A stretch of DNA of 64,000 nucleotides from an uncultured Acidobacteriota bacterium (GCA_963828465.1 CAWHEU010000025.1:64001-128000); one strand, 5' to 3'; numbered from the stretch's first letter, positions 1 to 64,000 are shown. Notes: generated by a model not told the origin, from the letters alone. Numbers and translations are program-made.

Positions 1-1661
1 AGCATCCCGGTGTAGGTCGCCGGATTGCTGCGCCGCGACCCGCGAATCTCGGTCTGGTCGACCAGGACAACACCCGTTTCATCCTGAATGGAGCCTTGGA
101 CGAGCGAGCTCTTTCCCGACCCGGCGACACCGGTGACGACAACCAGCACATTGAGTGGTATGTCGACATCGACGTCTTGGAGATTGTTCTGATTTGCCTT
201 TCGGATCTCGAGGCTATCGGTCGAGGTCCGGAACTCTGACTTGACGGTTGACCGGTCGTCGAGATGCTTGCCGGTCAACGTGTCGCTGCCCCGCAACTCC
301 TCGACGGAGCCCTCGAACACCACCTCGCCGCCAGCCGTCCCCGCACCCGGGCCCAGGTCGACGACATGGTCGGCGATCTCGATGGTCTCCGGCTCATGCT
401 CCACAACGAGCACCGTGTTGCCCTTGTCGCGCAGCTGCACCAGCAAGTCGTTCATGCGTTGCACATCATGTGGGTGGAGGCCGATCGTGGGCTCGTCGAA
501 GACGTAGGTGACGTCGGTGAGCGGAGATCCGAGGTGGCGGATCATCTTGGTGCGCTGTGCCTCACCGCCCGACAGCGTGCCCGAAGGCCGGTCCAGGGAC
601 AGGTAGCCGAGGCCGATCTCGACGAAGGAATCGAGCGTCTCCTGCACTGCGTCGAGCAGCGGCTTCGCCGATGGCTCGTCGAGCTCCCGGACCCACTCGG
701 TGAGATCGCTGATCTGCATCGCGCAGAGGTCGGCAATGCTCTTGCCGGCGATCTTCGAAGAACGGGCTGCCTCGTTGAGCCGGGTGCCTTCGCAGTCGGG
801 ACATGCCGTGAACGCCACCGCCCGCTCCACGAACTCCCGGATATGCGGCTGCATCGCGTCGACATCCTTGGACAGCAACGACTTCTGTATCTGTGGGACC
901 AGTCCCTCGTAGGTCAGGTTGATTTCGTTGATCCGGACCTTGGTCGGCTCCTTGTAGAGAAAGTCGTCGAGCTCCTTCTCGGTGTACTCGCGGATCGGCT
1001 TGTCAGGATCGAGGAATCCGGACTCGGTGAAATACCGCACGGACCATCCGCCCGCCTTGTAGCCGGGCACGCTGATCGCGCCCTCGGCGAGTGACTTGTC
1101 CTCGTCGTACAACTGGGTGAGGTCGATGTCGCTGACCGAGCCCATTCCCTCACACCGCGGGCACATTCCGCCGTGATAGACGACGTTGCGCACGGTGATC
1201 CGCTCCCCCTTGCCCTTGTCGACGGTCATCGCGCCGCTCGCCTGACGGGTCGGGATGTTGAACGAAAACGCGGGCGGCGGACCGATGTACGGATCACCGA
1301 GCCGGCTGTAGAGGAGACGCAGCATGGCGTTGGCGTCGGTGACGGTGCCAACTGTGGAGCGGACATTGGCGCCCATCCGATGCTGGTCGACGATGATCGC
1401 TGTCGTCAGCCCGTCGAGCACGTCGACATCGGGCCGCGCCAGCGTCGGCATGAGTCCCTGCACGAAGGCGCTGTAGGTCTCATTGATCAGCCGCTTCGAT
1501 TCGGCGGCGATCGTGTCGAAGACCAGTGAGCTCTTCCCCGAGCCGGAGACCCCGGTGAAAACCGTCAGCCGGCGTTTTGGGATCTCGATGCTGACGTCTT
1601 TGAGGTTGTTCTCCCTGGCTCCGGTCACCCGGATCAAGTCGTGGCTGTCGGCTTCATGCAT
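1..1661 (-). CDS. UvrA-like (DrrC/UvrA2-type) ABC ATPase, truncated by the window edge
   Basis: Manual translation MHEADSHDLIRVTGARENNLKDVSIEIPKRRLTVFTGVSGSGKSSLVFDTIAAES (Walker A); LSGGE signature and a second Walker A near the edge. Not in the ORF track because its stop lies outside the window. Confidence 0.9.
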   Translation of the reverse strand, partial: MHEADSHDLIRVTGARENNLKDVSIEIPKRRLTVFTGVSGSGKSSLVFDTIAAESKRLINETYSAFVQGLMPTLARPDVDVLDGLTTAIIVDQHRMGANVRSTVGTVTDANAMLRLLYSRLGDPYIGPPPAFSFNIPTRQASGAMTVDKGKGERITVRNVVYHGGMCPRCEGMGSVSDIDLTQLYDEDKSLAEGAISVPGYKAGGWSVRYFTESGFLDPDKPIREYTEKELDDFLYKEPTKVRINEINLTYEGLVPQIQKSLLSKDVDAMQPHIREFVERAVAFTACPDCEGTRLNEAARSSKIAGKSIADLCAMQISDLTEWVRELDEPSAKPLLDAVQETLDSFVEIGLGYLSLDRPSGTLSGGEAQRTKMIRHLGSPLTDVTYVFDEPTIGLHPHDVQRMNDLLVQLRDKGNTVLVVEHEPETIEIADHVVDLGPGAGTAGGEVVFEGSVEELRGSDTLTGKHLDDRSTVKSEFRTSTDSLEIRKANQNNLQDVDVDIPLNVLVVVTGVAGSGKSSLVQGSIQDETGVVLVDQTEIRGSRRSNPATYTGM

Positions 1662-1733
1662 GCGACTCACCCTAAATAAGTGTAAGGACCATGGCTTCTT
1701 CGATCCTGCTCGCTTGGGTTTGGACCCTCGCTT

Positions 1734-3200
1734 TCAAGCCGGAATGGCCGCTCCGAACCAGGTCTCGAGCGCCCGAGGTAGATCCGGGTCCGTGAGGTCT
1801 CCCGCCCAGGCAACATGCCCGTCCGGACGAATCAACACGGCCGGGGGCGGATCAATCTCGCCCAGGACCGGGAGCTCCCATATACCGTCGTGCTTGGCCT
1901 CGATCAGCCGGACCCGATCCGCCCATGGAGCGATGTCGAAGCTCCTCGGCTCACCGAGGTCGAGGAGCACGGGCCGGGCGTCGTGCAACAATCCGAAGAC
2001 ACGAGTGGGACCGTCGGCGGTGTGCAGGTCGAGATCGGGCATACGCCGCCCGAGCAGCGGGTGCCCCTCACCGAGGTCATAGTGGATGTCCAGCGCGGAG
2101 ATCATCGCCGCGATGCGCGTGCGCGGCTCCGCCATGCCGAGCATGTCGAGAACGGTGTCGCGGAGCGCCTGGCTCCGCTCATCTGTGCGGACGAGTGCCA
2201 CCTGCGCCATGGTGTTTTGCAAAACCCGGGCACCGACCGGGTGCCGTTCGGCGTGGTAGGTGTCCAGAAGGCTCTCGGGTGACGTCTTTTTGACCACCTG
2301 GGCCAGCTTCCATCCCAGGTTCACAGCATCCTGCACACCGGTGTTCAGGCCCTGACCGCCCTGCGGGCCATGGACGTGTGCGGCGTCGCCTGCGAGCAGC
2401 ACGCGTCCCTCGCGGTAGGACGCTGCCTGCCGGGTCATGTCGGTGAATCGGGAGATCCACGTGGGGCTGTGCACCCCGAAGTCCGTCCCGTAGGCGCCGA
2501 TGAGCGCCTCGCTGAGGTCCTCCGGGGTGGGCTCGGTGGTGTGTTCGACCTCCTTCTCGAGCAGCACCACGCCGTACGGCCCTCCGCCCTCCTCCCGGTT
2601 GACCGGACCGATGCCACCACCCTCGGGCCGCATGCCGATCTCCGGCTCCTCATCCATCTCCACCTCGGCGATCATGTAGCTGGCCGACGCGTCCCACCCA
2701 GCGAACTCGATGTCGGTCGCCTTGCGGACCAGGCTGCGTCCTCCGTCGCACCCGACGAGGTACTCGGCTCGGATGGTGGTGTCGTCGGACAACTCGACCT
2801 CGACGCCTGTGTCATCCTGGGCGAACCCCACCACCTCTAGTCCACGAAGGATTGGGGCCCCGAGCTCATCGACCCAGTCGGCCAGGATGGGCTCGATCCG
2901 GTTCTGCCACAGCGCAAGGATGTAGTTGTGGCGGGTGGGGAAGTCGCTGATGTCCAGGAAGGTCCCGGCGTAGCCCACGAAGGGATGCGTTTGGCCCTCC
3001 GAGAGGAAGCGCTCCGCGACGCCACGCTGATCGAGCACCTCGATGGTGCGCGAGTGAAGACCCCCGGCTCGCTTGCCGTCGAGATCCTGACTGGTGCGTC
3101 GTTCGATGACGACGACATCGATCCCCGCCAATTTCAGCTCGGCCGCCAACATCAGCCCGGTTGGGCCGCCTCCTGCGATCACCACAGCATGTTCGGTCAT
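1734..3200 (-). CDS. FAD-dependent aromatic monooxygenase (PheA/TfdB, Rox-like family)
   Basis: MTEHAVVIAGGGPTGLMLA; GCDGGRS and LAGDAAHVH..GGQGLNTGVQDA motifs; GGAGG upstream of the ATG at 3200. Confidence 0.9.
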   Translation of the reverse strand: MTEHAVVIAGGGPTGLMLAAELKLAGIDVVVIERRTSQDLDGKRAGGLHSRTIEVLDQRGVAERFLSEGQTHPFVGYAGTFLDISDFPTRHNYILALWQNRIEPILADWVDELGAPILRGLEVVGFAQDDTGVEVELSDDTTIRAEYLVGCDGGRSLVRKATDIEFAGWDASASYMIAEVEMDEEPEIGMRPEGGGIGPVNREEGGGPYGVVLLEKEVEHTTEPTPEDLSEALIGAYGTDFGVHSPTWISRFTDMTRQAASYREGRVLLAGDAAHVHGPQGGQGLNTGVQDAVNLGWKLAQVVKKTSPESLLDTYHAERHPVGARVLQNTMAQVALVRTDERSQALRDTVLDMLGMAEPRTRIAAMISALDIHYDLGEGHPLLGRRMPDLDLHTADGPTRVFGLLHDARPVLLDLGEPRSFDIAPWADRVRLIEAKHDGIWELPVLGEIDPPPAVLIRPDGHVAWAGDLTDPDLPRALETWFGAAIPA

Positions 3201-3281
3201 TGCTACACCTCCATCGCCACCGCGCCCCTGGCCCATTGCGGCTGTCTGTCGAGCCCTCTCCCGCGTCACATACCCTGTCAG

Positions 3282-3425
3282 TCACGGTGTCGAATCCGCA
3301 AGACGCCGGGCCACGGGGATTCCGTGGAGCTCGTCGTCTCCGCGCAAGGCAGCCTCGACGTCGCCCTGTTCGATCGCCGAGCGGAACCTGGCATTGGCTT
3401 CGCCCATCGCGATCGTGTCGCTGAG
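3282..3425 (-). pseudogene. Fragment resembling a GntR FCD domain
   Basis: Manual translation LSDTIAMGEANARFRSAIEQGDVEAALRGDDELHGIPV; no HTH part upstream. Confidence 0.4.
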
Positions 3426-3571
3426 CTGCGATTCTTCTCGGCCGTCGTGCCTGTTGGTCCCGACCTGGCCGGGTCCGTGTCGGGCGGCACTGTAGAAGTG
3501 GCTGTAGAAGCGGGAGCAGCCTCAGCGGCTCACACGTCGCGGAGCGTCCCAGTTCGTGGACCTGGCCGTCG

Positions 3572-4732
3572 TCATCGACCTGCTCGATCGTCCTCCTCGA
3601 TCTCAGCCGAAGGGGGACCACCACAAGGGAGTGACGTGCTGTGACGCGCTTCGTTGAAGATTCGACGCAGGCTCACGTCGACCGAGTTCGCGTCGGCGTC
3701 CAGTCGCCGGAACCTCGGAACGACTGCGGTCACGATCCAGCTCCAACGGTCGTCGAAACGGGTGACCCGCGGCCATGCACGCGAACGCAGCACCGCTGGA
3801 AGCCCTCGTCCGAAGGAGTACAGGTAGAAGGACGAGAAGTACGCAAGTTCCTCTCGTAGCCCCCGCGCCTCGAAGCTCAAGCTCGATCCGGCGGAGAACA
3901 GTGTTCCGAAGGTACGGGACAGGCGGTCGAAGTTGGGCTGCACCACGGTGCGTTGCTCGTGCTCGAGGAGTTGGATGTTCCCGTCCCAGATCAGGTCAGT
4001 TGCGGCCTGGCGCGCCGTCGCCGATGCCGCCGGGTCTTCCAGGGCGCGGCGCCCCGCGTCGATCCTCTCGAAGCCCGCGAGGACCGGACCGTAACGCTGG
4101 TCGTTCCCCAGAAGCGCACGTAGACGTTCGATCCCGTCGTCTGTGGACGCGTACACGAGGTGCACCCAGAAGATGTCGTCGAAGATCGCGTTGTTCGTCG
4201 CACGGACGGTTTCTACGTCTCCGAGCAGCAGGATGCTGCGGTGACGGAGGCTCCGCGGGATGTCCGAGTAGCCGCTCCTGTCGGTGTGGAGCCGGAAGGG
4301 GTAGAGCGCGAGCCGGGCGTGATGCGACGCGAAGGCAGCCATGCCAGCCCACTTGAGGCACGTGGGCAAGGAAATGTAGATCCAGGCGTACCCCGAGGAG
4401 ATCTCCAAGTTGCGGTGGAACACGCACGACTGCTGCGTCAGGAAGCTGTCGGCCAGCGCCTGCCACCCCTCGACCGTGTCCGGCGACCCGATTCGCCGAA
4501 CCAGTTCCTTCGGGTTCGGGGCGAGCTCCTCGGCGGCGATCAGCGCGCGTGCCTGGAGGGTTTCCGGTACGTGTGGCGCGATCGGTTCGCGAGGCTCGTC
4601 AGCCGGCAAGGACTTCACGATCGCCCGCGAGGGTGTGCTTGCGGCTGATGTCTGCGGCGAAGGCAGTGTCTGCTCGTTGACGTGTCGCTCGAGGAAGACG
4701 CTGCAGGTGAGGGCAGAGATGCGCGCGGACAT
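3572..4732 (-). CDS. Hypothetical protein, DUF2515-like; start uncertain
   Basis: RNLEISSGYAWIY...KWAGMAAFAS and LLEHEQRTVVQP motifs. Confidence 0.6.
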   Translation of the reverse strand: MSARISALTCSVFLERHVNEQTLPSPQTSAASTPSRAIVKSLPADEPREPIAPHVPETLQARALIAAEELAPNPKELVRRIGSPDTVEGWQALADSFLTQQSCVFHRNLEISSGYAWIYISLPTCLKWAGMAAFASHHARLALYPFRLHTDRSGYSDIPRSLRHRSILLLGDVETVRATNNAIFDDIFWVHLVYASTDDGIERLRALLGNDQRYGPVLAGFERIDAGRRALEDPAASATARQAATDLIWDGNIQLLEHEQRTVVQPNFDRLSRTFGTLFSAGSSLSFEARGLREELAYFSSFYLYSFGRGLPAVLRSRAWPRVTRFDDRWSWIVTAVVPRFRRLDADANSVDVSLRRIFNEARHSTSLPCGGPPSAEIEEDDRAGR

Positions 4733-5045
4733 TGGGGTGAGGGTGGGCAACCACCCCACGGACGCTCGCACTGGTACGAGATGCAGGTGGTACACCCATC
4801 TCACCGCGGAGTATATCTCCACCCGCGCAGGCACCGTGCCCACCGCTCGATACTGCTGAATGGTCAGGTTGCGCGGGTTTGCCTCGACGATGACGTTGCC
4901 TCGACCTTGAAGCGCCCCGGGTTTGGTGACGTCTCTGAGCTGCGTCGACAAGATGCCACCTGCCACCAGCGGCTGTCCCCCGACGAACTGTGCTGGGCGG
5001 AGAGAGGCGTCCACGAGGCGACATGCTCTGATCGGCCGACCCAGC

Positions 5046-5129
5046 ATGACCTACCAGCACGTGCTCCCGGGGATGGGCGCCCAGGCCGCCAACTGCTTCG
5101 TCAGCCTCATCGCCGACGGCGGCCGGTAG
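5046..5129 (+). pseudogene. Tyrosine integrase extreme C-terminal remnant
   Basis: TYQHVLPGMGAQAANCFVSLI matches the catalytic-Tyr tail (TYQHVLPGMQxxAA) of actinobacterial integrases. Confidence 0.6.
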
Positions 5130-5147
5130 ATCGATCTACCGGGGGCG

Positions 5148-5345
5148 AAACTCCTCGATGTTGTCCGATGTGGAGTGTTCCTGGCCGACTTGGGTGACCT
5201 GACCGGTTTCAACATCGTCTACCGGCGGGCCTTCGGAGATAGGCTTCCTGCACGCACCAAGGTGGGTGCATTCCTACCCGGATATCGGGTCGAGATCGAC
5301 TGCATCGCAGCCATCCCCTTGGAGTCAGAAATGGCCGATCAATGA
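5148..5345 (+). pseudogene. RidA/YjgF family, C-terminal half only
   Basis: DVVRCGVFLADLGDLTGFNIVYRRAFGDRLPART...VEIDCIA; in-frame stop at 5127-5129 and no N-terminus. Confidence 0.7.
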
Positions 5346-5381
5346 GAATACCGCCCGGAATGCATACGGGTCAGAGCCGAC

Positions 5382-6836
5382 ATGCCCGTTGACACAAACC
5401 ATTCCGACGGTGGTGGCCGTTCGCATCGTGTGGTGATCGTCGGCGCCGGATTCGCCGGCCTCTTCGCCGCAAAGGCGCTTCGGCGCGCCGATGTCGCGGT
5501 GACGGTCATCGACCGCACCAACCATCACCTGTTTCAGCCGCTGCTCTACCAGATGGCGACCGGCGTCCTCGCCGAGGGCGACATAGCTCCGCCGATCCGT
5601 GACATCCTGAGGGACCAGCCCAACACCGCGGTCATCCTGGGCGAGGTGGTGGGGATCGACATCGAGGCTCGAAGCTTGGTGGTCGACACGCTGGGCCGGC
5701 CAGCGAGGTGCCCTACGACAGTCTGATCGTTGCCACTGGCGCACAACAGTCATACTTCGGACACCCGGAGTTCGCCCAGTTCGCGCCCGGCATGAAGACA
5801 ATCGACGACGCCTTGGAGTTGCGGGGACGTATCTTCGGCGCCTTCGAACTTGCCGAGTGCGAACCCGATCCCGAGATCCGCCGGGCCTGGCTGACCTTCG
5901 TCGTCGTCGGCGCAGGACCGACCGGCGTCGAGCTTGCCGGACAGATCGCCGAGCTCGCACACCGGTCGCTGCGCGACAACTTCCGCCGAATCGACCCCGC
6001 CGAGGCTCGGGTCGTACTGCTGGACGCCGCCCCCACCGTGCTGCCGCCGTTCCCCGAATCGCTGCAGCGCCGCGCCGCCCGCGACCTGGAGCGTTCTGGC
6101 GTCGAGATCCACCTCGGCGCCACGGTCACCGGGGTAGACGAGCTCGGCCTCGACACCAACTCCGAAGACCCGCACGTGAGGCGAATCGACGCGATCACCA
6201 AGATCTGGGCCGCCGGCGTTCAGGGATCACCGCTCGGGCGCATCGTCGCCGAGGCGGCAGGCGGCGGCGTCGATCGCGCCGGCCGCGTACAAGTCCAGCC
6301 CGACCTAACCCTGCCCGGGCACCCCGAAGTCTTCGTAGTCGGCGATGTCATGAGCCTCAACGGCCTACCGGGGGTGGCGCAGGTGGCGATTCAATCCGGC
6401 CGTCACGCCGCCCACACGATCGTCTCGCAGGCTCCGGGGTGACACGACCGAGCGCCCGTTCGTGTACAGCGACAAAGGCACGCTGGCCACGATCTCGCGC
6501 TTCAACGCCGTCGCCAGCGTCGGGCGTGTCCGCCTATCGGGCTTCCTCGCCTGGCTCCTGTGGCTGGCGGTCCATCTCATCGCCCTGACCGGCTTCAAGA
6601 ACCGGGTCGCGGTGCTGTTCAACTGGACGGTCGCGTTCCTCGGCCGCGGCCGCCAGCAGCGCACGATCACTACACAGCAAGTCTTCGCCCGCCAGTCACT
6701 CGAATCCCAAGCCGGCCAAATCCGCATCCCAAGTTCCAGTCGAGCCCGTAAACCCGCCAACCACGGACCAATCCGAACCTCCAAGGAGAGCCACGCCATG
6801 ACGACCCGCAACGACACCGAAGGATGCCCAAGATGA
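5382..6836 (+). CDS. ndh: Type II NADH dehydrogenase (NDH-2), split by two frameshifts (~5700, ~6440)
   Basis: GAGFAG, HHLFQPLLYQ, VVGAGPTGVELAG, YSDKGTLATI and WLAVHL motifs spread over three ORFs. Confidence 0.85.
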
Positions 6837-7727
6837 CATTCACCAGAGATCACCACCGCGGGCGCAGGCACCATGGGCTCTCAAGTTGCCTGGCAGATGG
6901 CGTTTCACGGCAAGCATGTGACCGTGTACGACGCCATCCCCGCGGGCTTGGAGAACGGCAAGGCACTCCATCTGAAGTACGGGGAGCACTTCATCGAGCA
7001 GCGCGGCGCAACCCAGAAGCAGATCGACGACACCTTCTCTCGCCTCACCTACACGACCGACCTGTCAGAGGCGGTACGCGATGCCGATCTGATCAGCGAG
7101 TCCGTGCCCGAGTCCACGTCGATCAAGGAATCCTTCTGGCGCGAAGCGTCCAGAAATGCCCCAGAGCGGACCGTGTTCACGACCAATAGTTCGACCCTGC
7201 CGCCGAGTTCGCTGGTGGGCTTCGTCGACCGGCCTGAGAAGTTCCTGGCCTTGCACTTTGCCATCGGCGTGTGGGACTCGAACATCGGCGAAGTCATGGG
7301 CCACCCCGGCACCGACACGGCAGTTTTCGACCGAGTGCTGAAGTTCGCCGAGGAAATTGGCCTGGTACCGATCCCCATTCGCAAAGAACAGAGCGGCTAC
7401 GTAATAAACAGCTTGCTGGTGCCCTGGTGCACTGCCGCGCTTGATCTGCAGGTGCGCGGCGTGAGCGACTTCGAGAGCATCGATCGAACGTGGATGATCA
7501 CGTTGCAGGCTGGGATGGGCCCCTTCGGCATGATGGACCGCATGGGCCTCGGTGTCGTGTACCACGTGGCGAAGCTGATCGGCGAAACGACCCCAAACAC
7601 GCAGGCGCTCGAGTCCGCCCGATACCTCGACGAGCATTTCATCCAGAAAAGCCTCCTTGGTGTAGTGAGCGGCCAGGGCTTCTATCGCTATCCGAATCCG
7701 GCCTACGACCAGCCGGGATTCATCTGA
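6833..7727 (+). CDS. 3-hydroxyacyl-CoA dehydrogenase family; frameshift near the start (~6847)
   Basis: GAGTMGSQVA Rossmann motif, ISESVPE, TTNSSTL, MGPFGMMDRMG. Confidence 0.85.
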
Positions 7728-7823
7728 ATCAGCTCCCACATTGTTCGGTGCAAGTCCGGGGCCTAATTGGCCGGATTGGCAAGCGGCTTCGAACACGGAC
7801 CTTGCACTTGGAGTTCGCTACGG

Positions 7824-7944
7824 CCGATCAAGATTGGACCGAACAACTCGATCATCTAACCCGCGGTTGACATCATGGCCAGCTATCAGCGTGTTCTCCA
7901 AGGCACCGCAGGCCCGAAGCCGCCACACCTTTGAGCAGCTTTTC
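7824..7944 (+). pseudogene. Degenerate tyrosine-integrase box II remnant next to the tRNA 3' end
   Basis: Allowing indels, reads PIK..TEQLDH.NP..IMASYQRVLQG..A...HTFEQL, similar to PIKVVSERLGHANP.FT..TYQHVLPGMQAEAA.TFE.L. Confidence 0.45.
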
Positions 7945-8039
7945 TCAAGAAACCCGAAGGTCATAGGTGCGACGAATGCCCTGGTAGAGACGGTGGATGA
8001 ATCGGTAGACACCCGGGAGGAGATAGCCCCGGGACGGTA

Positions 8040-8070
8040 GAAACCCCCAGGTCATTGACCAGGGGTTTTC
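8040..8070 (-). terminator. Inverted repeat just 3' of tRNA-fMet (terminator or att-arm hairpin)
   Basis: GAAACCCCCAGGTCA-T-TGACCAGGGGTTTTC. Confidence 0.6.
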
Positions 8071-8072
8071 AG

Positions 8073-8146
<74 letters not shown>

Positions 8147-8195
8147 TCGAGGTGTTTCACCAAGTGTACGACTGCATCGGGTTTGTGCCAATAGG

Positions 8196-8549
8196 TCAGC
8201 GGCCGGCCAGATCGACCCAGACATAGTCGACAACGGCTTCGATCTCTTCGGGGCTGAGACGGGTCTCGAATCCGGGCATGCTCCCCGGGACACCGGTGGA
8301 GACGAAGGTCACGACTTCCTCCATCGAGTCGAATCGTGACAGCCCGCCGGCCAATGCGGGGCCGACGCCGCCCTCGCCTCCGGAGCCATGACATCCGGCG
8401 CAGTTGGAAGCGAACAGGTCGGCGCCGGATGCGACCGCTGATTCAGCTGGCTCGGCAACCGTGGGCGGGACTGTGAACAGCAGAACCACGGTGACCACGG
8501 TGGCGATAGCCACCACGATCTGAAAGCCGTTGACGAAGCGCTCGAACAT
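8196..8549 (-). CDS. Membrane-anchored mono-haem cytochrome c
   Basis: N-terminal TM, CAGCHG haem motif, distal MP motif. Confidence 0.85.
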   Translation of the reverse strand: MFERFVNGFQIVVAIATVVTVVLLFTVPPTVAEPAESAVASGADLFASNCAGCHGSGGEGGVGPALAGGLSRFDSMEEVVTFVSTGVPGSMPGFETRLSPEEIEAVVDYVWVDLAGR

Positions 8550-9106
8550 CAGATACCCGGGAAGGCCACTGTGGTGAAGAACCAGAGCGATGTAGTCAGC
8601 CAGATCGCGACGAGGGTGGTGAAAACGATGCCCCCGAACACGGGAAGCGACCAGGAGGGAGTGTCGTGCGAGCGCACCAAGGTCACCTTGGCGGCAAAGG
8701 CGCCGTAGAAGACACAACCCAAAACCGAGTGGGCGAAGCGACGCAACTCGGTGAAGTCGGGCTCGAATCCCAGTGCCCAGAGACAATGAAACGCCACCGG
8801 CAGGCTGAGCGCAAAAGCGATGGTCCCGGAAAGGCGGTGGAGATCACCCCACCAAGACGGCATCGTCCTTGGGATCTTCACCTTGCCCCACATCCGCAGA
8901 GCGGAGTACACCTGCCCAAAGGCGAAGAACAGGATCACCGTTGTCGTCCACGCCTTGAAGCTGAGAGTGTTGGAGAAGAAGAGAGAGATCGTCTGCTGGC
9001 CGGCCGGGTCGTGAACTGATCCATAGACCCCTACGGCGATCGCTACCGCACCTCCGAGGAGAAGCGCGGTCCAGAGAGCCCGGTCCGAAGCCGACCTTGC
9101 GGTCAT
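8549..9106 (-). CDS. DUF6529-like membrane protein (cytochrome b-like His pattern)
   Basis: Several TMs, LHRLSG, FHCLWALG, HSVLGCVFYGAFAAK; overlaps the cytochrome c start. Confidence 0.7.
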   Translation of the reverse strand: MTARSASDRALWTALLLGGAVAIAVGVYGSVHDPAGQQTISLFFSNTLSFKAWTTTVILFFAFGQVYSALRMWGKVKIPRTMPSWWGDLHRLSGTIAFALSLPVAFHCLWALGFEPDFTELRRFAHSVLGCVFYGAFAAKVTLVRSHDTPSWSLPVFGGIVFTTLVAIWLTTSLWFFTTVAFPGI

Positions 9107-9257
9107 TCTTCGAAGCTACCGGTTCAGCCTGTTGCTCGCCTCACGCCGAGGGGTAAGTCGCTCGGGAGCGAGCGCCATAAGGACCATCGGCCCTGTGCAA
9201 CGGCCTGCTCACTCGGGATGATCGGATTCGGAAGCTACGACTCGATTGGAGAACGAC

Positions 9258-10016
9258 ATGGCGAAGCATGACTACACGGACAAGGTGGCGTTGGTGACCG
9301 GGGGCGGCTCCGGGATCGGGGAGGCGTGTGCCGTGACCTTTGCTCGCTCCGGGGCGAAGGTGATCGTTGCCGACTACGACAAGGACGGCGGGGACCGGGT
9401 GACGGAGGCGATCCGAGCCGAGAGCCTGGACGCAACTTTCGTCGAGGTCGATGTCTCCAAGCCCGAGCAGATCGAGGCGATGGTGGCTGCGACCGTCAAG
9501 TCCTACGGCGGGCTACACGTCGCAGTCAACAACGCCGGGATTGGTGGCGCTCAGGCTCTCATCGGCGAATATCCAATAGACAGCTGGCAGCAAGTGATCG
9601 AGGTCAATCTGAACGGCGTCTTCTACTGCATGAGACATGAGATCCCGGCCATGCTGGATTCCGGCGGCGGGTCGATCATCAACATGGCATCGATCCTGGG
9701 CAGTGTCGGGTTCGCCAACTCGCCGGCCTACGTGGCGGCGAAACACGGCGTTGTCGGCCTGACGAAGACGGCTGCGATCGAGTATTCGGCCCAGGGAATC
9801 AGGGTCAATTCGGTCGGCCCCGGTTTCATCAATACGCCTTTGCTAGCGGACAACCTCGACGACGAGACCTTGAAAGTGATCGCCGGCATGCACCCGATCG
9901 GACGGTTGGGTGAGGCTCAGGAGGTAGCCGACCTGGTCGCCTTCCTTGGTTCCGATCAGGCTTCTTTCTGCACGGGCGCCTACTACTTGGTCGACGGGGG
10001 CTACACCGCCAACTGA
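9258..10016 (+). CDS. Short-chain dehydrogenase/reductase
   Basis: TGGGSGIG, NNAG, YVAAK motifs. Confidence 0.92.
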   Translation: MAKHDYTDKVALVTGGGSGIGEACAVTFARSGAKVIVADYDKDGGDRVTEAIRAESLDATFVEVDVSKPEQIEAMVAATVKSYGGLHVAVNNAGIGGAQALIGEYPIDSWQQVIEVNLNGVFYCMRHEIPAMLDSGGGSIINMASILGSVGFANSPAYVAAKHGVVGLTKTAAIEYSAQGIRVNSVGPGFINTPLLADNLDDETLKVIAGMHPIGRLGEAQEVADLVAFLGSDQASFCTGAYYLVDGGYTAN

Positions 10017-10129
10017 GTTGGTAAAAACACGAAAGCCGGTTTGAGACTTGGCCCGCTGGGGTACGAAGCCATCTTGTCGCGTGGGCGTCCGGTGGGCCGG
10101 GCGACACGTGTCCCTGGAATGGAGGACAT

Positions 10130-10282
10130 ATGGACCGGAGACTGCGCAAGACGAAGACGATCGCAGCCGCAATAACCCTGGCGTTGGCGGTCGCTGCGTG
10201 CGATAGCGGAGACCCCGCTGACCCGACCGACCCGGCCACCGAGACCACGGTGCCGGCCGAGACCACAACTGCTGCCGGCTGA
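10130..10282 (+). CDS. 50-aa small lipoprotein
   Basis: GGAGGA RBS; MDRRLRKTKTIAAAITLALAVAAC lipobox followed by a T/P/D-rich tail. Confidence 0.65.
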   Translation: MDRRLRKTKTIAAAITLALAVAACDSGDPADPTDPATETTVPAETTTAAG

Positions 10283-10371
10283 CGCCGCCGGTAGCTTGTT
10301 GGGGGGCGCCATCCCGGTGGCGCCCTCCGGCGCGCTGTGGTGTTTCCCCAACCCCACCACCCACCCGGGGG

Positions 10372-10737
10372 CTACTCCGCCCCTTCGACCCACCCGGTGA
10401 TACTTGCCACGTGGCCATCCGGGTCCCGGAAATGGGAGGCGAACAACGTCCGCTCCCCGTCGGATGTCACGGCTCTTGGTTCGACATCGAATGGGACGCC
10501 CCGTTCCCGCATCTCCGAGATGACGGAATGCACGTCCTCGACTTCGAACACGATCTCCGTTTCGGAGGCCTGATCCTCGAAGACCAGTGGCTGATTCAGG
10601 GTGAGCTGGTTCTCACCGACGGCGAAGAAGGCGAACTCATCGCCTGACCAGCTCAAGTCGAGCCCGACCAGGTCGCGCCAGAAGGCAACCGAGTCCGCGA
10701 GATCCGAGACCCGCAGGATGACGTTGCTGAGACGCAT
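10372..10737 (-). CDS. VOC/glyoxalase family protein
   Basis: LRVSDLADSVAFW ... FRDPDGH. Confidence 0.85.
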   Translation of the reverse strand: MRLSNVILRVSDLADSVAFWRDLVGLDLSWSGDEFAFFAVGENQLTLNQPLVFEDQASETEIVFEVEDVHSVISEMRERGVPFDVEPRAVTSDGERTLFASHFRDPDGHVASITGWVEGAE

Positions 10738-10941
10738 GGCCGGGAACCTACTCCCGACTGCCAGGCCTCAGCTCAGAGTTCGTCCCACCAGATGGCGGCG
10801 ATGGCGTAGCCCCCGACCAGGATCATCAGCACCGCAGCGGCCCCCGCCACCAGATTCGTAGCCAGCTCCATGACGGCATCTTGCCGGACGACCCTGACAG
10901 ATTCCATAAGGCGAGCGGCCTGTTGAGGCCAGAAGGCAGGT

Positions 10942-11169
10942 CTAGCGGTAGCGCCAGACGATGCGACCCCGGGTGGGGTCGTAGGTCGACACTTCGACGT
11001 CGACGGTGTCACCAGGGAGGACCCGGATGCCACGCCCCCGACGCATCCGCCCGGAGGGCTTGGCGAGGAGCTCGAGACCGCCCTCCAACTGCACCTCGAA
11101 GGTCGAGTCGGGCAGCATCTTGAGCACCGTGCCCCTCATCCGTATGTATTCGTCTTCGTCTTTCGCCAT
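10942..11169 (-). CDS. infA: Translation initiation factor IF-1
   Basis: GTVLKMLPDSTFEVQLE..SGRMR..IRVLPGDTVDVEVSTYDPTRGRIVWR. Confidence 0.92.
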   Translation of the reverse strand: MAKDEDEYIRMRGTVLKMLPDSTFEVQLEGGLELLAKPSGRMRRGRGIRVLPGDTVDVEVSTYDPTRGRIVWRYR

Positions 11170-11226
11170 GTGCTTCCTGAAGGAGGAGGCCAGTGTAGGA
11201 GAGCGCCCGGTCCTGTCGGGAATGCG

Positions 11227-11634
11227 TCAGGCCGCGGCGAGCCGAAGACTGGACACAGCAGCGATCCGTTCGAAGTGTTTGTCGGCGGTCAGAAGGGGAA
11301 CCTTCTTTCCGATGGCGACGGCAGCAATGACCAGGTCGTTGGTGTTGGCCGGGTGGAAGCCATCGCTACGGCAGCGTGTGTAGAGCTCGGCGGCGATCTC
11401 GTAGTCGAATAGGGGCCGTGTCGGGAGCATCGAGCAGCGATTCATGAGACCCCAGATCCGGCTTCTGTGGTCCGATATACCTGCGCCGCAGAGGAGCTCC
11501 ATGATCACGACGTCAGTAGTGGCCAGCCTCTCATCCGCGTCGATCATCGATCGCACTCGTACATTGACGTCAGACCCGGTGCTCCTCAGGAACTCGACCC
11601 AAGCGGAAGTGTCGACCAGGGTGGTCAATCCCAC
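11227..11634 (-). CDS. vapC: VapC PIN-domain toxin
   Basis: LVDTSAWVEF, ELL.G, DLVIAAVA, LLTADKHF. Confidence 0.9.
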   Translation of the reverse strand: MGLTTLVDTSAWVEFLRSTGSDVNVRVRSMIDADERLATTDVVIMELLCGAGISDHRSRIWGLMNRCSMLPTRPLFDYEIAAELYTRCRSDGFHPANTNDLVIAAVAIGKKVPLLTADKHFERIAAVSSLRLAAA

Positions 11635-11840
11635 TCCTCGATGATCACCTTGCCGCGGATTTCATCCAGGTCTCCGTCCCAGCCCGATCCCTCCATCGCC
11701 AACGCTTGCTCTCTGGTCATGACCCCACCGACCAGTCGTTCCAGGGCCAGCTGCACCACCTCACGTTTTGTCTTCAGCCCATAGCGACGCATCGCCATCT
11801 CGACCAGTGTGTCGTCGAGCTCGATGTTGGTCCTGCTCAT
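11625..11840 (-). CDS. vapB: VapB antitoxin
   Basis: MSRTNIELDDTL..AMRRYGLKTKREVV..AL; overlaps vapC. Confidence 0.88.
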   Translation of the reverse strand: MSRTNIELDDTLVEMAMRRYGLKTKREVVQLALERLVGGVMTREQALAMEGSGWDGDLDEIRGKVIIEEWD

Positions 11841-11871
11841 CTACACCAGCATACACCAAGAGGTGTATCCG

Positions 11872-14784
11872 CTATCCGGTCGGGACCCGTCTCCCTGCCT
11901 CGACGGCATCGGCGATGATCGCCTGGGCCTCGCTGAGCAGGCGCTCGGCCTCGTCGACCCAGCGCTGATATTCGGCGAGATCACCGGCCGTCAAGGCTTG
12001 GTCGGCCGCCGCAAACGCAGCCGCCGCCTGGTCTAACAACTCCTCGACCGTGCCCCCGTCCGGGGTGGGCTCCGTCGGTTCGGATGGCTCGGTCGGGTCA
12101 TCGCCTTCCCCGAACACGAGATCCAACGCGCCGTCGAGGGTCTCCGACCATTCGACCTGGTCGCGATACACCACGATCACCCGTCGGAACTCGGGGATGC
12201 CTCCGCCTTCAGCCTCGAGAAAGATCGGCTGGATATACAGAATCGAGTCCTCGATCGGAACCACGAGCAGATCGCCCTTGATGACCACCGAGCCCTGGTT
12301 GTCCCACAGGGTGAACTGCGATGAGATGTCGGCATCCTGGTCGATGCGCTGACCGACCTGCTCGGTCCCGTCGACTAGTTCACCCTGGGGCATCCGGTAG
12401 TCGATCAGCCGCCCGTACCGGCCCGGGGTGGAGTCGGCGACCAGGAACGCCGACATGTTTCGTCGGTCGCCAGGGGTGAACGGCTGGAGGAGCAGGTAAG
12501 AGAGGTCGTCCTCACCGGGCAGCTTGGTCAGCAGGTAGTAAGGCAGGATCTCCGCCCTGTAGGCATATTGGCCAGTGGTCTGGTCGAGAGAGTCGCCGAA
12601 CAGGAGCCCGGCCCCGAGGGAAGCCGGGTCACGATCGATGGTGGCCGGGTCCTTCGGCAGTGACCAAGCGTCGTTTCCGCTGAAGAGCTCGTTGGGATCG
12701 GTGACGTGATATTCGAGGTAGAGCTGGCCTTGGACCCGGAACAGATCCTGCGGGTAGCGGAGATGCTCGACCAGGCTCTCCGGCATCTCGCTGAACGGCG
12801 TGAACAGCTCGGGATAGGCATGTGACCAGGCGCGGGCTATGGGGTCGTCGGGATCGACCAGATAGAGAGTGACATGGCCGTCGTAGGCGTCGACCACCGC
12901 CTTCACGGAGTTGCGCATGTAGTTGATGCCGGGGCGGAGGTCGGAGGATCGGGCCAGCCGCCCGATGGCATCGGGCTCCAGCGGCTGGGAGTACGGATAC
13001 TTGGAAGAAGTCGTGTAGAGGTCGACCACCCACAGGATCTCGCCGTTCTCGATCACGGGATAGGGGTCATCGTCGAGATGGAGGAAGGGGGCAACGCTCT
13101 CGACGATGTGGCTCACATTTCGCTCGACGAGCACTCGGCTGTCGGGGCGGACCTCGCCCGAGATGAGGAGGTTGAGGTCGCGGTAGCGGAACGCAAACGC
13201 AATCCGCTTCCAGATGCTGTCGAGGGTGACTCCGGCCTCGCCCGCGTATTCGTTGTAGGCGGTTCCTTGCTCGTCCGCCAAAGGGAAGTCCACTTCCTGT
13301 GGCTCGTCGCCCGTTCGGACGATCACCGGCCGGCCCTCGTTATACGTCTCCCCGAAATAGACCCTGGGCTCGTCGAGCTCGAGGCCCTCGACTGCGGCTT
13401 GCGGCGGAACATCTTTCAGCAGGAAGTTGGGCTGCCCGTCCTCGGCCACCTGGTTGGCGACGTTGACCACTGCCCCGAAGCCGTGGGTGTAGAGGAGGCG
13501 CTGGTTCAGCCAGTCTTCACGGGGCAGATTCACTTCCTCGAGCTCGCGCACCGCCAGCATGACCTGGGTCGGTATCCCTTCATTGAGGTATCGATCCGTG
13601 TCGACCACCGACAGCGTGTAGTAGTTCCGAAGCTCCTGAAAGCTCTGATAGGTGCGAGGCAGCACGGACGGATCCCAGATGCGCAGGTTGTCGATCGTGA
13701 GTTGGTTGGCCTCGATGTCCGCGAATTCGAGATCGTCAGCCGCCGTGAAGCTCCGTACCTCGACTTCGTCCAGTCCCCACGCCTGGCGGGTGAACTGGAT
13801 GCTGTGCTCGATATATGGGCCTTCCCTGGCCTGAGGCTGGGGATTCACCTGGATGCGCTGGATGATGGCCGGATAGATGACGGCGGCTGCGATCGCAACT
13901 ACCAGCCAGGATCCCACAGCCACCAGGGCGAGACTCCATCCCGGTCGGAAGATGTTGACGATGAAGAGGACTGCCGCCAACAGGGCCACCAGGATGAGCA
14001 GGCGATATGCAGGCAAGCGGGCCGTTATGTCGGTGAACCCCGGCCCGAAGAACTGGTCCGACACCCGGTCAGAGAGCAAGAGCTCGTACATGTCGATGCG
14101 GTAGACGACGGCCCGGACCAGGGCGATGAGCGCCAGCATCACCGAGATGTGGGTCTTTGCCCGCCGAGTCGCTGTCAAGCGCCGCCCGCTCAGACGCAGA
14201 CCACCGTTGAAATAGTGCCCGATGACCGTCACCACGGTCGCCAGCACGAGGAGGTTGAACACCCAGTCGGTGAGTGTCTCGATCAATGGCAGACGGAATA
14301 TGTAGAAACCGACGTCGAGGGAGAAGATCGGATCGAGAGTCCCGAAATCCTGGGCGTTGATGAAGAGAAAGACGTCGTCGCGCCAGGACGCCACAGTCAA
14401 GCCGAAGAGGACGGCGAGACCACCGGTCAGCCAGAATCGGATCTGGCGGATCCGCGGCTCGACCCACTCCCGGAATCGCTCGATCATCTCCTCTTCTTCG
14501 GTCAGATCGAAGGGAGCCCAGCGAGGAGACATGCGATCGACCAGCCGGAGGCTCACCCATAGGACCAGGAAGGCCAGTGCGATGCCGAGGGCGCCAAGAA
14601 GGATCGAAAGGCCCCATCGACGCTGCCACACCCCATCGAAGCCAATCGAGTCGAGCCACAGATAGTCGGTCCAGAGTGTTCCCAGTGCGGTCAGGGCGAG
14701 ATAGAGCGCCGCGACGGCAATCAGGATCAGAGTGATAGGCCGCCGTCTGTCCGACCGGTAGTCGGATGGAACCCTCGTGAACAT
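11872..14784 (-). CDS. UPF0182 family membrane protein
   Basis: WTDYLW, DPIF..DVGFY, NLRIWDP, YTHGFG, NYMRNSVK, LRYPQDLF. Confidence 0.92.
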   Translation of the reverse strand: MFTRVPSDYRSDRRRPITLILIAVAALYLALTALGTLWTDYLWLDSIGFDGVWQRRWGLSILLGALGIALAFLVLWVSLRLVDRMSPRWAPFDLTEEEEMIERFREWVEPRIRQIRFWLTGGLAVLFGLTVASWRDDVFLFINAQDFGTLDPIFSLDVGFYIFRLPLIETLTDWVFNLLVLATVVTVIGHYFNGGLRLSGRRLTATRRAKTHISVMLALIALVRAVVYRIDMYELLLSDRVSDQFFGPGFTDITARLPAYRLLILVALLAAVLFIVNIFRPGWSLALVAVGSWLVVAIAAAVIYPAIIQRIQVNPQPQAREGPYIEHSIQFTRQAWGLDEVEVRSFTAADDLEFADIEANQLTIDNLRIWDPSVLPRTYQSFQELRNYYTLSVVDTDRYLNEGIPTQVMLAVRELEEVNLPREDWLNQRLLYTHGFGAVVNVANQVAEDGQPNFLLKDVPPQAAVEGLELDEPRVYFGETYNEGRPVIVRTGDEPQEVDFPLADEQGTAYNEYAGEAGVTLDSIWKRIAFAFRYRDLNLLISGEVRPDSRVLVERNVSHIVESVAPFLHLDDDPYPVIENGEILWVVDLYTTSSKYPYSQPLEPDAIGRLARSSDLRPGINYMRNSVKAVVDAYDGHVTLYLVDPDDPIARAWSHAYPELFTPFSEMPESLVEHLRYPQDLFRVQGQLYLEYHVTDPNELFSGNDAWSLPKDPATIDRDPASLGAGLLFGDSLDQTTGQYAYRAEILPYYLLTKLPGEDDLSYLLLQPFTPGDRRNMSAFLVADSTPGRYGRLIDYRMPQGELVDGTEQVGQRIDQDADISSQFTLWDNQGSVVIKGDLLVVPIEDSILYIQPIFLEAEGGGIPEFRRVIVVYRDQVEWSETLDGALDLVFGEGDDPTEPSEPTEPTPDGGTVEELLDQAAAAFAAADQALTAGDLAEYQRWVDEAERLLSEAQAIIADAVEAGRRVPTG

Positions 14785-14834
14785 TGGCCGTGAGGGTAAC
14801 GGTTCGGCTGTGCTTGTTTCTTCGGCGCTTCCGG

Positions 14835-16623
14835 CTATGCGCCGGCGAGCACCAGCGTGCATTCGCACCCGGCATGCACCGGCGGCAGGTGCGATTCGGG
14901 CTCAGCTGCGGCCCCGCGACATGCGCTGCACGGTGTGCCGCTTGCCACCCACTCCAGACCGTTGTCATCCTCCACGGAATCGACCAGTCCGCGGTGATAC
15001 CCGACAAGGGCGAGTTGGCGCACTCTGCGCTCCGCCTCATCGGTGCGCCAGCCCCTGAATACCCTCGATGTCGCCGATTGCTTCTCGCGCTGGCCGTCTC
15101 CGGCGTCGATCAGCGCAGAGGAGACCGCCCCGGCTAGATCGTCACCAAAGGTCTCCGCGGCACTGGAGGGGGGAGTCTCTTTCCGTTTCAACTTGGAGCC
15201 GGTCATCTCTTCGGCCGCCGCGTGACCGGCCGAATAGCTCTCCGCCCAGAGACCCTTGAGGTCGGCCTGCATCATCTCGGCCAGCACCAGGCTCTCAGGG
15301 TGCCAGGTGTCGTCGAGACGCAAGCTGTCGAGGGCGACGTTCTGGGCATCCGTGACCGCCTTCTTCACGCCACGTAGTGCCCGGTTGGTGATCGGTAGAA
15401 GCCGGGCGTCCCGTTCCTCGATGACCTCGTTGTGTGGAGCTGTCACCGCTGGCTCGGGCGCTTCTGCCTCGACTTGGTCGACCTCGGGCCTGGCGGCGGT
15501 ATGAACCGTGATCGTCGCGCCCGGGGAGCCCCGTAGTGAGGCAAAGAGTGCACCCACATCGTCGGGGCCGGGCTGCGGTTCGGGCTCGCGTTTTGGTTCC
15601 TTCCTCGCAACGACCGGCTCCGGCTCGTCGACCTCCTCCGGGGTTGGCTCCGGCTCTGGTGGTGGTGCCTCCTCGAATTCCGGCTCCTCGAAGAGATCTT
15701 CTCGAGGCTCCTCGGTCACCTCTCTAGGCGGGGGTAGGGGCCGCTCCGGGGCAGGACTCGTTGGTTTGCTCCCCGGTCTCTCGGATGGAGGGATGATTCG
15801 CACCGTCTCCCCCAGCTGCCATATCTCCTCGTCGGGCTCGGTTCGGGCAGGAACGACCCTGACACTCGACGACTCCGCCGAGAGATCCAGGTCCTCGCGC
15901 CGCTCCTCGAGACTCCCTTCGAGACGGCTCAGGGTCGAGCGCACCGTCTCTAGCTCGAGCATCAATTCTTCGCGCCGCTCCTCGAGGGCTCTGGTCCGCT
16001 CTTGGGCGCTCTCGGACTGACGGTAGGCCTGCTCGATCAGGTCGTCGTGACGTTTCTTCGCCTCCGAGCCCAGCTTCTCCGAATCCATCATCGCGGACCG
16101 GACAACGTCCTCGGCCTCGCGTCGAGCAGTCGAGGTCAGACGATGAGCCTCTCGCTCCGCTTCCCCCATTACGGACAACACGTCCTGTTCGGCTTCGCCG
16201 CGAATGCGACGCGCCCTCTGCCGCGCTCTGATTGAGCAACTCGGTGCCCGTGGTCCATGCGTCACCTCGAAGCGCCTCGGCATCGCTCCTGGCTTCCTTC
16301 CGCATTGCCTCGACCTCGGTCATCGCCTCAGACCGCCATCGTGCGGCGTCCATAGTGGCCCGCTCCCTCATCGAGTCAGCGGCCTCCTTGGACGCCTGCA
16401 GCACCGCGGCCACCTCGCGACCAAGGCTCTCGAATTCGGATTCCAGGTCCCGGTCGGCGTACTCGCCCAGCTTGGTCGCGAGGCGCTCCCGTTCTTTCTC
16501 CAGCTCGTCCAGATCGGCGGCGACGCGCTCGAGAAACCCGGAAATCTCATCCGGGTCCAAGCCACGCCTGACGGTACGGAACTCCGCCCGCCGGATGTCG
16601 TCGGGGGTGATGTCAGAAGCCAT
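14835..16623 (-). CDS. DivIVA-domain coiled-coil protein; frameshift ~16220
   Basis: ITPDDIRRAEFRTVRRGLDPDEISGFL N-terminus; the coiled coil continues in the second ORF. Confidence 0.75.
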
Positions 16624-16674
16624 CGGCTCTAGAAGATACCGATCGGGCAGGATTTCGCCCGGGTTTGGGCTCGG

Positions 16675-17691
16675 TCAGGCCTGGTCCAGGTCCTCGAAGA
16701 AGTCGATGGCATCCTGCAATGTGGCTATGGACACGATCTCGATGGACTCCCGGGGTGCGGTCAGAGCCGATTCGTAGTTGTCCGCCGGGACCAGGATGTA
16801 CTCCGCGCCGGCTGCCTCCGCACCCACGACCTTCTGACGAATTCCGCCGATGGGCCCCACGGCGCCGTCGTACGCGATCGTTCCCGTCCCGGCCACGATG
16901 TGTCCGTTCGTCATCTCGCCGGGCGTCAGCGTGTCGATGATGGCCAGGGCGTGCATCATCCCGGCCGACGGTCCGCCCACGTCTCCAGCTTCGATCGTCA
17001 GCGGAAACGGTGGCTCGCTCAGCTCGCCAACCGTTATCCCGATCATGGCCCCGCCTTCGGGATCGTCCCGCTCGGCGAGCTCCACCTGAACAGTCTGGGG
17101 GTCCCCGTCGCGGGTGACACCGACGTCGATCACGTCGCCCGGCTCGAGCCCTTCGAGAAGTTCGGTGAGATCGGTGCTTCGCACGATCTCGGTGCCGTTG
17201 AACGAATCGACGGAGTCGCCGATCTCGAGCACGTCGGCAGCCGGGATGTCGGGGACGAGGTCGGTGATCAGGACATCGGTGGGGACCATCTCATACCCGA
17301 GATGTTCCAGCGCCACCGTGATGGCCCGCGTCTGGGAGTCGTCCATCTGCTGGAGCACCCGCTTGCGGTAGTCCTCATCGGTCTCGTCGGGCTGGCGGAA
17401 GGCTTCCTTGGGCACGAGGTCGATCGTCGGGTCGAACCCGGCGATCATGGCCTCGAACAGGTTGACCTCCTGGCTGACCACCGTGAGCATCAGGAGCTCT
17501 CCCTCGGGAGGAAAAGTGTCGACCTCGTCGGCGACGATGGCGTCGGCGGCATCGGACACCGGGCCGGACGAAAAGGCCAGGTAGGGCAGCTCCAGGTTCC
17601 AAATGCCCAAGACGAGAGCGCCCACGAGGAAGAGGGCCCCCACCAGGTAGAGGGGCCAGATAGATCCACGTTGGGTCTGGTCTTGCATCAT
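16675..17691 (-). CDS. PDZ-domain Lon-like (S16/YlbL) protease
   Basis: TM, PDZ, GGPSAG (Ser) and GGIRQK (Lys) dyad. Confidence 0.9.
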   Translation of the reverse strand: MMQDQTQRGSIWPLYLVGALFLVGALVLGIWNLELPYLAFSSGPVSDAADAIVADEVDTFPPEGELLMLTVVSQEVNLFEAMIAGFDPTIDLVPKEAFRQPDETDEDYRKRVLQQMDDSQTRAITVALEHLGYEMVPTDVLITDLVPDIPAADVLEIGDSVDSFNGTEIVRSTDLTELLEGLEPGDVIDVGVTRDGDPQTVQVELAERDDPEGGAMIGITVGELSEPPFPLTIEAGDVGGPSAGMMHALAIIDTLTPGEMTNGHIVAGTGTIAYDGAVGPIGGIRQKVVGAEAAGAEYILVPADNYESALTAPRESIEIVSIATLQDAIDFFEDLDQA

Positions 17692-17767
17692 GAAAGGGTA
17701 ACGGTGGGCCGCGAGGGGCAGTCCTAGCTCTTTAAGGTGGCAGACGTCGGGTTTGCAGGAGATAAAG

Positions 17768-18349
17768 ATGACATCGGCAGTCCTTGTCCAACGGGTTGTC
17801 CCCCGGTCGCGTGTCAACTCGGTGCTGCTCGTCATCGGCGCCGCAGCATTGACCGCACTGGCCGCCCGGTGGGAGATCCACTTGCCGTTCACCCCCGTCC
17901 CGGTGACGGGTCAGACCTTCGCCGTCCTCCTCACTGGCGCTGCGCTCGGCATGACTCTCGGGGCTGCGGGGCAGGCCGTCTATGTCGTCGCAGGGGCCTT
18001 AGGCCTACCGGTATACGCGGGAGGAGCGAGTGGCTGGGACACGGCCAGCGCACAGGGCAGCGCCGGATATCTGATCGGCTTCATCTTCGCCGCGGGTTTG
18101 GTCGGCTTCATGGCGGAACGTCGTCAAGACCGGACCTTTCCCACGATGTTCACGGCATTCATCGCCGGGTCGTTCATCATCTACGCCTTCGGCGTGGCCG
18201 GGCTGATGATCCTCCTCGACATGACGTTCACGGAGGCCGTCGTCGCCGGCGTCGTCCCCTTTGTCCTCGGTGACATCATCAAGGCCGCTGCCGCCGGCCT
18301 CCTCCTCCCCGGCGCCTGGAAGTTGTTAGGCGAGTACCCGAGGCCGTAG
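17768..18349 (+). CDS. bioY: Biotin transporter BioY
   Basis: PVPVTGQTFAV, GLPVYAGG, GYLIGF, PFVLGDIIK. Confidence 0.92.
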   Translation: MTSAVLVQRVVPRSRVNSVLLVIGAAALTALAARWEIHLPFTPVPVTGQTFAVLLTGAALGMTLGAAGQAVYVVAGALGLPVYAGGASGWDTASAQGSAGYLIGFIFAAGLVGFMAERRQDRTFPTMFTAFIAGSFIIYAFGVAGLMILLDMTFTEAVVAGVVPFVLGDIIKAAAAGLLLPGAWKLLGEYPRP

Positions 18350-18354
18350 CCGCC

Positions 18355-19278
18355 TTATGCGGTCTCCACCTCTTCGCCCAGGTAGGCCTTGACCACGTTG
18401 GGGTTCTTTTGCACCGACGAGGGAGTGCCTTCGGCGATGGGCTTGCCGAAGTCGACGACGAGGATGCGGTCGGCGATGTCCATCACCAGGCCCATGTCGT
18501 GCTCGACGAGGATGATGGCGATGCCGAGCTCGTCCTGAACATCGAGGATGAACCGCGCCATGTCCTCGGTCTCCTCCAGATTCATCCCGGCCACCGGCTC
18601 GTCGAGCATCAGCAGCTCGGGGTCCATGGCCAGGGCCCGACCCAGCTCGACCCGCTTCTGGATCCCGTAGGGCAACAGGCCGACCGGGTACTTCCGCCAT
18701 TGCTCGATCTCGAGGAAATCGATGATGTCCTCGACGATTTCGCGGTTCTCGATCTCCTCCCGCTTGGCCTTCCCCAGCCAGACGCTCCCGGCCAGCCATG
18801 AGCTCCGCATGCGGACATGGCGTCCGGTCAACAGGTTCTCGATGACTGTCATATGGGGAAAGAGAGCGATGTTCTGAAATGTCCGGGCGATGCCACGTTC
18901 GGCCGTCTCGTTGGGCTTGAGCCCCATGAGACTCTCCCCCTTCCACCGCACGTCTCCCTGCTGAGGCTCGTAAACCTGGTTCACAACGTTGAACAGCGAG
19001 GTCTTACCTGCGCCGTTGGGCCCGATGATGGCGAACAGCTCGCCGTCATCGACGTGGAACGACACCCCGGCGATGGCCTTGACCCCCTTGAAGGCCAGGT
19101 GGATATCCGTCACATCGAGCAGATGGTCATAGTCCTTAGGCCCGGAACGCTCCGCCCGACGCTCCAAGAGTTTGCCGCTCATGGCAAGAGCCTTGCTGCG
19201 GACGGCGTCCGCCGACGGCGTCTGTACTGGCCGGAGATGAGGCTCGTTTGGTCCGACTTCGATGTGTGTCCGATCCAA
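18355..19278 (-). CDS. LivG-like ABC ATP-binding protein; start uncertain
   Basis: GPNGAGKT, ARTFQN, LPYGIQKRVE, LDEP. Confidence 0.9.
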   Translation of the reverse strand: MDRTHIEVGPNEPHLRPVQTPSADAVRSKALAMSGKLLERRAERSGPKDYDHLLDVTDIHLAFKGVKAIAGVSFHVDDGELFAIIGPNGAGKTSLFNVVNQVYEPQQGDVRWKGESLMGLKPNETAERGIARTFQNIALFPHMTVIENLLTGRHVRMRSSWLAGSVWLGKAKREEIENREIVEDIIDFLEIEQWRKYPVGLLPYGIQKRVELGRALAMDPELLMLDEPVAGMNLEETEDMARFILDVQDELGIAIILVEHDMGLVMDIADRILVVDFGKPIAEGTPSSVQKNPNVVKAYLGEEVETA

Positions 19279-19336
19279 ATACGCAGGTACCAGGTGTCAC
19301 GGAGTACCGGACGGGCAAGTCAGCCCGCAATCAGAG

Positions 19337-20128
19337 TCACGACAGCCATCTCTTCCTGCGCTTGTAATGCTTCACGTCGCGGAACGACTTCTGCTCCCCT
19401 GTGGTGTGCAGCCCCAGGTAGAACTCCTTGACATCCTCGTCCTTGAGGAGTTTGCCGGGGTCGCCATCCATAACCATCTTCCCGGTCTCCATGATGTAGC
19501 CGTAGTCGGCAATGGAGAGCGCCATGTTGGCGTTTTGCTCGATCAGTAGGACCGCCGTCCCTTGAGAGTTGATCTCGACGATGATGTCCCGGACTTCCTG
19601 GACGAGGAGCGGGGCCAGGCCCAGAGAAGGCTCGTCGAGGATCAGAAGCTTCGGGTCCTGCATCAGCGCCCGGCCGATCGCCAGCATCTGTTGCTCGCCC
19701 CCCGACAGATAGCCGGCGGTGGCGTTGCGCCGGTCGGCCAGCTTCGGGAAAAGGGTCATGACCCGCTCACGCGCTTCCTTCACGAGGTTGGCGTCGCGAT
19801 TCGAGTACACGCCGGCGCGGAGATTGTCATCCACAGTCATCTCGGCGAAAACCCGTCTCCCCTCCATCACCTGGCTGATCCCCCGCCGCACCCGGGCGGC
19901 CGGGTCCTCCTCGGTGATGTCCGCTCCGTCGAAGGTGATCTCACCCTTGGTCACATCGCCCTCATGCATATCGAGCAGACCGGTGATCGCGCGAAGCGTC
20001 GTCGTCTTGCCGGCGCCGTTGGTGCCGAGCAGGGCGACGATCTTGCCGTCGGGAACCTCGAGGGAGATCCCGCGCAGAACCAGGACGACGTCGTTGTAGA
20101 CGACCTCGAGATTCTCTACCGCAAGCAA
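19337..20128 (-). CDS. LivF-like ABC ATP-binding protein
   Basis: GTNGAGKT, LSGGEQQM, LDEPSLGLAP. Confidence 0.92.
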   Translation of the reverse strand: MLAVENLEVVYNDVVLVLRGISLEVPDGKIVALLGTNGAGKTTTLRAITGLLDMHEGDVTKGEITFDGADITEEDPAARVRRGISQVMEGRRVFAEMTVDDNLRAGVYSNRDANLVKEARERVMTLFPKLADRRNATAGYLSGGEQQMLAIGRALMQDPKLLILDEPSLGLAPLLVQEVRDIIVEINSQGTAVLLIEQNANMALSIADYGYIMETGKMVMDGDPGKLLKDEDVKEFYLGLHTTGEQKSFRDVKHYKRRKRWLS

Positions 20129-20151
20129 TACGTTGACACCGGTCTCGAAGG

Positions 20152-20185
20152 GGTGATGGTGGCCCCAAGCGGGGCCACCATCACC
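20152..20185 (-). terminator. Perfect 15-bp hairpin after the substrate-binding gene (mRNA-stabilising or attenuating)
   Basis: GGTGATGGTGGCCCC-AAGC-GGGGCCACCATCACC. Confidence 0.7.
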
Positions 20186-20191
20186 ACCTGC

Positions 20192-21578
20192 TCAGCCGAG
20201 ACTGAAACAGGCCTCGTTGAACTCGAACGCCTCGGCAATGGGCGAGGTGTAGTTCGACTCCACCAGCGTGGACCCGGTAGACGTGCCGTCCGCCAGACCC
20301 GCCGGATCGGGACGTGAGATGAACTGCGCCCGCTGGACCCGCTCGTTGGGCTCACCGACGTAGGTCTCGTCGGGGGCGAGCCCGCCGAACGTGACCGACT
20401 CGAGGCTCTTGGCCGCGGCCAGCACCCCGGCCTGGGTCAGGTCTCCGGCGTCATAGGCGGTCTGCAACGCCTGGTGCAGGATCGTGGCCTCGATCACGCC
20501 CTCGGCGTAGTAGTCGAGTGGATCCGCCCCAGCGGCGGTCACAAGGTCGCGCACTGCCGCGTTGCCTTCGGACTCGGCGGCCCACGGTGCGTAGTACGCC
20601 GAGATGTAGAAGTCGTTCGACAGAGGCTCGGAGATCGCAGAATCCGGTGCCACCAGGGCCGGGTTCCACGTCGGGCCGGCGCCGGACCACAGAGCTCCGG
20701 AGAATCCGGCAGCAAGGGCCTGACCGTAGATCGACCCGAAGGGAGTCGGCGATGTGGTAACCCACACCAGCTCTGCTCCCGACGAGGCGATCCCACCCGC
20801 CACCTCGGTCAGCGTGGCCTCGTCCTGCCGCGTTGACCAAGCCGGTGCCGTCGTAGACCACCTCGAGCCCGAGAGCCTCCGCGGCCATGACAGCGCCTGC
20901 GTTCGAGTCTTCGCCGTAGTCGCCGGGACTCGATGCGATGGCGATCGTGGTCGCGTCCGGAGCCTGGAGCGTCAGGTACTCGATCATGTTCATGGCCTCG
21001 ATGCAATAGGGCACACCGTGGGGCACGAGATTGGAGTTGATCGCAGGGTCGGACCAACCCGAGTACCAGGTGAGGGGGATCGCCAGGATCCCGTCGGCCT
21101 GGAGCTGGGGGTTGATGGCCATGGTCTGTGGCGAACCAGTCGAATGGCCGAAGGCCACCACCTGCGTCTTGAGCTCCTCGTAGAGCTGGACATGCTGGGC
21201 GGGGTCATACGCGGTGTCGCGGGTCTGGATTTGCACCTCCATACCGCCTATCCCACCGTTTGCGTTGACGTCGGCCCAATACATCTCCTGACCGGCGACG
21301 ATGACCTGGACCAGCGGGGCGAATGGGCCGCTCAGATCGGACAGGAGCCCGATGGTGATCGTCCCCGCCTCGGGGTCGACTCCGACGTCGGTGGCCACTT
21401 CGCCCGCGCCCTCTTCGGCCGCGCTCGTGGTGGTCTCCTCTGCCGGGGCCGCGGTGGTCGTGGGCTCCTCCTCTGCGGCCGCGGTCGTGGTGGTGTCGCC
21501 ACCCCCGCCGTCACCACAGGCGGCGAGAATCAGACCGAGAACCAAGAGCAGAGCCAGCCACTGGGGCTTTCTTCTCAT
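20192..21578 (-). CDS. Liv-type ABC substrate-binding lipoprotein; frameshift ~20825
   Basis: LAAC lipobox, GLLSDLSGPFA, VNANGGI; continues in the 20192-20803 frame. Confidence 0.85.
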
Positions 21579-21630
21579 TCGTTCCTTCCTCCTCTGTTAC
21601 TTGTGAGGGCAGGAGCCCTCTCGTGACCGC

Positions 21631-22869
21631 TCAATAGGTGAACGGCCAACCCTTCCAATAGTTGCGGATGCGGAGCCAGATCCCGAACAAGCCGAGCGGC
21701 TCGAAGATGAGAAACCCGATGATCAGTAGACCGTATAGGACGAGGTTCAGCTGGGCGACGGAGAGCCCGGGTCCGACACCGGCCATGGTGTTGATCAACC
21801 CGAAGTCCGTCTGCGATGTCGCGATGAACACATTGGCAATAGCGCCGAGAAGCCCTTCGCCTTCTAGGGCGAGCGATTGCAGCCACAGGGTGAAGTTCTG
21901 CACGATCCGGGGCAGGAGGACGACGAACGCCGATCCGAGCAGGGCGCCGGTGACTGTGCCCGCACCGCCGATGAGGATGATCGCGATGAACTGAACCGAG
22001 AGAAAGAGGTTCCATTGCTCGGGGATGACGCGGGTCAAGAACGAGGCGAGCAAGGCGCCTGCGATCCCCGCATAGAACGACGAGATCCCAAAGGCGAGGA
22101 GCTTGTAGGCAAACTCGTTCACCCCCATGATCTCCGCGGCGATGTCGCGATCCCGGATGGACATGAACGCCCGGCCCACCCTTGTTCGCTGCAGGTTCTT
22201 GGCCAACAGGGTGTAGACCCCGGCAAGGAAGGCGAGGAGGAAGAAGGTCTTGGCGATGCCGGACACTTCGACCCCGAACCAGACGCTCGGTGTCGTGAAG
22301 TCGATCACCGGCGACTCCTCCTTCCACCACCGGAACTCGAGCGGCGGGAAATCCCGGCCAACTTGTGCCCCGCCGGTGAGTGATGCCCAGTTCCGGAACA
22401 GGTAATCCCCGATGAAGACGAGCCCCAGGGTCACGATGGCCAGATAGAGGCCGCGCACCCGCACCGCGGTTGGTCCAACGGCCACCCCGATCAGCGCGGC
22501 CACGATGCCGGCCGCGGGGAGCCAGATCCAGATCGGGAGCCCGAGCCCGAGGAGCGGTCCGTCCACCGGGCCACCGAGCCATACCGCTGTGTAGGCGCCA
22601 ACGCCCATGAAGAAGGCGTGCCCGAGTGAGACCTGGCCGGCGAGACCGGTCAGGATGTTCAGCCCAAGCGCCCCAATTGCGAAAATCGCGGTGGTGGAAA
22701 GCAGACGAAGCCAGTCAGCCTGGCCCAGGAACGTCAGCCCCGGGATGACCTGGAAAGGAATCGTCACCAGAACGAGCACGAAGAGACCGAGCATCACCTT
22801 CTTGGAGGTGGTGTTGAGCAGACCTTGGTCCGCCTCGTAGCTCGTGTAGAGGAGGGGCCTGCCCTTCAT
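21631..22869 (-). CDS. LivM-like ABC permease
   Basis: GLAGQVSLGHAFF, GLYLAIVTL, RDRDIAA. Confidence 0.9.
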   Translation of the reverse strand: MKGRPLLYTSYEADQGLLNTTSKKVMLGLFVLVLVTIPFQVIPGLTFLGQADWLRLLSTTAIFAIGALGLNILTGLAGQVSLGHAFFMGVGAYTAVWLGGPVDGPLLGLGLPIWIWLPAAGIVAALIGVAVGPTAVRVRGLYLAIVTLGLVFIGDYLFRNWASLTGGAQVGRDFPPLEFRWWKEESPVIDFTTPSVWFGVEVSGIAKTFFLLAFLAGVYTLLAKNLQRTRVGRAFMSIRDRDIAAEIMGVNEFAYKLLAFGISSFYAGIAGALLASFLTRVIPEQWNLFLSVQFIAIILIGGAGTVTGALLGSAFVVLLPRIVQNFTLWLQSLALEGEGLLGAIANVFIATSQTDFGLINTMAGVGPGLSVAQLNLVLYGLLIIGFLIFEPLGLFGIWLRIRNYWKGWPFTY

Positions 22870-23840
22870 ACTCGTCTTATCTCCGGGGTCCCGAACAGGC
22901 CGTAGGGGCGGATGAGCAGCACCACCATCATCAGCAGGTAGCCGACGATCCCGGGGAAGCCGTTGCCGAGGAACTCGAATCCCAGATAGGTGTTGGCCGC
23001 CGACTCGGCGATCCCAACTGCGAAGCCACCCACCACCGCCCCCGGTATCGAGTCGAGCCCGCCGATGATCACAGCCGGAAAGGCGCGAAAGGCGATGAAT
23101 GCCGTTGCCTGGTCCACCCCTGTGGCCCGGCGCGGGTACACGGAGTAGAACAGTCCGGCCACGGCGGCGAGAAACGCGCCGATCGCCCAGGCCACCGAAA
23201 ACACCCGTCCCACGTTCACTCCTTGGGCCCGAGCCGTCTCCTGGTCGAAGGACGTCGCCCGCATCGCAACCCCGGTCCGGGTTCGCAGGAACATTGCGAT
23301 GGCAACCAACAAGAGGATGGTCACCACGATCTGGATGACCTCGGACCAGGCGATTATCACCCACCCCAGATCGATGACGTTGAGCCCCCAGGGGGCGTTG
23401 ACCGGACGGGGCTGGGTCCCGATGAAGTCGTTGGTGATGGTCCTCACCACGATGTCGATACCGAGGGTCACGATGGCGACGGCGAAGAGGGCCTCCCCCA
23501 CCATGGGCCGGAGAAAAACCCGCTCGATGAGGACACCGAACAATGCGGCGACCGCGAAGGCGGTGAGGACATTGGCAGTCCATTGCGCCCATTCGGGGAG
23601 GCCCGTGAGATATCGCCCCGGGAAGTCGAGGACGCTTGCGAAGGCGACAACGAGGAAGGCTCCAAGCCCGGTGAGGGCGCCGTGAGCGAAATTGATCACC
23701 GATGTCGCCTTGAAGATGATGACGAAGCCCATGGCCAAAAGGGCGTAGATGGCCCCGAAACTGATCCCGCCGACGAGCATCTGTGCAAAGGCATTGCCAT
23801 CCGCCGTTGCCTGCGCCAGAACGACGAGACCGGTGATCAC
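22866..23840 (-). CDS. LivH-like ABC permease
   Basis: GAIYALLAMGF, INFAHG, IIGGLDSIPGA. Confidence 0.9.
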   Translation of the reverse strand: MITGLVVLAQATADGNAFAQMLVGGISFGAIYALLAMGFVIIFKATSVINFAHGALTGLGAFLVVAFASVLDFPGRYLTGLPEWAQWTANVLTAFAVAALFGVLIERVFLRPMVGEALFAVAIVTLGIDIVVRTITNDFIGTQPRPVNAPWGLNVIDLGWVIIAWSEVIQIVVTILLLVAIAMFLRTRTGVAMRATSFDQETARAQGVNVGRVFSVAWAIGAFLAAVAGLFYSVYPRRATGVDQATAFIAFRAFPAVIIGGLDSIPGAVVGGFAVGIAESAANTYLGFEFLGNGFPGIVGYLLMMVVLLIRPYGLFGTPEIRRV

Positions 23841-25714
23841 GACCGATACATGTCCTCGATCAAGCCACCGAACATCGAGGTCATCGAGGTCCGCTTCAGC
23901 TTCTGAGTAGCGGTCAGCTCCCCGTCCTCGTGGTCGAGCTCTTTGGGGATCAAGCGGAACTTCTGGATGTTCTCGACATGTGAGGTCTTCTCGTTCGCCT
24001 CATTGACGACACCCTGGATCAGCTCGATGACCTGTGGCTTCGTGGTCAGATCGCGGTAGGTCGTGTATGGGATTTGCCGTCTGGTTGCCCAGTCACCGAC
24101 CACGTCGGACTCGATTGCGATCAGGGCGGACAGATACTTGCGACCGTCGCCGATCACCATCGCCTCCTTGACGAAGGGTGAGACCTTGAGGGAGTTCTCG
24201 ATCTCGGACGGTGAGACGTTCTTCCCGCCGGAGGTGATGATGATGTCCTTGATCCGGTCGACGATCTTGACGTGGGTTCCATCCACCCACTCGCCGACGT
24301 CGCCCGTCCTCAGCCAGCCGTCCTCGGTAAACGTCTCGGCCGTCTTCTCCGGCTTGTTCCAATACCCCTTGAACACACCAGGATGCCGGGTCTGGATCTC
24401 GCCGGTTGCCTCATCGATGCGCAGTTCCGTGCCCGGATAGGGCACCCCGACCGTCCCGACCTTGTTGGCACCGGGGAAGTTGCACGTCGCCACGGCGGAG
24501 TTCTCGGTCATCCCGTAGAGCTCGAAGAGGGGAACCCCCATCCCGAGGAAGTCGCGCAAGACCTCGGGTGCGATCGGCGCAGCCCCGCTGGCGGCGTAGC
24601 GAACCCGGCGCAGGCCGATCCTTTCCTTGATCGCCCGGAACACGATCGGGTACCCGATCGCGTAGAGGAACCGGCTGAGTGCGGTGTGGTCGCCTTCGTT
24701 GGCCACCCTGAGATCGCCGATCCGTCTGGCGAGCTTCATCCCGATCCCGAACCACAACCGCTTGAACCGGGTGCCGTCCCTGCCCTTGATGGCGATCGAG
24801 GCGTGGATCCGCTCCCAGATCCGCGGCACCGCGAAGAAAATCGTGGGTTGTATCTCGCGCAGGTTCTGTTGCACCGTCTCGATCGACTCGGCGAAATTGA
24901 GGGAAGGGCCACGGGACACCGACGACCAAGTGGAGAAGATGCGCTCGGCCACGTGACACAGTGGCAGATAGGTGAGGATGAGGTCATCGGGACCGATGGG
25001 TTTGCCGTCCGGGGTCCGATTCTCCACCCCGATCAACACGTCGGCGTTGAAAGCGAAGTTGGAGTTGGTGAGCATCGCGCCCTTGGGCGGCCCGGTGGTC
25101 CCCGAGGTGTAGACCAGAGTGATCACGTCGTCCCCGGTCGCCTGCGCCATGATCTGTTCGACCATGCCCGGGTTGGCCTCGCGATGGCTGCGGCCGAGCT
25201 CGAGGAAGTCCTCCCAGGAAATGAAGCGCTCGTCGTCACGCCACTTGCGAAAGCCACGAGGCTCGATGTGGATGATCTTGCGAAGGTCAGGCAGCGAGTC
25301 GATGACTGCCATCACCTTGTCCGCCTGCTCCTGGTCCTCGGCCAGATGCACCGCAGCTCCCGAATCGGAGAGGAGGTACTCGACCTCGGCGGCGGGATTG
25401 GTCGGGTAGAGGCCCACCGTGATGGCACGGACCGCCACGGTGGCCATGTCGAGGATCACCCACTCGGGACGGTCCTCGGAATGGATCGAGACCCGGTCGC
25501 CCTCGTAAACCCCCAGGGCGAGGAGTCCGTGAGCGGCTTCGAGAACGGATTCCCAGTACTGGGACCACGTGATCTCCTGCCAGATCCCGAAGTCCTTCTC
25601 CCGCATTGCCACCCGGTCCGGATGGTCCCGAGCCCACTCTCTGACATAGGCGGGCGGTGTCTTGAAACCGACGTCTGCCGACGGCGCGCCGGCTCGCTCC
25701 AGGACGGTCGTCAT
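23837..25714 (-). CDS. Long-chain fatty acid-CoA ligase (AMP-binding)
   Basis: YTSGTTGPPKG, YGMTE, LRTGD, ELTATQK. Confidence 0.93.
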   Translation of the reverse strand: MTTVLERAGAPSADVGFKTPPAYVREWARDHPDRVAMREKDFGIWQEITWSQYWESVLEAAHGLLALGVYEGDRVSIHSEDRPEWVILDMATVAVRAITVGLYPTNPAAEVEYLLSDSGAAVHLAEDQEQADKVMAVIDSLPDLRKIIHIEPRGFRKWRDDERFISWEDFLELGRSHREANPGMVEQIMAQATGDDVITLVYTSGTTGPPKGAMLTNSNFAFNADVLIGVENRTPDGKPIGPDDLILTYLPLCHVAERIFSTWSSVSRGPSLNFAESIETVQQNLREIQPTIFFAVPRIWERIHASIAIKGRDGTRFKRLWFGIGMKLARRIGDLRVANEGDHTALSRFLYAIGYPIVFRAIKERIGLRRVRYAASGAAPIAPEVLRDFLGMGVPLFELYGMTENSAVATCNFPGANKVGTVGVPYPGTELRIDEATGEIQTRHPGVFKGYWNKPEKTAETFTEDGWLRTGDVGEWVDGTHVKIVDRIKDIIITSGGKNVSPSEIENSLKVSPFVKEAMVIGDGRKYLSALIAIESDVVGDWATRRQIPYTTYRDLTTKPQVIELIQGVVNEANEKTSHVENIQKFRLIPKELDHEDGELTATQKLKRTSMTSMFGGLIEDMYRS

Positions 25715-25789
25715 CCGGTGTCCTCCTCAAAGACGACCGGACAATATCGGCTGGAACCGAACTTTGCCGGTTCGATCAAAATTTGATTC

Positions 25790-26224
25790 CTATGAGCCTG
25801 CGCTCCATTCCGACCCGCCGGGCCAGTGCTCCTTCTTCCAGATCGGCGCCCCGGTCTTGAGCTCGTCGATGATGAAACGGGCCGCGGCGAAGGCGTCATC
25901 TCGGTGGGCGCTGGAAACGGCCACCGCCACGGAGACCTCCCCCAGACTCACAGTGCCGGAGCGGTGCTCGACGACGGCTCCCAGGATCGGCCATCGGGCA
26001 GCAGCATCCTCCACGATCTCGCGGATCTTTGGCTCCACCAACTCGGCGTAGACCTCGTAATCGAGGTGGGTGACGCCCGACCTCGCCGATGAGTGGTCGC
26101 GCACCGTGCCCAGGAAGAGCACGGTGGCACCGGAATCGGGCCGCCCGACCTCATTGACCAGCGAGGATGTGTCGATCGGATCGGCTCCGACCGAGACCCT
26201 GATCGGTTGACGGGCGGCGTCCAT
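25790..26224 (-). CDS. moaE: Molybdopterin synthase catalytic subunit
   Basis: GATVLFLGTVR, HRSG, SAHR, PIWKKE. Confidence 0.92.
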   Translation of the reverse strand: MDAARQPIRVSVGADPIDTSSLVNEVGRPDSGATVLFLGTVRDHSSARSGVTHLDYEVYAELVEPKIREIVEDAAARWPILGAVVEHRSGTVSLGEVSVAVAVSSAHRDDAFAAARFIIDELKTGAPIWKKEHWPGGSEWSAGS

Positions 26225-26238
26225 AGAATCCCAAGACT

Positions 26239-27443
26239 ATGACCGACATCGGCCCACCCGGGCCGCAGGTGTGGGAGGAGCCCGAAGAGAGCCCCGACAG
26301 CTACGAGGACTACCCGCCGCCGCTCCGCCGCCGCCGCCGCCGCCTCCTGCAGCACCGACCCGGAGCCGGCCGGACATGTGGACCGTCGTGCTCGGTGTTT
26401 TCGGCGGCGCCCTCCTCGGGACCGGGGTGACCCTGGCGATTCTCGGTTTCACCGGCGTATTCGAAGAGCCGGCGGTGCCCACGAACCCACCTCCGCCAAT
26501 TCTGACCGTGCCCCCGCCCACCACGGCTCCAGCGGTCATCGCCGACATAGGGAACGCCACCGAGGTGGCACTGCGGGCGATTCCCAGCATCATCGCGGTC
26601 GAGACAAGCAGCGCACTGGGTGAGGGCGGCGGTAGCGGTGTCGTGTATTCAGACGACGGCTACATCATCACCAACCACCATGTGGTCAGCGAGGCGGACG
26701 AGCTCGCCATCGTGTTCTCGGACGGAGGACGCTGGGTCCCGGAGATCATCGGCATGGACGACCTCACCGACATCGCCGTCCTCCGGGTGACCCGCCCTGA
26801 CCTGACACCCATCGAAGTGGGCTCCTCGGGCTTGCTCGTCATCGGGGAGCGAGCGGTCGCCGTGGGCAACCCCCTGGCCCTCGAAGGCGGGCCATCGGTC
26901 ACCTACGGCATCGTGAGCGCCCTCAACCGGTCGTTGGAGGTGGAGTCAGGAGAGACACTGTTCGGGCTCATCCAAACCGACGCGCCTATCACCCGAGGTT
27001 CTTCCGGCGGTGCCCTGCTCGACAGCGCGGCCCGACTGGTGGGCATCACGACGGCGATCGCCGTCTCCGATGTCGGGGCCGAAGGGCTCGGGTTCGCCAT
27101 CCCGATCGACACTGCCCTGGACGTCGCCAATGATCTAATCGAAGACGGCGTCGTCAGCCATGCCCAACTCGGAATCCAGGGCGAGACCGCATTCGCCGAG
27201 TCCGACGGCGCCGAGTACCCGGTCGGCGTCCTGGTGACGAGCGTGACCCCGGACTCCGCCTACGACCTCGGAGGCGGTCTTACCAACGATGTGATCACGG
27301 CGCTCGACGAGGTCCCGATCACGTCGATGGACACACTTCTCACCGAGCTCCGCACCAGGCGCGCCGGCGAGCTGGTCACCATGGCCGTGACCCGAGCTGA
27401 CGCCGATATCGAGCTCGCCGTGACCCTGGATGGCCGCCCGTGA
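26239..27443 (+). CDS. HtrA/DegP-like serine protease with PDZ; probable frameshift in the Pro-rich 5' part
   Basis: TM, TNHHV, DIAV, QTDAPITRGSSGG, PDZ. Confidence 0.88.
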
Positions 27444-28510
27444 GCGACGACCTCTTCTCAAAGCTGTTCGATCTCTTCGATCAGCCCGGCCCGATCAACT
27501 GGAAGCTGGCCGCCGAGGTCGCCCGCCATCTGTCCGGCGAGACCGAGCCGGTCGAGCCTTGGGCCGCCGAGGAGTTCCGGGAGCTTGCACGGCTCGCCGA
27601 GTACCGAATCGAGCAGATCGCCCCCTTCCGTGTCGTTCCCGCCCCCGATGTGCTCCCCCTGGATGCCCGGGGGTGGGCGGAGCGCAACCTCGAGTCCTAT
27701 GGCTCCCTGGTCGAGCCTTTCGCCTCCTCGGTTGGCTCCGATGGACCGGCTGCTCCTCTTATGGCCCAACTGGCGCCGGCGATCATCGGGCTCCAGGTCG
27801 GATCGCTCGTCGGTTCGCTGTCGACCTGGGTGGTCGCGTCCTTCGACGCCGGCCTGCCCCAGGATCATCCGGGGAACCTCAGCATCGTGGTGCCCAACAT
27901 CGAGGCCATGACACGCTCTGGCGCGATCGACGACAAGGAGATCCGGTTGTGGATCGTGGCGAACGAGGTGTCATTCAGAGCCGTCTCACAACTTCCGTGG
28001 ATCCACGACCACGTCCATCAGCTCTCCACCGCGTTTGCCGATGCGGTCAAGATCGATCCGACCATGCTCAGTGGCCTGATGGCAGGCGGATCGGATCCCG
28101 AGGCGATCGAGCAGGCGATCCAGGACGCCGGCGGGCTGGAGGGCCTCATGGGTGGCGAGGAAGCCGAGGCGCCACGTCTCGAGTTGGAGGCCTTCCTAGG
28201 CGCAATAACAGGGTGCGGCCGTCTCCTCGCCCGACGCGCCATCGCCGAGCTTTCACCGAACTTCGACGAGATCTCCAACCTGCGTGACCAGGCGCGGGAG
28301 GCTACCGAGGCGGCACCGACGATCGGTGTCGGTCCGGTCCCGCCCGAGGCGACGCGCCTCGGCGACGTGTTCAACCAGGAGGTCGAGCGGCGGTACGGGG
28401 AGGACGCCCTGGAGACCCTCTGGTCCGATCCCACCCGGATGCCGAGCGCCGCCGAACTCCGTGACCCGACGGCCTGGGCAGCCCGCGTCCTTCTGGATGG
28501 GTGGACCTGA
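27440..28510 (+). CDS. Zincin-2 (DUF2342-like) family protein
   Basis: GPINWKLA, IVVPNI, RLWIVANE (HExxH degenerate), LW..P.RMPS..EL.DP.AW. Confidence 0.7.
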   Translation: MSDDLFSKLFDLFDQPGPINWKLAAEVARHLSGETEPVEPWAAEEFRELARLAEYRIEQIAPFRVVPAPDVLPLDARGWAERNLESYGSLVEPFASSVGSDGPAAPLMAQLAPAIIGLQVGSLVGSLSTWVVASFDAGLPQDHPGNLSIVVPNIEAMTRSGAIDDKEIRLWIVANEVSFRAVSQLPWIHDHVHQLSTAFADAVKIDPTMLSGLMAGGSDPEAIEQAIQDAGGLEGLMGGEEAEAPRLELEAFLGAITGCGRLLARRAIAELSPNFDEISNLRDQAREATEAAPTIGVGPVPPEATRLGDVFNQEVERRYGEDALETLWSDPTRMPSAAELRDPTAWAARVLLDGWT

Positions 28511-28512
28511 CG

Positions 28513-28974
28513 ATGCCGCTGACCGTAGGCACACCCGCTCCCGACTTCTCCCTGGTCAGCCAGAACCGCGACAAGATCTCATTGGAAGACCTGAAGGGCA
28601 AGAAGTCGATGATCGTCTTCATGCCCTACCCCCACACCCGGACGTGTGAGGCGGAGGCGTGCGAGATCAGGAACAACTGGGCGGCGTTCGTGGGAATCGA
28701 CGCCAACGTGATCATGATCACGACCCACGCCGGAGCCACCAATCGGGACTGGGCAGAGGACAACGACTACCCCTTCCCAATCCTCTCCGACTACTGGCCC
28801 CATGGCGAGGTGTCCCGGGCTTACGACACCTTCGATGAGACCTTTGGCTACGCCAAGCGGACGACCTACATCCTCGATTCGGACGGCGTGATCAGGGATG
28901 TGATCGCTTCAGACGCACTGAAAGAGGCGCGCCCGTTCTCCGCGTATCTGCCCGCCCTGGAATCGATCTCCTAG
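28513..28974 (+). CDS. AhpE-like peroxiredoxin
   Basis: APDFSL, PxxxTxxC, LSDYWPHGEVSRAY. Confidence 0.85.
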   Translation: MPLTVGTPAPDFSLVSQNRDKISLEDLKGKKSMIVFMPYPHTRTCEAEACEIRNNWAAFVGIDANVIMITTHAGATNRDWAEDNDYPFPILSDYWPHGEVSRAYDTFDETFGYAKRTTYILDSDGVIRDVIASDALKEARPFSAYLPALESIS

Positions 28975-29106
28975 CTCCGATCACCCACAACGAGTGAGGC
29001 CACCTCCTTGGGAGTGGACTAGAACGGGATCGTGGCCCGCCGTGGGAGCAGTCGCCGGTAGAACTCACCATGACATGACCGACACCTCGCCGTCGCTTCC
29101 GAGCTG

Positions 29107-30804
29107 ATGACAGCCCGCCTCGTCGCGCCCTTCAGGTCTTGGTGGCGGTCCGTTCGACCCGGACCCGGTGAACTGAAACGGGAGGCCGTGGCCGGCCTTC
29201 CCGGCGCCATCGGCAGCGTGCCCGACGGCATGGCTTCGGCTGTACTGGCCGGGGTGAGCCCGGTGTTCGGGCTCTATGCCAGCTTTGCCGGCCCGATAGC
29301 GGGTGGCCTGTCCGCCAGCACCCGGTTGATGGTGATAACCACGACAACGGCGGCGGCATTGGCCGCGGGCTCGGCGCTGAGCGGAGTGGATCCCGCCGAT
29401 CGGCCCGGATCGCTGTTCCTACTGGTAATCATGGCCGGCGCCCTGATGGTGCTCGCCGGTGTCCTGAGACTGGGCCGGTTCACCCGTTTCGTCTCCCATT
29501 CGGTAATGATCGGCTTTCTCACCGGAGTTGCGGCCAACATCGTCTTCGGACAGCTTCCCGACTTGACTGGGGTCGACGCAGAGGGATCGACGTCGCTGAC
29601 CAAAGGCATCGACGTGATTCTGCACCCGGGAAGCGTCGACGTCCCGTCCCTCCTCGCCGGGTTGGGCACCGTGGTGCTCCTCATCGTTCTCGGGAGGACC
29701 AAGGTCGGCCCTTACGCCTCGATCATCGCACTGGCCATACCCACAGTCCTGGTTCTGGGCATCGACAGCGTGGCCAAGGTCGAGGACGTAGGTGACATTC
29801 CCAGCGGAATTCCCCTTCCGGCTCTGCCTGATCTGAGCGTGATCAATGGCGACCTGATCCTCGTGGCCTTCGCAATCGCAGCCATCGTCCTCGTCCAAGG
29901 GTCCGGCGTGGCCGAGTCGGCGCCAAACCGTGATGGCACGATGTCGGATCCGAACCGGGATTTCATCGCCCAGGGAGCAGGCAACATCGCCTCGGGGTTC
30001 TTCAAAGGGATGCCGGTCGGAGGCTCGGTCGGTCAGACCGCCCTGAATACCAGTGCGGGAGCGCAGGGCCGTTGGGCAAGCATCTTCTCAGGCGTCTGGA
30101 TGTTGATGATCCTGGTGCTGTTCTCGGGCATCGTCGGAATGGTCGCGATGCCGACACTTGCGGCGATCCTCATAGTTGCCGCCATCGGCTCGTTGCGGGT
30201 GGGTCAGATCCAGTCGATCCTGCGCACCGGGCCCACCTCGAGGATCGCCTTGATCGGCACCTTCATCGCCACCCTCATACTGTCGATCCCCCAGGCAGTT
30301 GGGGTGGGCGTGATCATCTCACTTCTATTGCAGCTGAACCAAGAGGCGCTCGACCTGCGGGTCGTCGAGCTCGTACCCCGACCCGACGGATCGTTCGAAG
30401 AGCGCCCTGCCCCCGATCGGCTCACGAGCCATTCCGTCACGCTCCTCGATGTATACGGCAGCCTGTTCTATGCCGGTGCGAGGACGCTTCAGGCTCGCCT
30501 CCCCGAGATCGGCGCCGCCATCAGACCCGTCGTCGTGCTCCGCCTCCGTGGTCGCAACATGCTGGGGGCGACCGCGTTCAAGGTGTTCAGCGACTACTCC
30601 GAATCACTCCGGGCAGCACATGGCAAGCTCTACCTCAGCGGCGTGGACCCGGCGCTCATGCAGCAGTTCTCTCACGCCGGGCACGTCCATGCCACCGGCC
30701 CGGTGGAGATGGTGGAGGCCACACCGAACCTGGGCGAGTCGAGTCTGTCCGCCTACCACCAAGCCGAGACCTGGGTGATCGAGCACAGGCCGCCGGCTGA
30801 CTGA
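29107..30804 (+). CDS. SulP-family anion transporter with STAS domain
   Basis: VPDGMA, GLYA, RFVSHSVMIGF, C-terminal STAS. Confidence 0.92.
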   Translation: MTARLVAPFRSWWRSVRPGPGELKREAVAGLPGAIGSVPDGMASAVLAGVSPVFGLYASFAGPIAGGLSASTRLMVITTTTAAALAAGSALSGVDPADRPGSLFLLVIMAGALMVLAGVLRLGRFTRFVSHSVMIGFLTGVAANIVFGQLPDLTGVDAEGSTSLTKGIDVILHPGSVDVPSLLAGLGTVVLLIVLGRTKVGPYASIIALAIPTVLVLGIDSVAKVEDVGDIPSGIPLPALPDLSVINGDLILVAFAIAAIVLVQGSGVAESAPNRDGTMSDPNRDFIAQGAGNIASGFFKGMPVGGSVGQTALNTSAGAQGRWASIFSGVWMLMILVLFSGIVGMVAMPTLAAILIVAAIGSLRVGQIQSILRTGPTSRIALIGTFIATLILSIPQAVGVGVIISLLLQLNQEALDLRVVELVPRPDGSFEERPAPDRLTSHSVTLLDVYGSLFYAGARTLQARLPEIGAAIRPVVVLRLRGRNMLGATAFKVFSDYSESLRAAHGKLYLSGVDPALMQQFSHAGHVHATGPVEMVEATPNLGESSLSAYHQAETWVIEHRPPAD

Positions 30805-30813
30805 TCTGAGCCG

Positions 30814-31758
30814 CTAGAGCGGCCGGGCCGAGCCAACCTGGCCGAACAGGTTCCGCCACAGCCGACGGAACAGACCGGGATCCTCAGGTGCGGGAAGACC
30901 GGACAGCACCTCCTCGTGCATGTCGGGTGGCAGGTCCCCGACCAGCGCCATACCTCCGGAGCTCGTCTCCCAGGCGTAGGTGACGTCGCCGGCGCCAGAG
31001 GAGCGAATGTAGGGCTGCTCGCCGACCGTGACCAATGAGCCGCTCTCGGCGGCGACGATGGCAGGCGTCTGGAATACGGCGAAGGAGAAGAACCCGTCCG
31101 AGTAGTAGGCGAAGGTGAACCCTTCCTCGTCCTCGTAGACGTCGAGTCGCTCGAAGTTCCCCAGCGTCTCCGGAAGATTCGACTCGACGCCTCCCTCGGC
31201 AGACTCGACGCTGGGGGCGGCCTCCGTATCCGTAGCCGGTGGGATGCCTGGATCGAATGTCACGAAGCGGCGCTCGCAGAAGACGCTTCCATCGGCGTTG
31301 AAAGTCACAACCCGGAGCAGCGCCCCGGCTTCGACGTCGAATACCAGCTCGGCCCGTACCACTCCGTTGCCGGTCATCCGATACAAGGTCGCATCGCGGC
31401 CCAGGTACTCGGTCTCGGTGCCCTCATCCACCGTGTAGCGGGGCTCGGGCTCCTCGCCCGCACCCTGGACATTGGCGCTGCTGACCACTGCTCCCTCACG
31501 GAGCAGGGTCCAACCACCCAAGCCAGAAGCCACTTCGACTTCGGGCGCCACCGGGGCACCGATGTGTAGCTCACCGCTGGCCTGGCTCAATTCGATGACC
31601 GCGTTGCGAGCACCATCAGGCGTCGAGCAGGTGATCACCTGCTCGGCTGTATATGCAGCCTCCCTGCTCTCATCGAGCAACTCGTCGAGATCCGCTGCGA
31701 ACGCTGCCGAGGCCGGGAGGAGCACCAGCACGGCGGCAAGGGCGATCGCTCGTCTCAC
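30814..31758 (-). CDS. Secreted MucB/RseB-like protein
   Basis: Signal peptide; YLGR.A..Y, DVEAGALLR, YSDGFFSFAVFQ, LVGDLP; lies in the ECF operon. Confidence 0.65.
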   Translation of the reverse strand: MRRAIALAAVLVLLPASAAFAADLDELLDESREAAYTAEQVITCSTPDGARNAVIELSQASGELHIGAPVAPEVEVASGLGGWTLLREGAVVSSANVQGAGEEPEPRYTVDEGTETEYLGRDATLYRMTGNGVVRAELVFDVEAGALLRVVTFNADGSVFCERRFVTFDPGIPPATDTEAAPSVESAEGGVESNLPETLGNFERLDVYEDEEGFTFAYYSDGFFSFAVFQTPAIVAAESGSLVTVGEQPYIRSSGAGDVTYAWETSSGGMALVGDLPPDMHEEVLSGLPAPEDPGLFRRLWRNLFGQVGSARPL

Positions 31759-32168
31759 TCGAGGATGTCCCCCAGATCCGGGACTACCACCTTGGCCGGC
31801 CCGAATGCAGGATCGAGCGAAGCACGCGCGCCGTAGCGGCTGTTCAACTCCTCGAGGGTGACCAATGGGGTCGACGGAGTGACAATGGCGGCAATTGCGA
31901 TGATGAGAGCGACGGCCGCTGCAGCGGCGCCGACCAAGAATCCCTTGTTCCGTCGCAGCGGCACGACTTCCGCATCGGCTTCGGGGATCAATCCTGGTGG
32001 CAACTCGAGAAGGGGGAGCGACCGAACGGCGGAACGGACCGACTGCATCTCCTGCATCTCGGCGGCGCACTTCCCACAGGTCGCTAGATGCGCCTGGAGC
32101 TGGTCGATCTCGTGCCTCGCCAGCTCTCCGTCGAGATACGCGCTGATGAGCTCACCGGCGTGGCTCAC
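31755..32168 (-). CDS. zf-HC2 anti-sigma factor (RseA-like)
   Basis: ISAYLDGEL, HLATCGKC, TM. Confidence 0.88.
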   Translation of the reverse strand: MSHAGELISAYLDGELARHEIDQLQAHLATCGKCAAEMQEMQSVRSAVRSLPLLELPPGLIPEADAEVVPLRRNKGFLVGAAAAAVALIIAIAAIVTPSTPLVTLEELNSRYGARASLDPAFGPAKVVVPDLGDILE

Positions 32169-32665
32169 GTCAGTGACTCCCTGAGGAGTTTCCGGCCGCG
32201 GTGGATTCTGCTCCGCACCGTCCCCACCGGCACCGCAACGGCTCGCGCGATCTCCTCGTAGGACAGGCCGACGATGTCACAAAGGACAACCGCCTCCCGG
32301 AACTCGTAGGGCAGCTCGAGTAGAGCCTTCTGGACATCGTCTCCGATCGAGATCCGCGAATACTCGACATCGGCCGATGGGCTGCTGGCCATCTCCCACC
32401 TGTCGACCTCGTCCGGCAATGGGGCGGTAGGGCGCCGGTTGCGCTTTCGAACCTCGTCGAGAAATGCGTTCCTGGTGATTCGCCAGAGCCAGCCCTCGAA
32501 GCTGCCGGGCTGGTAGGCGGCCAGTCCTTTGCGGACCCTGAGCAAGACTTCCTGAACGAGATCTGCGGCGTCGTCGCTGTTCCCGGTGAGCCGGTAAGCG
32601 AAGTTATAGATCTTCCGTCCATAGACACGCGCAACCTCTTCCCAGGTGAGTGGGACGGACTCCAT
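32165..32665 (-). CDS. ECF sigma factor (SigE-like)
   Basis: AYRLTGN..DAADLVQE, YQPGSFEGWL, GTVRSRIHRGR. Confidence 0.92.
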   Translation of the reverse strand: MESVPLTWEEVARVYGRKIYNFAYRLTGNSDDAADLVQEVLLRVRKGLAAYQPGSFEGWLWRITRNAFLDEVRKRNRRPTAPLPDEVDRWEMASSPSADVEYSRISIGDDVQKALLELPYEFREAVVLCDIVGLSYEEIARAVAVPVGTVRSRIHRGRKLLRESLT

Positions 32666-32716
32666 CTCGGAGACCTAGCTCAACAACGCCGCGGCGGCGT
32701 GTTTGGGTTCCAGCGC

Positions 32717-32953
32717 CTAGTCCGGTTTTTCCGCGTCCGGGGCTGTCGTCTCAGGAGCGGGCTTGTCCTCGGCCGGTACCTCCGAAGCTTGAGCCTCGGC
32801 ATCGTCCTCGGAGCCCTCCGACACGCCCTTGCGGAACTCCTTGGCAGAGGCCCCCAGGGACCTGGCCAGGTCGGGCAGCTTCCTCGCTCCAAAGATCAGT
32901 AGAACGATGAGCAAGACGATAAGAAGTTCTTGGGCTCTCAATCCGCTGAACAA
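32717..32953 (-). CDS. tatA: Twin-arginine translocase TatA
   Basis: ELLIVLLIVLLIFGARKLPDLARSLG..EFRKG. Confidence 0.92.
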   Translation of the reverse strand: MFSGLRAQELLIVLLIVLLIFGARKLPDLARSLGASAKEFRKGVSEGSEDDAEAQASEVPAEDKPAPETTAPDAEKPD

Positions 32954-33009
32954 ATCTAGCCCTCCTTTCCTCGCATCTTACCCATGGTCTGGTTCGAGAC
33001 AGGATGGAT

Positions 33010-33942
33010 TCATCCGAGAGCCATCGAATCGATGAACGCCTGGCTTCTTTCCCTCGTGATGAATCGGATCCGTCGATCCTTGTCCTCGATGTCGTGTGTG
33101 ACGAAAGGCCCGTATTTGTCGCTGATGAGCATGGCCCGGTCTGCCCCGGATGTGGCGAACTCGGCCACGAATTTGCGCACCGTCTGCTCACTCAGCTCGG
33201 GGTGCTCGCCCGGGCGGTAGTTCTCGGTGCGGATGAACGTATTGATACCGGCCTTGTTCGCCATATAGACGTCGGGCTCTCCCTGCGCCGCCACCTTGTA
33301 TCCGAACAGCTCGAGCAGGCCCAGCACGAACTCGGGGCCACTGACGACATCGGGATCGACCCCGCGGGCCCGCAGGCCGCGATCGAGGCCGAGAGGCACT
33401 TTGAGCTCTTCGCGCAACGGACCCAACTCATCGGAAGGAACGCGGACCGCCGTGTCGTAACTGACCGTGTGGTCGACCTCGAACTGGGAAGCAAACGGGT
33501 CCCGGGCTATGTGGGTCAGATTGAAGACTTCGCTCTCCATCGGCGGCGGCAGCTGGCCGGGGGAAGGAAGGGCGGTGCGACCTATCTCCCGGACATCGTC
33601 TCTCCCGGCGAACACGACGATCTCGGTTACGTCCGAGATCGGGAGCGTGTGGCGTTTCTCCCTCACTACCTCGACGGCCTCGTCGACGAGAAGTTCGTTC
33701 AGCACCTGGTCCTCGACGTCCGGCAACGGGACATCGAAGGACACCCGCGCCTCATTGCCATGAACATGGAAGTCCCGAACCGGGGCCGTGCGGATCGACG
33801 GCTCGACCTCAGGGGTTGGTGCGCGGAGCCAGGACTTGTCCTCCAGATCCATGCTCGCAGCCCTCTGTCGCTGCCGATACAGGCTGAAGCCGATCACGAC
33901 CAGGATGATCAAGGCGAGAAACGCCAGGCCTACACCCTCCAT
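33010..33942 (-). CDS. Hypothetical protein with N-terminal TM and possible Mrr-like C-terminal fold
   Basis: N-terminal TM; GYKV..DVYMANKAG..EQTVRKF..GADRAMLIS. Confidence 0.55.
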   Translation of the reverse strand: MEGVGLAFLALIILVVIGFSLYRQRQRAASMDLEDKSWLRAPTPEVEPSIRTAPVRDFHVHGNEARVSFDVPLPDVEDQVLNELLVDEAVEVVREKRHTLPISDVTEIVVFAGRDDVREIGRTALPSPGQLPPPMESEVFNLTHIARDPFASQFEVDHTVSYDTAVRVPSDELGPLREELKVPLGLDRGLRARGVDPDVVSGPEFVLGLLELFGYKVAAQGEPDVYMANKAGINTFIRTENYRPGEHPELSEQTVRKFVAEFATSGADRAMLISDKYGPFVTHDIEDKDRRIRFITRERSQAFIDSMALG

Positions 33943-33975
33943 CGAGTTTCCCTCTCTCTCACGGCCTGCATGATT

Positions 33976-36075
33976 CTACGGACCCGGCTCGGACTCAGAA
34001 GCCGGGTCATCCTCGACAGCCTCCATGTCCCCGAGCCAGATCTCGGCGGTCGGCTCGTCGGCGCCGGCATTGAGACGCTCGATCATCCGGTCCTTGGAAG
34101 TGATGGTGCCGAAGGCTGTCACCACATCGCCGTTTCGGAGCACAGTGTCACCACTGGGCACCTGGACCTCTCGCTCCCTCCGGATCGACACCAGGGTCGA
34201 TCCTTCGGGCCAGGCGACCTCCCGGATCGAGCGGCCGTCGGCCATCGATCCCGGCGGGATGCGGAACTCGTAATACCCGGCGCCCGGGGCGGTGCGCTGG
34301 GCCAGACGCGCACGCTGCAACTCGACATCGGTGCTCGAGGTCAGCGCCTCGTGATAGGCGCGGACTGCGTCCTCTCGTCTGAAGACCCCTACCAGGCGCT
34401 CCGGATCGTCCTCGGACACCACCGGCAGCCTTCCGACACCGAGCACGGCCATGCGCTCCAGGGCTGTGGACACCGGCGTGGTCTGCACCACCGTGGCCGG
34501 TCGGTGAGTCATGGCATCGCCCACACAGTCCTGATCATTGCCGGCCCGGGCGATGTCCGAAAGTGTGATGATCCCCACCAATCGACCGTCCTCGACGACG
34601 GGTAAGCCATGGGATCGGGTCCGGTGCAGCCTCTCCTCCACCTCGGCCAGCGCATCGCCTGTCGCACAAACTTGCGGCTCAGAAGCCATGACCGAGCCGA
34701 CATCGATGGTGTCGAGCAGGTCGACCTCGCCAGTCCTTCGCACGTTGATGCCCATGTGGTCGAGGATCATCGTGTAGATGGAGTCGGGATGAAAACGCTC
34801 GGCGAGGAAGGTGCCGAGAGTCGCCGTGAGCATCAGCGGCAGGATGAGTTGGTAATCCCGGGCCCCGGTGACTTCGAAAACCATCAGGATGGCGGTGAGC
34901 GGCGCCCGCCCCACCACAGCGAACATGGCGGCCATGCCGACAACAGCGAAGGCGCCCGACTCGATCGGAGACGGCCAGATCTCGCCCACGAGCAAAGCGA
35001 ATCCCGTTCCGACGGCTGCGCCCATGAACAGCGATGGCATGAAGGCGCCACCCGATGCGCCCGAGGTGGTGGTGAGACTGGTGGCGACGGCTTTGCCAAT
35101 CGCAAGGAGGATCAGGGTCCACCACACCGAGGAGCCCACATCACCGGCAAGGAGTCCGTTCATGACGGACTGACCCGTCCCGAACAACCTGGGCTCGAAG
35201 AAGATCAGCCCGGCGACGAGTAGGCCGGCGATGAGCGGGCGGACAAAGCCCAGTGCCCGAGCGCGGGGGCGGAGAAAGCTGTCGAGACGGCCCAGTCCGT
35301 TCAGGAAAAGCACTCCGATCAGGACGATGGCGAGCGCGAGACCGGCGTAGAGGATCAGCTCACTGAATTCCTGGAGCCGGTACACATCGGTCTGGAGTTC
35401 CAGTTGCTCGCCCACAATCGTCCGCGTGGTGACGGCGGCGGTGATCGAGGCGATGACGATGGCGGACATGTGTCGGGCCGCGAACGACGAGAGGATGACC
35501 TCGAGGGCGAAGAGCATGCCGGCAATCGGGGCGTTGAAAGCGGCGCCGATCCCCGCACCGGCCCCGGCCGCAACCAGGGACCGCACCTGATCCTCTCCGA
35601 GGTTGAAGCGACGGGATATGACCGAGCCAACGGCGGCCCCGATCTGGACGATGGGTCCCTCCCGGCCCGCCGAGCCGCCGACGCCGATGGTGGCCGCCGT
35701 GGCCAGGATCTTCAGCGGGATGACCCGGCCCCGCATCCGACCGCTGTGCACCTCGAGGGCGGCCACGGACTCTGGCACTCCGTCGCCGGCGACCTCCGGC
35801 GCAAATCTTCGGGCGAGGAACCAGGCGAAGAGAAAGCCGGTCGGGACGGTCAGAAAAATCCAGGGATGGCCTTGGTCGATTGCGAAAGGGAGGAAGAACT
35901 CTTCCAACCAGTCGACGAGGTAGATGAGCGCTGCCGCCCCCAGACCAACTCCCACACCCACCAAGGCGGATATAGCGAGGAATCCACCCATCTGTCTTTC
36001 GGCGAGAACGCCAACTGCGGGGAGACGGCGGATGCTCTCCAACGGCTTGGTCACGTGAAGGCAGAGTATTCCCAT
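33976..36075 (-). CDS. CLC chloride channel/antiporter with CBS and TrkA_C domains
   Basis: GDGVPE, GREGP, GGAFMP; CBS pair; IRR...VPSGDTVL. Confidence 0.92.
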   Translation of the reverse strand: MGILCLHVTKPLESIRRLPAVGVLAERQMGGFLAISALVGVGVGLGAAALIYLVDWLEEFFLPFAIDQGHPWIFLTVPTGFLFAWFLARRFAPEVAGDGVPESVAALEVHSGRMRGRVIPLKILATAATIGVGGSAGREGPIVQIGAAVGSVISRRFNLGEDQVRSLVAAGAGAGIGAAFNAPIAGMLFALEVILSSFAARHMSAIVIASITAAVTTRTIVGEQLELQTDVYRLQEFSELILYAGLALAIVLIGVLFLNGLGRLDSFLRPRARALGFVRPLIAGLLVAGLIFFEPRLFGTGQSVMNGLLAGDVGSSVWWTLILLAIGKAVATSLTTTSGASGGAFMPSLFMGAAVGTGFALLVGEIWPSPIESGAFAVVGMAAMFAVVGRAPLTAILMVFEVTGARDYQLILPLMLTATLGTFLAERFHPDSIYTMILDHMGINVRRTGEVDLLDTIDVGSVMASEPQVCATGDALAEVEERLHRTRSHGLPVVEDGRLVGIITLSDIARAGNDQDCVGDAMTHRPATVVQTTPVSTALERMAVLGVGRLPVVSEDDPERLVGVFRREDAVRAYHEALTSSTDVELQRARLAQRTAPGAGYYEFRIPPGSMADGRSIREVAWPEGSTLVSIRREREVQVPSGDTVLRNGDVVTAFGTITSKDRMIERLNAGADEPTAEIWLGDMEAVEDDPASESEPGP

Positions 36076-36112
36076 CCCATCGTTTCACGGACTCACGTCA
36101 CAGAATGGGCCC

Positions 36113-36946
36113 GTGCGATTCCGATCTCACGTCTTACGACCTCTCGAGCCGGAGAGCCCGTGGAACCGGTTGGTGCTCGCGCTGGCTGCCCTCGCCGGGA
36201 TCGTGGGTGCTTACCTCACGCTGGCTCAGGATGCCGAGCCACTCCTGGCCATCGAGGCCGCAGGCACGGCTTTCCTGTCATGGGCGCTGGCCCGAGAGAT
36301 CGACCCGGATCGCCAGATCCCCGCTTTGGTGCTCGCCATCTTCGGTGGGGCCTGGGCGCTGCTCGGATTCGAGACGGCCATCCTGCCTTTCACCGCCCTG
36401 CTGATGTCGACGAGACTCGTGGTGGAAACCACCGGGCGGCGCCCACTTCCCACCGACCTGGCCGGGCTCGCCGTCGTCGCCACGGTCGTCTCCTTCACGC
36501 CATTGGGGTGGGTGATGGGGTTCGGACTGGCCGTGGCGATATACGTCGACGCCCGGATGGCAGAGGAGCCCAACCGCTCGGCTCTCTTCGCGGCGTTGGC
36601 TGGGGCGATCGGTTCGTCGGTCGTGGCCAGCCTCAGCGGTACCTATCCCAGGACCCTCCCCACGGTCGACCCTCTTGTCATGGCCGCGTTGGGTGTGCTC
36701 GCACTGATCGCTGTGCTCCGGGAGCCGCTCGAACCGGTTTCATTCGTCGACAGCCGGACCAAGAAGTTCCTGCGGCGAGACCGGCTTCAGGCGGGCCGTG
36801 CCCTCGCGGCGATCCTTGTGTTCCTTGGCGCGCTCGTTTCGGGAGCGATTGCTCCGGCGGTGGTGCCGATGACCCTGGTCGTCGCCTCTGCCCTCGCCTC
36901 TACCGAGGTGGAGCGTCTACAACGAGCAAGCAACCACCCCGGGTAG
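36113..36946 (+). CDS. Hypothetical membrane protein
   Basis: Hydrophobic ORF with WALAREIDPD motif. Confidence 0.7.
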   Translation: MRFRSHVLRPLEPESPWNRLVLALAALAGIVGAYLTLAQDAEPLLAIEAAGTAFLSWALAREIDPDRQIPALVLAIFGGAWALLGFETAILPFTALLMSTRLVVETTGRRPLPTDLAGLAVVATVVSFTPLGWVMGFGLAVAIYVDARMAEEPNRSALFAALAGAIGSSVVASLSGTYPRTLPTVDPLVMAALGVLALIAVLREPLEPVSFVDSRTKKFLRRDRLQAGRALAAILVFLGALVSGAIAPAVVPMTLVVASALASTEVERLQRASNHPG

Positions 36947-36956
36947 CGTGGGCGGC

Positions 36957-37172
36957 ATGTGCAGATCGATAAAAGTACTAAGGGAGGGCGCCACCCCGGC
37001 TCCCACCGAGGAGATTGAGGCGGCAGCGCTTCAGTTCGTCCGCAAGATCTCAGGATTCAGCCGACCGGCCGGCCACAACGAGGACGTCTTCCACCAGGCT
37101 GTCCACGAGATCAGCGAAGCCTCGATGCGCCTGCTCGACGGGCTGGAGATCCGGGGAGCCAAGGCCTCCTAG
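36957..37172 (+). CDS. DUF2277 family protein
   Basis: MCRSIK.L...[16 protein letters not shown]. Confidence 0.85.
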
Positions 37173-37786
37173 GTCTGGTCCAACCCTGCCGGCACCCGGC
37201 TCGGCGCCATGATCGAGTCGACCAGGCCGTATTCGACCGATTGCTCGGCGGTCAGCCAGCGATCACGATCGGTGTCTCTGGTGACGGTCTCGACCGTCTG
37301 GCCGGTGTGACGGGCAAGGATGACATTCATCTCCTCCTTCTGCCGGACGATCTCCTTGGCGTGAATCTCTATATCCGAAGCCTGGCCTTCTAGCCCGCCC
37401 CCCATCAGATGAGGCTGATGGATGAGCACTCGGGCGTGGGGGAGGACATACCTCTTCCCCGGGGCCCCGGCGGCAAGGATCACGGCTGCCGCTGAAGCAG
37501 CCATTCCGATGCAAGCGGTCATCACCTCTGGCTTGATGTGCTGCATCGTGTCGTAGATCGCCATCATCGAAGACATCTCCCCTCCGGGCGAGTTGATGTA
37601 AAGAGCGATGTCCTTGTCCGGGTCCTCGCTCTCGAGATGGATCAACTGAGCGACGATCAGGTTCGCCGTGTCGGCGTCGACCGCTCGGCCGAGGAACATG
37701 ACACGATGCCCGAGCAGCCGTGAGTAGATGTCGTATGCCCGCTCTCCCCTGCTCGTCTGCTCGATCACGGTCGGTATCAGCATCAT
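37169..37786 (-). CDS. clpP: ATP-dependent Clp protease proteolytic subunit
   Basis: [32 protein letters not shown]. Confidence 0.95.
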
Positions 37787-37855
37787 CTTCTCCTTTGTGC
37801 AACCCATCGGTTGCGGGTAAGCATAACACCCACGCGCAACTGCTAAGTTGCAGGT

Positions 37856-38272
37856 ATGCAGGAAGAGCGTTTCGAAGAGCTGGCAGGTGACATCAGCGTC
37901 GAAAGGACCGTCACCCTCCCCGCCGACCCGGGCACGGTCTGGGAGCGTCTCACCGACGAGAACCTGGTCGGGGACTGGATGGAGGGTGATGTCTCGATCG
38001 ACGCCCGCCCCGGTGGCGTCATAACGATGACTCCGGAGGAGGGGGCGCCGGTCTGGGGCACCGTCGAGGAAGTCGTTCCCGGTCGTCGCCTCCAGTGGAG
38101 CTGGCGGACCGACGATGGGCTCCCCACGCAGGTCGAGATCGAACTGGAACAGGTGGAGGAGGGCACCACCCTCATCGTCCGCGAGACCCTGCTCCCGTGG
38201 ACGATCACAGGTCTTCCCCCCCAGTGGGGTGGATCCCCTTTTCCGAGGGCTTCTCTGTCCGTAGCGGCCTGA
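37856..38272 (+). CDS. SRPBCC/AHSA1 domain protein
   Basis: [25 protein letters not shown]. Confidence 0.85.
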
Positions 38273-38577
38273 TGATCCCCCACGAGGTCTTCGCCGCCCT
38301 GGCCGACCCGACCCGTCTCGAGGTGTTGAACCGTCTGGCCGACGGGGGGCCGGCCACTGCCACCGAGCTGTCCGCTGCAATGCCCATCTCCCGTCAGGCG
38401 GTGACCAAGCATCTCGCCGCCCTGGACGCCGCCGGTCTTGTCGAACGACACCCCTCCGGACGAGAGGTGCGCTACACCTTCGATCCAGAGCCCTTGGGAG
38501 ACGTCGTCAAATGGGCTGAGAAGGTCGGCGACACCTGGGACCAACGTCTCGGACGGCTGAGTCGCAGCGTCGAATAG
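38272..38577 (+). CDS. ArsR/SmtB family regulator
   Basis: [26 protein letters not shown]. Confidence 0.9.
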
Positions 38578-38712
38578 CGCGAAACCCGCAACCTCAGGTT
38601 CCGTGGCCCGGATACGGGTCGAACTGCCTCACGTACGGGACCCTTCGATCCCGCTCGCGGCGAACTCGAGACGATGCGGCCGAATTATGAACCAGGAACC
38701 TGAGGTTGCCCG

Positions 38713-39585
38713 CTAGGCCAGAAGCAGGGTGCCCACGCCGAGCCGCTCTGCGTTGACGAGGGCGAGGTGGGCGGCGGCGACATCCTGCGCGGCCACCCCG
38801 ACACTCTTGAAGACCGTCACGTCCTCGGCGATCTCGGGGCTGGTCCCGTCGAGCAGCTCGCGTAACGAGGTGTCGGGCAACCTCCCGGCCTGGATCAGGT
38901 CGCCGGCTTCTTCGGCCGCCGCCGAGAGGTCGTCGACCACCACATAGGCCCGCTCGAGCAGATCGGGCGCCAGCTCGGCCATGTCCGGCGTGTAGGCGCC
39001 GATGGCATTGACGTGGGCGCCTTCCCGAACGCTCGCCTCGGCCAAGATGGGGGATGTCGCCGGGGTGGCACATGAGATCACATCGGCCTGGGCGGCGGCT
39101 TCGGCGGCATCGTCGACGTGCTCGCCGCCGACCATCTCGGCGAGCAATCTCGCATTGACCGGATTCCGGGACCAGACCATGACCCGATCGATCGGCCGGA
39201 CCGTCCGCACCGCCTCGATCTGGTCGAAGGCCATCGCCCCCGCCCCGAGCATGGCCAGCGTGCTCGCTTCGCTGGTCGCCAGCAACGCCGTGGCAAGCCC
39301 GCACACGGCGCCGGTCCGGATGGCGGTGAGAGTCGGCCCGTGGACCAGGCCCAGAGGGGTCCCGTCGGGTGCGAATACGACCACCAGGCCGGCGGGATCC
39401 CCGGGCACGGTCGAAACCACCTTGACCGCGATGATGTCGTCGAGCCTTCCCGGCATGACCAGCGAACTGCCGACAACGGTCCGGAGCGGGGTTTCCGCCT
39501 CGGCGGAGAAGGCGTGCTCCATCGCCCGGATCGCATCGGACATAGGGAGCGCCTGCCGGGTTTCGGCAGAATTCAGGTACCGCAT
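38713..39585 (-). CDS. Ornithine cyclodeaminase/mu-crystallin family
   Basis: LTAIRTGA, GAGAMA, HVNAIG, FKSVG.AAQD. Confidence 0.9.
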   Translation of the reverse strand: MRYLNSAETRQALPMSDAIRAMEHAFSAEAETPLRTVVGSSLVMPGRLDDIIAVKVVSTVPGDPAGLVVVFAPDGTPLGLVHGPTLTAIRTGAVCGLATALLATSEASTLAMLGAGAMAFDQIEAVRTVRPIDRVMVWSRNPVNARLLAEMVGGEHVDDAAEAAAQADVISCATPATSPILAEASVREGAHVNAIGAYTPDMAELAPDLLERAYVVVDDLSAAAEEAGDLIQAGRLPDTSLRELLDGTSPEIAEDVTVFKSVGVAAQDVAAAHLALVNAERLGVGTLLLA

Positions 39586-40823
39586 CAGGCCAGGACGTTC
39601 TTGACTGCCACGTCGATCGGCTCCCGATCGACGGAGAGGAAGGTCATCGGGACGTCAGTGTCGAACTCGATGGAAGCTCCGGTGTAGGCCTGGGCGACGA
39701 GGGATCCGATCGATGGAGCGAGCTTGAATCCATGTCCGGAGAACCCGTTGGCGACCCAAAGGCCGTCGACACCCGAAGGGCCGACAACGGGATGGACGTC
39801 CTCCCGGTTGATGGTGTACAGACCGGCGACTCCGGAGACGCCACCCCTCGCCTCCAGCCCCGGGACGCGGTGGTGGAAAGCGGCCAGCTTGATCTCGGTG
39901 AAGGCGGCGTCAGGAACCCGCTTGTAGTCGTCGGGATCTTCGATCACCTCCTCCTCGTCCTCGGCCAGCACCGATCCAACCAGGACCTGCTGTCCCCCGG
40001 TCTCGGGCCGGAAGTAGATGCCGGTCGTGGCGTCGGCCCCCACGGGCACCGGGCCCAGGTCCCGGGGCCAGGACCGGTAGACGGTCTGGATCCGCGTCGG
40101 AGTGAGGGTCCAGCGCAACTCTGCGCCGGCCATCGCATTGAGCTGGTTGCACCATGGCCCTGCCGCGTTGACCACCAGTTCCGCTGAGATCTCGGTCCCG
40201 TCCTCGAGTCGGACCCCGGTCACGCGACCGTTCTCCTTCAAGACTTCAGTCACCTTGGAGTTGAACTCGACGGTGCCGCCCAGACGTCGGGTGGCCTCGA
40301 TCAGGTCCTGGTTGGCCCCGACTGGCTCGGCATAACCTCCGAGACTCTCGTAGAGGAATGCCTCGCCGGGGGCACACTGATGCTCGATCTCCCCGGTGAG
40401 GTCGAAGGGCACACCACAGGTGGAGAGGGATGGGAACAACTCGGTCACGTCATCGGGGCCAATGGCCTCCGCTTTCACCCCTTCACCCATGAGCTTGTCG
40501 GCGTCCGACCCGACCTGCTCCTGGCTCTCTCCCATCATCCAGAGGACGCCGACCCGCTGCAGCCCCGACCTCGGCTCGTCCAGGCCGGTGAACTCGGCCC
40601 AGTTGCCATACGCCTCTTGGCCGTGGAAGGCGAGACGGACCACCTCTGGATGTGTGTAACGACAGCGGCAGATCGATGATGACGCGCCGGTCGAGCCTTC
40701 GGCCGGGCCTTTTCCCTTGTCGAGGGCGACCACACTGCCCACGCCGTGACGGGCCAGCTGGTAGGCGATGGAGGACCCGATGATGCCGGCCCCCACCACG
40801 ACCACGTCGGCCGTGCGCTTCAT
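39585..40823 (-). CDS. FAD-dependent oxidoreductase (DAO/sarcosine oxidase beta-like)
   Basis: VVVGAGIIG, VNAAGPW, GFSGHGFKLAP. Confidence 0.9.
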   Translation of the reverse strand: MKRTADVVVVGAGIIGSSIAYQLARHGVGSVVALDKGKGPAEGSTGASSSICRCRYTHPEVVRLAFHGQEAYGNWAEFTGLDEPRSGLQRVGVLWMMGESQEQVGSDADKLMGEGVKAEAIGPDDVTELFPSLSTCGVPFDLTGEIEHQCAPGEAFLYESLGGYAEPVGANQDLIEATRRLGGTVEFNSKVTEVLKENGRVTGVRLEDGTEISAELVVNAAGPWCNQLNAMAGAELRWTLTPTRIQTVYRSWPRDLGPVPVGADATTGIYFRPETGGQQVLVGSVLAEDEEEVIEDPDDYKRVPDAAFTEIKLAAFHHRVPGLEARGGVSGVAGLYTINREDVHPVVGPSGVDGLWVANGFSGHGFKLAPSIGSLVAQAYTGASIEFDTDVPMTFLSVDREPIDVAVKNVLA

Positions 40824-41827
40824 GGAACGGCGACCCGGTAGTCGCCAGCCTCCTCGTCCCAGGTCAGCTCGATCTGGCCCTTGGTCGCGGCGGCCTTGCA
40901 GAACTGGAGGAATCCCGAGTAGCCAAACTTCTTCTCCGTGAACGTCGGATCCTTCTTGCGGAGCTGGTTCTTGAGACCGGACAGATAGACCGGAGAGCTC
41001 TTCTTCGACAGATCGGTCACCACCTCGACCAGTTGGTCGAAGGCCGCGCCTTCCCCTGATCCCTCAGACGGGAACTGGACTATTGGATCCCCACGCCCCG
41101 GCCCTTCCGAAGTCTCGATCACGCCCTGGGACTCCAGATGGTTAAGCAGTTCCCCGAAGGCCCGGAACCCGTAATCGGCTTCGCTGAAGGTTGAGTCCTT
41201 TCGCAGCAGGGCACGCTTCAAGGACGAAGCGAGAACCTCTCCCCCACCGCTCCTGAGAAGACCCGAAAGGGTCGTCGTTATCAGCGACGCCAGCTCCGGG
41301 GTCGTTTCGTCGACTTGCTCGCCCTCCTCGACCGGCGCGCTGACCCGGCTCGGCTCGACACCATCCAGGTTCTCATAGAAGAGGAACTCATCACAGGCGG
41401 GCGGAAGCAACGCCGAGGTCGATGCCTTGACCCCGACACCGATCACCTTCTTGTTCAACTCGCGCAGCTTGTGGACCAGTGGGGTGAAGTCGGAATCCCC
41501 GGTGCAGATGACGAAGGTCGTGATGTAGTCGCGTTCGAAGGCGACCTCGATGGCGTCGACCACCATTTTGATGTCGGCGGCGTTCTTGCGGCTTGCCCCC
41601 ATCCGCTGCGGGATCTCGATGAGCTCGATGTGACTCCGCGTCAGCTTCTGACGGGCATCGGAGAACATACCCCAGTCGGCATAGGCCTTCCGGGTGACGA
41701 CGCGGCCCCGCTCGGCGAGGGCATTGCCGATCGGCTCGAAGTCGAACTCCATCCCCCCCAACGCCTCCCGCACGCCGATGGCCAGGTTCTCGAAGTCGAC
41801 GAACAGGGCAATGCGCTCTTCTTCCAT
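40820..41827 (-). CDS. NYN-domain protein with two OST-HTH/LOTUS domains
   Basis: FVDFEN, KNAADIKMVVD, GDSDF; two K..L.+KD.TF.E..+G+..F repeats. Confidence 0.9.
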   Translation of the reverse strand: MEEERIALFVDFENLAIGVREALGGMEFDFEPIGNALAERGRVVTRKAYADWGMFSDARQKLTRSHIELIEIPQRMGASRKNAADIKMVVDAIEVAFERDYITTFVICTGDSDFTPLVHKLRELNKKVIGVGVKASTSALLPPACDEFLFYENLDGVEPSRVSAPVEEGEQVDETTPELASLITTTLSGLLRSGGGEVLASSLKRALLRKDSTFSEADYGFRAFGELLNHLESQGVIETSEGPGRGDPIVQFPSEGSGEGAAFDQLVEVVTDLSKKSSPVYLSGLKNQLRKKDPTFTEKKFGYSGFLQFCKAAATKGQIELTWDEEAGDYRVAVP

Positions 41828-42032
41828 GCGAGCAAGCGTAGGCGAGCAACAAAGGGCATTTGATCGTGAATCACCGCCCCTCATGTCGGAGCTTCGAGGC
41901 CGAGATCGATCTGTGACGCAAAGGCTGACCCTCTTGGGTGGGAAGCACCTTCCTCGCATGGAAGGGAACGGAGCCACCGAGTGGTCCCGCTGCCTGACGC
42001 CGCTCGTCTCCTACCCTTTATGTCCTGGTTTC

Positions 42033-42105
42033 GCCCTCGTAGCTCAGGGGATAGAGCACCGGTTTCCTAAACCGGGTGTCGCAGGTTCGAATCCTGCCGA
42101 GGGCG
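42033..42105 (+). tRNA. tRNA-Arg (CCT), intact; anchors the repeat array
   Basis: GCCCTCG/CGAGGGC acceptor stem, CCGGT-TTCCTAA-ACCGG anticodon arm, GCAGG-TTCGAAT-CCTGC T arm. Confidence 0.97.
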
Positions 42106-42206
42106 CCGAACCCCGGTTTGCCTTGTATTCATTGACTATCTGGCGCATACAGTCGATGTCTTCCGGCCCTGGTGAATCCCCGTGGCGCAGTTCGTAGAGT
42201 TCAACG

Positions 42207-42752
42207 ATGGCGTCAAATGAGCGACGCACCGCCGGTCTCCTCCTGGTCTCGGGGTTCGGATTTCTTATGGTCGCTGCTGTCCTGTTCACGGGAGGACCAG
42301 GCGGACCAGCCTTGCCTGAATGGCAGAGCCTTGCCCTTGGCTTGGGATTGGTCGTGACGTTGTTCGGTTTGGCCACATTCGAACTTGTCGTCCGTGACGC
42401 CGGAGAGCGCGTTCTGGGGCGACTGGGAACGATCGCTTTCCTTCTTGGGTGTGTTTCGTGGATCGTTGCGGATGCCGTCGCACTGGGCGGGCTGCCATGG
42501 ATATTCGAACTCGAACGGAACTACGTGGTGCTGGCCTGCTTTGCCCAGGTGGCCTTGGGCTGGGCAATTCTTCGCACCGAAGTCCTCCCCCGCTGGCTCG
42601 GTCGGGCAGCCATCGGGTGGAGCGTGGTCTGGGCTGCCCTCTACGTCAGCCGGATTGTGGAGGCGCCACTCCCTCTCAACCTGATCACTTTCCTTTTTGG
42701 CCTCTCGCTCCTCCGTCCCTGGCCATCCAGACCCCGGACGACGCAGGATTGA
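42207..42752 (+). CDS. Hypothetical membrane protein (unit 1)
   Basis: Multi-TM ORF with a LPRWLG motif. Confidence 0.7.
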   Translation: MASNERRTAGLLLVSGFGFLMVAAVLFTGGPGGPALPEWQSLALGLGLVVTLFGLATFELVVRDAGERVLGRLGTIAFLLGCVSWIVADAVALGGLPWIFELERNYVVLACFAQVALGWAILRTEVLPRWLGRAAIGWSVVWAALYVSRIVEAPLPLNLITFLFGLSLLRPWPSRPRTTQD

Positions 42753-42908
42753 ATAACGCGATCCGGCCTCACGCCCGATCTGGGGTAGATGGGCCAACCC
42801 GGGGCAGCCCATTTTCGAAATGGGGTCAACCATCCTTGGCCTGCCGGAGGTGTTTGGTTGTCCGGATCACCCCGACCAGACGGCCTCGGCGGCGTAAGGT
42901 GCGACAGG

Positions 42909-44025
42909 ATGGAGAATCGGGGATTTCTTCTGATCGCCGATATCACCGGATACACGGTTTACCTAAGCCAATCCGAACTCGCGGCATGCCCAGGGAACGC
43001 TCAGCCAGCTGCTTCGAGCTGCTGATCGAACACACCCGACCGCCGCTTCAGATATCGAGCCTGGAGGGAGATGCCGTCTTGAGCTACGCGGTCGGAGGCT
43101 GGCTTCGTCAGCGGCCAGACCTTCATCGAGAGTATCGAGAGCACTTACATCAGCTTCCGCAGAGCGATCGAGCTCATGGTTCTCAACAACACCTGTCGAT
43201 GTAACGCCTGTGCCAATGTCTCCTCACTCGACGTCAAGTTCCTCGTGCATAACGGGCCGTTCGTGATCCAACGCGTCGGCAACACGGCCCAGTTGTTGGG
43301 CAACGACATCAACCTCATCCACCGGCTGCTCAAGAACTCGGTGACGGCCGACACCGGAATTCGGGCCTATCTTCTCTGCACCGATGCGGCGATCAGAGTC
43401 CTGGGAATCGACCCGGCTTCTGAAGCCATGACCCGCCACCAGGAGACGGTCACCGATCTGGGAGACGTCTCCGTCTGGGTCAAGGACATGCACCCGGTGT
43501 ACCAGGCGAGGAGGGACGAGCGGCAGGTCACCTACACAGAGAAAGAGGTCTTGACCACTCTCGAAGCCGAGATCGCGATGCCGAGGGAACTGGTGTGGGA
43601 TTATCTCAACCAGTCCGAATTCCGCAACCTGGTGATCCAGTCCGACTCCTACGAGGTTCTCGACCGCGAGGCCGGCAAGGTCGGCCCCGGCAGCACGTAT
43701 CAGTGTTATCACGGGAAGATGGTCGTTCCTCAATTGGTCGTCGAGTGGCGGCCCTTCGAGCGGGTGCTGCTGAGCCAGCGACTTCCCTTCAAGGGGCGGC
43801 CCGTCCATGTGCTCATCGACTTCCGACTAACGCCGACCGAGGTTGGAACTCGGCTGACCGAGACCCGCCGCCCGGGTCTCCGGACCCGCGGCGAAACGCT
43901 TGTTCGCGCGGCTGTTCATCCGCAGCCAGCGCCAACGCAGCCAGCGCAGCCTCAACGACTTCCAGGACCAGATCCAGGGTGATCTAGCGGCTCATCAAGC
44001 CATCGCTAGCTCGGGAAACGGCTGA
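42909..44025 (+). pseudogene. DUF2652 + SRPBCC protein with several frameshifts
   Basis: GFLLIADITGYT, LEGDAV, CRCNAC..LDVKFLVH, HRLLKN, VVEWRPF across frames. Confidence 0.75.
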
Positions 44026-44389
44026 AGCCGGCCCGGTGGTTCGGTTCCACTCGGAGCAAGGCGTCGGCATTGGGCAGGTCACGCATGGTGGCGATGTAGT
44101 TCTCGGTCGGCTCGCCGTAGACCTCGAAGCCGATAGGTTCCAGGTAGTCGTAGGCAGTTCGGGCCCGGGCGACGGCGCCCTCCATGTGGGCGTCCATGGC
44201 GTCTGCATCGGCGAAAATGTGAACGATGCTGACCATTGTTCCCGCCTCGTTGGCGTAGAAGTTCTGGAAGACCGTTCTGGGCTTTTCCGCCTCGAGATCA
44301 GGCAGCACCTGGTCCACACTGCTCCACAACTCGCCCTCGCGCCCCTCCTTGATGTGAAAGTGGCTGATGTAGACAATTGGTCCAGACAT
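44006..44389 (-). CDS. Hypothetical protein, ABM-like dimeric alpha-beta barrel
   Basis: IVYISHFHIKEG, VHIFADADAMDAH, FEVYG. Confidence 0.65.
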   Translation of the reverse strand: MSGPIVYISHFHIKEGREGELWSSVDQVLPDLEAEKPRTVFQNFYANEAGTMVSIVHIFADADAMDAHMEGAVARARTAYDYLEPIGFEVYGEPTENYIATMRDLPNADALLRVEPNHRAGFSRFPS

Positions 44390-44590
44390 GACTGCGAAGC
44401 TAGTGCGAGGGACCTCGAGCGCGTCCATGCACCGCTAGGCCCCAGATAGAAACTGAGCGGCTTCATTCCAATGAACCAGGTCAGGTCCTTCAGCTCACCG
44501 CGTCGGTGATTTGCCTAAACGGAGCGGTCAGTAAGACCACGAAATGAAGAACCAGGCCGTCCGGCCCTTCTGCTTCACAGGTTGCATCAG

Positions 44591-44632
44591 CGCGCCCGGG
44601 GCGACTCGAACACCCAACCTCCTGATCCGTAG
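44591..44632 (-). repeat. 3' half of a tRNA-Arg(ACG), att-like scar in inverted orientation
   Basis: Minus strand CTACGGATCAGGAGGTTGGGTGTTCGAGTCGCCCCGGGCGCG; 5' half absent. Confidence 0.8.
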
Positions 44633-44852
44633 ATCTCCAAGCCCTGTCCATGTGTGTCCATGAGCGTCGGCAGAGCCAGAAGCAACGGCCATCGCTTCCA
44701 CCTGCATCCACGGCGGTCCTCGGCGATCCAGAGCGGATGGATCCCGACCATGACCGATTTCGAGATCATCGAAGCTGGGGTCGCCGCCCTGTATTCGGGC
44801 GACGCCGACACCCGTCAGTTTGCCCGTTATCGTCGGTCGTAGGGAGGTGCCT

Positions 44853-45320
44853 GTGATCGAGTATCAGGGTGAAACAATCATCGAACGCCCCGTGGATCAG
44901 GTGTTCGCCTACGCCGCCGCCTACAAGAACCTTCCTGAATGGTCTGATGTGTCTGACGTCGCCATGCTCACCGATGACCCGGTGGGTCAGGGCTCCCGGC
45001 TCAGGATGACGATGGGGAAGGGACCAATGCGAGCCACCCTCGACTTCGACATCGCCGCATGGGAGCCGAATCAGACCTGGAGCTACACAACTGTGCCTCC
45101 CGCCTGGATTCTTTGGGATGCCACGTATTCGGTGGAGCCGATCAGTCCCACCCCGACTCGAATCACCACTCACGGCCAGATCACGCTGAAAGGCTGGAGG
45201 CGCATCCTCGAGCCTCTGGTCCGCGGCGAAGTCGGCAAGAACGAGCAGCTCGAGCTCGACAAACTCAAGACAATCATCGAGCAACTGCCAAGCCCAGAAA
45301 CCGACGACCAAGGAAGCTAA
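44853..45320 (+). CDS. SRPBCC (polyketide cyclase-like) protein
   Basis: GGGAGG RBS; IERPVDQVFAY...NLPEW...LDKLKTIIE. Confidence 0.8.
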   Translation: MIEYQGETIIERPVDQVFAYAAAYKNLPEWSDVSDVAMLTDDPVGQGSRLRMTMGKGPMRATLDFDIAAWEPNQTWSYTTVPPAWILWDATYSVEPISPTPTRITTHGQITLKGWRRILEPLVRGEVGKNEQLELDKLKTIIEQLPSPETDDQGS

Positions 45321-45442
45321 AGGACGCTGCTCCGGCTTGGCTGTAACGTTTACCGACAAGGGTCGGGAGTCTGCTGAAAACGCGTCGTTGACACCTCGCG
45401 AGCTGGCGGACATTTGCGGACCGCCGGTCCAATCTCCCGTTC

Positions 45443-45580
45443 GAAATTGAGCACCGGAACGCGCCGACTCTAGAGAACGCGAAAAGCCTATGTTCATTGG
45501 GGATTTCGGGTGTTTAGAGGCCCGAATACAGAGCGTGTTTCCTAAACCGGGTGTCGCAGGTTCGAATCCTGCCGAGGGCA
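45443..45580 (+). repeat. att-like repeat R2 (conserved arm + tRNA-Arg 3' half)
   Basis: GAAATTGAGCACCGGAACG...GTTTCCTAAACCGGGTGTCGCAGGTTCGAATCCTGCCGAGGGC. Confidence 0.95.
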
Positions 45581-45690
45581 CCGAACCCTTGCTTTCCCAT
45601 GGCCAGTCATTGACTTTCGTGGGCTGGGCTTGTCGAGGGCAGCCACCGTTCAAGCGACGTGGCGCCTCACGTTGCGCTTACGTAACGGCT

Positions 45691-46959
45691 ATGCGGCAAC
45701 CTGAGGGCATGAGGGAAAGCGCTGAGCGGCCGGCGAGCCCGACACATCCGACCGCGCCCATCGCACGCGGTGACCCTGGGAATGGTGTTCGGGCAACACC
45801 GAACCGGCCTTGGATCTGGGTGGCCGCTGCTCTCCTTCTCATCGTTGGCGTCTCATTCTTTCTCTACCTGCTGGCCGACTCCGACTATCGTGGGGAAGAG
45901 ACGCAATGGCCCTTGGGACTCGCCGCGCTCGTGTTCGTCGTGGTCGGCGCACTGTTGGTCGCCCTATGGACCGGCGGCCACCGGGTGGGCTGGATCCTTT
46001 CAGCCACCGGTCTTGCGTTGCTCATCAGCGGGGCAGCCGGGCTCCAGGCCGATGAGGGTGACCTGGTTGGCGAGGCCGTCGGTGGGGCGTGGCTGACGTG
46101 GTTCTTTCTGGTCGGCCTTCTCATGTATGGTTTCCGACCCGGGCATCCGGTGTCGCCTCGGTGGCGCTGGATCGCTTGGATGGGCGTCATCGGCGAGGGT
46201 TTCAGTCTCACCTATGTTGTTAGCGACCAACTGTGCGTCGAACACGGGGACGAAGCCTGTCTTGGCATGGGCGGACAACCCAATCGGCATCCAGAGCATG
46301 CCAAACCCGGAAAAACGGACCCTTGGCCGAATTGACCTTCCTGTTGATAGCTCTTTTTGCGATCTTGGCCGCGGTCTCTCAGGTGGTCCGGTACGTACGT
46401 TCCCGGGGGGTGGAGCGGCTCCAGATCAAGTGGTTCGCCTTCGCCGTCATCAGCGTCTTTGCGTTGATGTTGGTGGAAGGCGCCCTGCGAGATGTGCTCC
46501 CGCTCTCCCGACACTGGTCTGGGACCTACTCCTCGGCTCTGGCAGTTTCCGCACTGCCAGTCGCCATCGGCGCATCGGTGATGCGCTACGGGCTGTATGA
46601 GATCGATCGGATCATTTCTCGCACGGTACTCCTACGCGATCGTGATAGCCGTACTCGGATGGGTGTACCTAGCTGGCCTGACCGCACTCAGCTCACTGCT
46701 CCCTGCTGAATCGCCGCTGGCAGTGGCCGCCTCGACATTGGCGATAGCCGCATTGTTCAACCCCTTGCGCAAACGCGTCCAAGATTGGGTCGATCGCCGC
46801 TTCAATCGATCGCGCTTCGACGCCGAGCGGGTCATGACCCGGTTCGCCGAGTCCCTTCGGGATGAGGTCGATCCCGAGGCGGTCCTTGCTGGATGGGTCT
46901 CCGTGGTTTCGGAGACGATGCGCCCATCCACGAGCGCAGTGTGGGTTAGGGGCTCATGA
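45691..46959 (+). pseudogene. Multi-TM sensor-like membrane protein, frameshifted (unit 2)
   Basis: HRVGW, SPRWRW, RGVERLQIKWF, RYGLYEIDRIISRT, VDRRFNR across three ORFs. Confidence 0.75.
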
Positions 46960-47077
46960 AGGCGGTGCTCCCGTGGCTCCCGAGACGTCGAATCCGCTCA
47001 GATTCGATCAGTCAGCGGGGTTTCGCTCGTCGCGGTCGTCGAAAGATTTCTATCGGAATAGGCGCAAGCGGGAGATC

Positions 47078-47216
47078 AGATTGAGCACCGGAACGTGCGA
47101 ACCTGATAGAGAACGCGAAAACCCCATGTTTATTGGCGTTTTCAGGTGTTTAGAGGCCCGAATACAGAGCAGGTTTCCTAAACCGGGTGTCGCAGGTTCG
47201 AATCCTGCCGAGGGCG
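47078..47216 (+). repeat. att-like repeat R3
   Basis: Same arm; tRNA-identical segment 47172-47216. Confidence 0.95.
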
Positions 47217-47236
47217 CACGATCCGGGGTAGCGATG

Positions 47237-48121
47237 TCAGCTAGCGGCAGCTACCACATCGAGAATCGCCTCAATGACGAGCTGGGGGTCTGCTTCTTCG
47301 ACCGCGTGCCCTGTGGTCACCACGATCTGCTTCGCACTGGGACTCAACACCAGCCAACCCTTCTGGTCCTCGACATTGGTCTGCTCGCCCGGAAACTCGG
47401 CATTGGGTCCATAGTCATTGGAGATGACCGTCACTGGGATGTCACCGATCTCCGTGCGCCCCGCCCAAGCATCCTTCTCTACCTGGAGGTAGTCCCGCTT
47501 CTCGATGTTGGACGGGCTGTCCCAGGCTGTCAGCTCGACGATCTCCTGCGGCGGGTCAACGAACGGGGATGGCGTCTCGACGAAGACCATGCCCGCCACC
47601 TCGTCGGGATGAGCGAACGCAAATCCAGCGGTGATGTAACCGCCCCCAGAAGTACCCACCAACACGTACGGCCCTTCGACATCAGCCGAATCGAGGAGAG
47701 CCTCGAGATCCCCCACTAGCTCCGACAGGCCGCGTGGTCCCTCAGCAGGATCGCTCCGGCCCAGATTCGCCCGGTCGTATACACAGGTTCGGGTCACGGC
47801 GGCGATATCGACCACGGCGAAGCCGTACGAGCTGCTGGTGTCTTCGTCGCCGCCCTCCATGATCACGGTCGGACTGCCCGACCCCCTGCAGCGGAGATAC
47901 AGGCTCCGCCCGCCGATGTCGACAACTTGGTCGATCTCCCCAACGGTGGATGCAGTCGACATCGTGGTAGACGCAACGGCGGTGATGTCCGGGGTAGAGA
48001 CGGGCTCTTCCGACGAAGACGAATCTGTGCCCTCCTCGGCTGAACAGCCGAGGGACACCAGAAGCGCGAGGCCTGCGAGGCCGAGCGCCGTTCTGCGTCG
48101 ATCGATGCCGGACGCCCTCAA
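47237..48121 (-). CDS. Alpha/beta hydrolase lipoprotein (unit 3)
   Basis: SLGC lipobox, YDRANLGRSD, GTSGG nucleophile elbow, TGH. Confidence 0.85.
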   Translation of the reverse strand: MRASGIDRRRTALGLAGLALLVSLGCSAEEGTDSSSSEEPVSTPDITAVASTTMSTASTVGEIDQVVDIGGRSLYLRCRGSGSPTVIMEGGDEDTSSSYGFAVVDIAAVTRTCVYDRANLGRSDPAEGPRGLSELVGDLEALLDSADVEGPYVLVGTSGGGYITAGFAFAHPDEVAGMVFVETPSPFVDPPQEIVELTAWDSPSNIEKRDYLQVEKDAWAGRTEIGDIPVTVISNDYGPNAEFPGEQTNVEDQKGWLVLSPSAKQIVVTTGHAVEEADPQLVIEAILDVVAAAS

Positions 48122-48301
48122 GTCGCCCCAATCCGACCACGGATCGTCTGATTACTCCCCACCAAGATGTCCTCCCTTCACCCGCCCAGGACTGAACCCG
48201 AGTCCGACACCCGCATTCGCAGACGCAGACCGCAAGGTAACTACTAAAGCGCCGCAATGCCGCCTGACGAGTGCGCCTGGTCGTAGTGGATGAGCGCAAC
48301 C

Positions 48302-48447
48302 GAAACTCCGCACCGGAACTGCCAGACCTGGAATACGCGAAAACCCTATGTTCCCCATGTTCATTGGCGTTTTCGGGTGTTCAGAGGCCCAAATACAAAG
48401 CAGGTTTCCTAAACCGGGTGTCGCAGGTTCGAATCCTGCCGAGGGCG
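48302..48447 (+). repeat. att-like repeat R4
   Basis: Arm with a short internal ATGTTC duplication; tRNA segment 48403-48447. Confidence 0.95.
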
Positions 48448-48578
48448 CTGAGCGTGGTTTCCCCTCGTATTCATTGACTTCTACGAGTGGGTCCTTGGGC
48501 TGGAGGGATATATCCCGTTGTGGATTCAGGGCGGAGCTTGGGCCGTCACGGCCACTGATCGCTGTGTTCTAATCGGCC

Positions 48579-49136
48579 ATGTCACAAAGGGCCAAAGGGT
48601 TGGCGGTGTCCTTGGGAGGTCTGACCTGGCTGGCGGGCGTTGCGATCCTGGAACTGACCTTCGACTCGTCGTCGGAAGACGACCTGCCGGTCATCTTTCT
48701 ATTGCTGGCAGTGTTTGCTGGCACGGCTGTTGGCTGGGGCTGTTGGAGCGCATCGCCGACTCTCGAACGCAGGCTGAGCCGAGTGGGCCTTAGGAGCGTG
48801 GCCGTGTGTTCGTTCGTCCTCGGGTTGGGGTTCGGATTGGCCTTCGTCCCGGACATGTTCCTGGCGTTCCTGCTCTCGTACAGCATCGGTTTGTTTCTTC
48901 TACCCGTGGCGTTCTTGGTGTTCGGCTTAGGGATTGCCAAGTCGACGGTCTATCCAGGATGGGCGAAATGGCTTCCATTCGTGGTCTTCGCTGTCGCCTT
49001 GATCACATATGGTTTTCACGCCCTGGCGCGCAATGTCTGGGACCCGAGTGACGCTGTTTGGTATACGGCGCTAGGTCTCGGATGGGTAGTCCTCGGGGCC
49101 GCTATCGCCTCCTTCCGAATTCCGAGCCGCGTGTAA
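48579..49136 (+). CDS. Hypothetical membrane protein (unit 4)
   Basis: Multi-TM ORF. Confidence 0.7.
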   Translation: MSQRAKGLAVSLGGLTWLAGVAILELTFDSSSEDDLPVIFLLLAVFAGTAVGWGCWSASPTLERRLSRVGLRSVAVCSFVLGLGFGLAFVPDMFLAFLLSYSIGLFLLPVAFLVFGLGIAKSTVYPGWAKWLPFVVFAVALITYGFHALARNVWDPSDAVWYTALGLGWVVLGAAIASFRIPSRV

Positions 49137-49403
49137 GCCAAGGCTCCGATTCAGCGACTACCTACGCGAGATGACACAGCAGCACTCCAGTTGATAAGCG
49201 AAAAGGTCGATGTCGACTGCTAACGCCATTCCATTAGCTCGCTCTCACCTTGTGACCTCTCAGCTCGTGAGCCACCAGCAGATAACGGTCGCAGACGCAT
49301 TTCGGAACAGAGCACGAGATGCCTTCAATGTGCTCTCGGCGGGGATGCCCGCAGTGGTCACAACGCGCCTTTGAAGGGTTCCGTGAAGGGTTTCGTCGTT
49401 CCA

Positions 49404-49787
49404 CTATGAGAGGGTCTGGGACTGTTGGAGGCGTTCGAGATGGTCGCGGTCACGTTGCGTCCGCCGCCTTCTCGACCGGTAGAAAAGGCCGAACAACTCG
49501 GCGAAGACGACGCCGATGAGAATTGCGCCAAGGATGAGGACGATCAAAGGGGTCGAGAAGTCCCATGCCGTGAAGGTCACAGTGATGCTGGCTGTGTTCT
49601 GTGCGGCCAGGATCAGGACACCAATCGCCAACACCACCCCGATGATGAGCCCCCAGAAGAGGCCCGTGCCGACAAAGACCCGCTCTTTGGTTGCCGGTTG
49701 AGCGGTTGTCGAGGGTTCGGCTGTTGCGTCAGATATCAAGACAGTCCGATCACTCACTTCGCTTGAGATCGTGTTCGGCTGGCTCAT
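49404..49787 (-). CDS. LapA/DUF1049 family membrane protein
   Basis: ILAAQNT.S+TVTF..W.F..PL.V. Confidence 0.75.
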   Translation of the reverse strand: MSQPNTISSEVSDRTVLISDATAEPSTTAQPATKERVFVGTGLFWGLIIGVVLAIGVLILAAQNTASITVTFTAWDFSTPLIVLILGAILIGVVFAELFGLFYRSRRRRTQRDRDHLERLQQSQTLS

Positions 49788-50057
49788 TTCGACCGCGACG
49801 CGATAGGCGGCGGTGGGGTGGGTGACATCGTTATCGGCACAGGGACAAGACGATCAACCCCGATCGGCCACGGTCGTCGATACACGATTTCGGCGAGACG
49901 GGTTTTGAATGTCAACTCGAATCTGTTCCCGGTAAGGGCCACAACAAAGCTCCTTCGTTTGCGATCTACTTGAGAGATTACTTGCAATCTAACTATATGT
50001 CAAATAAGATGCCTGGCCAACACCTGACACACAAGTCCTGAAGGGAGCGCGTAGCGA

Positions 50058-50588
50058 ATGGACGATCGTATTGACAGCATCATTCGGGAGTGGCATGAAC
50101 GTCGGCCCGACCTCGACTTCTCGCCTCTCGAAATCGTGGCTCGAGTGATACGCGCCTCGCACTTCCTTCAAGACAGATTGGACCGGATCGCTGAGGCTTA
50201 CGGTCTGAGCCATACCGGCGACCTCGACGTTCTCACCGATCTCGACCGGGCCGGCCCGCCCCATCAGCGAACACCCTCAGAGCTGGCCGAGACCCTCCTC
50301 CTCACCACGGGAGGCATGACCGTCCGTCTCAACCGTCTGCAAAAGGCCGGGCTCGTCGAACGGCTCCCCAACCCTCGAGACGGCCGAGGTGTCCTAGTGC
50401 GTCTCACCCCGATCGGAAAGGAACTGGCCGAAGATGCCCTGGCCACGCTCCTCGACACCCAAGCGGCCAGCCTTGGAACACTCCAACACTCAGAACAGAT
50501 CGACCTGGCCACCCTGCTCCGAACCCTCCTCACAGCTCTCGGCGACACCCCGGCATTCCGACCCGCCATCGCAGTGCAACGCGGATGA
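50058..50588 (+). CDS. MarR family regulator
   Basis: W..RPDLD, TPSELA, GGMT.RL.RL, DGRGV.V.LT..G. Confidence 0.9.
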   Translation: MDDRIDSIIREWHERRPDLDFSPLEIVARVIRASHFLQDRLDRIAEAYGLSHTGDLDVLTDLDRAGPPHQRTPSELAETLLLTTGGMTVRLNRLQKAGLVERLPNPRDGRGVLVRLTPIGKELAEDALATLLDTQAASLGTLQHSEQIDLATLLRTLLTALGDTPAFRPAIAVQRG

Positions 50589-50633
50589 GCTGAACACGGT
50601 CAAACGACAAAGGCCCCCCGTCGGAATGTCCTC

Positions 50634-50730
50634 AAACCCTATGTTCATTGGCGTTTTCGGGTGTTCAGAGGACCGAACACAGAGCAGGTTTCCTAAACCG
50701 GGTGTCGCAGTTCGAATCCTGCCGAGGGCG
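50634..50730 (+). repeat. att-like repeat R5 (5'-truncated arm, 1-nt deletion in the T arm)
   Basis: AAACCCTATGTTCATTGGCGTTTTCGGGTGTTCAGAGG...GGTTTCCTAAACCGGGTGTCGCAGTTCGAATCC. Confidence 0.93.
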
Positions 50731-50852
50731 CCGACCTCCGTTTTATGTTGTATTCATTGACTTTCTGGGGCTGACCTTTGTCAAGGATTCTTGGGGCTGG
50801 TCTCGGCGCTTGGCGGCGCATCATGCGTTAAGAGTCGAGCGGTAGGTTCACC

Positions 50853-51248
50853 ATGATGAAGCTTCTGCGCCTGTTCGCCGACGACAACGGAGAGTCGCAC
50901 TTCGAGGACGTCGAAATAGCGTTTGAGGAAGTCGACGACTACTTCGAGAACACGCCACCAGTGTTGTTCTCCCCCTTCGAAGCCGCCTCTGAGTACGGCT
51001 TTGAGCGTGTTCCGCCGGGGTGGGTCGGATCATGGCATCCGGCACCGCACCGTGTTTTGGCGATCTATCTGTCGGGAGAACTAGAGATTGAAGCTTCTGA
51101 CGGAGAGGTTCGTCCGATTGGGCCCGGGACCATTCTTCTCGCAGAGGACACAACAGGCAAGGGTCATCGGAACCGTGTGACGAGCCCTACCGAGTTGGAG
51201 ATGGTCTTCATAACACTCCCAGACGGGGCGGCAAACGACCGCTCATAA
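50853..51248 (+). CDS. Cupin-domain protein (only gene of unit 5)
   Basis: ADDNGESHFED, WHPAP, AEDTTGKGH. Confidence 0.85.
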   Translation: MMKLLRLFADDNGESHFEDVEIAFEEVDDYFENTPPVLFSPFEAASEYGFERVPPGWVGSWHPAPHRVLAIYLSGELEIEASDGEVRPIGPGTILLAEDTTGKGHRNRVTSPTELEMVFITLPDGAANDRS

Positions 51249-51357
51249 CGACCTGATTCTTCGACTCTTCTTGGGGAATCCCGAGATTCCTTGTCGTGTA
51301 AGGGTGGGCTCGGACGCCTTCAGAGTCGAGCAGCGTCAGACTGGAAGGAGCGCAACT

Positions 51358-51496
51358 GAAACTGAGCACCGGAACGCGCCCAACCTAGAGAACGCGAAAA
51401 CCCCATCTTCATTGGCGTTTTCGGGAGTTTAGAGGCCCAAATACAGAGCAGGTTTTCCTAAACCGGGTGTCGCAGGTTCGAATCCTGCCGAGGGCG
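51358..51496 (+). repeat. att-like repeat R6 (extra T before the anticodon)
   Basis: GAAACTGAGCACCGGAACGCGCC...GGTTTTCCTAAACCGGGTGTCGCAGGTTCGAATCCTGCCGAGGGCG. Confidence 0.95.
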
Positions 51497-51567
51497 CCGA
51501 ACCCCATCGATCAAGAATCGAAGCGCCCCTTCCTTCTCCCTTCAATGACTAAAAGCAAGGGTAAGTT

Positions 51568-53565
51568 TTGGCTGTGGCCCCTGGGCTAACCGCGAGGAGA
51601 GGCATTTATGCGATCTCCGCCGCGATCGTTCTCGTCCTGATGGTCGTCGGAGCCCTGTTCGCGGTGGTCAGCAACTTCGAGTTCCAGTGGGAAGAGAGCC
51701 CCATCCTGCTGACCATCTTCGCCTTCGGCCTCCTCGGCGCACTGGTCCTGTGGCGTCGCCCCGGTAACGCCATGGGCTGGGTCTTCTCAGCCATGGGTCT
51801 GAGCGGCACGCTGGCAGCCGCTCCCCAAACCGGCGCAGGCGTAGCTCTGGGTGGCCTGGGCTGGTTCACATTTTTCTTTCTCACCTTCGCCGTCCTCCCC
51901 ATGCTGTATCCCACCGGAGAGACCTTGCCGCGGTGGCGCTGGGTACTCCTCACCTCCATCATCGCCTATGCCGGTTTCGCCTTCCTCTGGATCTTCCAAG
52001 AGACCCTGTGTCTGGAAGTCAATGTGACCGATGGGGAGGAGGTCTGCATCGAATCAACGCCGAATCCGATCGGTATCGACGGGATCGAAAACCCCGAAAA
52101 CTCGGGGCCGGGCTCGATCCTGCTCCTCTCGTTCCTCATCGCCGGCGTGGCCGGCCTGGCGTCGCTGGCGATTCGCTATCGCCGGGCTCGAGGCATCGAA
52201 CGACAGCAGCTGAAATGGTTGCTGCTCTCCCTTGCCGCCCTGATGGGCTTCGTGTTCCTGTTCGACATCTTCCTGGCCGAATGGTTCGGTTTCCAATTGC
52301 CCGAACCGCTGTACAAAGCGATCATCGCCGTCTTGTGGCTCGGTCTGCCGACGACAGCAGGGCTCGCCATCTTCCGCTACGGACTCTATGACATCGATCG
52401 AGTCATCAGTCGTACCGTGGCCTATGGACTGGTGGTGGCCACCCTCACCATCGCCTATGTCGCGATAGTTACGGGTGTCGGCGCCGTCGTGAGCGAGTTC
52501 AGCCCATCCAACGTTGACCTGCCCATGCCCGTCATCGCCACGGCCCTAGTCGCGATCGCCTTTCTTCCGGTTCGGCAGAGAGCGATCAGGTTGGCTGACC
52601 GCATGGTGTTCGGAAGACGCCGGACACCGTATGAGGCCCTGGCAGGAGTCGGGGGTGCACAATTGGACGACCTGCTCCCGCAGATTGCACAACTCGCCAC
52701 TGAGTCGACGGCCGCCCGCGCCGCCATTGTCTGGCTCTCAGACGGCACGGAGTTGCAGCCTGCCGCCATTTTTCCCCAGAACGGCTCGCCACCCGAACCG
52801 ATTGCACTCGATGACGGTCGACTCCCGGCCGCGTCGGATCTGGGCGAGACTCTCCCCCTCACCCACCAGGAGAGTCTTCTGGGCGCCATCACCATCATCA
52901 CCGGCCCTGGGGAAGACCTGCCCGCCGAGGACCGCCGGCTCCTGACCGACCTGGCAGCGCATGCCGCGCTCACCCTGCACGGGGTGTTGGAATCCACTCC
53001 CCTACCCACAGGGATCGTCACATTCCTTATGACCGACATCGAAGGGTCAACGAGGCTCTGGGAAGATGATGCGGAAACGATGGCTGTGGCCCTCCGCACC
53101 CACGATGCGATGGCGCGCCGCGTAGTCGGCGACGGAGGTGGGGTCCTGGTGAAGTGGCGAGGTGAGGGTGACAGCACGTTTTCGGTGTTCACCAACGCGG
53201 GCCAGGCGGTGCTGACCGCCATGACTCTGCAGGAGGCGATCCGAGGCCATGAGTGGGGGACCGTCCGGCCAATCTCGATTCGCGCCGCCCTCCACACCGG
53301 GGAAGCCGAGTTGCGAGAGCGCGACTACTTCGGTCAGACGGTCAACCGATGCGCACGTCTCCGCTCACTGGCCAAGGGCGGCCAGACCCTGGTTTCAGCC
53401 GCCACACGCGAACTCGCCCGGGAAGGGCCTTCCCTGGAAATGCGTTTCGCCGATCTCGGCCAGCATCAGCTCAAGGACGTGAGCGAGCCAGAGCAGGTCT
53501 ACGAAGTAATCGCAACAACCGCCTCCGACGTATCGACCGAGATGCCGCCAAAACCCACGGACTAA
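51568..53565 (+). CDS. Multi-TM + GAF-like + class III adenylate/guanylate cyclase
   Basis: TFLMTDIEGST, GEGDS, HTGE..DYFGQTVNRCARL, GQHQLKD. Confidence 0.9.
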   Translation: MAVAPGLTARRGIYAISAAIVLVLMVVGALFAVVSNFEFQWEESPILLTIFAFGLLGALVLWRRPGNAMGWVFSAMGLSGTLAAAPQTGAGVALGGLGWFTFFFLTFAVLPMLYPTGETLPRWRWVLLTSIIAYAGFAFLWIFQETLCLEVNVTDGEEVCIESTPNPIGIDGIENPENSGPGSILLLSFLIAGVAGLASLAIRYRRARGIERQQLKWLLLSLAALMGFVFLFDIFLAEWFGFQLPEPLYKAIIAVLWLGLPTTAGLAIFRYGLYDIDRVISRTVAYGLVVATLTIAYVAIVTGVGAVVSEFSPSNVDLPMPVIATALVAIAFLPVRQRAIRLADRMVFGRRRTPYEALAGVGGAQLDDLLPQIAQLATESTAARAAIVWLSDGTELQPAAIFPQNGSPPEPIALDDGRLPAASDLGETLPLTHQESLLGAITIITGPGEDLPAEDRRLLTDLAAHAALTLHGVLESTPLPTGIVTFLMTDIEGSTRLWEDDAETMAVALRTHDAMARRVVGDGGGVLVKWRGEGDSTFSVFTNAGQAVLTAMTLQEAIRGHEWGTVRPISIRAALHTGEAELRERDYFGQTVNRCARLRSLAKGGQTLVSAATRELAREGPSLEMRFADLGQHQLKDVSEPEQVYEVIATTASDVSTEMPPKPTD

Positions 53566-53754
53566 CCCGCCACTCCGCTCCTGGTCGTCGCCATTTGTCC
53601 GGGCGTATCGCAAATTGCCCAACCCCAGACTCGTCCGGTTTGGTCCTGTTCCCTTTTCTTAGTCATTCGTGCCGCGGCGGCGGATGGCGCTGACCGACGC
53701 GATCTCAGTAGTACGCCGAATGCCGGAACCGCCAGGTCGCTCCGTACGCCTTGG

Positions 53755-54429
53755 TCACGCCTGTGAGAAGTCGGCCCTGTTCGGGATGCGGTCCGGCGGC
53801 GTGCCGATGACGATTGCTATGACGAGCTGGTCGTCGAGCTCGATATCCGCGGGGTCGCCCTCGTACTCCTCGCCGTCGATGTATACCGCGATGTCGGTCT
53901 CCGCCTCGCAGAACTCGCCGACGCACTCGTCATCGAGCCTGACTCCCCACTCGGTGAATAGCTGGCCGAGGGTCAGCAGCGTGTCGGCGGCCGCCTCGGT
54001 GTGGATCATGCCGGTCTCGTCGTGGGTGTGGAGCGGTGAGATGCACGGATTGGTGCACTCCTCGATGCCCCCGTACGCGCCATCGTCGGGGAAGTGCTGG
54101 ACACCAGGATCGGTGATGTCGATGCCAAGGCCGGCGGGCACGGGCACCGCCTCTCCATCGACGAAGACGCCGAGATGTGAGTGACGGTGCGTCTCCAGCT
54201 GCTCTTTGACCTCCGGCGTCAGACCCGCCTCGGTGGTCCGTTCGATCGGGTCGTCCGGCGCGGGCCACTCGGGGAACCCGTTGGCTGGGCGCGCCCTGTC
54301 GACGGACTCGCTCTCGTCTCCACCGCACGCGGCGACCGCGATCGCGCCAACAAGGATCACGGTCAGGCATGCGACGGAGGGTCGTCGGCTAAATGGTTCC
54401 ACGCGCCGACTTGCCCTTGGGTGTGCCAC
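53755..54429 (-). CDS. Hypothetical lipoprotein; start uncertain
   Basis: VAAC lipobox, HRHSHL, PLHTHDETGMIH, TLGQLFTEW. Confidence 0.75.
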   Translation of the reverse strand: MAHPRASRRVEPFSRRPSVACLTVILVGAIAVAACGGDESESVDRARPANGFPEWPAPDDPIERTTEAGLTPEVKEQLETHRHSHLGVFVDGEAVPVPAGLGIDITDPGVQHFPDDGAYGGIEECTNPCISPLHTHDETGMIHTEAAADTLLTLGQLFTEWGVRLDDECVGEFCEAETDIAVYIDGEEYEGDPADIELDDQLVIAIVIGTPPDRIPNRADFSQA

Positions 54430-54741
54430 CGATCTCCCGTCCCTGTGAACCCGAAGCTAGGTGAGTGCAGAACGTATGCCTGGCCGAACGCCCAAATAGA
54501 TTTCGCGGACCCGACGCGCCTCAACCTGCCGAGTGTTCCGACCCACCCCGATCGCTCAGCCCTACCCATATCGGGTAGAACCGGTGACCGGCAAGTGCTA
54601 GGACGATCCTGTTGACCAGCTTCATGGCTCTAGGTCGTCCGCCATGACGGAAGCATTCCAGAGAATGCGTCATCTATCACCAGATAGGCTGCCACCGACC
54701 AAGGTGCGGGGCCGAGGTTGTTACCCAGAAGGGAGATTGGC

Positions 54742-55092
54742 ATGCTGCCTATAACCCGCAAACACCTAGCTGACGCCGAAGAGACCATGACCTTCAAGCA
54801 TGGCAAGTCCATTCTCGTCCGCTTCGGCGACGAGGAGGTTTGGCGCTCCGAGCTGGAGCCCGGCTGGAACTGGGACGAAGATCTGGAGCCATACGCGGAA
54901 GGGGCGACAAGCTGCCCGCTCACCCACCGCGAGCTGGTGATCTCGGGCACCATCCGATATCTCATGGAGGACGACACCGAGGTGGTTGCATCCGAAGGCG
55001 ATGCCTTATTCATCCCACCCGGACATCGGGCCTGGGTTGTGGGAGATGAGACCTGTGTCCTCATCGACTGGCAGACTGAGCCAAGCTTCTGA
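54742..55092 (+). CDS. Cupin-domain protein
   Basis: LEPGWNW, SCPLTH, IPPGHRAWVVGDE. Confidence 0.85.
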   Translation: MLPITRKHLADAEETMTFKHGKSILVRFGDEEVWRSELEPGWNWDEDLEPYAEGATSCPLTHRELVISGTIRYLMEDDTEVVASEGDALFIPPGHRAWVVGDETCVLIDWQTEPSF

Positions 55093-55107
55093 CTCCAAAG
55101 AGCCGCA

Positions 55108-55216
55108 TGGTGCTACCTCCTCCAAGAGCGGTGGGGTGCGCTATGCAGACATCGGCCTTGTCGAGCTCAAAGGCCTCGCCGACGCCATTCACCTCCACTC
55201 CGCACATCGGAGGTGA
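55108..55216 (+). pseudogene. C-terminal remnant of a class III cyclase
   Basis: GVRYADIGLVELKGL...HLHSAHRR*. Confidence 0.45.
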
Positions 55217-55310
55217 CCACAGGGTGTCGACACCGGCAGTGCATGCGTTCAGGAAGGAGGCGCGGTCCGCGACCACACGTGAGTCGACGGGCCGGTAGTA
55301 CGGTCGAGCG

Positions 55311-55859
55311 GTGAGCGCCAATCGATTCGTGGCATTGCTTCGCGGTATAAACGTCGGTGGCCGCAACTTGATCTCGATGGCGGACCTACAGGACGCCTTC
55401 ACCGCCGAGGGATACCGCGATGCCAGGACCTACATCCAGTCGGGCAACGTCCTATTCGAGTCGGACACAGCCCGAGGCTCGCTCGAGGAAGAACTCGAGG
55501 CAATGCTCCAACGTCGGCTCGGCGTCGAGTTGGTTGTAGTCGTTCGATCACATCTTCAATTGCGCAACCTCGTCGCCAAGTCGCCAAAAGGGTTTGGAGA
55601 CGAGCCCAACCTCTATCACTCGGACGTGATCTTCCTCAAATCTCCTCTCACCCCGCATAGGGCGATGCGAGTGGTCAAGGTCCGGGACGGTGTCGACCAG
55701 GTATGGCCGGGGACTGGTGTCCTCTATTTCGCTCGTTTGAGCGCACGACGAACCCAGACCAAGATGGGCAGCATCGTCGGCACGCCGGAGTACAAGCTGA
55801 TGACGATCCGAAGTTGGAGTACGACAACCAGGCTGCTCGGTCTCTTCGATGAGCAATAG
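55311..55859 (+). CDS. DUF1697 family protein
   Basis: ALLRGINVGG, TYIQSGNV, TIRSWST. Confidence 0.88.
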   Translation: MSANRFVALLRGINVGGRNLISMADLQDAFTAEGYRDARTYIQSGNVLFESDTARGSLEEELEAMLQRRLGVELVVVVRSHLQLRNLVAKSPKGFGDEPNLYHSDVIFLKSPLTPHRAMRVVKVRDGVDQVWPGTGVLYFARLSARRTQTKMGSIVGTPEYKLMTIRSWSTTTRLLGLFDEQ

Positions 55860-56264
55860 ACGCGGGACGAGCCTCTCTCGAGCACATTTAGGCATCTAAG
55901 AGCGCCTCGTTGACCCGTTGATGGGGTTGGTCGGGGTCAGCGGCGCCGGCGTCCGCGGAGGGTAGCGAACGAGACCGCCCCGAGCGCGTAGCGCTCAACA
56001 ACACTGGAGGGGTGTTTCGGGGCCCCGGTAGCTGGAGCGAAATGAGTACACCTAAACGGGATCGAGAGATGTCCCGGAATCGGGTTTCGCACCGCTTGGT
56101 TTATCGAGTGGTCGGACCTCGCCAGCGTTGAAACCCCCAGCGAACTCACGTACGGCGAGGAAGAGTAAGAAGGTCCTTCGGGGCTGCTCTCATACATGCC
56201 ACCTCGCGGGAGGCTGGGAGTAGGGTCGAATGAGGCAACACGCGGAGCCTTGGAGGTGTTCGAG

Positions 56265-57122
56265 ATGGTGACCGATACACCGAGTCCGGTCAACATTGAG
56301 GAAGGCGAACAGATTGCCGAGGCCAACTCGTCGGGCCGCCAACCAGTTGTATTCATTCACGGTCTCTGGTTGTTGGCTTCGAGTTGGGATCGGTGGGCTT
56401 CGATGTTCAAGGATGCCGGCTATGCGCCCCTCACACCGATTTGGCCCGACGATCCGGAAACCGTGGAAGAGGCCCGAGCGCATCCCGACCTCCTCGCCAA
56501 CAAGACCTTGAAGCAGGTCGCCGACCACACCACGGAGATCATCGATGCCTTGGACCAGAAACCTGCGCTTGTGGGTCACTCCACCGGGGGCCTGCTGGCA
56601 GAGATGCTCGCGGGCCAGGGCCTCTCAGCGGCCACAGTCGCGATCGATCCGGGGGTCTTCCGCGGCGTCCTACCCCTGCCAGGCTCCGTGCTCAAGGGGG
56701 TGGGCCTCCTCCTGATCAACCCGCTCAACCGCGGTCGCGCGATCACGCTCACGTTCAACCAGTTCAAGTACGGCTGGGCGAACGCGTTAGATGACAGAGA
56801 AGCGAAGGAGCTCTACGACACATTCCACGTCGCCGGATCGGGGATATCTCTCGCCCAGATGGGCAACGCCAATCTCAATCCTTGGACAGAGTCCAAAGTG
56901 AACACGAAGTACCCCGACCGCGGCCCCCTACTGATCATCGATGGCGAGAAGGACCACACAGTGCCGTGGGCGATCGCGAACGCCGCCTATATGCGACAGA
57001 TGCGCAACCCCGGCGTGACCGAGATCGTGAAGATCCCCCATCGGGGGCACTCACTGACCATCGATCATGGCTGGCGCGAAGTAGCAGACAGGGCGCTCAA
57101 CTTCGTCAAGCGATTCGTCTAA
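56265..57122 (+). CDS. Alpha/beta hydrolase
   Basis: FIHGLW, GHSTGG, EKDHTVP, GHSL. Confidence 0.9.
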   Translation: MVTDTPSPVNIEEGEQIAEANSSGRQPVVFIHGLWLLASSWDRWASMFKDAGYAPLTPIWPDDPETVEEARAHPDLLANKTLKQVADHTTEIIDALDQKPALVGHSTGGLLAEMLAGQGLSAATVAIDPGVFRGVLPLPGSVLKGVGLLLINPLNRGRAITLTFNQFKYGWANALDDREAKELYDTFHVAGSGISLAQMGNANLNPWTESKVNTKYPDRGPLLIIDGEKDHTVPWAIANAAYMRQMRNPGVTEIVKIPHRGHSLTIDHGWREVADRALNFVKRFV

Positions 57123-57277
57123 CCGCACGCCAAACTTGCAGGGAGACGAGAACGCCTTCGAACCGGCGCGCAGGTCGGATGCGTGGGGTTCTCGCCTCTC
57201 CTTTTGGTAAGGCGCGAAGTTGCTATCCCACATCTAGGTCGGAACCGCCCGGCGACCCATCGTCAGGTGAGCGAAGA

Positions 57278-57910
57278 TCAGGGCTCGGTTGTTGCCTCTG
57301 CAACGTCGGGAACCAGGCCCTTTATGTCGTCGTAGCCCACCTCGGCGGGCTTGGCCGTCGGAGCGTATGTCAGCCAGATCACTCCAGTAGGGAATACCTC
57401 GGACCGAGTCAAGCTCAGGTGGTACGGGGTGTCACCGTCATTGAACAGGTGTCTGCCGCTACGGGCAGCCACCGGGTGGACCAACAGGCTGAGCTCGTCG
57501 ACCAAGCCGGCGGCCAGGAGTTGCTGGACAATCGAGATCGAGCCCGGGATGAGGATCCGGCCCACCGACGGTTCGGCCTTGAGGGCCGCCACCGCCGCGA
57601 CTAGGTCGCCGTCGAGCACCTCTGAGTTGCGCCAGGTGAACTCGAGGGGCTGGCGGGACACCACGATCTTTCGCTGGTCGCCAAGGGACTTGGCAAACGG
57701 CGCATCGACCTCGCCGGCGGTCTCCCTTTCGGGCCATGCACCGGCAAAGCTGTCGTACGTGATCCGACCAAGCAGCAAGACGTCGACTGCCTCATAGTCG
57801 TGGTCGACGGCCCGACCCATGTTGTCGTCGAAGTAAGGGAAGTGCCAGGACTCGTCGATCTCGGCCACACCGTCGAGGCTGATGAACAGGGTGGACACGA
57901 CAGTTCCCAT
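57278..57910 (-). CDS. Dihydrofolate reductase-like (RibD C-terminal) protein
   Basis: ISLDG, LLGRITY, GLVDEL.L.VHP. Confidence 0.88.
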   Translation of the reverse strand: MGTVVSTLFISLDGVAEIDESWHFPYFDDNMGRAVDHDYEAVDVLLLGRITYDSFAGAWPERETAGEVDAPFAKSLGDQRKIVVSRQPLEFTWRNSEVLDGDLVAAVAALKAEPSVGRILIPGSISIVQQLLAAGLVDELSLLVHPVAARSGRHLFNDGDTPYHLSLTRSEVFPTGVIWLTYAPTAKPAEVGYDDIKGLVPDVAEATTEP

Positions 57911-58029
57911 CTCAGACAGGGAACCTATCACCGGGGTGCGGAAAGAAGGGCACGATGTCAGTCAGGCGACGGCGCGACGGGTCAGTTCGATAAGGCCGTG
58001 TGGGAATTCACGGCGTTGGAGGACGCGTC

Positions 58030-58478
58030 GAGTCATTCCACGGGCAGCAGCCAGGGCGATCTCGTTATCAACGAACCTCGGCTCGGTGCACTCGTAGTCG
58101 GTGCCCCTCCAACGCACGGACACCTCAGAGGACTGGAAACTCTCCTCGCCCACGACGTGGAACTGACCGGCGACGGCGGAGGCAAGGTTCAGCCCTCGCC
58201 CACTCGTTGCGGGGACCAAGCCGCGTCGCCGCCGTGCTGGCAAAGGCGGTCCACACGATCGTCGGACTCCCGGGCGCCTCGTGGCGCCCAGTCGACGTCA
58301 ACGGCGGCGGCTCAGGAGCCCTCTTCCTCGACGGCCAAGGGAAGCTGATCGGCGTGCGGCACTCGACATCGCCGGCAGCCAGATCACAAACATCCAAGGC
58401 ATCGTCAACCCCGACAAGGTGGCCCACCTCGGACCGGTCGCCGACCTCAACTCGCTACTGGAGTCCGATCGCCGGTAA
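58030..58478 (+). pseudogene. ECF41/SigJ-type sigma factor C-terminal (SnoaL) remnant
   Basis: QGDL..LETLLAHDVELTGDGGGK, VNG..G, IVNPDK..HL across frameshifts; sigma domains absent. Confidence 0.7.
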
Positions 58479-59378
58479 TGAGTCGATCGACATCAGCCGT
58501 ACGTCGAGACCGCGGGCGAGCCCAGGCCGAAGCCCACGTCATCGTCGACTCGATGCGTGCGGGCGGTTGGTCTCGTCCGCGGATCGCGGCGTGTAGAGAA
58601 AAAGCCCGCCCTCCGACGCGTCGACACCGCGAGTAGGTACTATTGGAGGTGAGGAGAAGCCTCCGTCCTCGAGTCAGGACCCCGCCCTTCGATGGATCGC
58701 CTCCCTGGTTGCACCTAGGTGATCGGAAGCTGCTTGCGGCTTCGAAGGAGCGGGACAGTGTCTGGATTCGTCAGCAGGCCGAAAGGCCCATGTCTCCATA
58801 CAGAGATGCCCACGTCTCGTCTCGACCAACTCATGGTCATCGCCCGGTTCCGGGAACTCGGATTCACCCAGAGACGGTGTGAAGGCTGTACCTGGTGTTG
58901 GGCGGTCTGGGACGATGCCGAGGGCAACCGGATCCGGTCATTCCGAAGCGTCGGGCGAATAGCTGGCGTCGATTATGCGTGAAGATCCCTCGCCCTGTTT
59001 CCCCCAAACGCCCTTCCCCGCCCGGGAGAAAGGGAACCCGCCGAGCGCCCCCTGGCGTCATCCTTGCGCGACCGCGCTCGGCGGTTCTCTGCGCCCAGAC
59101 CTCCACCTTCCACGATCGATTGAATGACCCGCAGGCTCGGGTAAGGCGACCCTCGGAAATGGGCAGCAGACGGGGTCTGAGGGACCCCGATCACGGTTCT
59201 CCGGGATGGTCGCCACCACAACCGCCGGACAGAAATTCTACGTACGCGAACCGGGAAATCCCGAACACGCTCGCCCTCAATCGAGGATGATTGTCCAGGG
59301 CTTGGTTCTCGGTTCGTGCGGTTTTGGGAGGCCGTCCTCGAGGGTATGTGACCTTAGCGACCCTCGATAGGAGTGGCC

Positions 59379-59744
59379 ATGGCATTCAGTGTTCGATACA
59401 TCGTTGATGACGTCGACGAAGCGATTCGATTTTACGGCGAGAACTTGGGGTTTGAGGTCGACATGAACCCCGCACCCGGGTTTGCTGCCCTCAGCAAGGA
59501 TGATCTGCGCTTGTATCTGAATGCACCCGGTGCGGGGAGCGCCGGGGCTGCTGGTGGCAGCCCAGAACCCGGAGGTTGGAACCGATTCCAACTCACGGTC
59601 GACGACCTCGACAAGAGCATCAATGACCTTCGTGGTTCCGGAGCCAGATTTCGGGGCGACATAGCGGAGGGAGCTGGCGGGCGCCAGATCTTGCTCGAGG
59701 ATCCTTCGGGCAACCTGGTCGAATTGTTCGAGCCGAAGAGCTGA
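59379..59744 (+). CDS. VOC/glyoxalase family protein
   Basis: VRYIVDDVDEAI.FY, PGGWNRF, LEDPSGNLVELF. Confidence 0.9.
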   Translation: MAFSVRYIVDDVDEAIRFYGENLGFEVDMNPAPGFAALSKDDLRLYLNAPGAGSAGAAGGSPEPGGWNRFQLTVDDLDKSINDLRGSGARFRGDIAEGAGGRQILLEDPSGNLVELFEPKS

Positions 59745-59859
59745 GGCTCAACACCCCTTGGTCGGAGCGACGTCTAGCGCATGGAGCGCCACGCTGCCAA
59801 GCAGCGGTCGTCCCACAGGATCTCGCCGCCGCTGTCTGCGATTCGTCGTTGAGGCGCGG

Positions 59860-60205
59860 CTTGCTCAGGGTGCGGCCGAGCTTGGCGATCTCGACCAGCG
59901 GCCTGGGGACGCCGGCCGATTGATTTCTCACAAGAGCGACAGCTCACAACACGCTATTTTGGGGGCACCCCAAAGCTGAGGAGAGCCCCGTGGGCAGGAA
60001 GAGCGCCTCTTCACAATGCAGGGTGTAGTCGGGGTGTGAATCCGCCTGTCTCGAGTAGGGATCGGGCGATGTAGTTGGTGAGGTTGCGGAAGCCGAGGGC
60101 GGAGCCCCGCAGGTGCTCTATGCGGCCGCTGATCGCTTCGGTTGGACCTTTGCTGGTGCCGGGCGGGTCGAAGTAGGCGAGTACGTCAGCGGCTCGCTTA
60201 CTCAG
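59860..60205 (-). mobile_element. Internally deleted, circularly permuted ISL3 (IS1096-like) remnant
   Basis: LSKRAADVLAYFD..GPTEAI.GRIEHLRGSALGFRNLTNY at 60011-60205; GVPRPLVEIAKLGRTLSK at 59862-59920; IR-like ends at 59966-59987 and 60005-60025. Confidence 0.75.
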
Positions 60206-61170
60206 TTGATCCGTCGCCGGACCCAATAGATGGTGGCGACGATGAGCCCGACGGCGAGGGCGACGAAGATCGCCGTTTCGATGGCTTGGAATGCCCAGAA
60301 CTGGCCGAAGGGGTGGATGGTGAGCACCTCGGCAGAGGCAGTGTCCACCTCCGAGCCGGCGGAGACGATCCAGTCGCCGCCGAGGTCGTTGCGCATCTGC
60401 GGTATATCGGGCCCGAAGGCGATGTTCTCGAGTACACGTGTCTCTGTCGGCATGTAGCGAGTACGTGCCGCCAGCATCACGAGCAGTCGGGTTCCGAGGA
60501 AGCCGACGACGGTCGTCGCCATCGCGGGAAGCATTCGGCCGGTGACGGCGCCGGCGAAGACGCCCAGCGCAAGCGCGAAGAGGGCGTATCCGAAGACGAC
60601 GATGCCGTGCATGTCGAAGAAGATGTAGGTGAACCGCGAGCCCGACGTCTGCATCGCTGGCGTGATCCACCACGTGAGCATCCCGGCGTATATCGCGGTC
60701 ATGACCAGTACGGCGAGGGAGACAAGCCCGATCTTGGTTGCCGCCCAGCGAAGCCGCGAGACGCCCTGTGTCCACACCAGTCGGTGAGTGCCGTGTTCGA
60801 TCTCACGGGCGACGAGGGAAGCCCCCCAGAACATGCCGGCGAATATCGGCAGGGTCAACAGCAGCAGTCCGACGAATACGGCGTTCGGATACTCGCCGAA
60901 GAAGTCGCGTGCCGACTGGGCGCAGCGGCCGACCGCCAGGTCATCCTCGTCTACCGCCCGCGCACCCTCGACGCCTTGGCGGTCGAGTGCATCGGTATCG
61001 ATGACGACCGGCGCGGCCATGGCCTCGGGCAGGCAGTCGGGCAGGCCCAGCTCCTCGAACCGGTCGTGCATTGGCATGCCTGTGCCGACGAAGAAGGCAC
61101 CGAGGACGAGCAGGGCAGCCACACCGAAGAAGAGTTGCTTGCGATGTTGGCGCCACACGAGCCAGGTCAT
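60202..61170 (-). CDS. ABC-2 type transporter permease
   Basis: MTWLVWRQHR, AREIEHGTHRLVWTQ, FW.FQAIE. Confidence 0.88.
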   Translation of the reverse strand: MTWLVWRQHRKQLFFGVAALLVLGAFFVGTGMPMHDRFEELGLPDCLPEAMAAPVVIDTDALDRQGVEGARAVDEDDLAVGRCAQSARDFFGEYPNAVFVGLLLLTLPIFAGMFWGASLVAREIEHGTHRLVWTQGVSRLRWAATKIGLVSLAVLVMTAIYAGMLTWWITPAMQTSGSRFTYIFFDMHGIVVFGYALFALALGVFAGAVTGRMLPAMATTVVGFLGTRLLVMLAARTRYMPTETRVLENIAFGPDIPQMRNDLGGDWIVSAGSEVDTASAEVLTIHPFGQFWAFQAIETAIFVALAVGLIVATIYWVRRRIN

Positions 61171-62051
61171 GCGCTCAGATCCTGGTGGTCGGCCATTATC
61201 TCGCCGTTGGCCGCCAGGTAGGCGAGGACGAGGTCTTCGAGGGTGACGTCGCGTGGCTCCCAGGCGGGTTCGAGGGCTTGTGCGTTGGTTCGGACGAGGA
61301 GCGTGCTCTGTCGTTGCCCGTCGGTGGCGTGGACGACCTCTTCGACCCCGGCGATCGTGGCGCGACGTGGCCCCCCTGGGCCGATCAGGATCTTGTGGGT
61401 GGCCAGCAACTGGTCGGTCTCGGCGAAGACCTGGACGCGTCCGGCTTGAAGCACCAGGAGGTGGTCGCAGACCCGCTCCAGATCGGTGATGAGATGGGAC
61501 GACAAGACCACGGTCGTTGGCGTCTCGGCAACGGCGTCGACCATGGCGGAGAGGAATTCCCGGCGGGCGAGTGGGTCGAGGCTGGCGAGGGGTTCATCGA
61601 GGAGCAGCAGCCGTGGCCGCTTGGCGAGCGCGAGGCACAACGCCACTTGGGCGCGTTGGCCGCCCGATAGCTGGTCGACGCGCCGGTCGAGGGGCACTCC
61701 GACTTTGGGCAGGCGTTCCCGGCCGAACGCAACGTCAAAGTCGCGGTTGAGCTTGTCGCCCATCGTGAGCAGCTCGTCGGCGGTGAAGTCCTCGTACAGC
61801 GGCGCGTCCTGGGCAACGAAACCGACACCGGGCAATGTCCGGTCTCCCGGTTCTCCGCCGAGCACCCGGATCGTGCCCGCGGACGGTCGGGTCAGCCCGG
61901 TGACGCAATGAAGCAGGGTCGTCTTGCCGGCCCCATTGGGACCGACGAGAGCAACGATCGCCCCTGGAGGGATCGCAAAGCTGCAGTGGTCGAGCGCCAA
62001 CGTCCGTCGGTAGCGCTTAGTGATGCCGTCTGCGACGAGCGCGCCGCTCAC
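61167..62051 (-). CDS. ABC transporter ATP-binding protein
   Basis: GPNGAGKT, LSGGQ, LLDEP, SSH. Confidence 0.92.
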   Translation of the reverse strand: MSGALVADGITKRYRRTLALDHCSFAIPPGAIVALVGPNGAGKTTLLHCVTGLTRPSAGTIRVLGGEPGDRTLPGVGFVAQDAPLYEDFTADELLTMGDKLNRDFDVAFGRERLPKVGVPLDRRVDQLSGGQRAQVALCLALAKRPRLLLLDEPLASLDPLARREFLSAMVDAVAETPTTVVLSSHLITDLERVCDHLLVLQAGRVQVFAETDQLLATHKILIGPGGPRRATIAGVEEVVHATDGQRQSTLLVRTNAQALEPAWEPRDVTLEDLVLAYLAANGEIMADHQDLSA

Positions 62052-62443
62052 GCCGAGTCCTTCATGTCGAGCAACCGGTGGAGCGTGGTGTCCACGACCG
62101 CCCTGATGTGCTCGGGCGACAGTCCTGCAGCGCGTGCCTGGCCCACCCAAGCCTCCAAGCGCACTCGCAGCCCATCGAGGGTCCCTGGTGACGGTCCCGC
62201 CAGCGAGCCCACTACATAGGTGCCCTGCCCGTGCCTTCCCTCCACCAGTTGTTCGTACTCGAGCTGGCGGTAGGCCTTGAGCACCGTGTTGGGGTTGATG
62301 ACCAGGGCCGCTGCTACCTCGCGGACCGTCGGCAGCCGGTCACCCGGCTCGAGTCGGCCAAGGCGCAGGGCCTGTCTCACCTGCTCGGCGATCTGAAGGT
62401 AAGTCGGCACACCCGATGTGGAGCTGAGGTGAAAGGCGAGCAT
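62048..62443 (-). CDS. GntR (YtrA subfamily) regulator
   Basis: PTYLQI, LPTVRE, INPNTVLKAY; upstream of ABC genes. Confidence 0.92.
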   Translation of the reverse strand: MLAFHLSSTSGVPTYLQIAEQVRQALRLGRLEPGDRLPTVREVAAALVINPNTVLKAYRQLEYEQLVEGRHGQGTYVVGSLAGPSPGTLDGLRVRLEAWVGQARAAGLSPEHIRAVVDTTLHRLLDMKDSA

Positions 62444-62561
62444 TGTCGGAGTGTACTACAACACTAAGACAAGCCACTAGTCCACTGCGCCTAAACGGTG
62501 AGCCGGCAGATGGCCACGCCGGGCTGTTTGATCGAGCGGGGCGACGGGAAACAAGTCAGAG

Positions 62562-63059
62562 ATGCAGACGAGGGACGTCACCGACATCCTGAAGAAGCCG
62601 ATCAGCCAAGAGATGCTCAACCGGGACATCGTCCGATTGGCGTACGTCGCCACGGACGGCACTCCGAGGGTCGTCCCGATCGGGTTCACCTGGAATGGCT
62701 CCGAGGTCGTCATGTGCACGCCGACGAACGCTCCGAAGCTGGTGTCGTTGCGCCAGAACCCGGCAGTCGCCCTGACCATCGACACCGAGGTCCACCCACC
62801 GAAAATCCTGCTGATCCGGGGCGACGCGGTGCTCGACGAGGTCGAGGGAATTCCTGATGAGTATCTCCAGGCGAGCGGCACCTACAAGATGACGCCGGAG
62901 CAGCGAGTTGAGTGGGAGACCGAGATCCGGTCGTTGTACGACTCAATGGTCCGGATCGTCGTAAAGCCGACGTGGGCGAAGCTGATCGACTTCGACGAGA
63001 CACTTCCAACCCCGGTCGAGCAGCTGGTTCGCCTCCGGGAAGAGCGGGAGCAGGCCTAG
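62562..63059 (+). CDS. Pyridoxamine 5'-phosphate oxidase-like protein
   Basis: RLAY...DGTPRVVPI, KL..LRQNPAVALTID. Confidence 0.85.
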   Translation: MQTRDVTDILKKPISQEMLNRDIVRLAYVATDGTPRVVPIGFTWNGSEVVMCTPTNAPKLVSLRQNPAVALTIDTEVHPPKILLIRGDAVLDEVEGIPDEYLQASGTYKMTPEQRVEWETEIRSLYDSMVRIVVKPTWAKLIDFDETLPTPVEQLVRLREEREQA

Positions 63060-63100
63060 CCGCTGCCCACCTCGTCACACCGTCGCGCCTGACAACGGAC

Positions 63101-63144
63101 ACAGAGCAGGTTTCTAAGCCCGGGCGTCGCAGGTTCGAATCCTG
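63101..63144 (+). repeat. Degenerate att-like repeat R7
   Basis: ACAGAGCAGGTTTCTAAGCCCGGGCGTCGCAGGTTCGAATCCTG. Confidence 0.8.
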
Positions 63145-63457
63145 TGCTGTCTTCCAGTTACCGAACCATCACGTCCTTGTCCGCGCTTCTCACGGAGCCG
63201 AAGGCGATCCCGCCCGAGGTGGCCCTGCTCGGGGGAACGTGGAGGCCTAGGGTTGTCCACAGGTCGAAGCGATCTTCGTGTACTCCGCAATCGGACCCTT
63301 CAACAATCGAACGTTCAAGAAAACGCGTCAGATGAAAGGGGCGACAGGACATATAAGGGAAGGAGCGGGATCGATTCCCGCGAGGAGGAGCCGCGTGAGC
63401 AAGCGGACCAGGCAGGAGCCGGTCCCGGCGCATGGGGCCAGAGCGAAGGAGTACACC

Positions 63458-64000
63458 ATGGCTCGACGCCTTCTAGTCGTCTGGCTGAGCCTTTTCCTGT
63501 TAGTCGCCGCGACCGGCACATCCGGTGCCAGCTCGGGTTCGAGCAGACCACAGGACACCACGGTCCTCGATTGGAACCGTCACGCTTCCGAAGCGCTGAT
63601 CGGCGCACCGGACGGGGGGACTCCCGGAGCCGGACAGACCCCTCCTGTTTCGGTGCTGCACATGGCGATGGTGCAGACGGCGGTGTTCGACGCGGTCAAC
63701 ATGATCGACCGCGGTTATGAGTCTTACCTGGACGACCTGCCCCGGGCCCCAAGATGGGCTTCCAAGCCCGCGGCGGTAGCCACGGCGGCACACGACGTGC
63801 TGGTCGGGTTGGGGATCGCCCCCGTGCCCGCCCTGCCGCCGGCGGTGATCGACCGGCTCAACACGCTGTACACCGCCGCGCTTGCAGGCATTCCCGACGG
63901 CCGCGCCAAGACCGCGGGCATCGAAGCAGGGGCGGCGGCCGCCGATGAAATGCTCGCCCAGCGCACCGGTGACGGCCGCTACGTCCCGTCCGCCTTTGAC
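63458..64000 (+). CDS. Secreted vanadium-haloperoxidase/PAP2-like protein, N-terminal part only
   Basis: AAGGAG RBS; signal peptide; VLDWN, MAMVQTAVFDAVN, AAVATAAHDVL, G.AAA..ML..R..DG. Confidence 0.7.
   Translation, partial: MARRLLVVWLSLFLLVAATGTSGASSGSSRPQDTTVLDWNRHASEALIGAPDGGTPGAGQTPPVSVLHMAMVQTAVFDAVNMIDRGYESYLDDLPRAPRWASKPAAVATAAHDVLVGLGIAPVPALPPAVIDRLNTLYTAALAGIPDGRAKTAGIEAGAAAADEMLAQRTGDGRYVPSAFD

What the first reader, a model, noticed from the sequence alone, without database searches (positions are those of the whole stretch)
42033..63144. Integron-like cassette array anchored at tRNA-Arg(CCT), with no integrase in view
Seen: an intact tRNA-Arg(CCT) followed by six direct copies of its 3' half, ending at about 45580, 47216, 48447, 50730, 51496 and 63144. 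Each copy starts at the anticodon arm, and the copies share a non-tRNA upstream arm. The units between them are about 3.5, 1.6, 1.2, 2.3, 0.77 and 11.6 kb and carry unrelated cargo; no integrase, relaxase or phage gene is recognisable. Known: tyrosine integrases often cross over in the 7-nt anticodon loop and duplicate the tRNA 3' end, and tandem accretion of ICE/CIME elements occurs. Inferred: one family of minimal non-autonomous cassettes with shared att arms, serially inserted by a recombinase acting in trans, i.e. a gene-capture platform like an integron but built on tRNA att sites.
Basis: partly seen in the sequence, partly recalled or inferred. Interest (0 to 1): 0.92.

Follow-up and report, generated by a model that had tools for sequence, protein, structure and literature searches.

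The report
Integrase-less gene cassettes at tRNA-Arg
Behind a tRNA-Arg gene of an uncultured soil actinobacterium lies a row of small gene packets, each bounded by the same recombination-site repeat but lacking its own recombinase, and related species carry different sets of the same packets, so this site is a place where genes are swapped.

Summary
tRNA-Arg(CCT) (42033-42107) is followed by five copies of a ~95-nt non-tRNA arm fused to the tRNA's 3' half. A sixth copy is decayed. The genome (an Acidimicrobiia MAG) has a second array at tRNA-Arg(CCG). The arm occurs in 13 of 31 genus genomes and 18 of 201 family genomes. Cassettes recur in a different order, at either tRNA-Arg locus. Some are far more alike between species (95-99.5%) than the flanking core genes (82-92%). 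Soil metagenome contigs show units missing exactly at the repeats. This genome has only XerC/XerD-type tyrosine recombinases and no serine recombinase.

Relatives supply the missing link. A small (~292 aa) tyrosine integrase sits directly behind the same left-end arm. It is broken in G134, truncated in G001 and intact at tRNA-Arg(CCG) in G185.

Best reading (0.6): the units are non-autonomous, CIME-like derivatives of an ordinary tRNA-integrating element family, accreted and moved by that integrase in trans. No recombination was observed, and no intact cognate integrase was found at a CCT locus. It is not an integron by definition. It resembles additive flexible islands, tycheposon arrays and CIME accretion, so I rate it a new variant of a known kind.

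The parts
42033..42107 (+). intact tRNA-Arg(CCT), the anchor (attL core). It is the only tRNA-Arg(CCT) in the assembly.
   Evidence: Rfam tRNA 69 bits
42108..42140 (+). left-end (P') arm of unit 1, class A, with the TTCATTG motif at 42123-42138
   Evidence: (D5)
42108..45582 (.). unit 1 (3.47 kb). Contents: small membrane protein 42207-42752 (+), read by eye from the translation; DUF2652-like 43176-43982 (+); unknown 44006-44428 (-); SRPBCC/Polyketide_cyc2 44820-45320 (+).
45443..45582 (+). arm+core copy 1 (P arm plus tRNA 3' half)
45583..47218 (.). unit 2 (1.64 kb). ORFs without a Pfam family (46127-46959, +). Class-A-like P' at its start.
47077..47218 (+). arm+core copy 2
47219..48449 (.). 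unit 3 (1.23 kb). Alpha/beta hydrolase 47237-48121 (-). No recognisable P'. Also present in G012 contig C15 at 92%.
48302..48449 (+). arm+core copy 3
48450..50732 (.). unit 4 (2.28 kb). Class A P' at 48465-48480; unknown 48579-49136 (+); LapA-domain 49404-49787 (-); MarR 50058-50588 (+). Found in four other arrays at 84-92%.
50622..50732 (+). arm+core copy 4. The left third of the arm is replaced, and one base is missing in the T stem.
50733..51498 (.). unit 5 (0.77 kb). Class A P' at 50748-50763 and a single cupin gene 50853-51248 (+). Absent in a metagenome contig whose joint is at 50769->51554.
51358..51498 (+). arm+core copy 5, the copy closest to the family consensus (0.95)
51499..53565 (+). 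GAF-nucleotidyl cyclase cassette (gene 51568-53565). It is the first unit behind the tRNA in G019 and G012 C15, and internal in G003 and G012 C14 (90-93% nt).
53566..53685 (+). eroded junction. The arm+core is lost and a P'-like remnant remains. A metagenome contig joins a copy-3-type core end to 53685.
53686..63095 (.). remaining cargo without detectable internal junctions. Contents: cupin, DUF1697, alpha/beta hydrolase, RibD_C, glyoxalase, ABC-2 permease plus ATPase, PNPOx-like. DUF1697 and the hydrolase lie at the tRNA-Arg(CCG) locus in G044.
63096..63144 (+). decayed sixth core copy. It shares the arm-type junction with the 2-nt deletion, has no arm, and ends in the T arm.
   Evidence: (E 8e-9)
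63145..64000 (.). still variable between relatives, up to the window's end. Conserved right flank starts only beyond the window, at about 64782 (G012 C15) to 65564 (G044) in window numbering (contig C25 128782-129564).

Best explanation
The locus is a tandem accretion of non-autonomous integrative elements: CIME-like, often single-gene 'cassettes'. They belong to one element family of soil Acidimicrobiia.

The autonomous form is an ordinary tRNA-integrating island. It is laid out as core - left arm (P', class B) - small tyrosine integrase (~292 aa) - cargo - right arm (P, ~95 nt) - core. It targets the 3' half of tRNA-Arg(CCT), and a sister form targets tRNA-Arg(CCG).

The units in this window keep the arms but have no integrase. 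Each junction between two units (P arm - core - P') is an attP-like site.

Inferred: an integrase of this family, supplied in trans by a copy not in this assembly (another element, plasmid or phage, or a transient visitor), integrates circles at the tRNA or at any junction and excises between any two sites. This adds, removes, reorders and exports units. Short repeated motifs in both arms are inferred to be protein-binding sites: TGAGCACCGG at the outer edge of P and in class-B P'; GAACGCG twice in P; TTCATTG in P and class-A P'.

Shown: the anatomy, the family, the turnover, and the link to an integrase gene in relatives. Not shown: the recombination itself and who performs it here.
For: 1. 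Anatomy. There are five arm+core copies plus the tRNA. Forty-five copies from 10+ genomes align with a sharp left edge and 80-99% column identity up to the tRNA 3' end.

2. Conservation of the sites.
- Cores are 98-100% consensus in most copies although they are not tRNAs.
- Arms do not decay with distance from the tRNA.
- Arms are not homogenised within genomes: the closest arm lies in another genome for 29 copies and in the same genome for 2.
- Across genera the arm is 79-82% identical, against 72-76% for the neighbouring coding flank.
- In genus g35 the core matches that genus's own tRNA variant.

3. P' motif. It sits at a fixed offset in 11 of 44 junctions, against a 0.9% background.

4. 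Turnover. The same locus spans 6.7 kb in G012 C15 and more than 70 kb in G044 if its two contigs abut. Shared cassettes occur in a different order. The same cassette is found at the CCT locus in one genome and the CCG locus in another.

5. Identity jumps at the att boundary. G019 versus G012 C14 is 82% in the flank and 95% from the tRNA on. One unit is 99.5% identical between G003 C10 and G044 C8, whose flanks are 89-92%.

6. Metagenome joints. Logan contigs of soil runs X1 and X2, both of one study (P1), join 42143->51554, 47217->50748, 48449->53685 and 50769->51554. These skip whole units at core ends.

7. Integrase link.
- G134: tRNA-Arg(CCT), class-B P', an integrase broken over at least 3 frames, and the family arm+core 19.5 kb on.
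- G001: arm+core, class-B P', an integrase N-terminus with an in-frame stop, then truncation. It is 81% identical to G134's over 37 aa and 51% to G185's over 107 aa.
- G185: an intact 292-aa gene 95 nt behind tRNA-Arg(CCG).
- G044: a 28-aa relic behind tRNA-Arg(CCG).

8. Precedent. The attP cores of actinophages VWB and RP3 overlap the same tRNA-Arg 3' half (PMC13346255, passages).
Against: - No intact cognate integrase was found at any CCT-type array. In this genome there are none at all: PF00589 gives only the Xer pair, and the G185 protein finds only those two at 29%.
- Fifteen arm-bearing genomes were searched with PF00589. Only G134 has a hit inside the island, and it is broken.
- No circle or fresh empty site was seen. 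Contigs cannot show rare forms.
- The observed unit losses could equally come from homologous recombination between the ~140-nt repeats.
- 52 of 76 core ends have no recognisable P', so many units may no longer be mobile.
- All four joints come from one study.
- G003 C10 is an array-only contig whose binning cannot be checked.
Confidence: 0.6

Rival explanations
1. Homologous recombination only. The arm+core repeats are relics of old integrations and now serve merely as portable homology. RecA loops units out and in, and swaps them after DNA uptake, without any site-specific recombinase.
For: Repeats of ~140 nt at 75-97% identity suffice for RecA. No integrase is present in this genome. The joints in metagenome contigs do not tell the two mechanisms apart.
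Against: Homology alone does not explain several features:
- the sharp edges and cross-genus conservation of the arm above that of coding flanks;
- the near-perfect cores;
- the fixed-offset motifs on both sides;
- the absence of within-genome homogenisation.
Confidence: 0.17
2. Fossil islands. These are ordinary integrase-bearing islands that inserted serially and lost their integrases. Nothing moves any more, and differences between relatives are differential loss.
For: Decayed integrases occur in G134 and G001. One decayed core (63096-63144) and an eroded junction lie in the window. Half or more of the junctions lack P'. G000 and G012 C15 share units at about flank identity, 90-92%.
Against: Units of 0.77-1.6 kb with both arms and no integrase trace are hard to derive one by one by deletion. 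Cassettes are 95-99.5% identical between species whose flanks are 82-92%. The same cassettes occur at two different tRNA loci. Arms show no decay gradient.
Confidence: 0.12
3. A host-run capture platform, truly integron-like. A chromosomal enzyme recombines the arm+core sites, so no mobile helper is needed. The enzyme would be the XerC/XerD pair, the only tyrosine recombinases in the arm-richest genomes, or an unrecognised recombinase.
For: G000 (8 arm copies) and G044 (11 copies) have only the two Xer-type genes.
Against: The Xer pair is equally present in arm-free genomes. A dif-like site found on C18 (and a copy on C19) has no likeness to arm or core by my reading (the motif was recalled). 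The family has its own integrase gene in relatives. MAGs often lose mobile elements.
Confidence: 0.08
4. Assembly artefact. Repeats caused chimeric joins, so the array does not exist as drawn.
For: This is a short-read MAG with 29 contigs. Related assemblies often break at these repeats. No long read was available.
Against: The copies differ by 7-32%, so they are not collapsible repeats. The adjacencies unit 3 - copy 3 - unit 4 and core - GAF-cyclase recur in independent assemblies. Arrays of the same build occur in 10+ other genomes, including ones of 2-10 contigs.
Confidence: 0.03

Closest known systems
CIMEs and tandem accretion of ICE/IME-type elements (definition read in PMC5704250, passages)
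   Same: Elements that kept attL/attR but have no integration or transfer genes. They lie in tandem at the 3' end of a target gene, with chimeric internal att sites, and are expected to be moved by a related element's integrase.
   Different: Units here are far smaller (down to one gene, 0.77 kb). There are many per locus: 5-6 here and at least 10 in G044. They are spread over two tRNA loci and three genera. No helper and no transfer genes were seen, and mobilisation was not demonstrated.
Additive flexible genomic islands with tRNA-fragment direct repeats, e.g. in 'Ca. Actinomarinales', same class (PMC7771536, passages; its Fig. S4 is a supplement I could not see)
   Same: [quoted passage not shown] Content differs between close relatives, and cassettes are shared between genera.
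   Different: That paper's passages name no conserved non-tRNA arm and no integrase (the word occurs 0 times in its main text). Here a ~95-nt arm, a second arm and a cognate integrase lineage are defined.
Tycheposons and their island arrays in Prochlorococcus (bioRxiv 10.1101/2020.12.28.424599, passages)
   Same: Tyrosine-recombinase elements at tRNA genes. Neighbouring elements are separated only by a partial tRNA, incoming elements push older ones inward, and remnants are scattered in islands.
   Different: No tycheposon-type replication module or integrase was found. The host phylum differs. Here most units carry no integrase at all yet keep both arms.
Actinophage and actinomycete-element att sites in tRNA-Arg (VWB, RP3)
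   Same: The annotated attP cores of VWB and RP3 overlap the same 3' half of tRNA-Arg, at query positions 92-134 and 78-131. VWB integrates within a 46-bp tRNA-Arg segment (PMC13346255, passages).
   Different: Only the core matches, not the arms. VWB's integrase is 427 aa and lies on the other side of the core.
Integrons
   Same: An array of mostly small accessory-gene cassettes, each ending in a conserved recombination site, beside a fixed anchor.
   Different: There is no integrase beside the anchor. Sites are tRNA-derived double-strand att sites without a supported hairpin. Cassettes are in both orientations and many have several genes.
pdif modules / IMEX elements moved by host XerCD (recalled, no paper read)
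   Same: Recombinase-less modules bounded by recombination sites and moved by an enzyme encoded elsewhere.
   Different: The sites here are not dif-like.

Membership tests
Integron | intI-type tyrosine recombinase gene next to the primary site (attI) | tested here: not met
   PF00589 gives 2 hits in the genome, on contigs C10 and C18 and none on C25. Both score best to XerD/XerC models. 56 nt separate the tRNA from a conserved flank gene.
Integron | attC sites: imperfect inverted repeats that fold as single strands | tested here: not met
   RNAalifold on 47 distinct copies, both strands. Apart from the tRNA-derived anticodon and T stems it predicts only invariant short helices, and the only compensatory change is in the tRNA T stem.
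Integron | promoterless cassettes co-oriented behind a common promoter | tested here: not met
   Genes lie on both strands within and between units. No promoter-like site lies in the arms.
CIME / tandem accretion | element flanked by att sites made by site-specific integration | tested here: met
   Each unit is bounded by tRNA 3'-half cores with a P arm on one side and, in part, P' on the other.
CIME / tandem accretion | no integrase or transfer genes in the element | tested here: met
CIME / tandem accretion | derived from an autonomous element of the same att family | tested here: inconclusive
   Integrase-bearing members with the same arms exist in G134 and G001 but are decayed. An intact one was seen only at the CCG locus of G185. 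Derivation of each unit is inferred.
CIME / tandem accretion | excision and transfer when a related element supplies integrase | not testable with these tools
   Only contigs were available. No helper was found.
Tyrosine-integrase att site in a tRNA gene | identity block from the anticodon arm to the 3' end that regenerates the tRNA | tested here: met
   The tRNA is intact and single-copy. The same core is used by VWB and RP3.
Tyrosine-integrase att site in a tRNA gene | cognate integrase gene adjacent to the site | tested here: not met
   Not in this genome. Met in relatives G134 (broken), G001 (truncated) and G185 (intact, CCG locus).
Additive flexible genomic island | same position in relatives with different cassette content, next to a tRNA with tRNA-fragment repeats | tested here: met
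Tycheposon | tycheposon-type integrase with replication or packaging module | not tested
   No tycheposon sequence was compared. No replication gene was seen in the ORFs scanned.
IMEX / pdif module | dif-like XerC/XerD site at the borders | tested here: not met
   The dif-like sequence of this genome (C18, C19) is unlike arm, core or P' by my reading. The motif used was recalled.

The most novel reading that the evidence does not exclude
The arm+core repeats work as the attC-equivalents of a chromosomal, tRNA-anchored gene-capture system that keeps running in genomes with no dedicated integrase. The recombination would be done by the host XerC/XerD pair or by an enzyme of no recognised family. 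Soil Acidimicrobiia would then own a second, independently evolved integron-like machine.
Probability: 0.08. Interest if true: 0.9.

Novelty: new variant of a known kind. Interest (0 to 1): 0.55.

Why it matters
Arrays of cassettes separated by tRNA fragments are reported in several free-living bacteria, often with no integrase in sight, and how they grow is unsettled.

Here the parts needed to test that are defined in one uncultured soil lineage:
- both att arms with candidate binding motifs;
- two target tRNAs;
- a set of single-gene units that keep the arms;
- evidence of recent exchange between species;
- the small integrase lineage that belongs to the arms.

This gives a concrete, assayable model of how non-autonomous cassettes could build a flexible genomic island. 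It also gives a sequence profile with which such arrays can be found in metagenomes.

Tried and rejected
1. Integrase in cis. The contig beyond the window and the whole genome hold none besides the Xer pair. There is no resolvase-type recombinase.

2. Hidden recombinase among cargo.
- I clustered ORFs from 18 array stretches.
- The recurrent families were a GAF-cyclase, an ECF sigma factor with DUF6596, a short-chain dehydrogenase, a beta-lactamase-fold protein, and spurious frames across the arm.
- The region between the flank gene and the tRNA in relatives holds a 704-aa membrane protein and a Ppx/GppA protein, not a recombinase.
- The minus-strand ORF 42213-42833 that I first scanned is not a gene. 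The plus-strand membrane protein is.

3. Helper in public collections.
- Five pattern scans of viral contigs gave only chance hits in 30-38% GC DNA or nothing.
- Plasmid and phage collections match only the tRNA core.
Five contigs truly carry the arm, and 10 ORFs on them showed no integrase. This is no evidence of absence.

4. A 398-aa integrase beside tRNA-Arg(CCT) in another genus (G047) bounds a classical 30.8-kb island with a different arm. Its homologues occur in arm-free genus members and not in G000, G003, G044, G008 or G020. I rejected it as the cognate enzyme.

5. Structured RNA, promoter or terminator in the arm. Rfam finds only the tRNA. No promoter or terminator pattern lies in the arms. 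No covariation was found. An ATG-led frame through arm and core is not conserved, because the start is lost in copy 5 and one C26 copy (read).

6. Motif counts near other integrases were uninformative.

7. Decay gradient along the array: none.

8. Sequencing runs. The best holders have 0.10-0.47 of the sampled words, and all are soil or similar metagenomes kept as contigs. Parts without cover and small shares are not used as evidence. No circle-type joint was listed.

10. Supplementary files were not opened. Fig. S4 of PMC7771536 and the supplementary documents of the tycheposon preprint may show comparable arrays.

11. Unpublished genomes. The tallies include genomes flagged unpublished (G018, G027, G038, G042, G043). 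G042 is one of the 13 of 31 and of the 18 of 201 arm-positive genomes. No sequence was fetched from them, and no other claim rests on them.

Full report
**What is in the window.**
ARAGORN finds tRNA-Arg(CCT) at 42033-42107. It is the only gene with that anticodon in the 3.07-Mb, 29-contig, 92%-complete assembly. The repeat finder and an alignment show five downstream copies of a composite repeat, ending at about 45582, 47218, 48449, 50732 and 51498. Each copy is a ~95-nt arm unrelated to the tRNA, then a remnant of the D stem, a 2-nt deletion in the 5' strand of the anticodon stem, and the tRNA sequence through to the acceptor end. A sixth copy (63096-63144) shares the arm-type junction but is diverged, has no arm and stops in the T arm. 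A profile of the five copies scores them at E 2e-58 to 2.5e-51. On the other side of the core, three of the six junctions (counting the tRNA) carry a close match to a second short arm, and the junction after copy 1 carries a looser one.

**Cargo.**
Pfam scans of about 30 ORFs of the array gave these families:
- DUF2652, SRPBCC, two alpha/beta hydrolases, a LapA domain, MarR;
- two cupins, a GAF-cyclase, DUF1697, RibD_C, glyoxalase;
- an ABC-2 transporter pair and a PNPOx-like protein.

Genes lie on both strands. No integrase, relaxase or phage family was found. The whole genome has two PF00589 matches, on other contigs. They score best to the XerD and XerC models. There is no PF00239 match.

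**A second array, and the wider family.**
The same profile finds three more full copies on contig C26, behind tRNA-Arg(CCG). These have CCT-type anticodon arms. They are followed by a degenerate copy and a terminal CCG-type tRNA half. Cargo there includes PadR, two Rce1-like proteins, an aminotransferase, a PAS histidine kinase, MFS, an ECF sigma factor and a beta-lactamase-fold protein.

Record titles of syntenic loci place the organism among uncultured soil Acidimicrobiia. The distribution of the arm alone is:
- 13 of 31 genomes of the genus, G000 included;
- 18 of 201 genomes of the family, in 3 of 38 genera;
- outside the genus, in a draw of 16 genomes of other families of the order, only the tRNA part matches.

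Arrays of the same build occur in G012 (two contigs), G003, G019, G006, G008 and G044. G044 has the tRNA plus five copies on one contig end and five more on another.

**The sites look maintained.**
- Forty-five copies align with a sharp left edge and 80-99% column identity up to the tRNA 3' end. Identity drops right after it.
- Cores are 98-100% consensus in most copies, and arms show no gradient with distance from the tRNA.
- The closest relative of an arm lies in another genome for 29 copies and in the same genome for 2, so there is no concerted evolution. Other-genome copies outnumber same-genome copies several-fold, so this shows only the absence of homogenisation.
- Between genera the arm is 79-82% identical, while the adjacent protein-coding flank is 72-76%.
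- In genus g35 the core carries that genus's own tRNA variant.
- RNAalifold on 47 copies finds no supported structure beyond the tRNA stems. Rfam finds only the tRNA.
- Repeated short motifs lie on both sides of the core, and TCATTG sits 20-24 nt after the core in 11 of 44 junctions against 0.9% of random 70-nt windows.

I read these as protein-binding sites. That is inference.

**Turnover.**
- The distance from the tRNA to conserved right-flank synteny is 6.7 kb in G012 C15, 22.7 kb here, and over 70 kb in G044 if its two contigs abut.
- The GAF-cyclase cassette is first behind the tRNA in G019 and G012 C15 but internal in G003 and G012 C14. Units 3 and 4 recur in other orders.
- The beta-lactamase-fold cassette lies at the CCG locus here and in CCT arrays of G003 and G019. 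The DUF1697 and hydrolase genes of this window lie at the CCG locus of G044.
- G019 and G012 C14 are 82% identical in the flank and 95% from the tRNA onward, on contigs that hold both.
- One 2.47-kb unit is 99.5% identical between G003 C10 and G044 C8, whose flanks are 89-92%. The binning of the array-only contig G003 C10 cannot be checked.
- Logan contigs of two soil runs (X1, X2) of one study show four joints that skip whole units at core ends: 42143->51554, 47217->50748, 48449->53685 and 50769->51554. A run of another study has loose ends at 42106 and 50748.
- The third of those joints, together with the sequence at 53566-53685, shows that the 11.6-kb 'unit' is composite.

**The recombinase.**
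None of 15 arm-bearing genomes searched with PF00589 has an intact hit inside an array.

Relatives nevertheless give the link:
- **G134 (genus g35).** The tRNA at 164-238 is followed by a ~90-nt left arm (class B). That arm is 90% identical over 63 nt to the left end of units in G044 and G003. Next comes a tyrosine integrase broken over at least three frames, and the family arm+core lies 19.5 kb on. The cargo between includes a type I restriction fragment, a sulfatase and ion transporters. The breaks may be assembly errors.
- **G001 (this genus).** An internal arm+core is followed by the class-B arm and the first ~100 codons of the same integrase, with an in-frame stop and then truncation. It is 81% identical (30 of 37) to G134's and 51% (55 of 107) to the intact gene of G185.
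- **G185 (genus g46).** An intact 292-aa integrase starts 95 nt behind tRNA-Arg(CCG). A degraded CCT-type arm+core and a CCG-type repeat lie 16 and 19 kb on.
- **G044.** A 28-aa relic lies behind tRNA-Arg(CCG).

In this genome the G185 protein finds only the two Xer genes, at 29%.

**Reading.**
The family's autonomous form is an ordinary tRNA-integrating island. The units here keep its arms and lack its integrase. I therefore file the array as a tandem accretion of CIME-like non-autonomous elements, moved, if they still move, by that integrase in trans (0.6).
- Homologous recombination between the repeats can explain the losses but not the conservation pattern (0.17).
- Pure fossils fit the decayed pieces but not the 95-99.5% cassettes or the two-locus sharing (0.12).
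- A host-run platform is not excluded (0.08).
- Misassembly is unlikely (0.03).

**Comparison.**
Cassettes with tRNA-fragment repeats are described for 'Ca. Actinomarinales' (PMC7771536, passages). Arrays separated by partial tRNAs are described for tycheposons (preprint, passages). CIME accretion is described in PMC5704250 (passages). VWB and RP3 use the same tRNA-Arg core. The integron definition fails on three tested features.

What is new is the defined arm pair, the minimal units, the two target tRNAs and the matching integrase lineage in soil Acidimicrobiia. Two literature searches listed no paper on Acidimicrobiia arrays of this kind. I did not search for this exact family by name.

Noticed in passing
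G000 contig C26 about 90400-107200 (locus L001), outside the window: Second array behind tRNA-Arg(CCG). Its end is a composite: CCT-type arm, an anticodon stem-loop cut after GGGTG, ~190 nt of conserved spacer, then a CCG-type tRNA half. The same composite occurs in G046, G006, G044 and G135, so it is old. The left arm behind tRNA-Arg(CCG) holds an inverted repeat containing GTTCATTG.
   Followed up: partly
window 42780-43100: Metagenome contigs differ from the window by single-base gaps at 42782, 42983, 43015 and 43093. The DUF2652 match covers only the last half of the model. The gene upstream part may be frameshifted in this assembly or strain.
   Followed up: no
G000 C18 about 16673 and C19 about 3462: Two copies of a dif-like sequence, found with a recalled motif at 2 mismatches. 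C19 is a 5-kb contig, so this may be a duplicate from a second strain (contamination 4.8%).
   Followed up: no
G132 contig C1 495-16501: Nine to ten PF00589 matches lie within 16 kb at the start of a 2.6-Mb contig. This is an unusual cluster of tyrosine recombinase genes, unrelated in position to that genome's arm copy at 348.6 kb.
   Followed up: no
relatives, between the flank gene and the tRNA (e.g. L229:2569-4683): Several relatives carry 2-5 kb between the conserved flank gene and the 5' side of the tRNA. In G044 this includes a 704-aa multi-pass membrane protein with no Pfam family. Here only 56 nt separate them. The 5' side of the tRNA is therefore also variable.
   Followed up: partly
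window 42238-42262, 48814-48838, 52268-52292: A 25-nt direct repeat lies in coding sequence, near the starts of the small membrane-protein ORFs of units 1 and 4 and inside the GAF-cyclase ORF (D6).
   Followed up: no
genus-wide: Genus members rich in 380-500-aa integrases related to the G047 type (G009, G045, G007, G022, G024, G010) have no arm copies. The arm-rich genomes have none of those integrases. This may simply reflect two subclades.
   Followed up: no
G012 contigs C14 and C15: This genome (8% contamination) holds two copies of the tRNA-Arg(CCT) locus with the same flanks (95% and 92% to the window) but different arrays. It is probably two strains in one bin.
   Followed up: partly
window 8072-8146: tRNA-Met(CAT) on the minus strand. 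Not examined for repeats.
   Followed up: no
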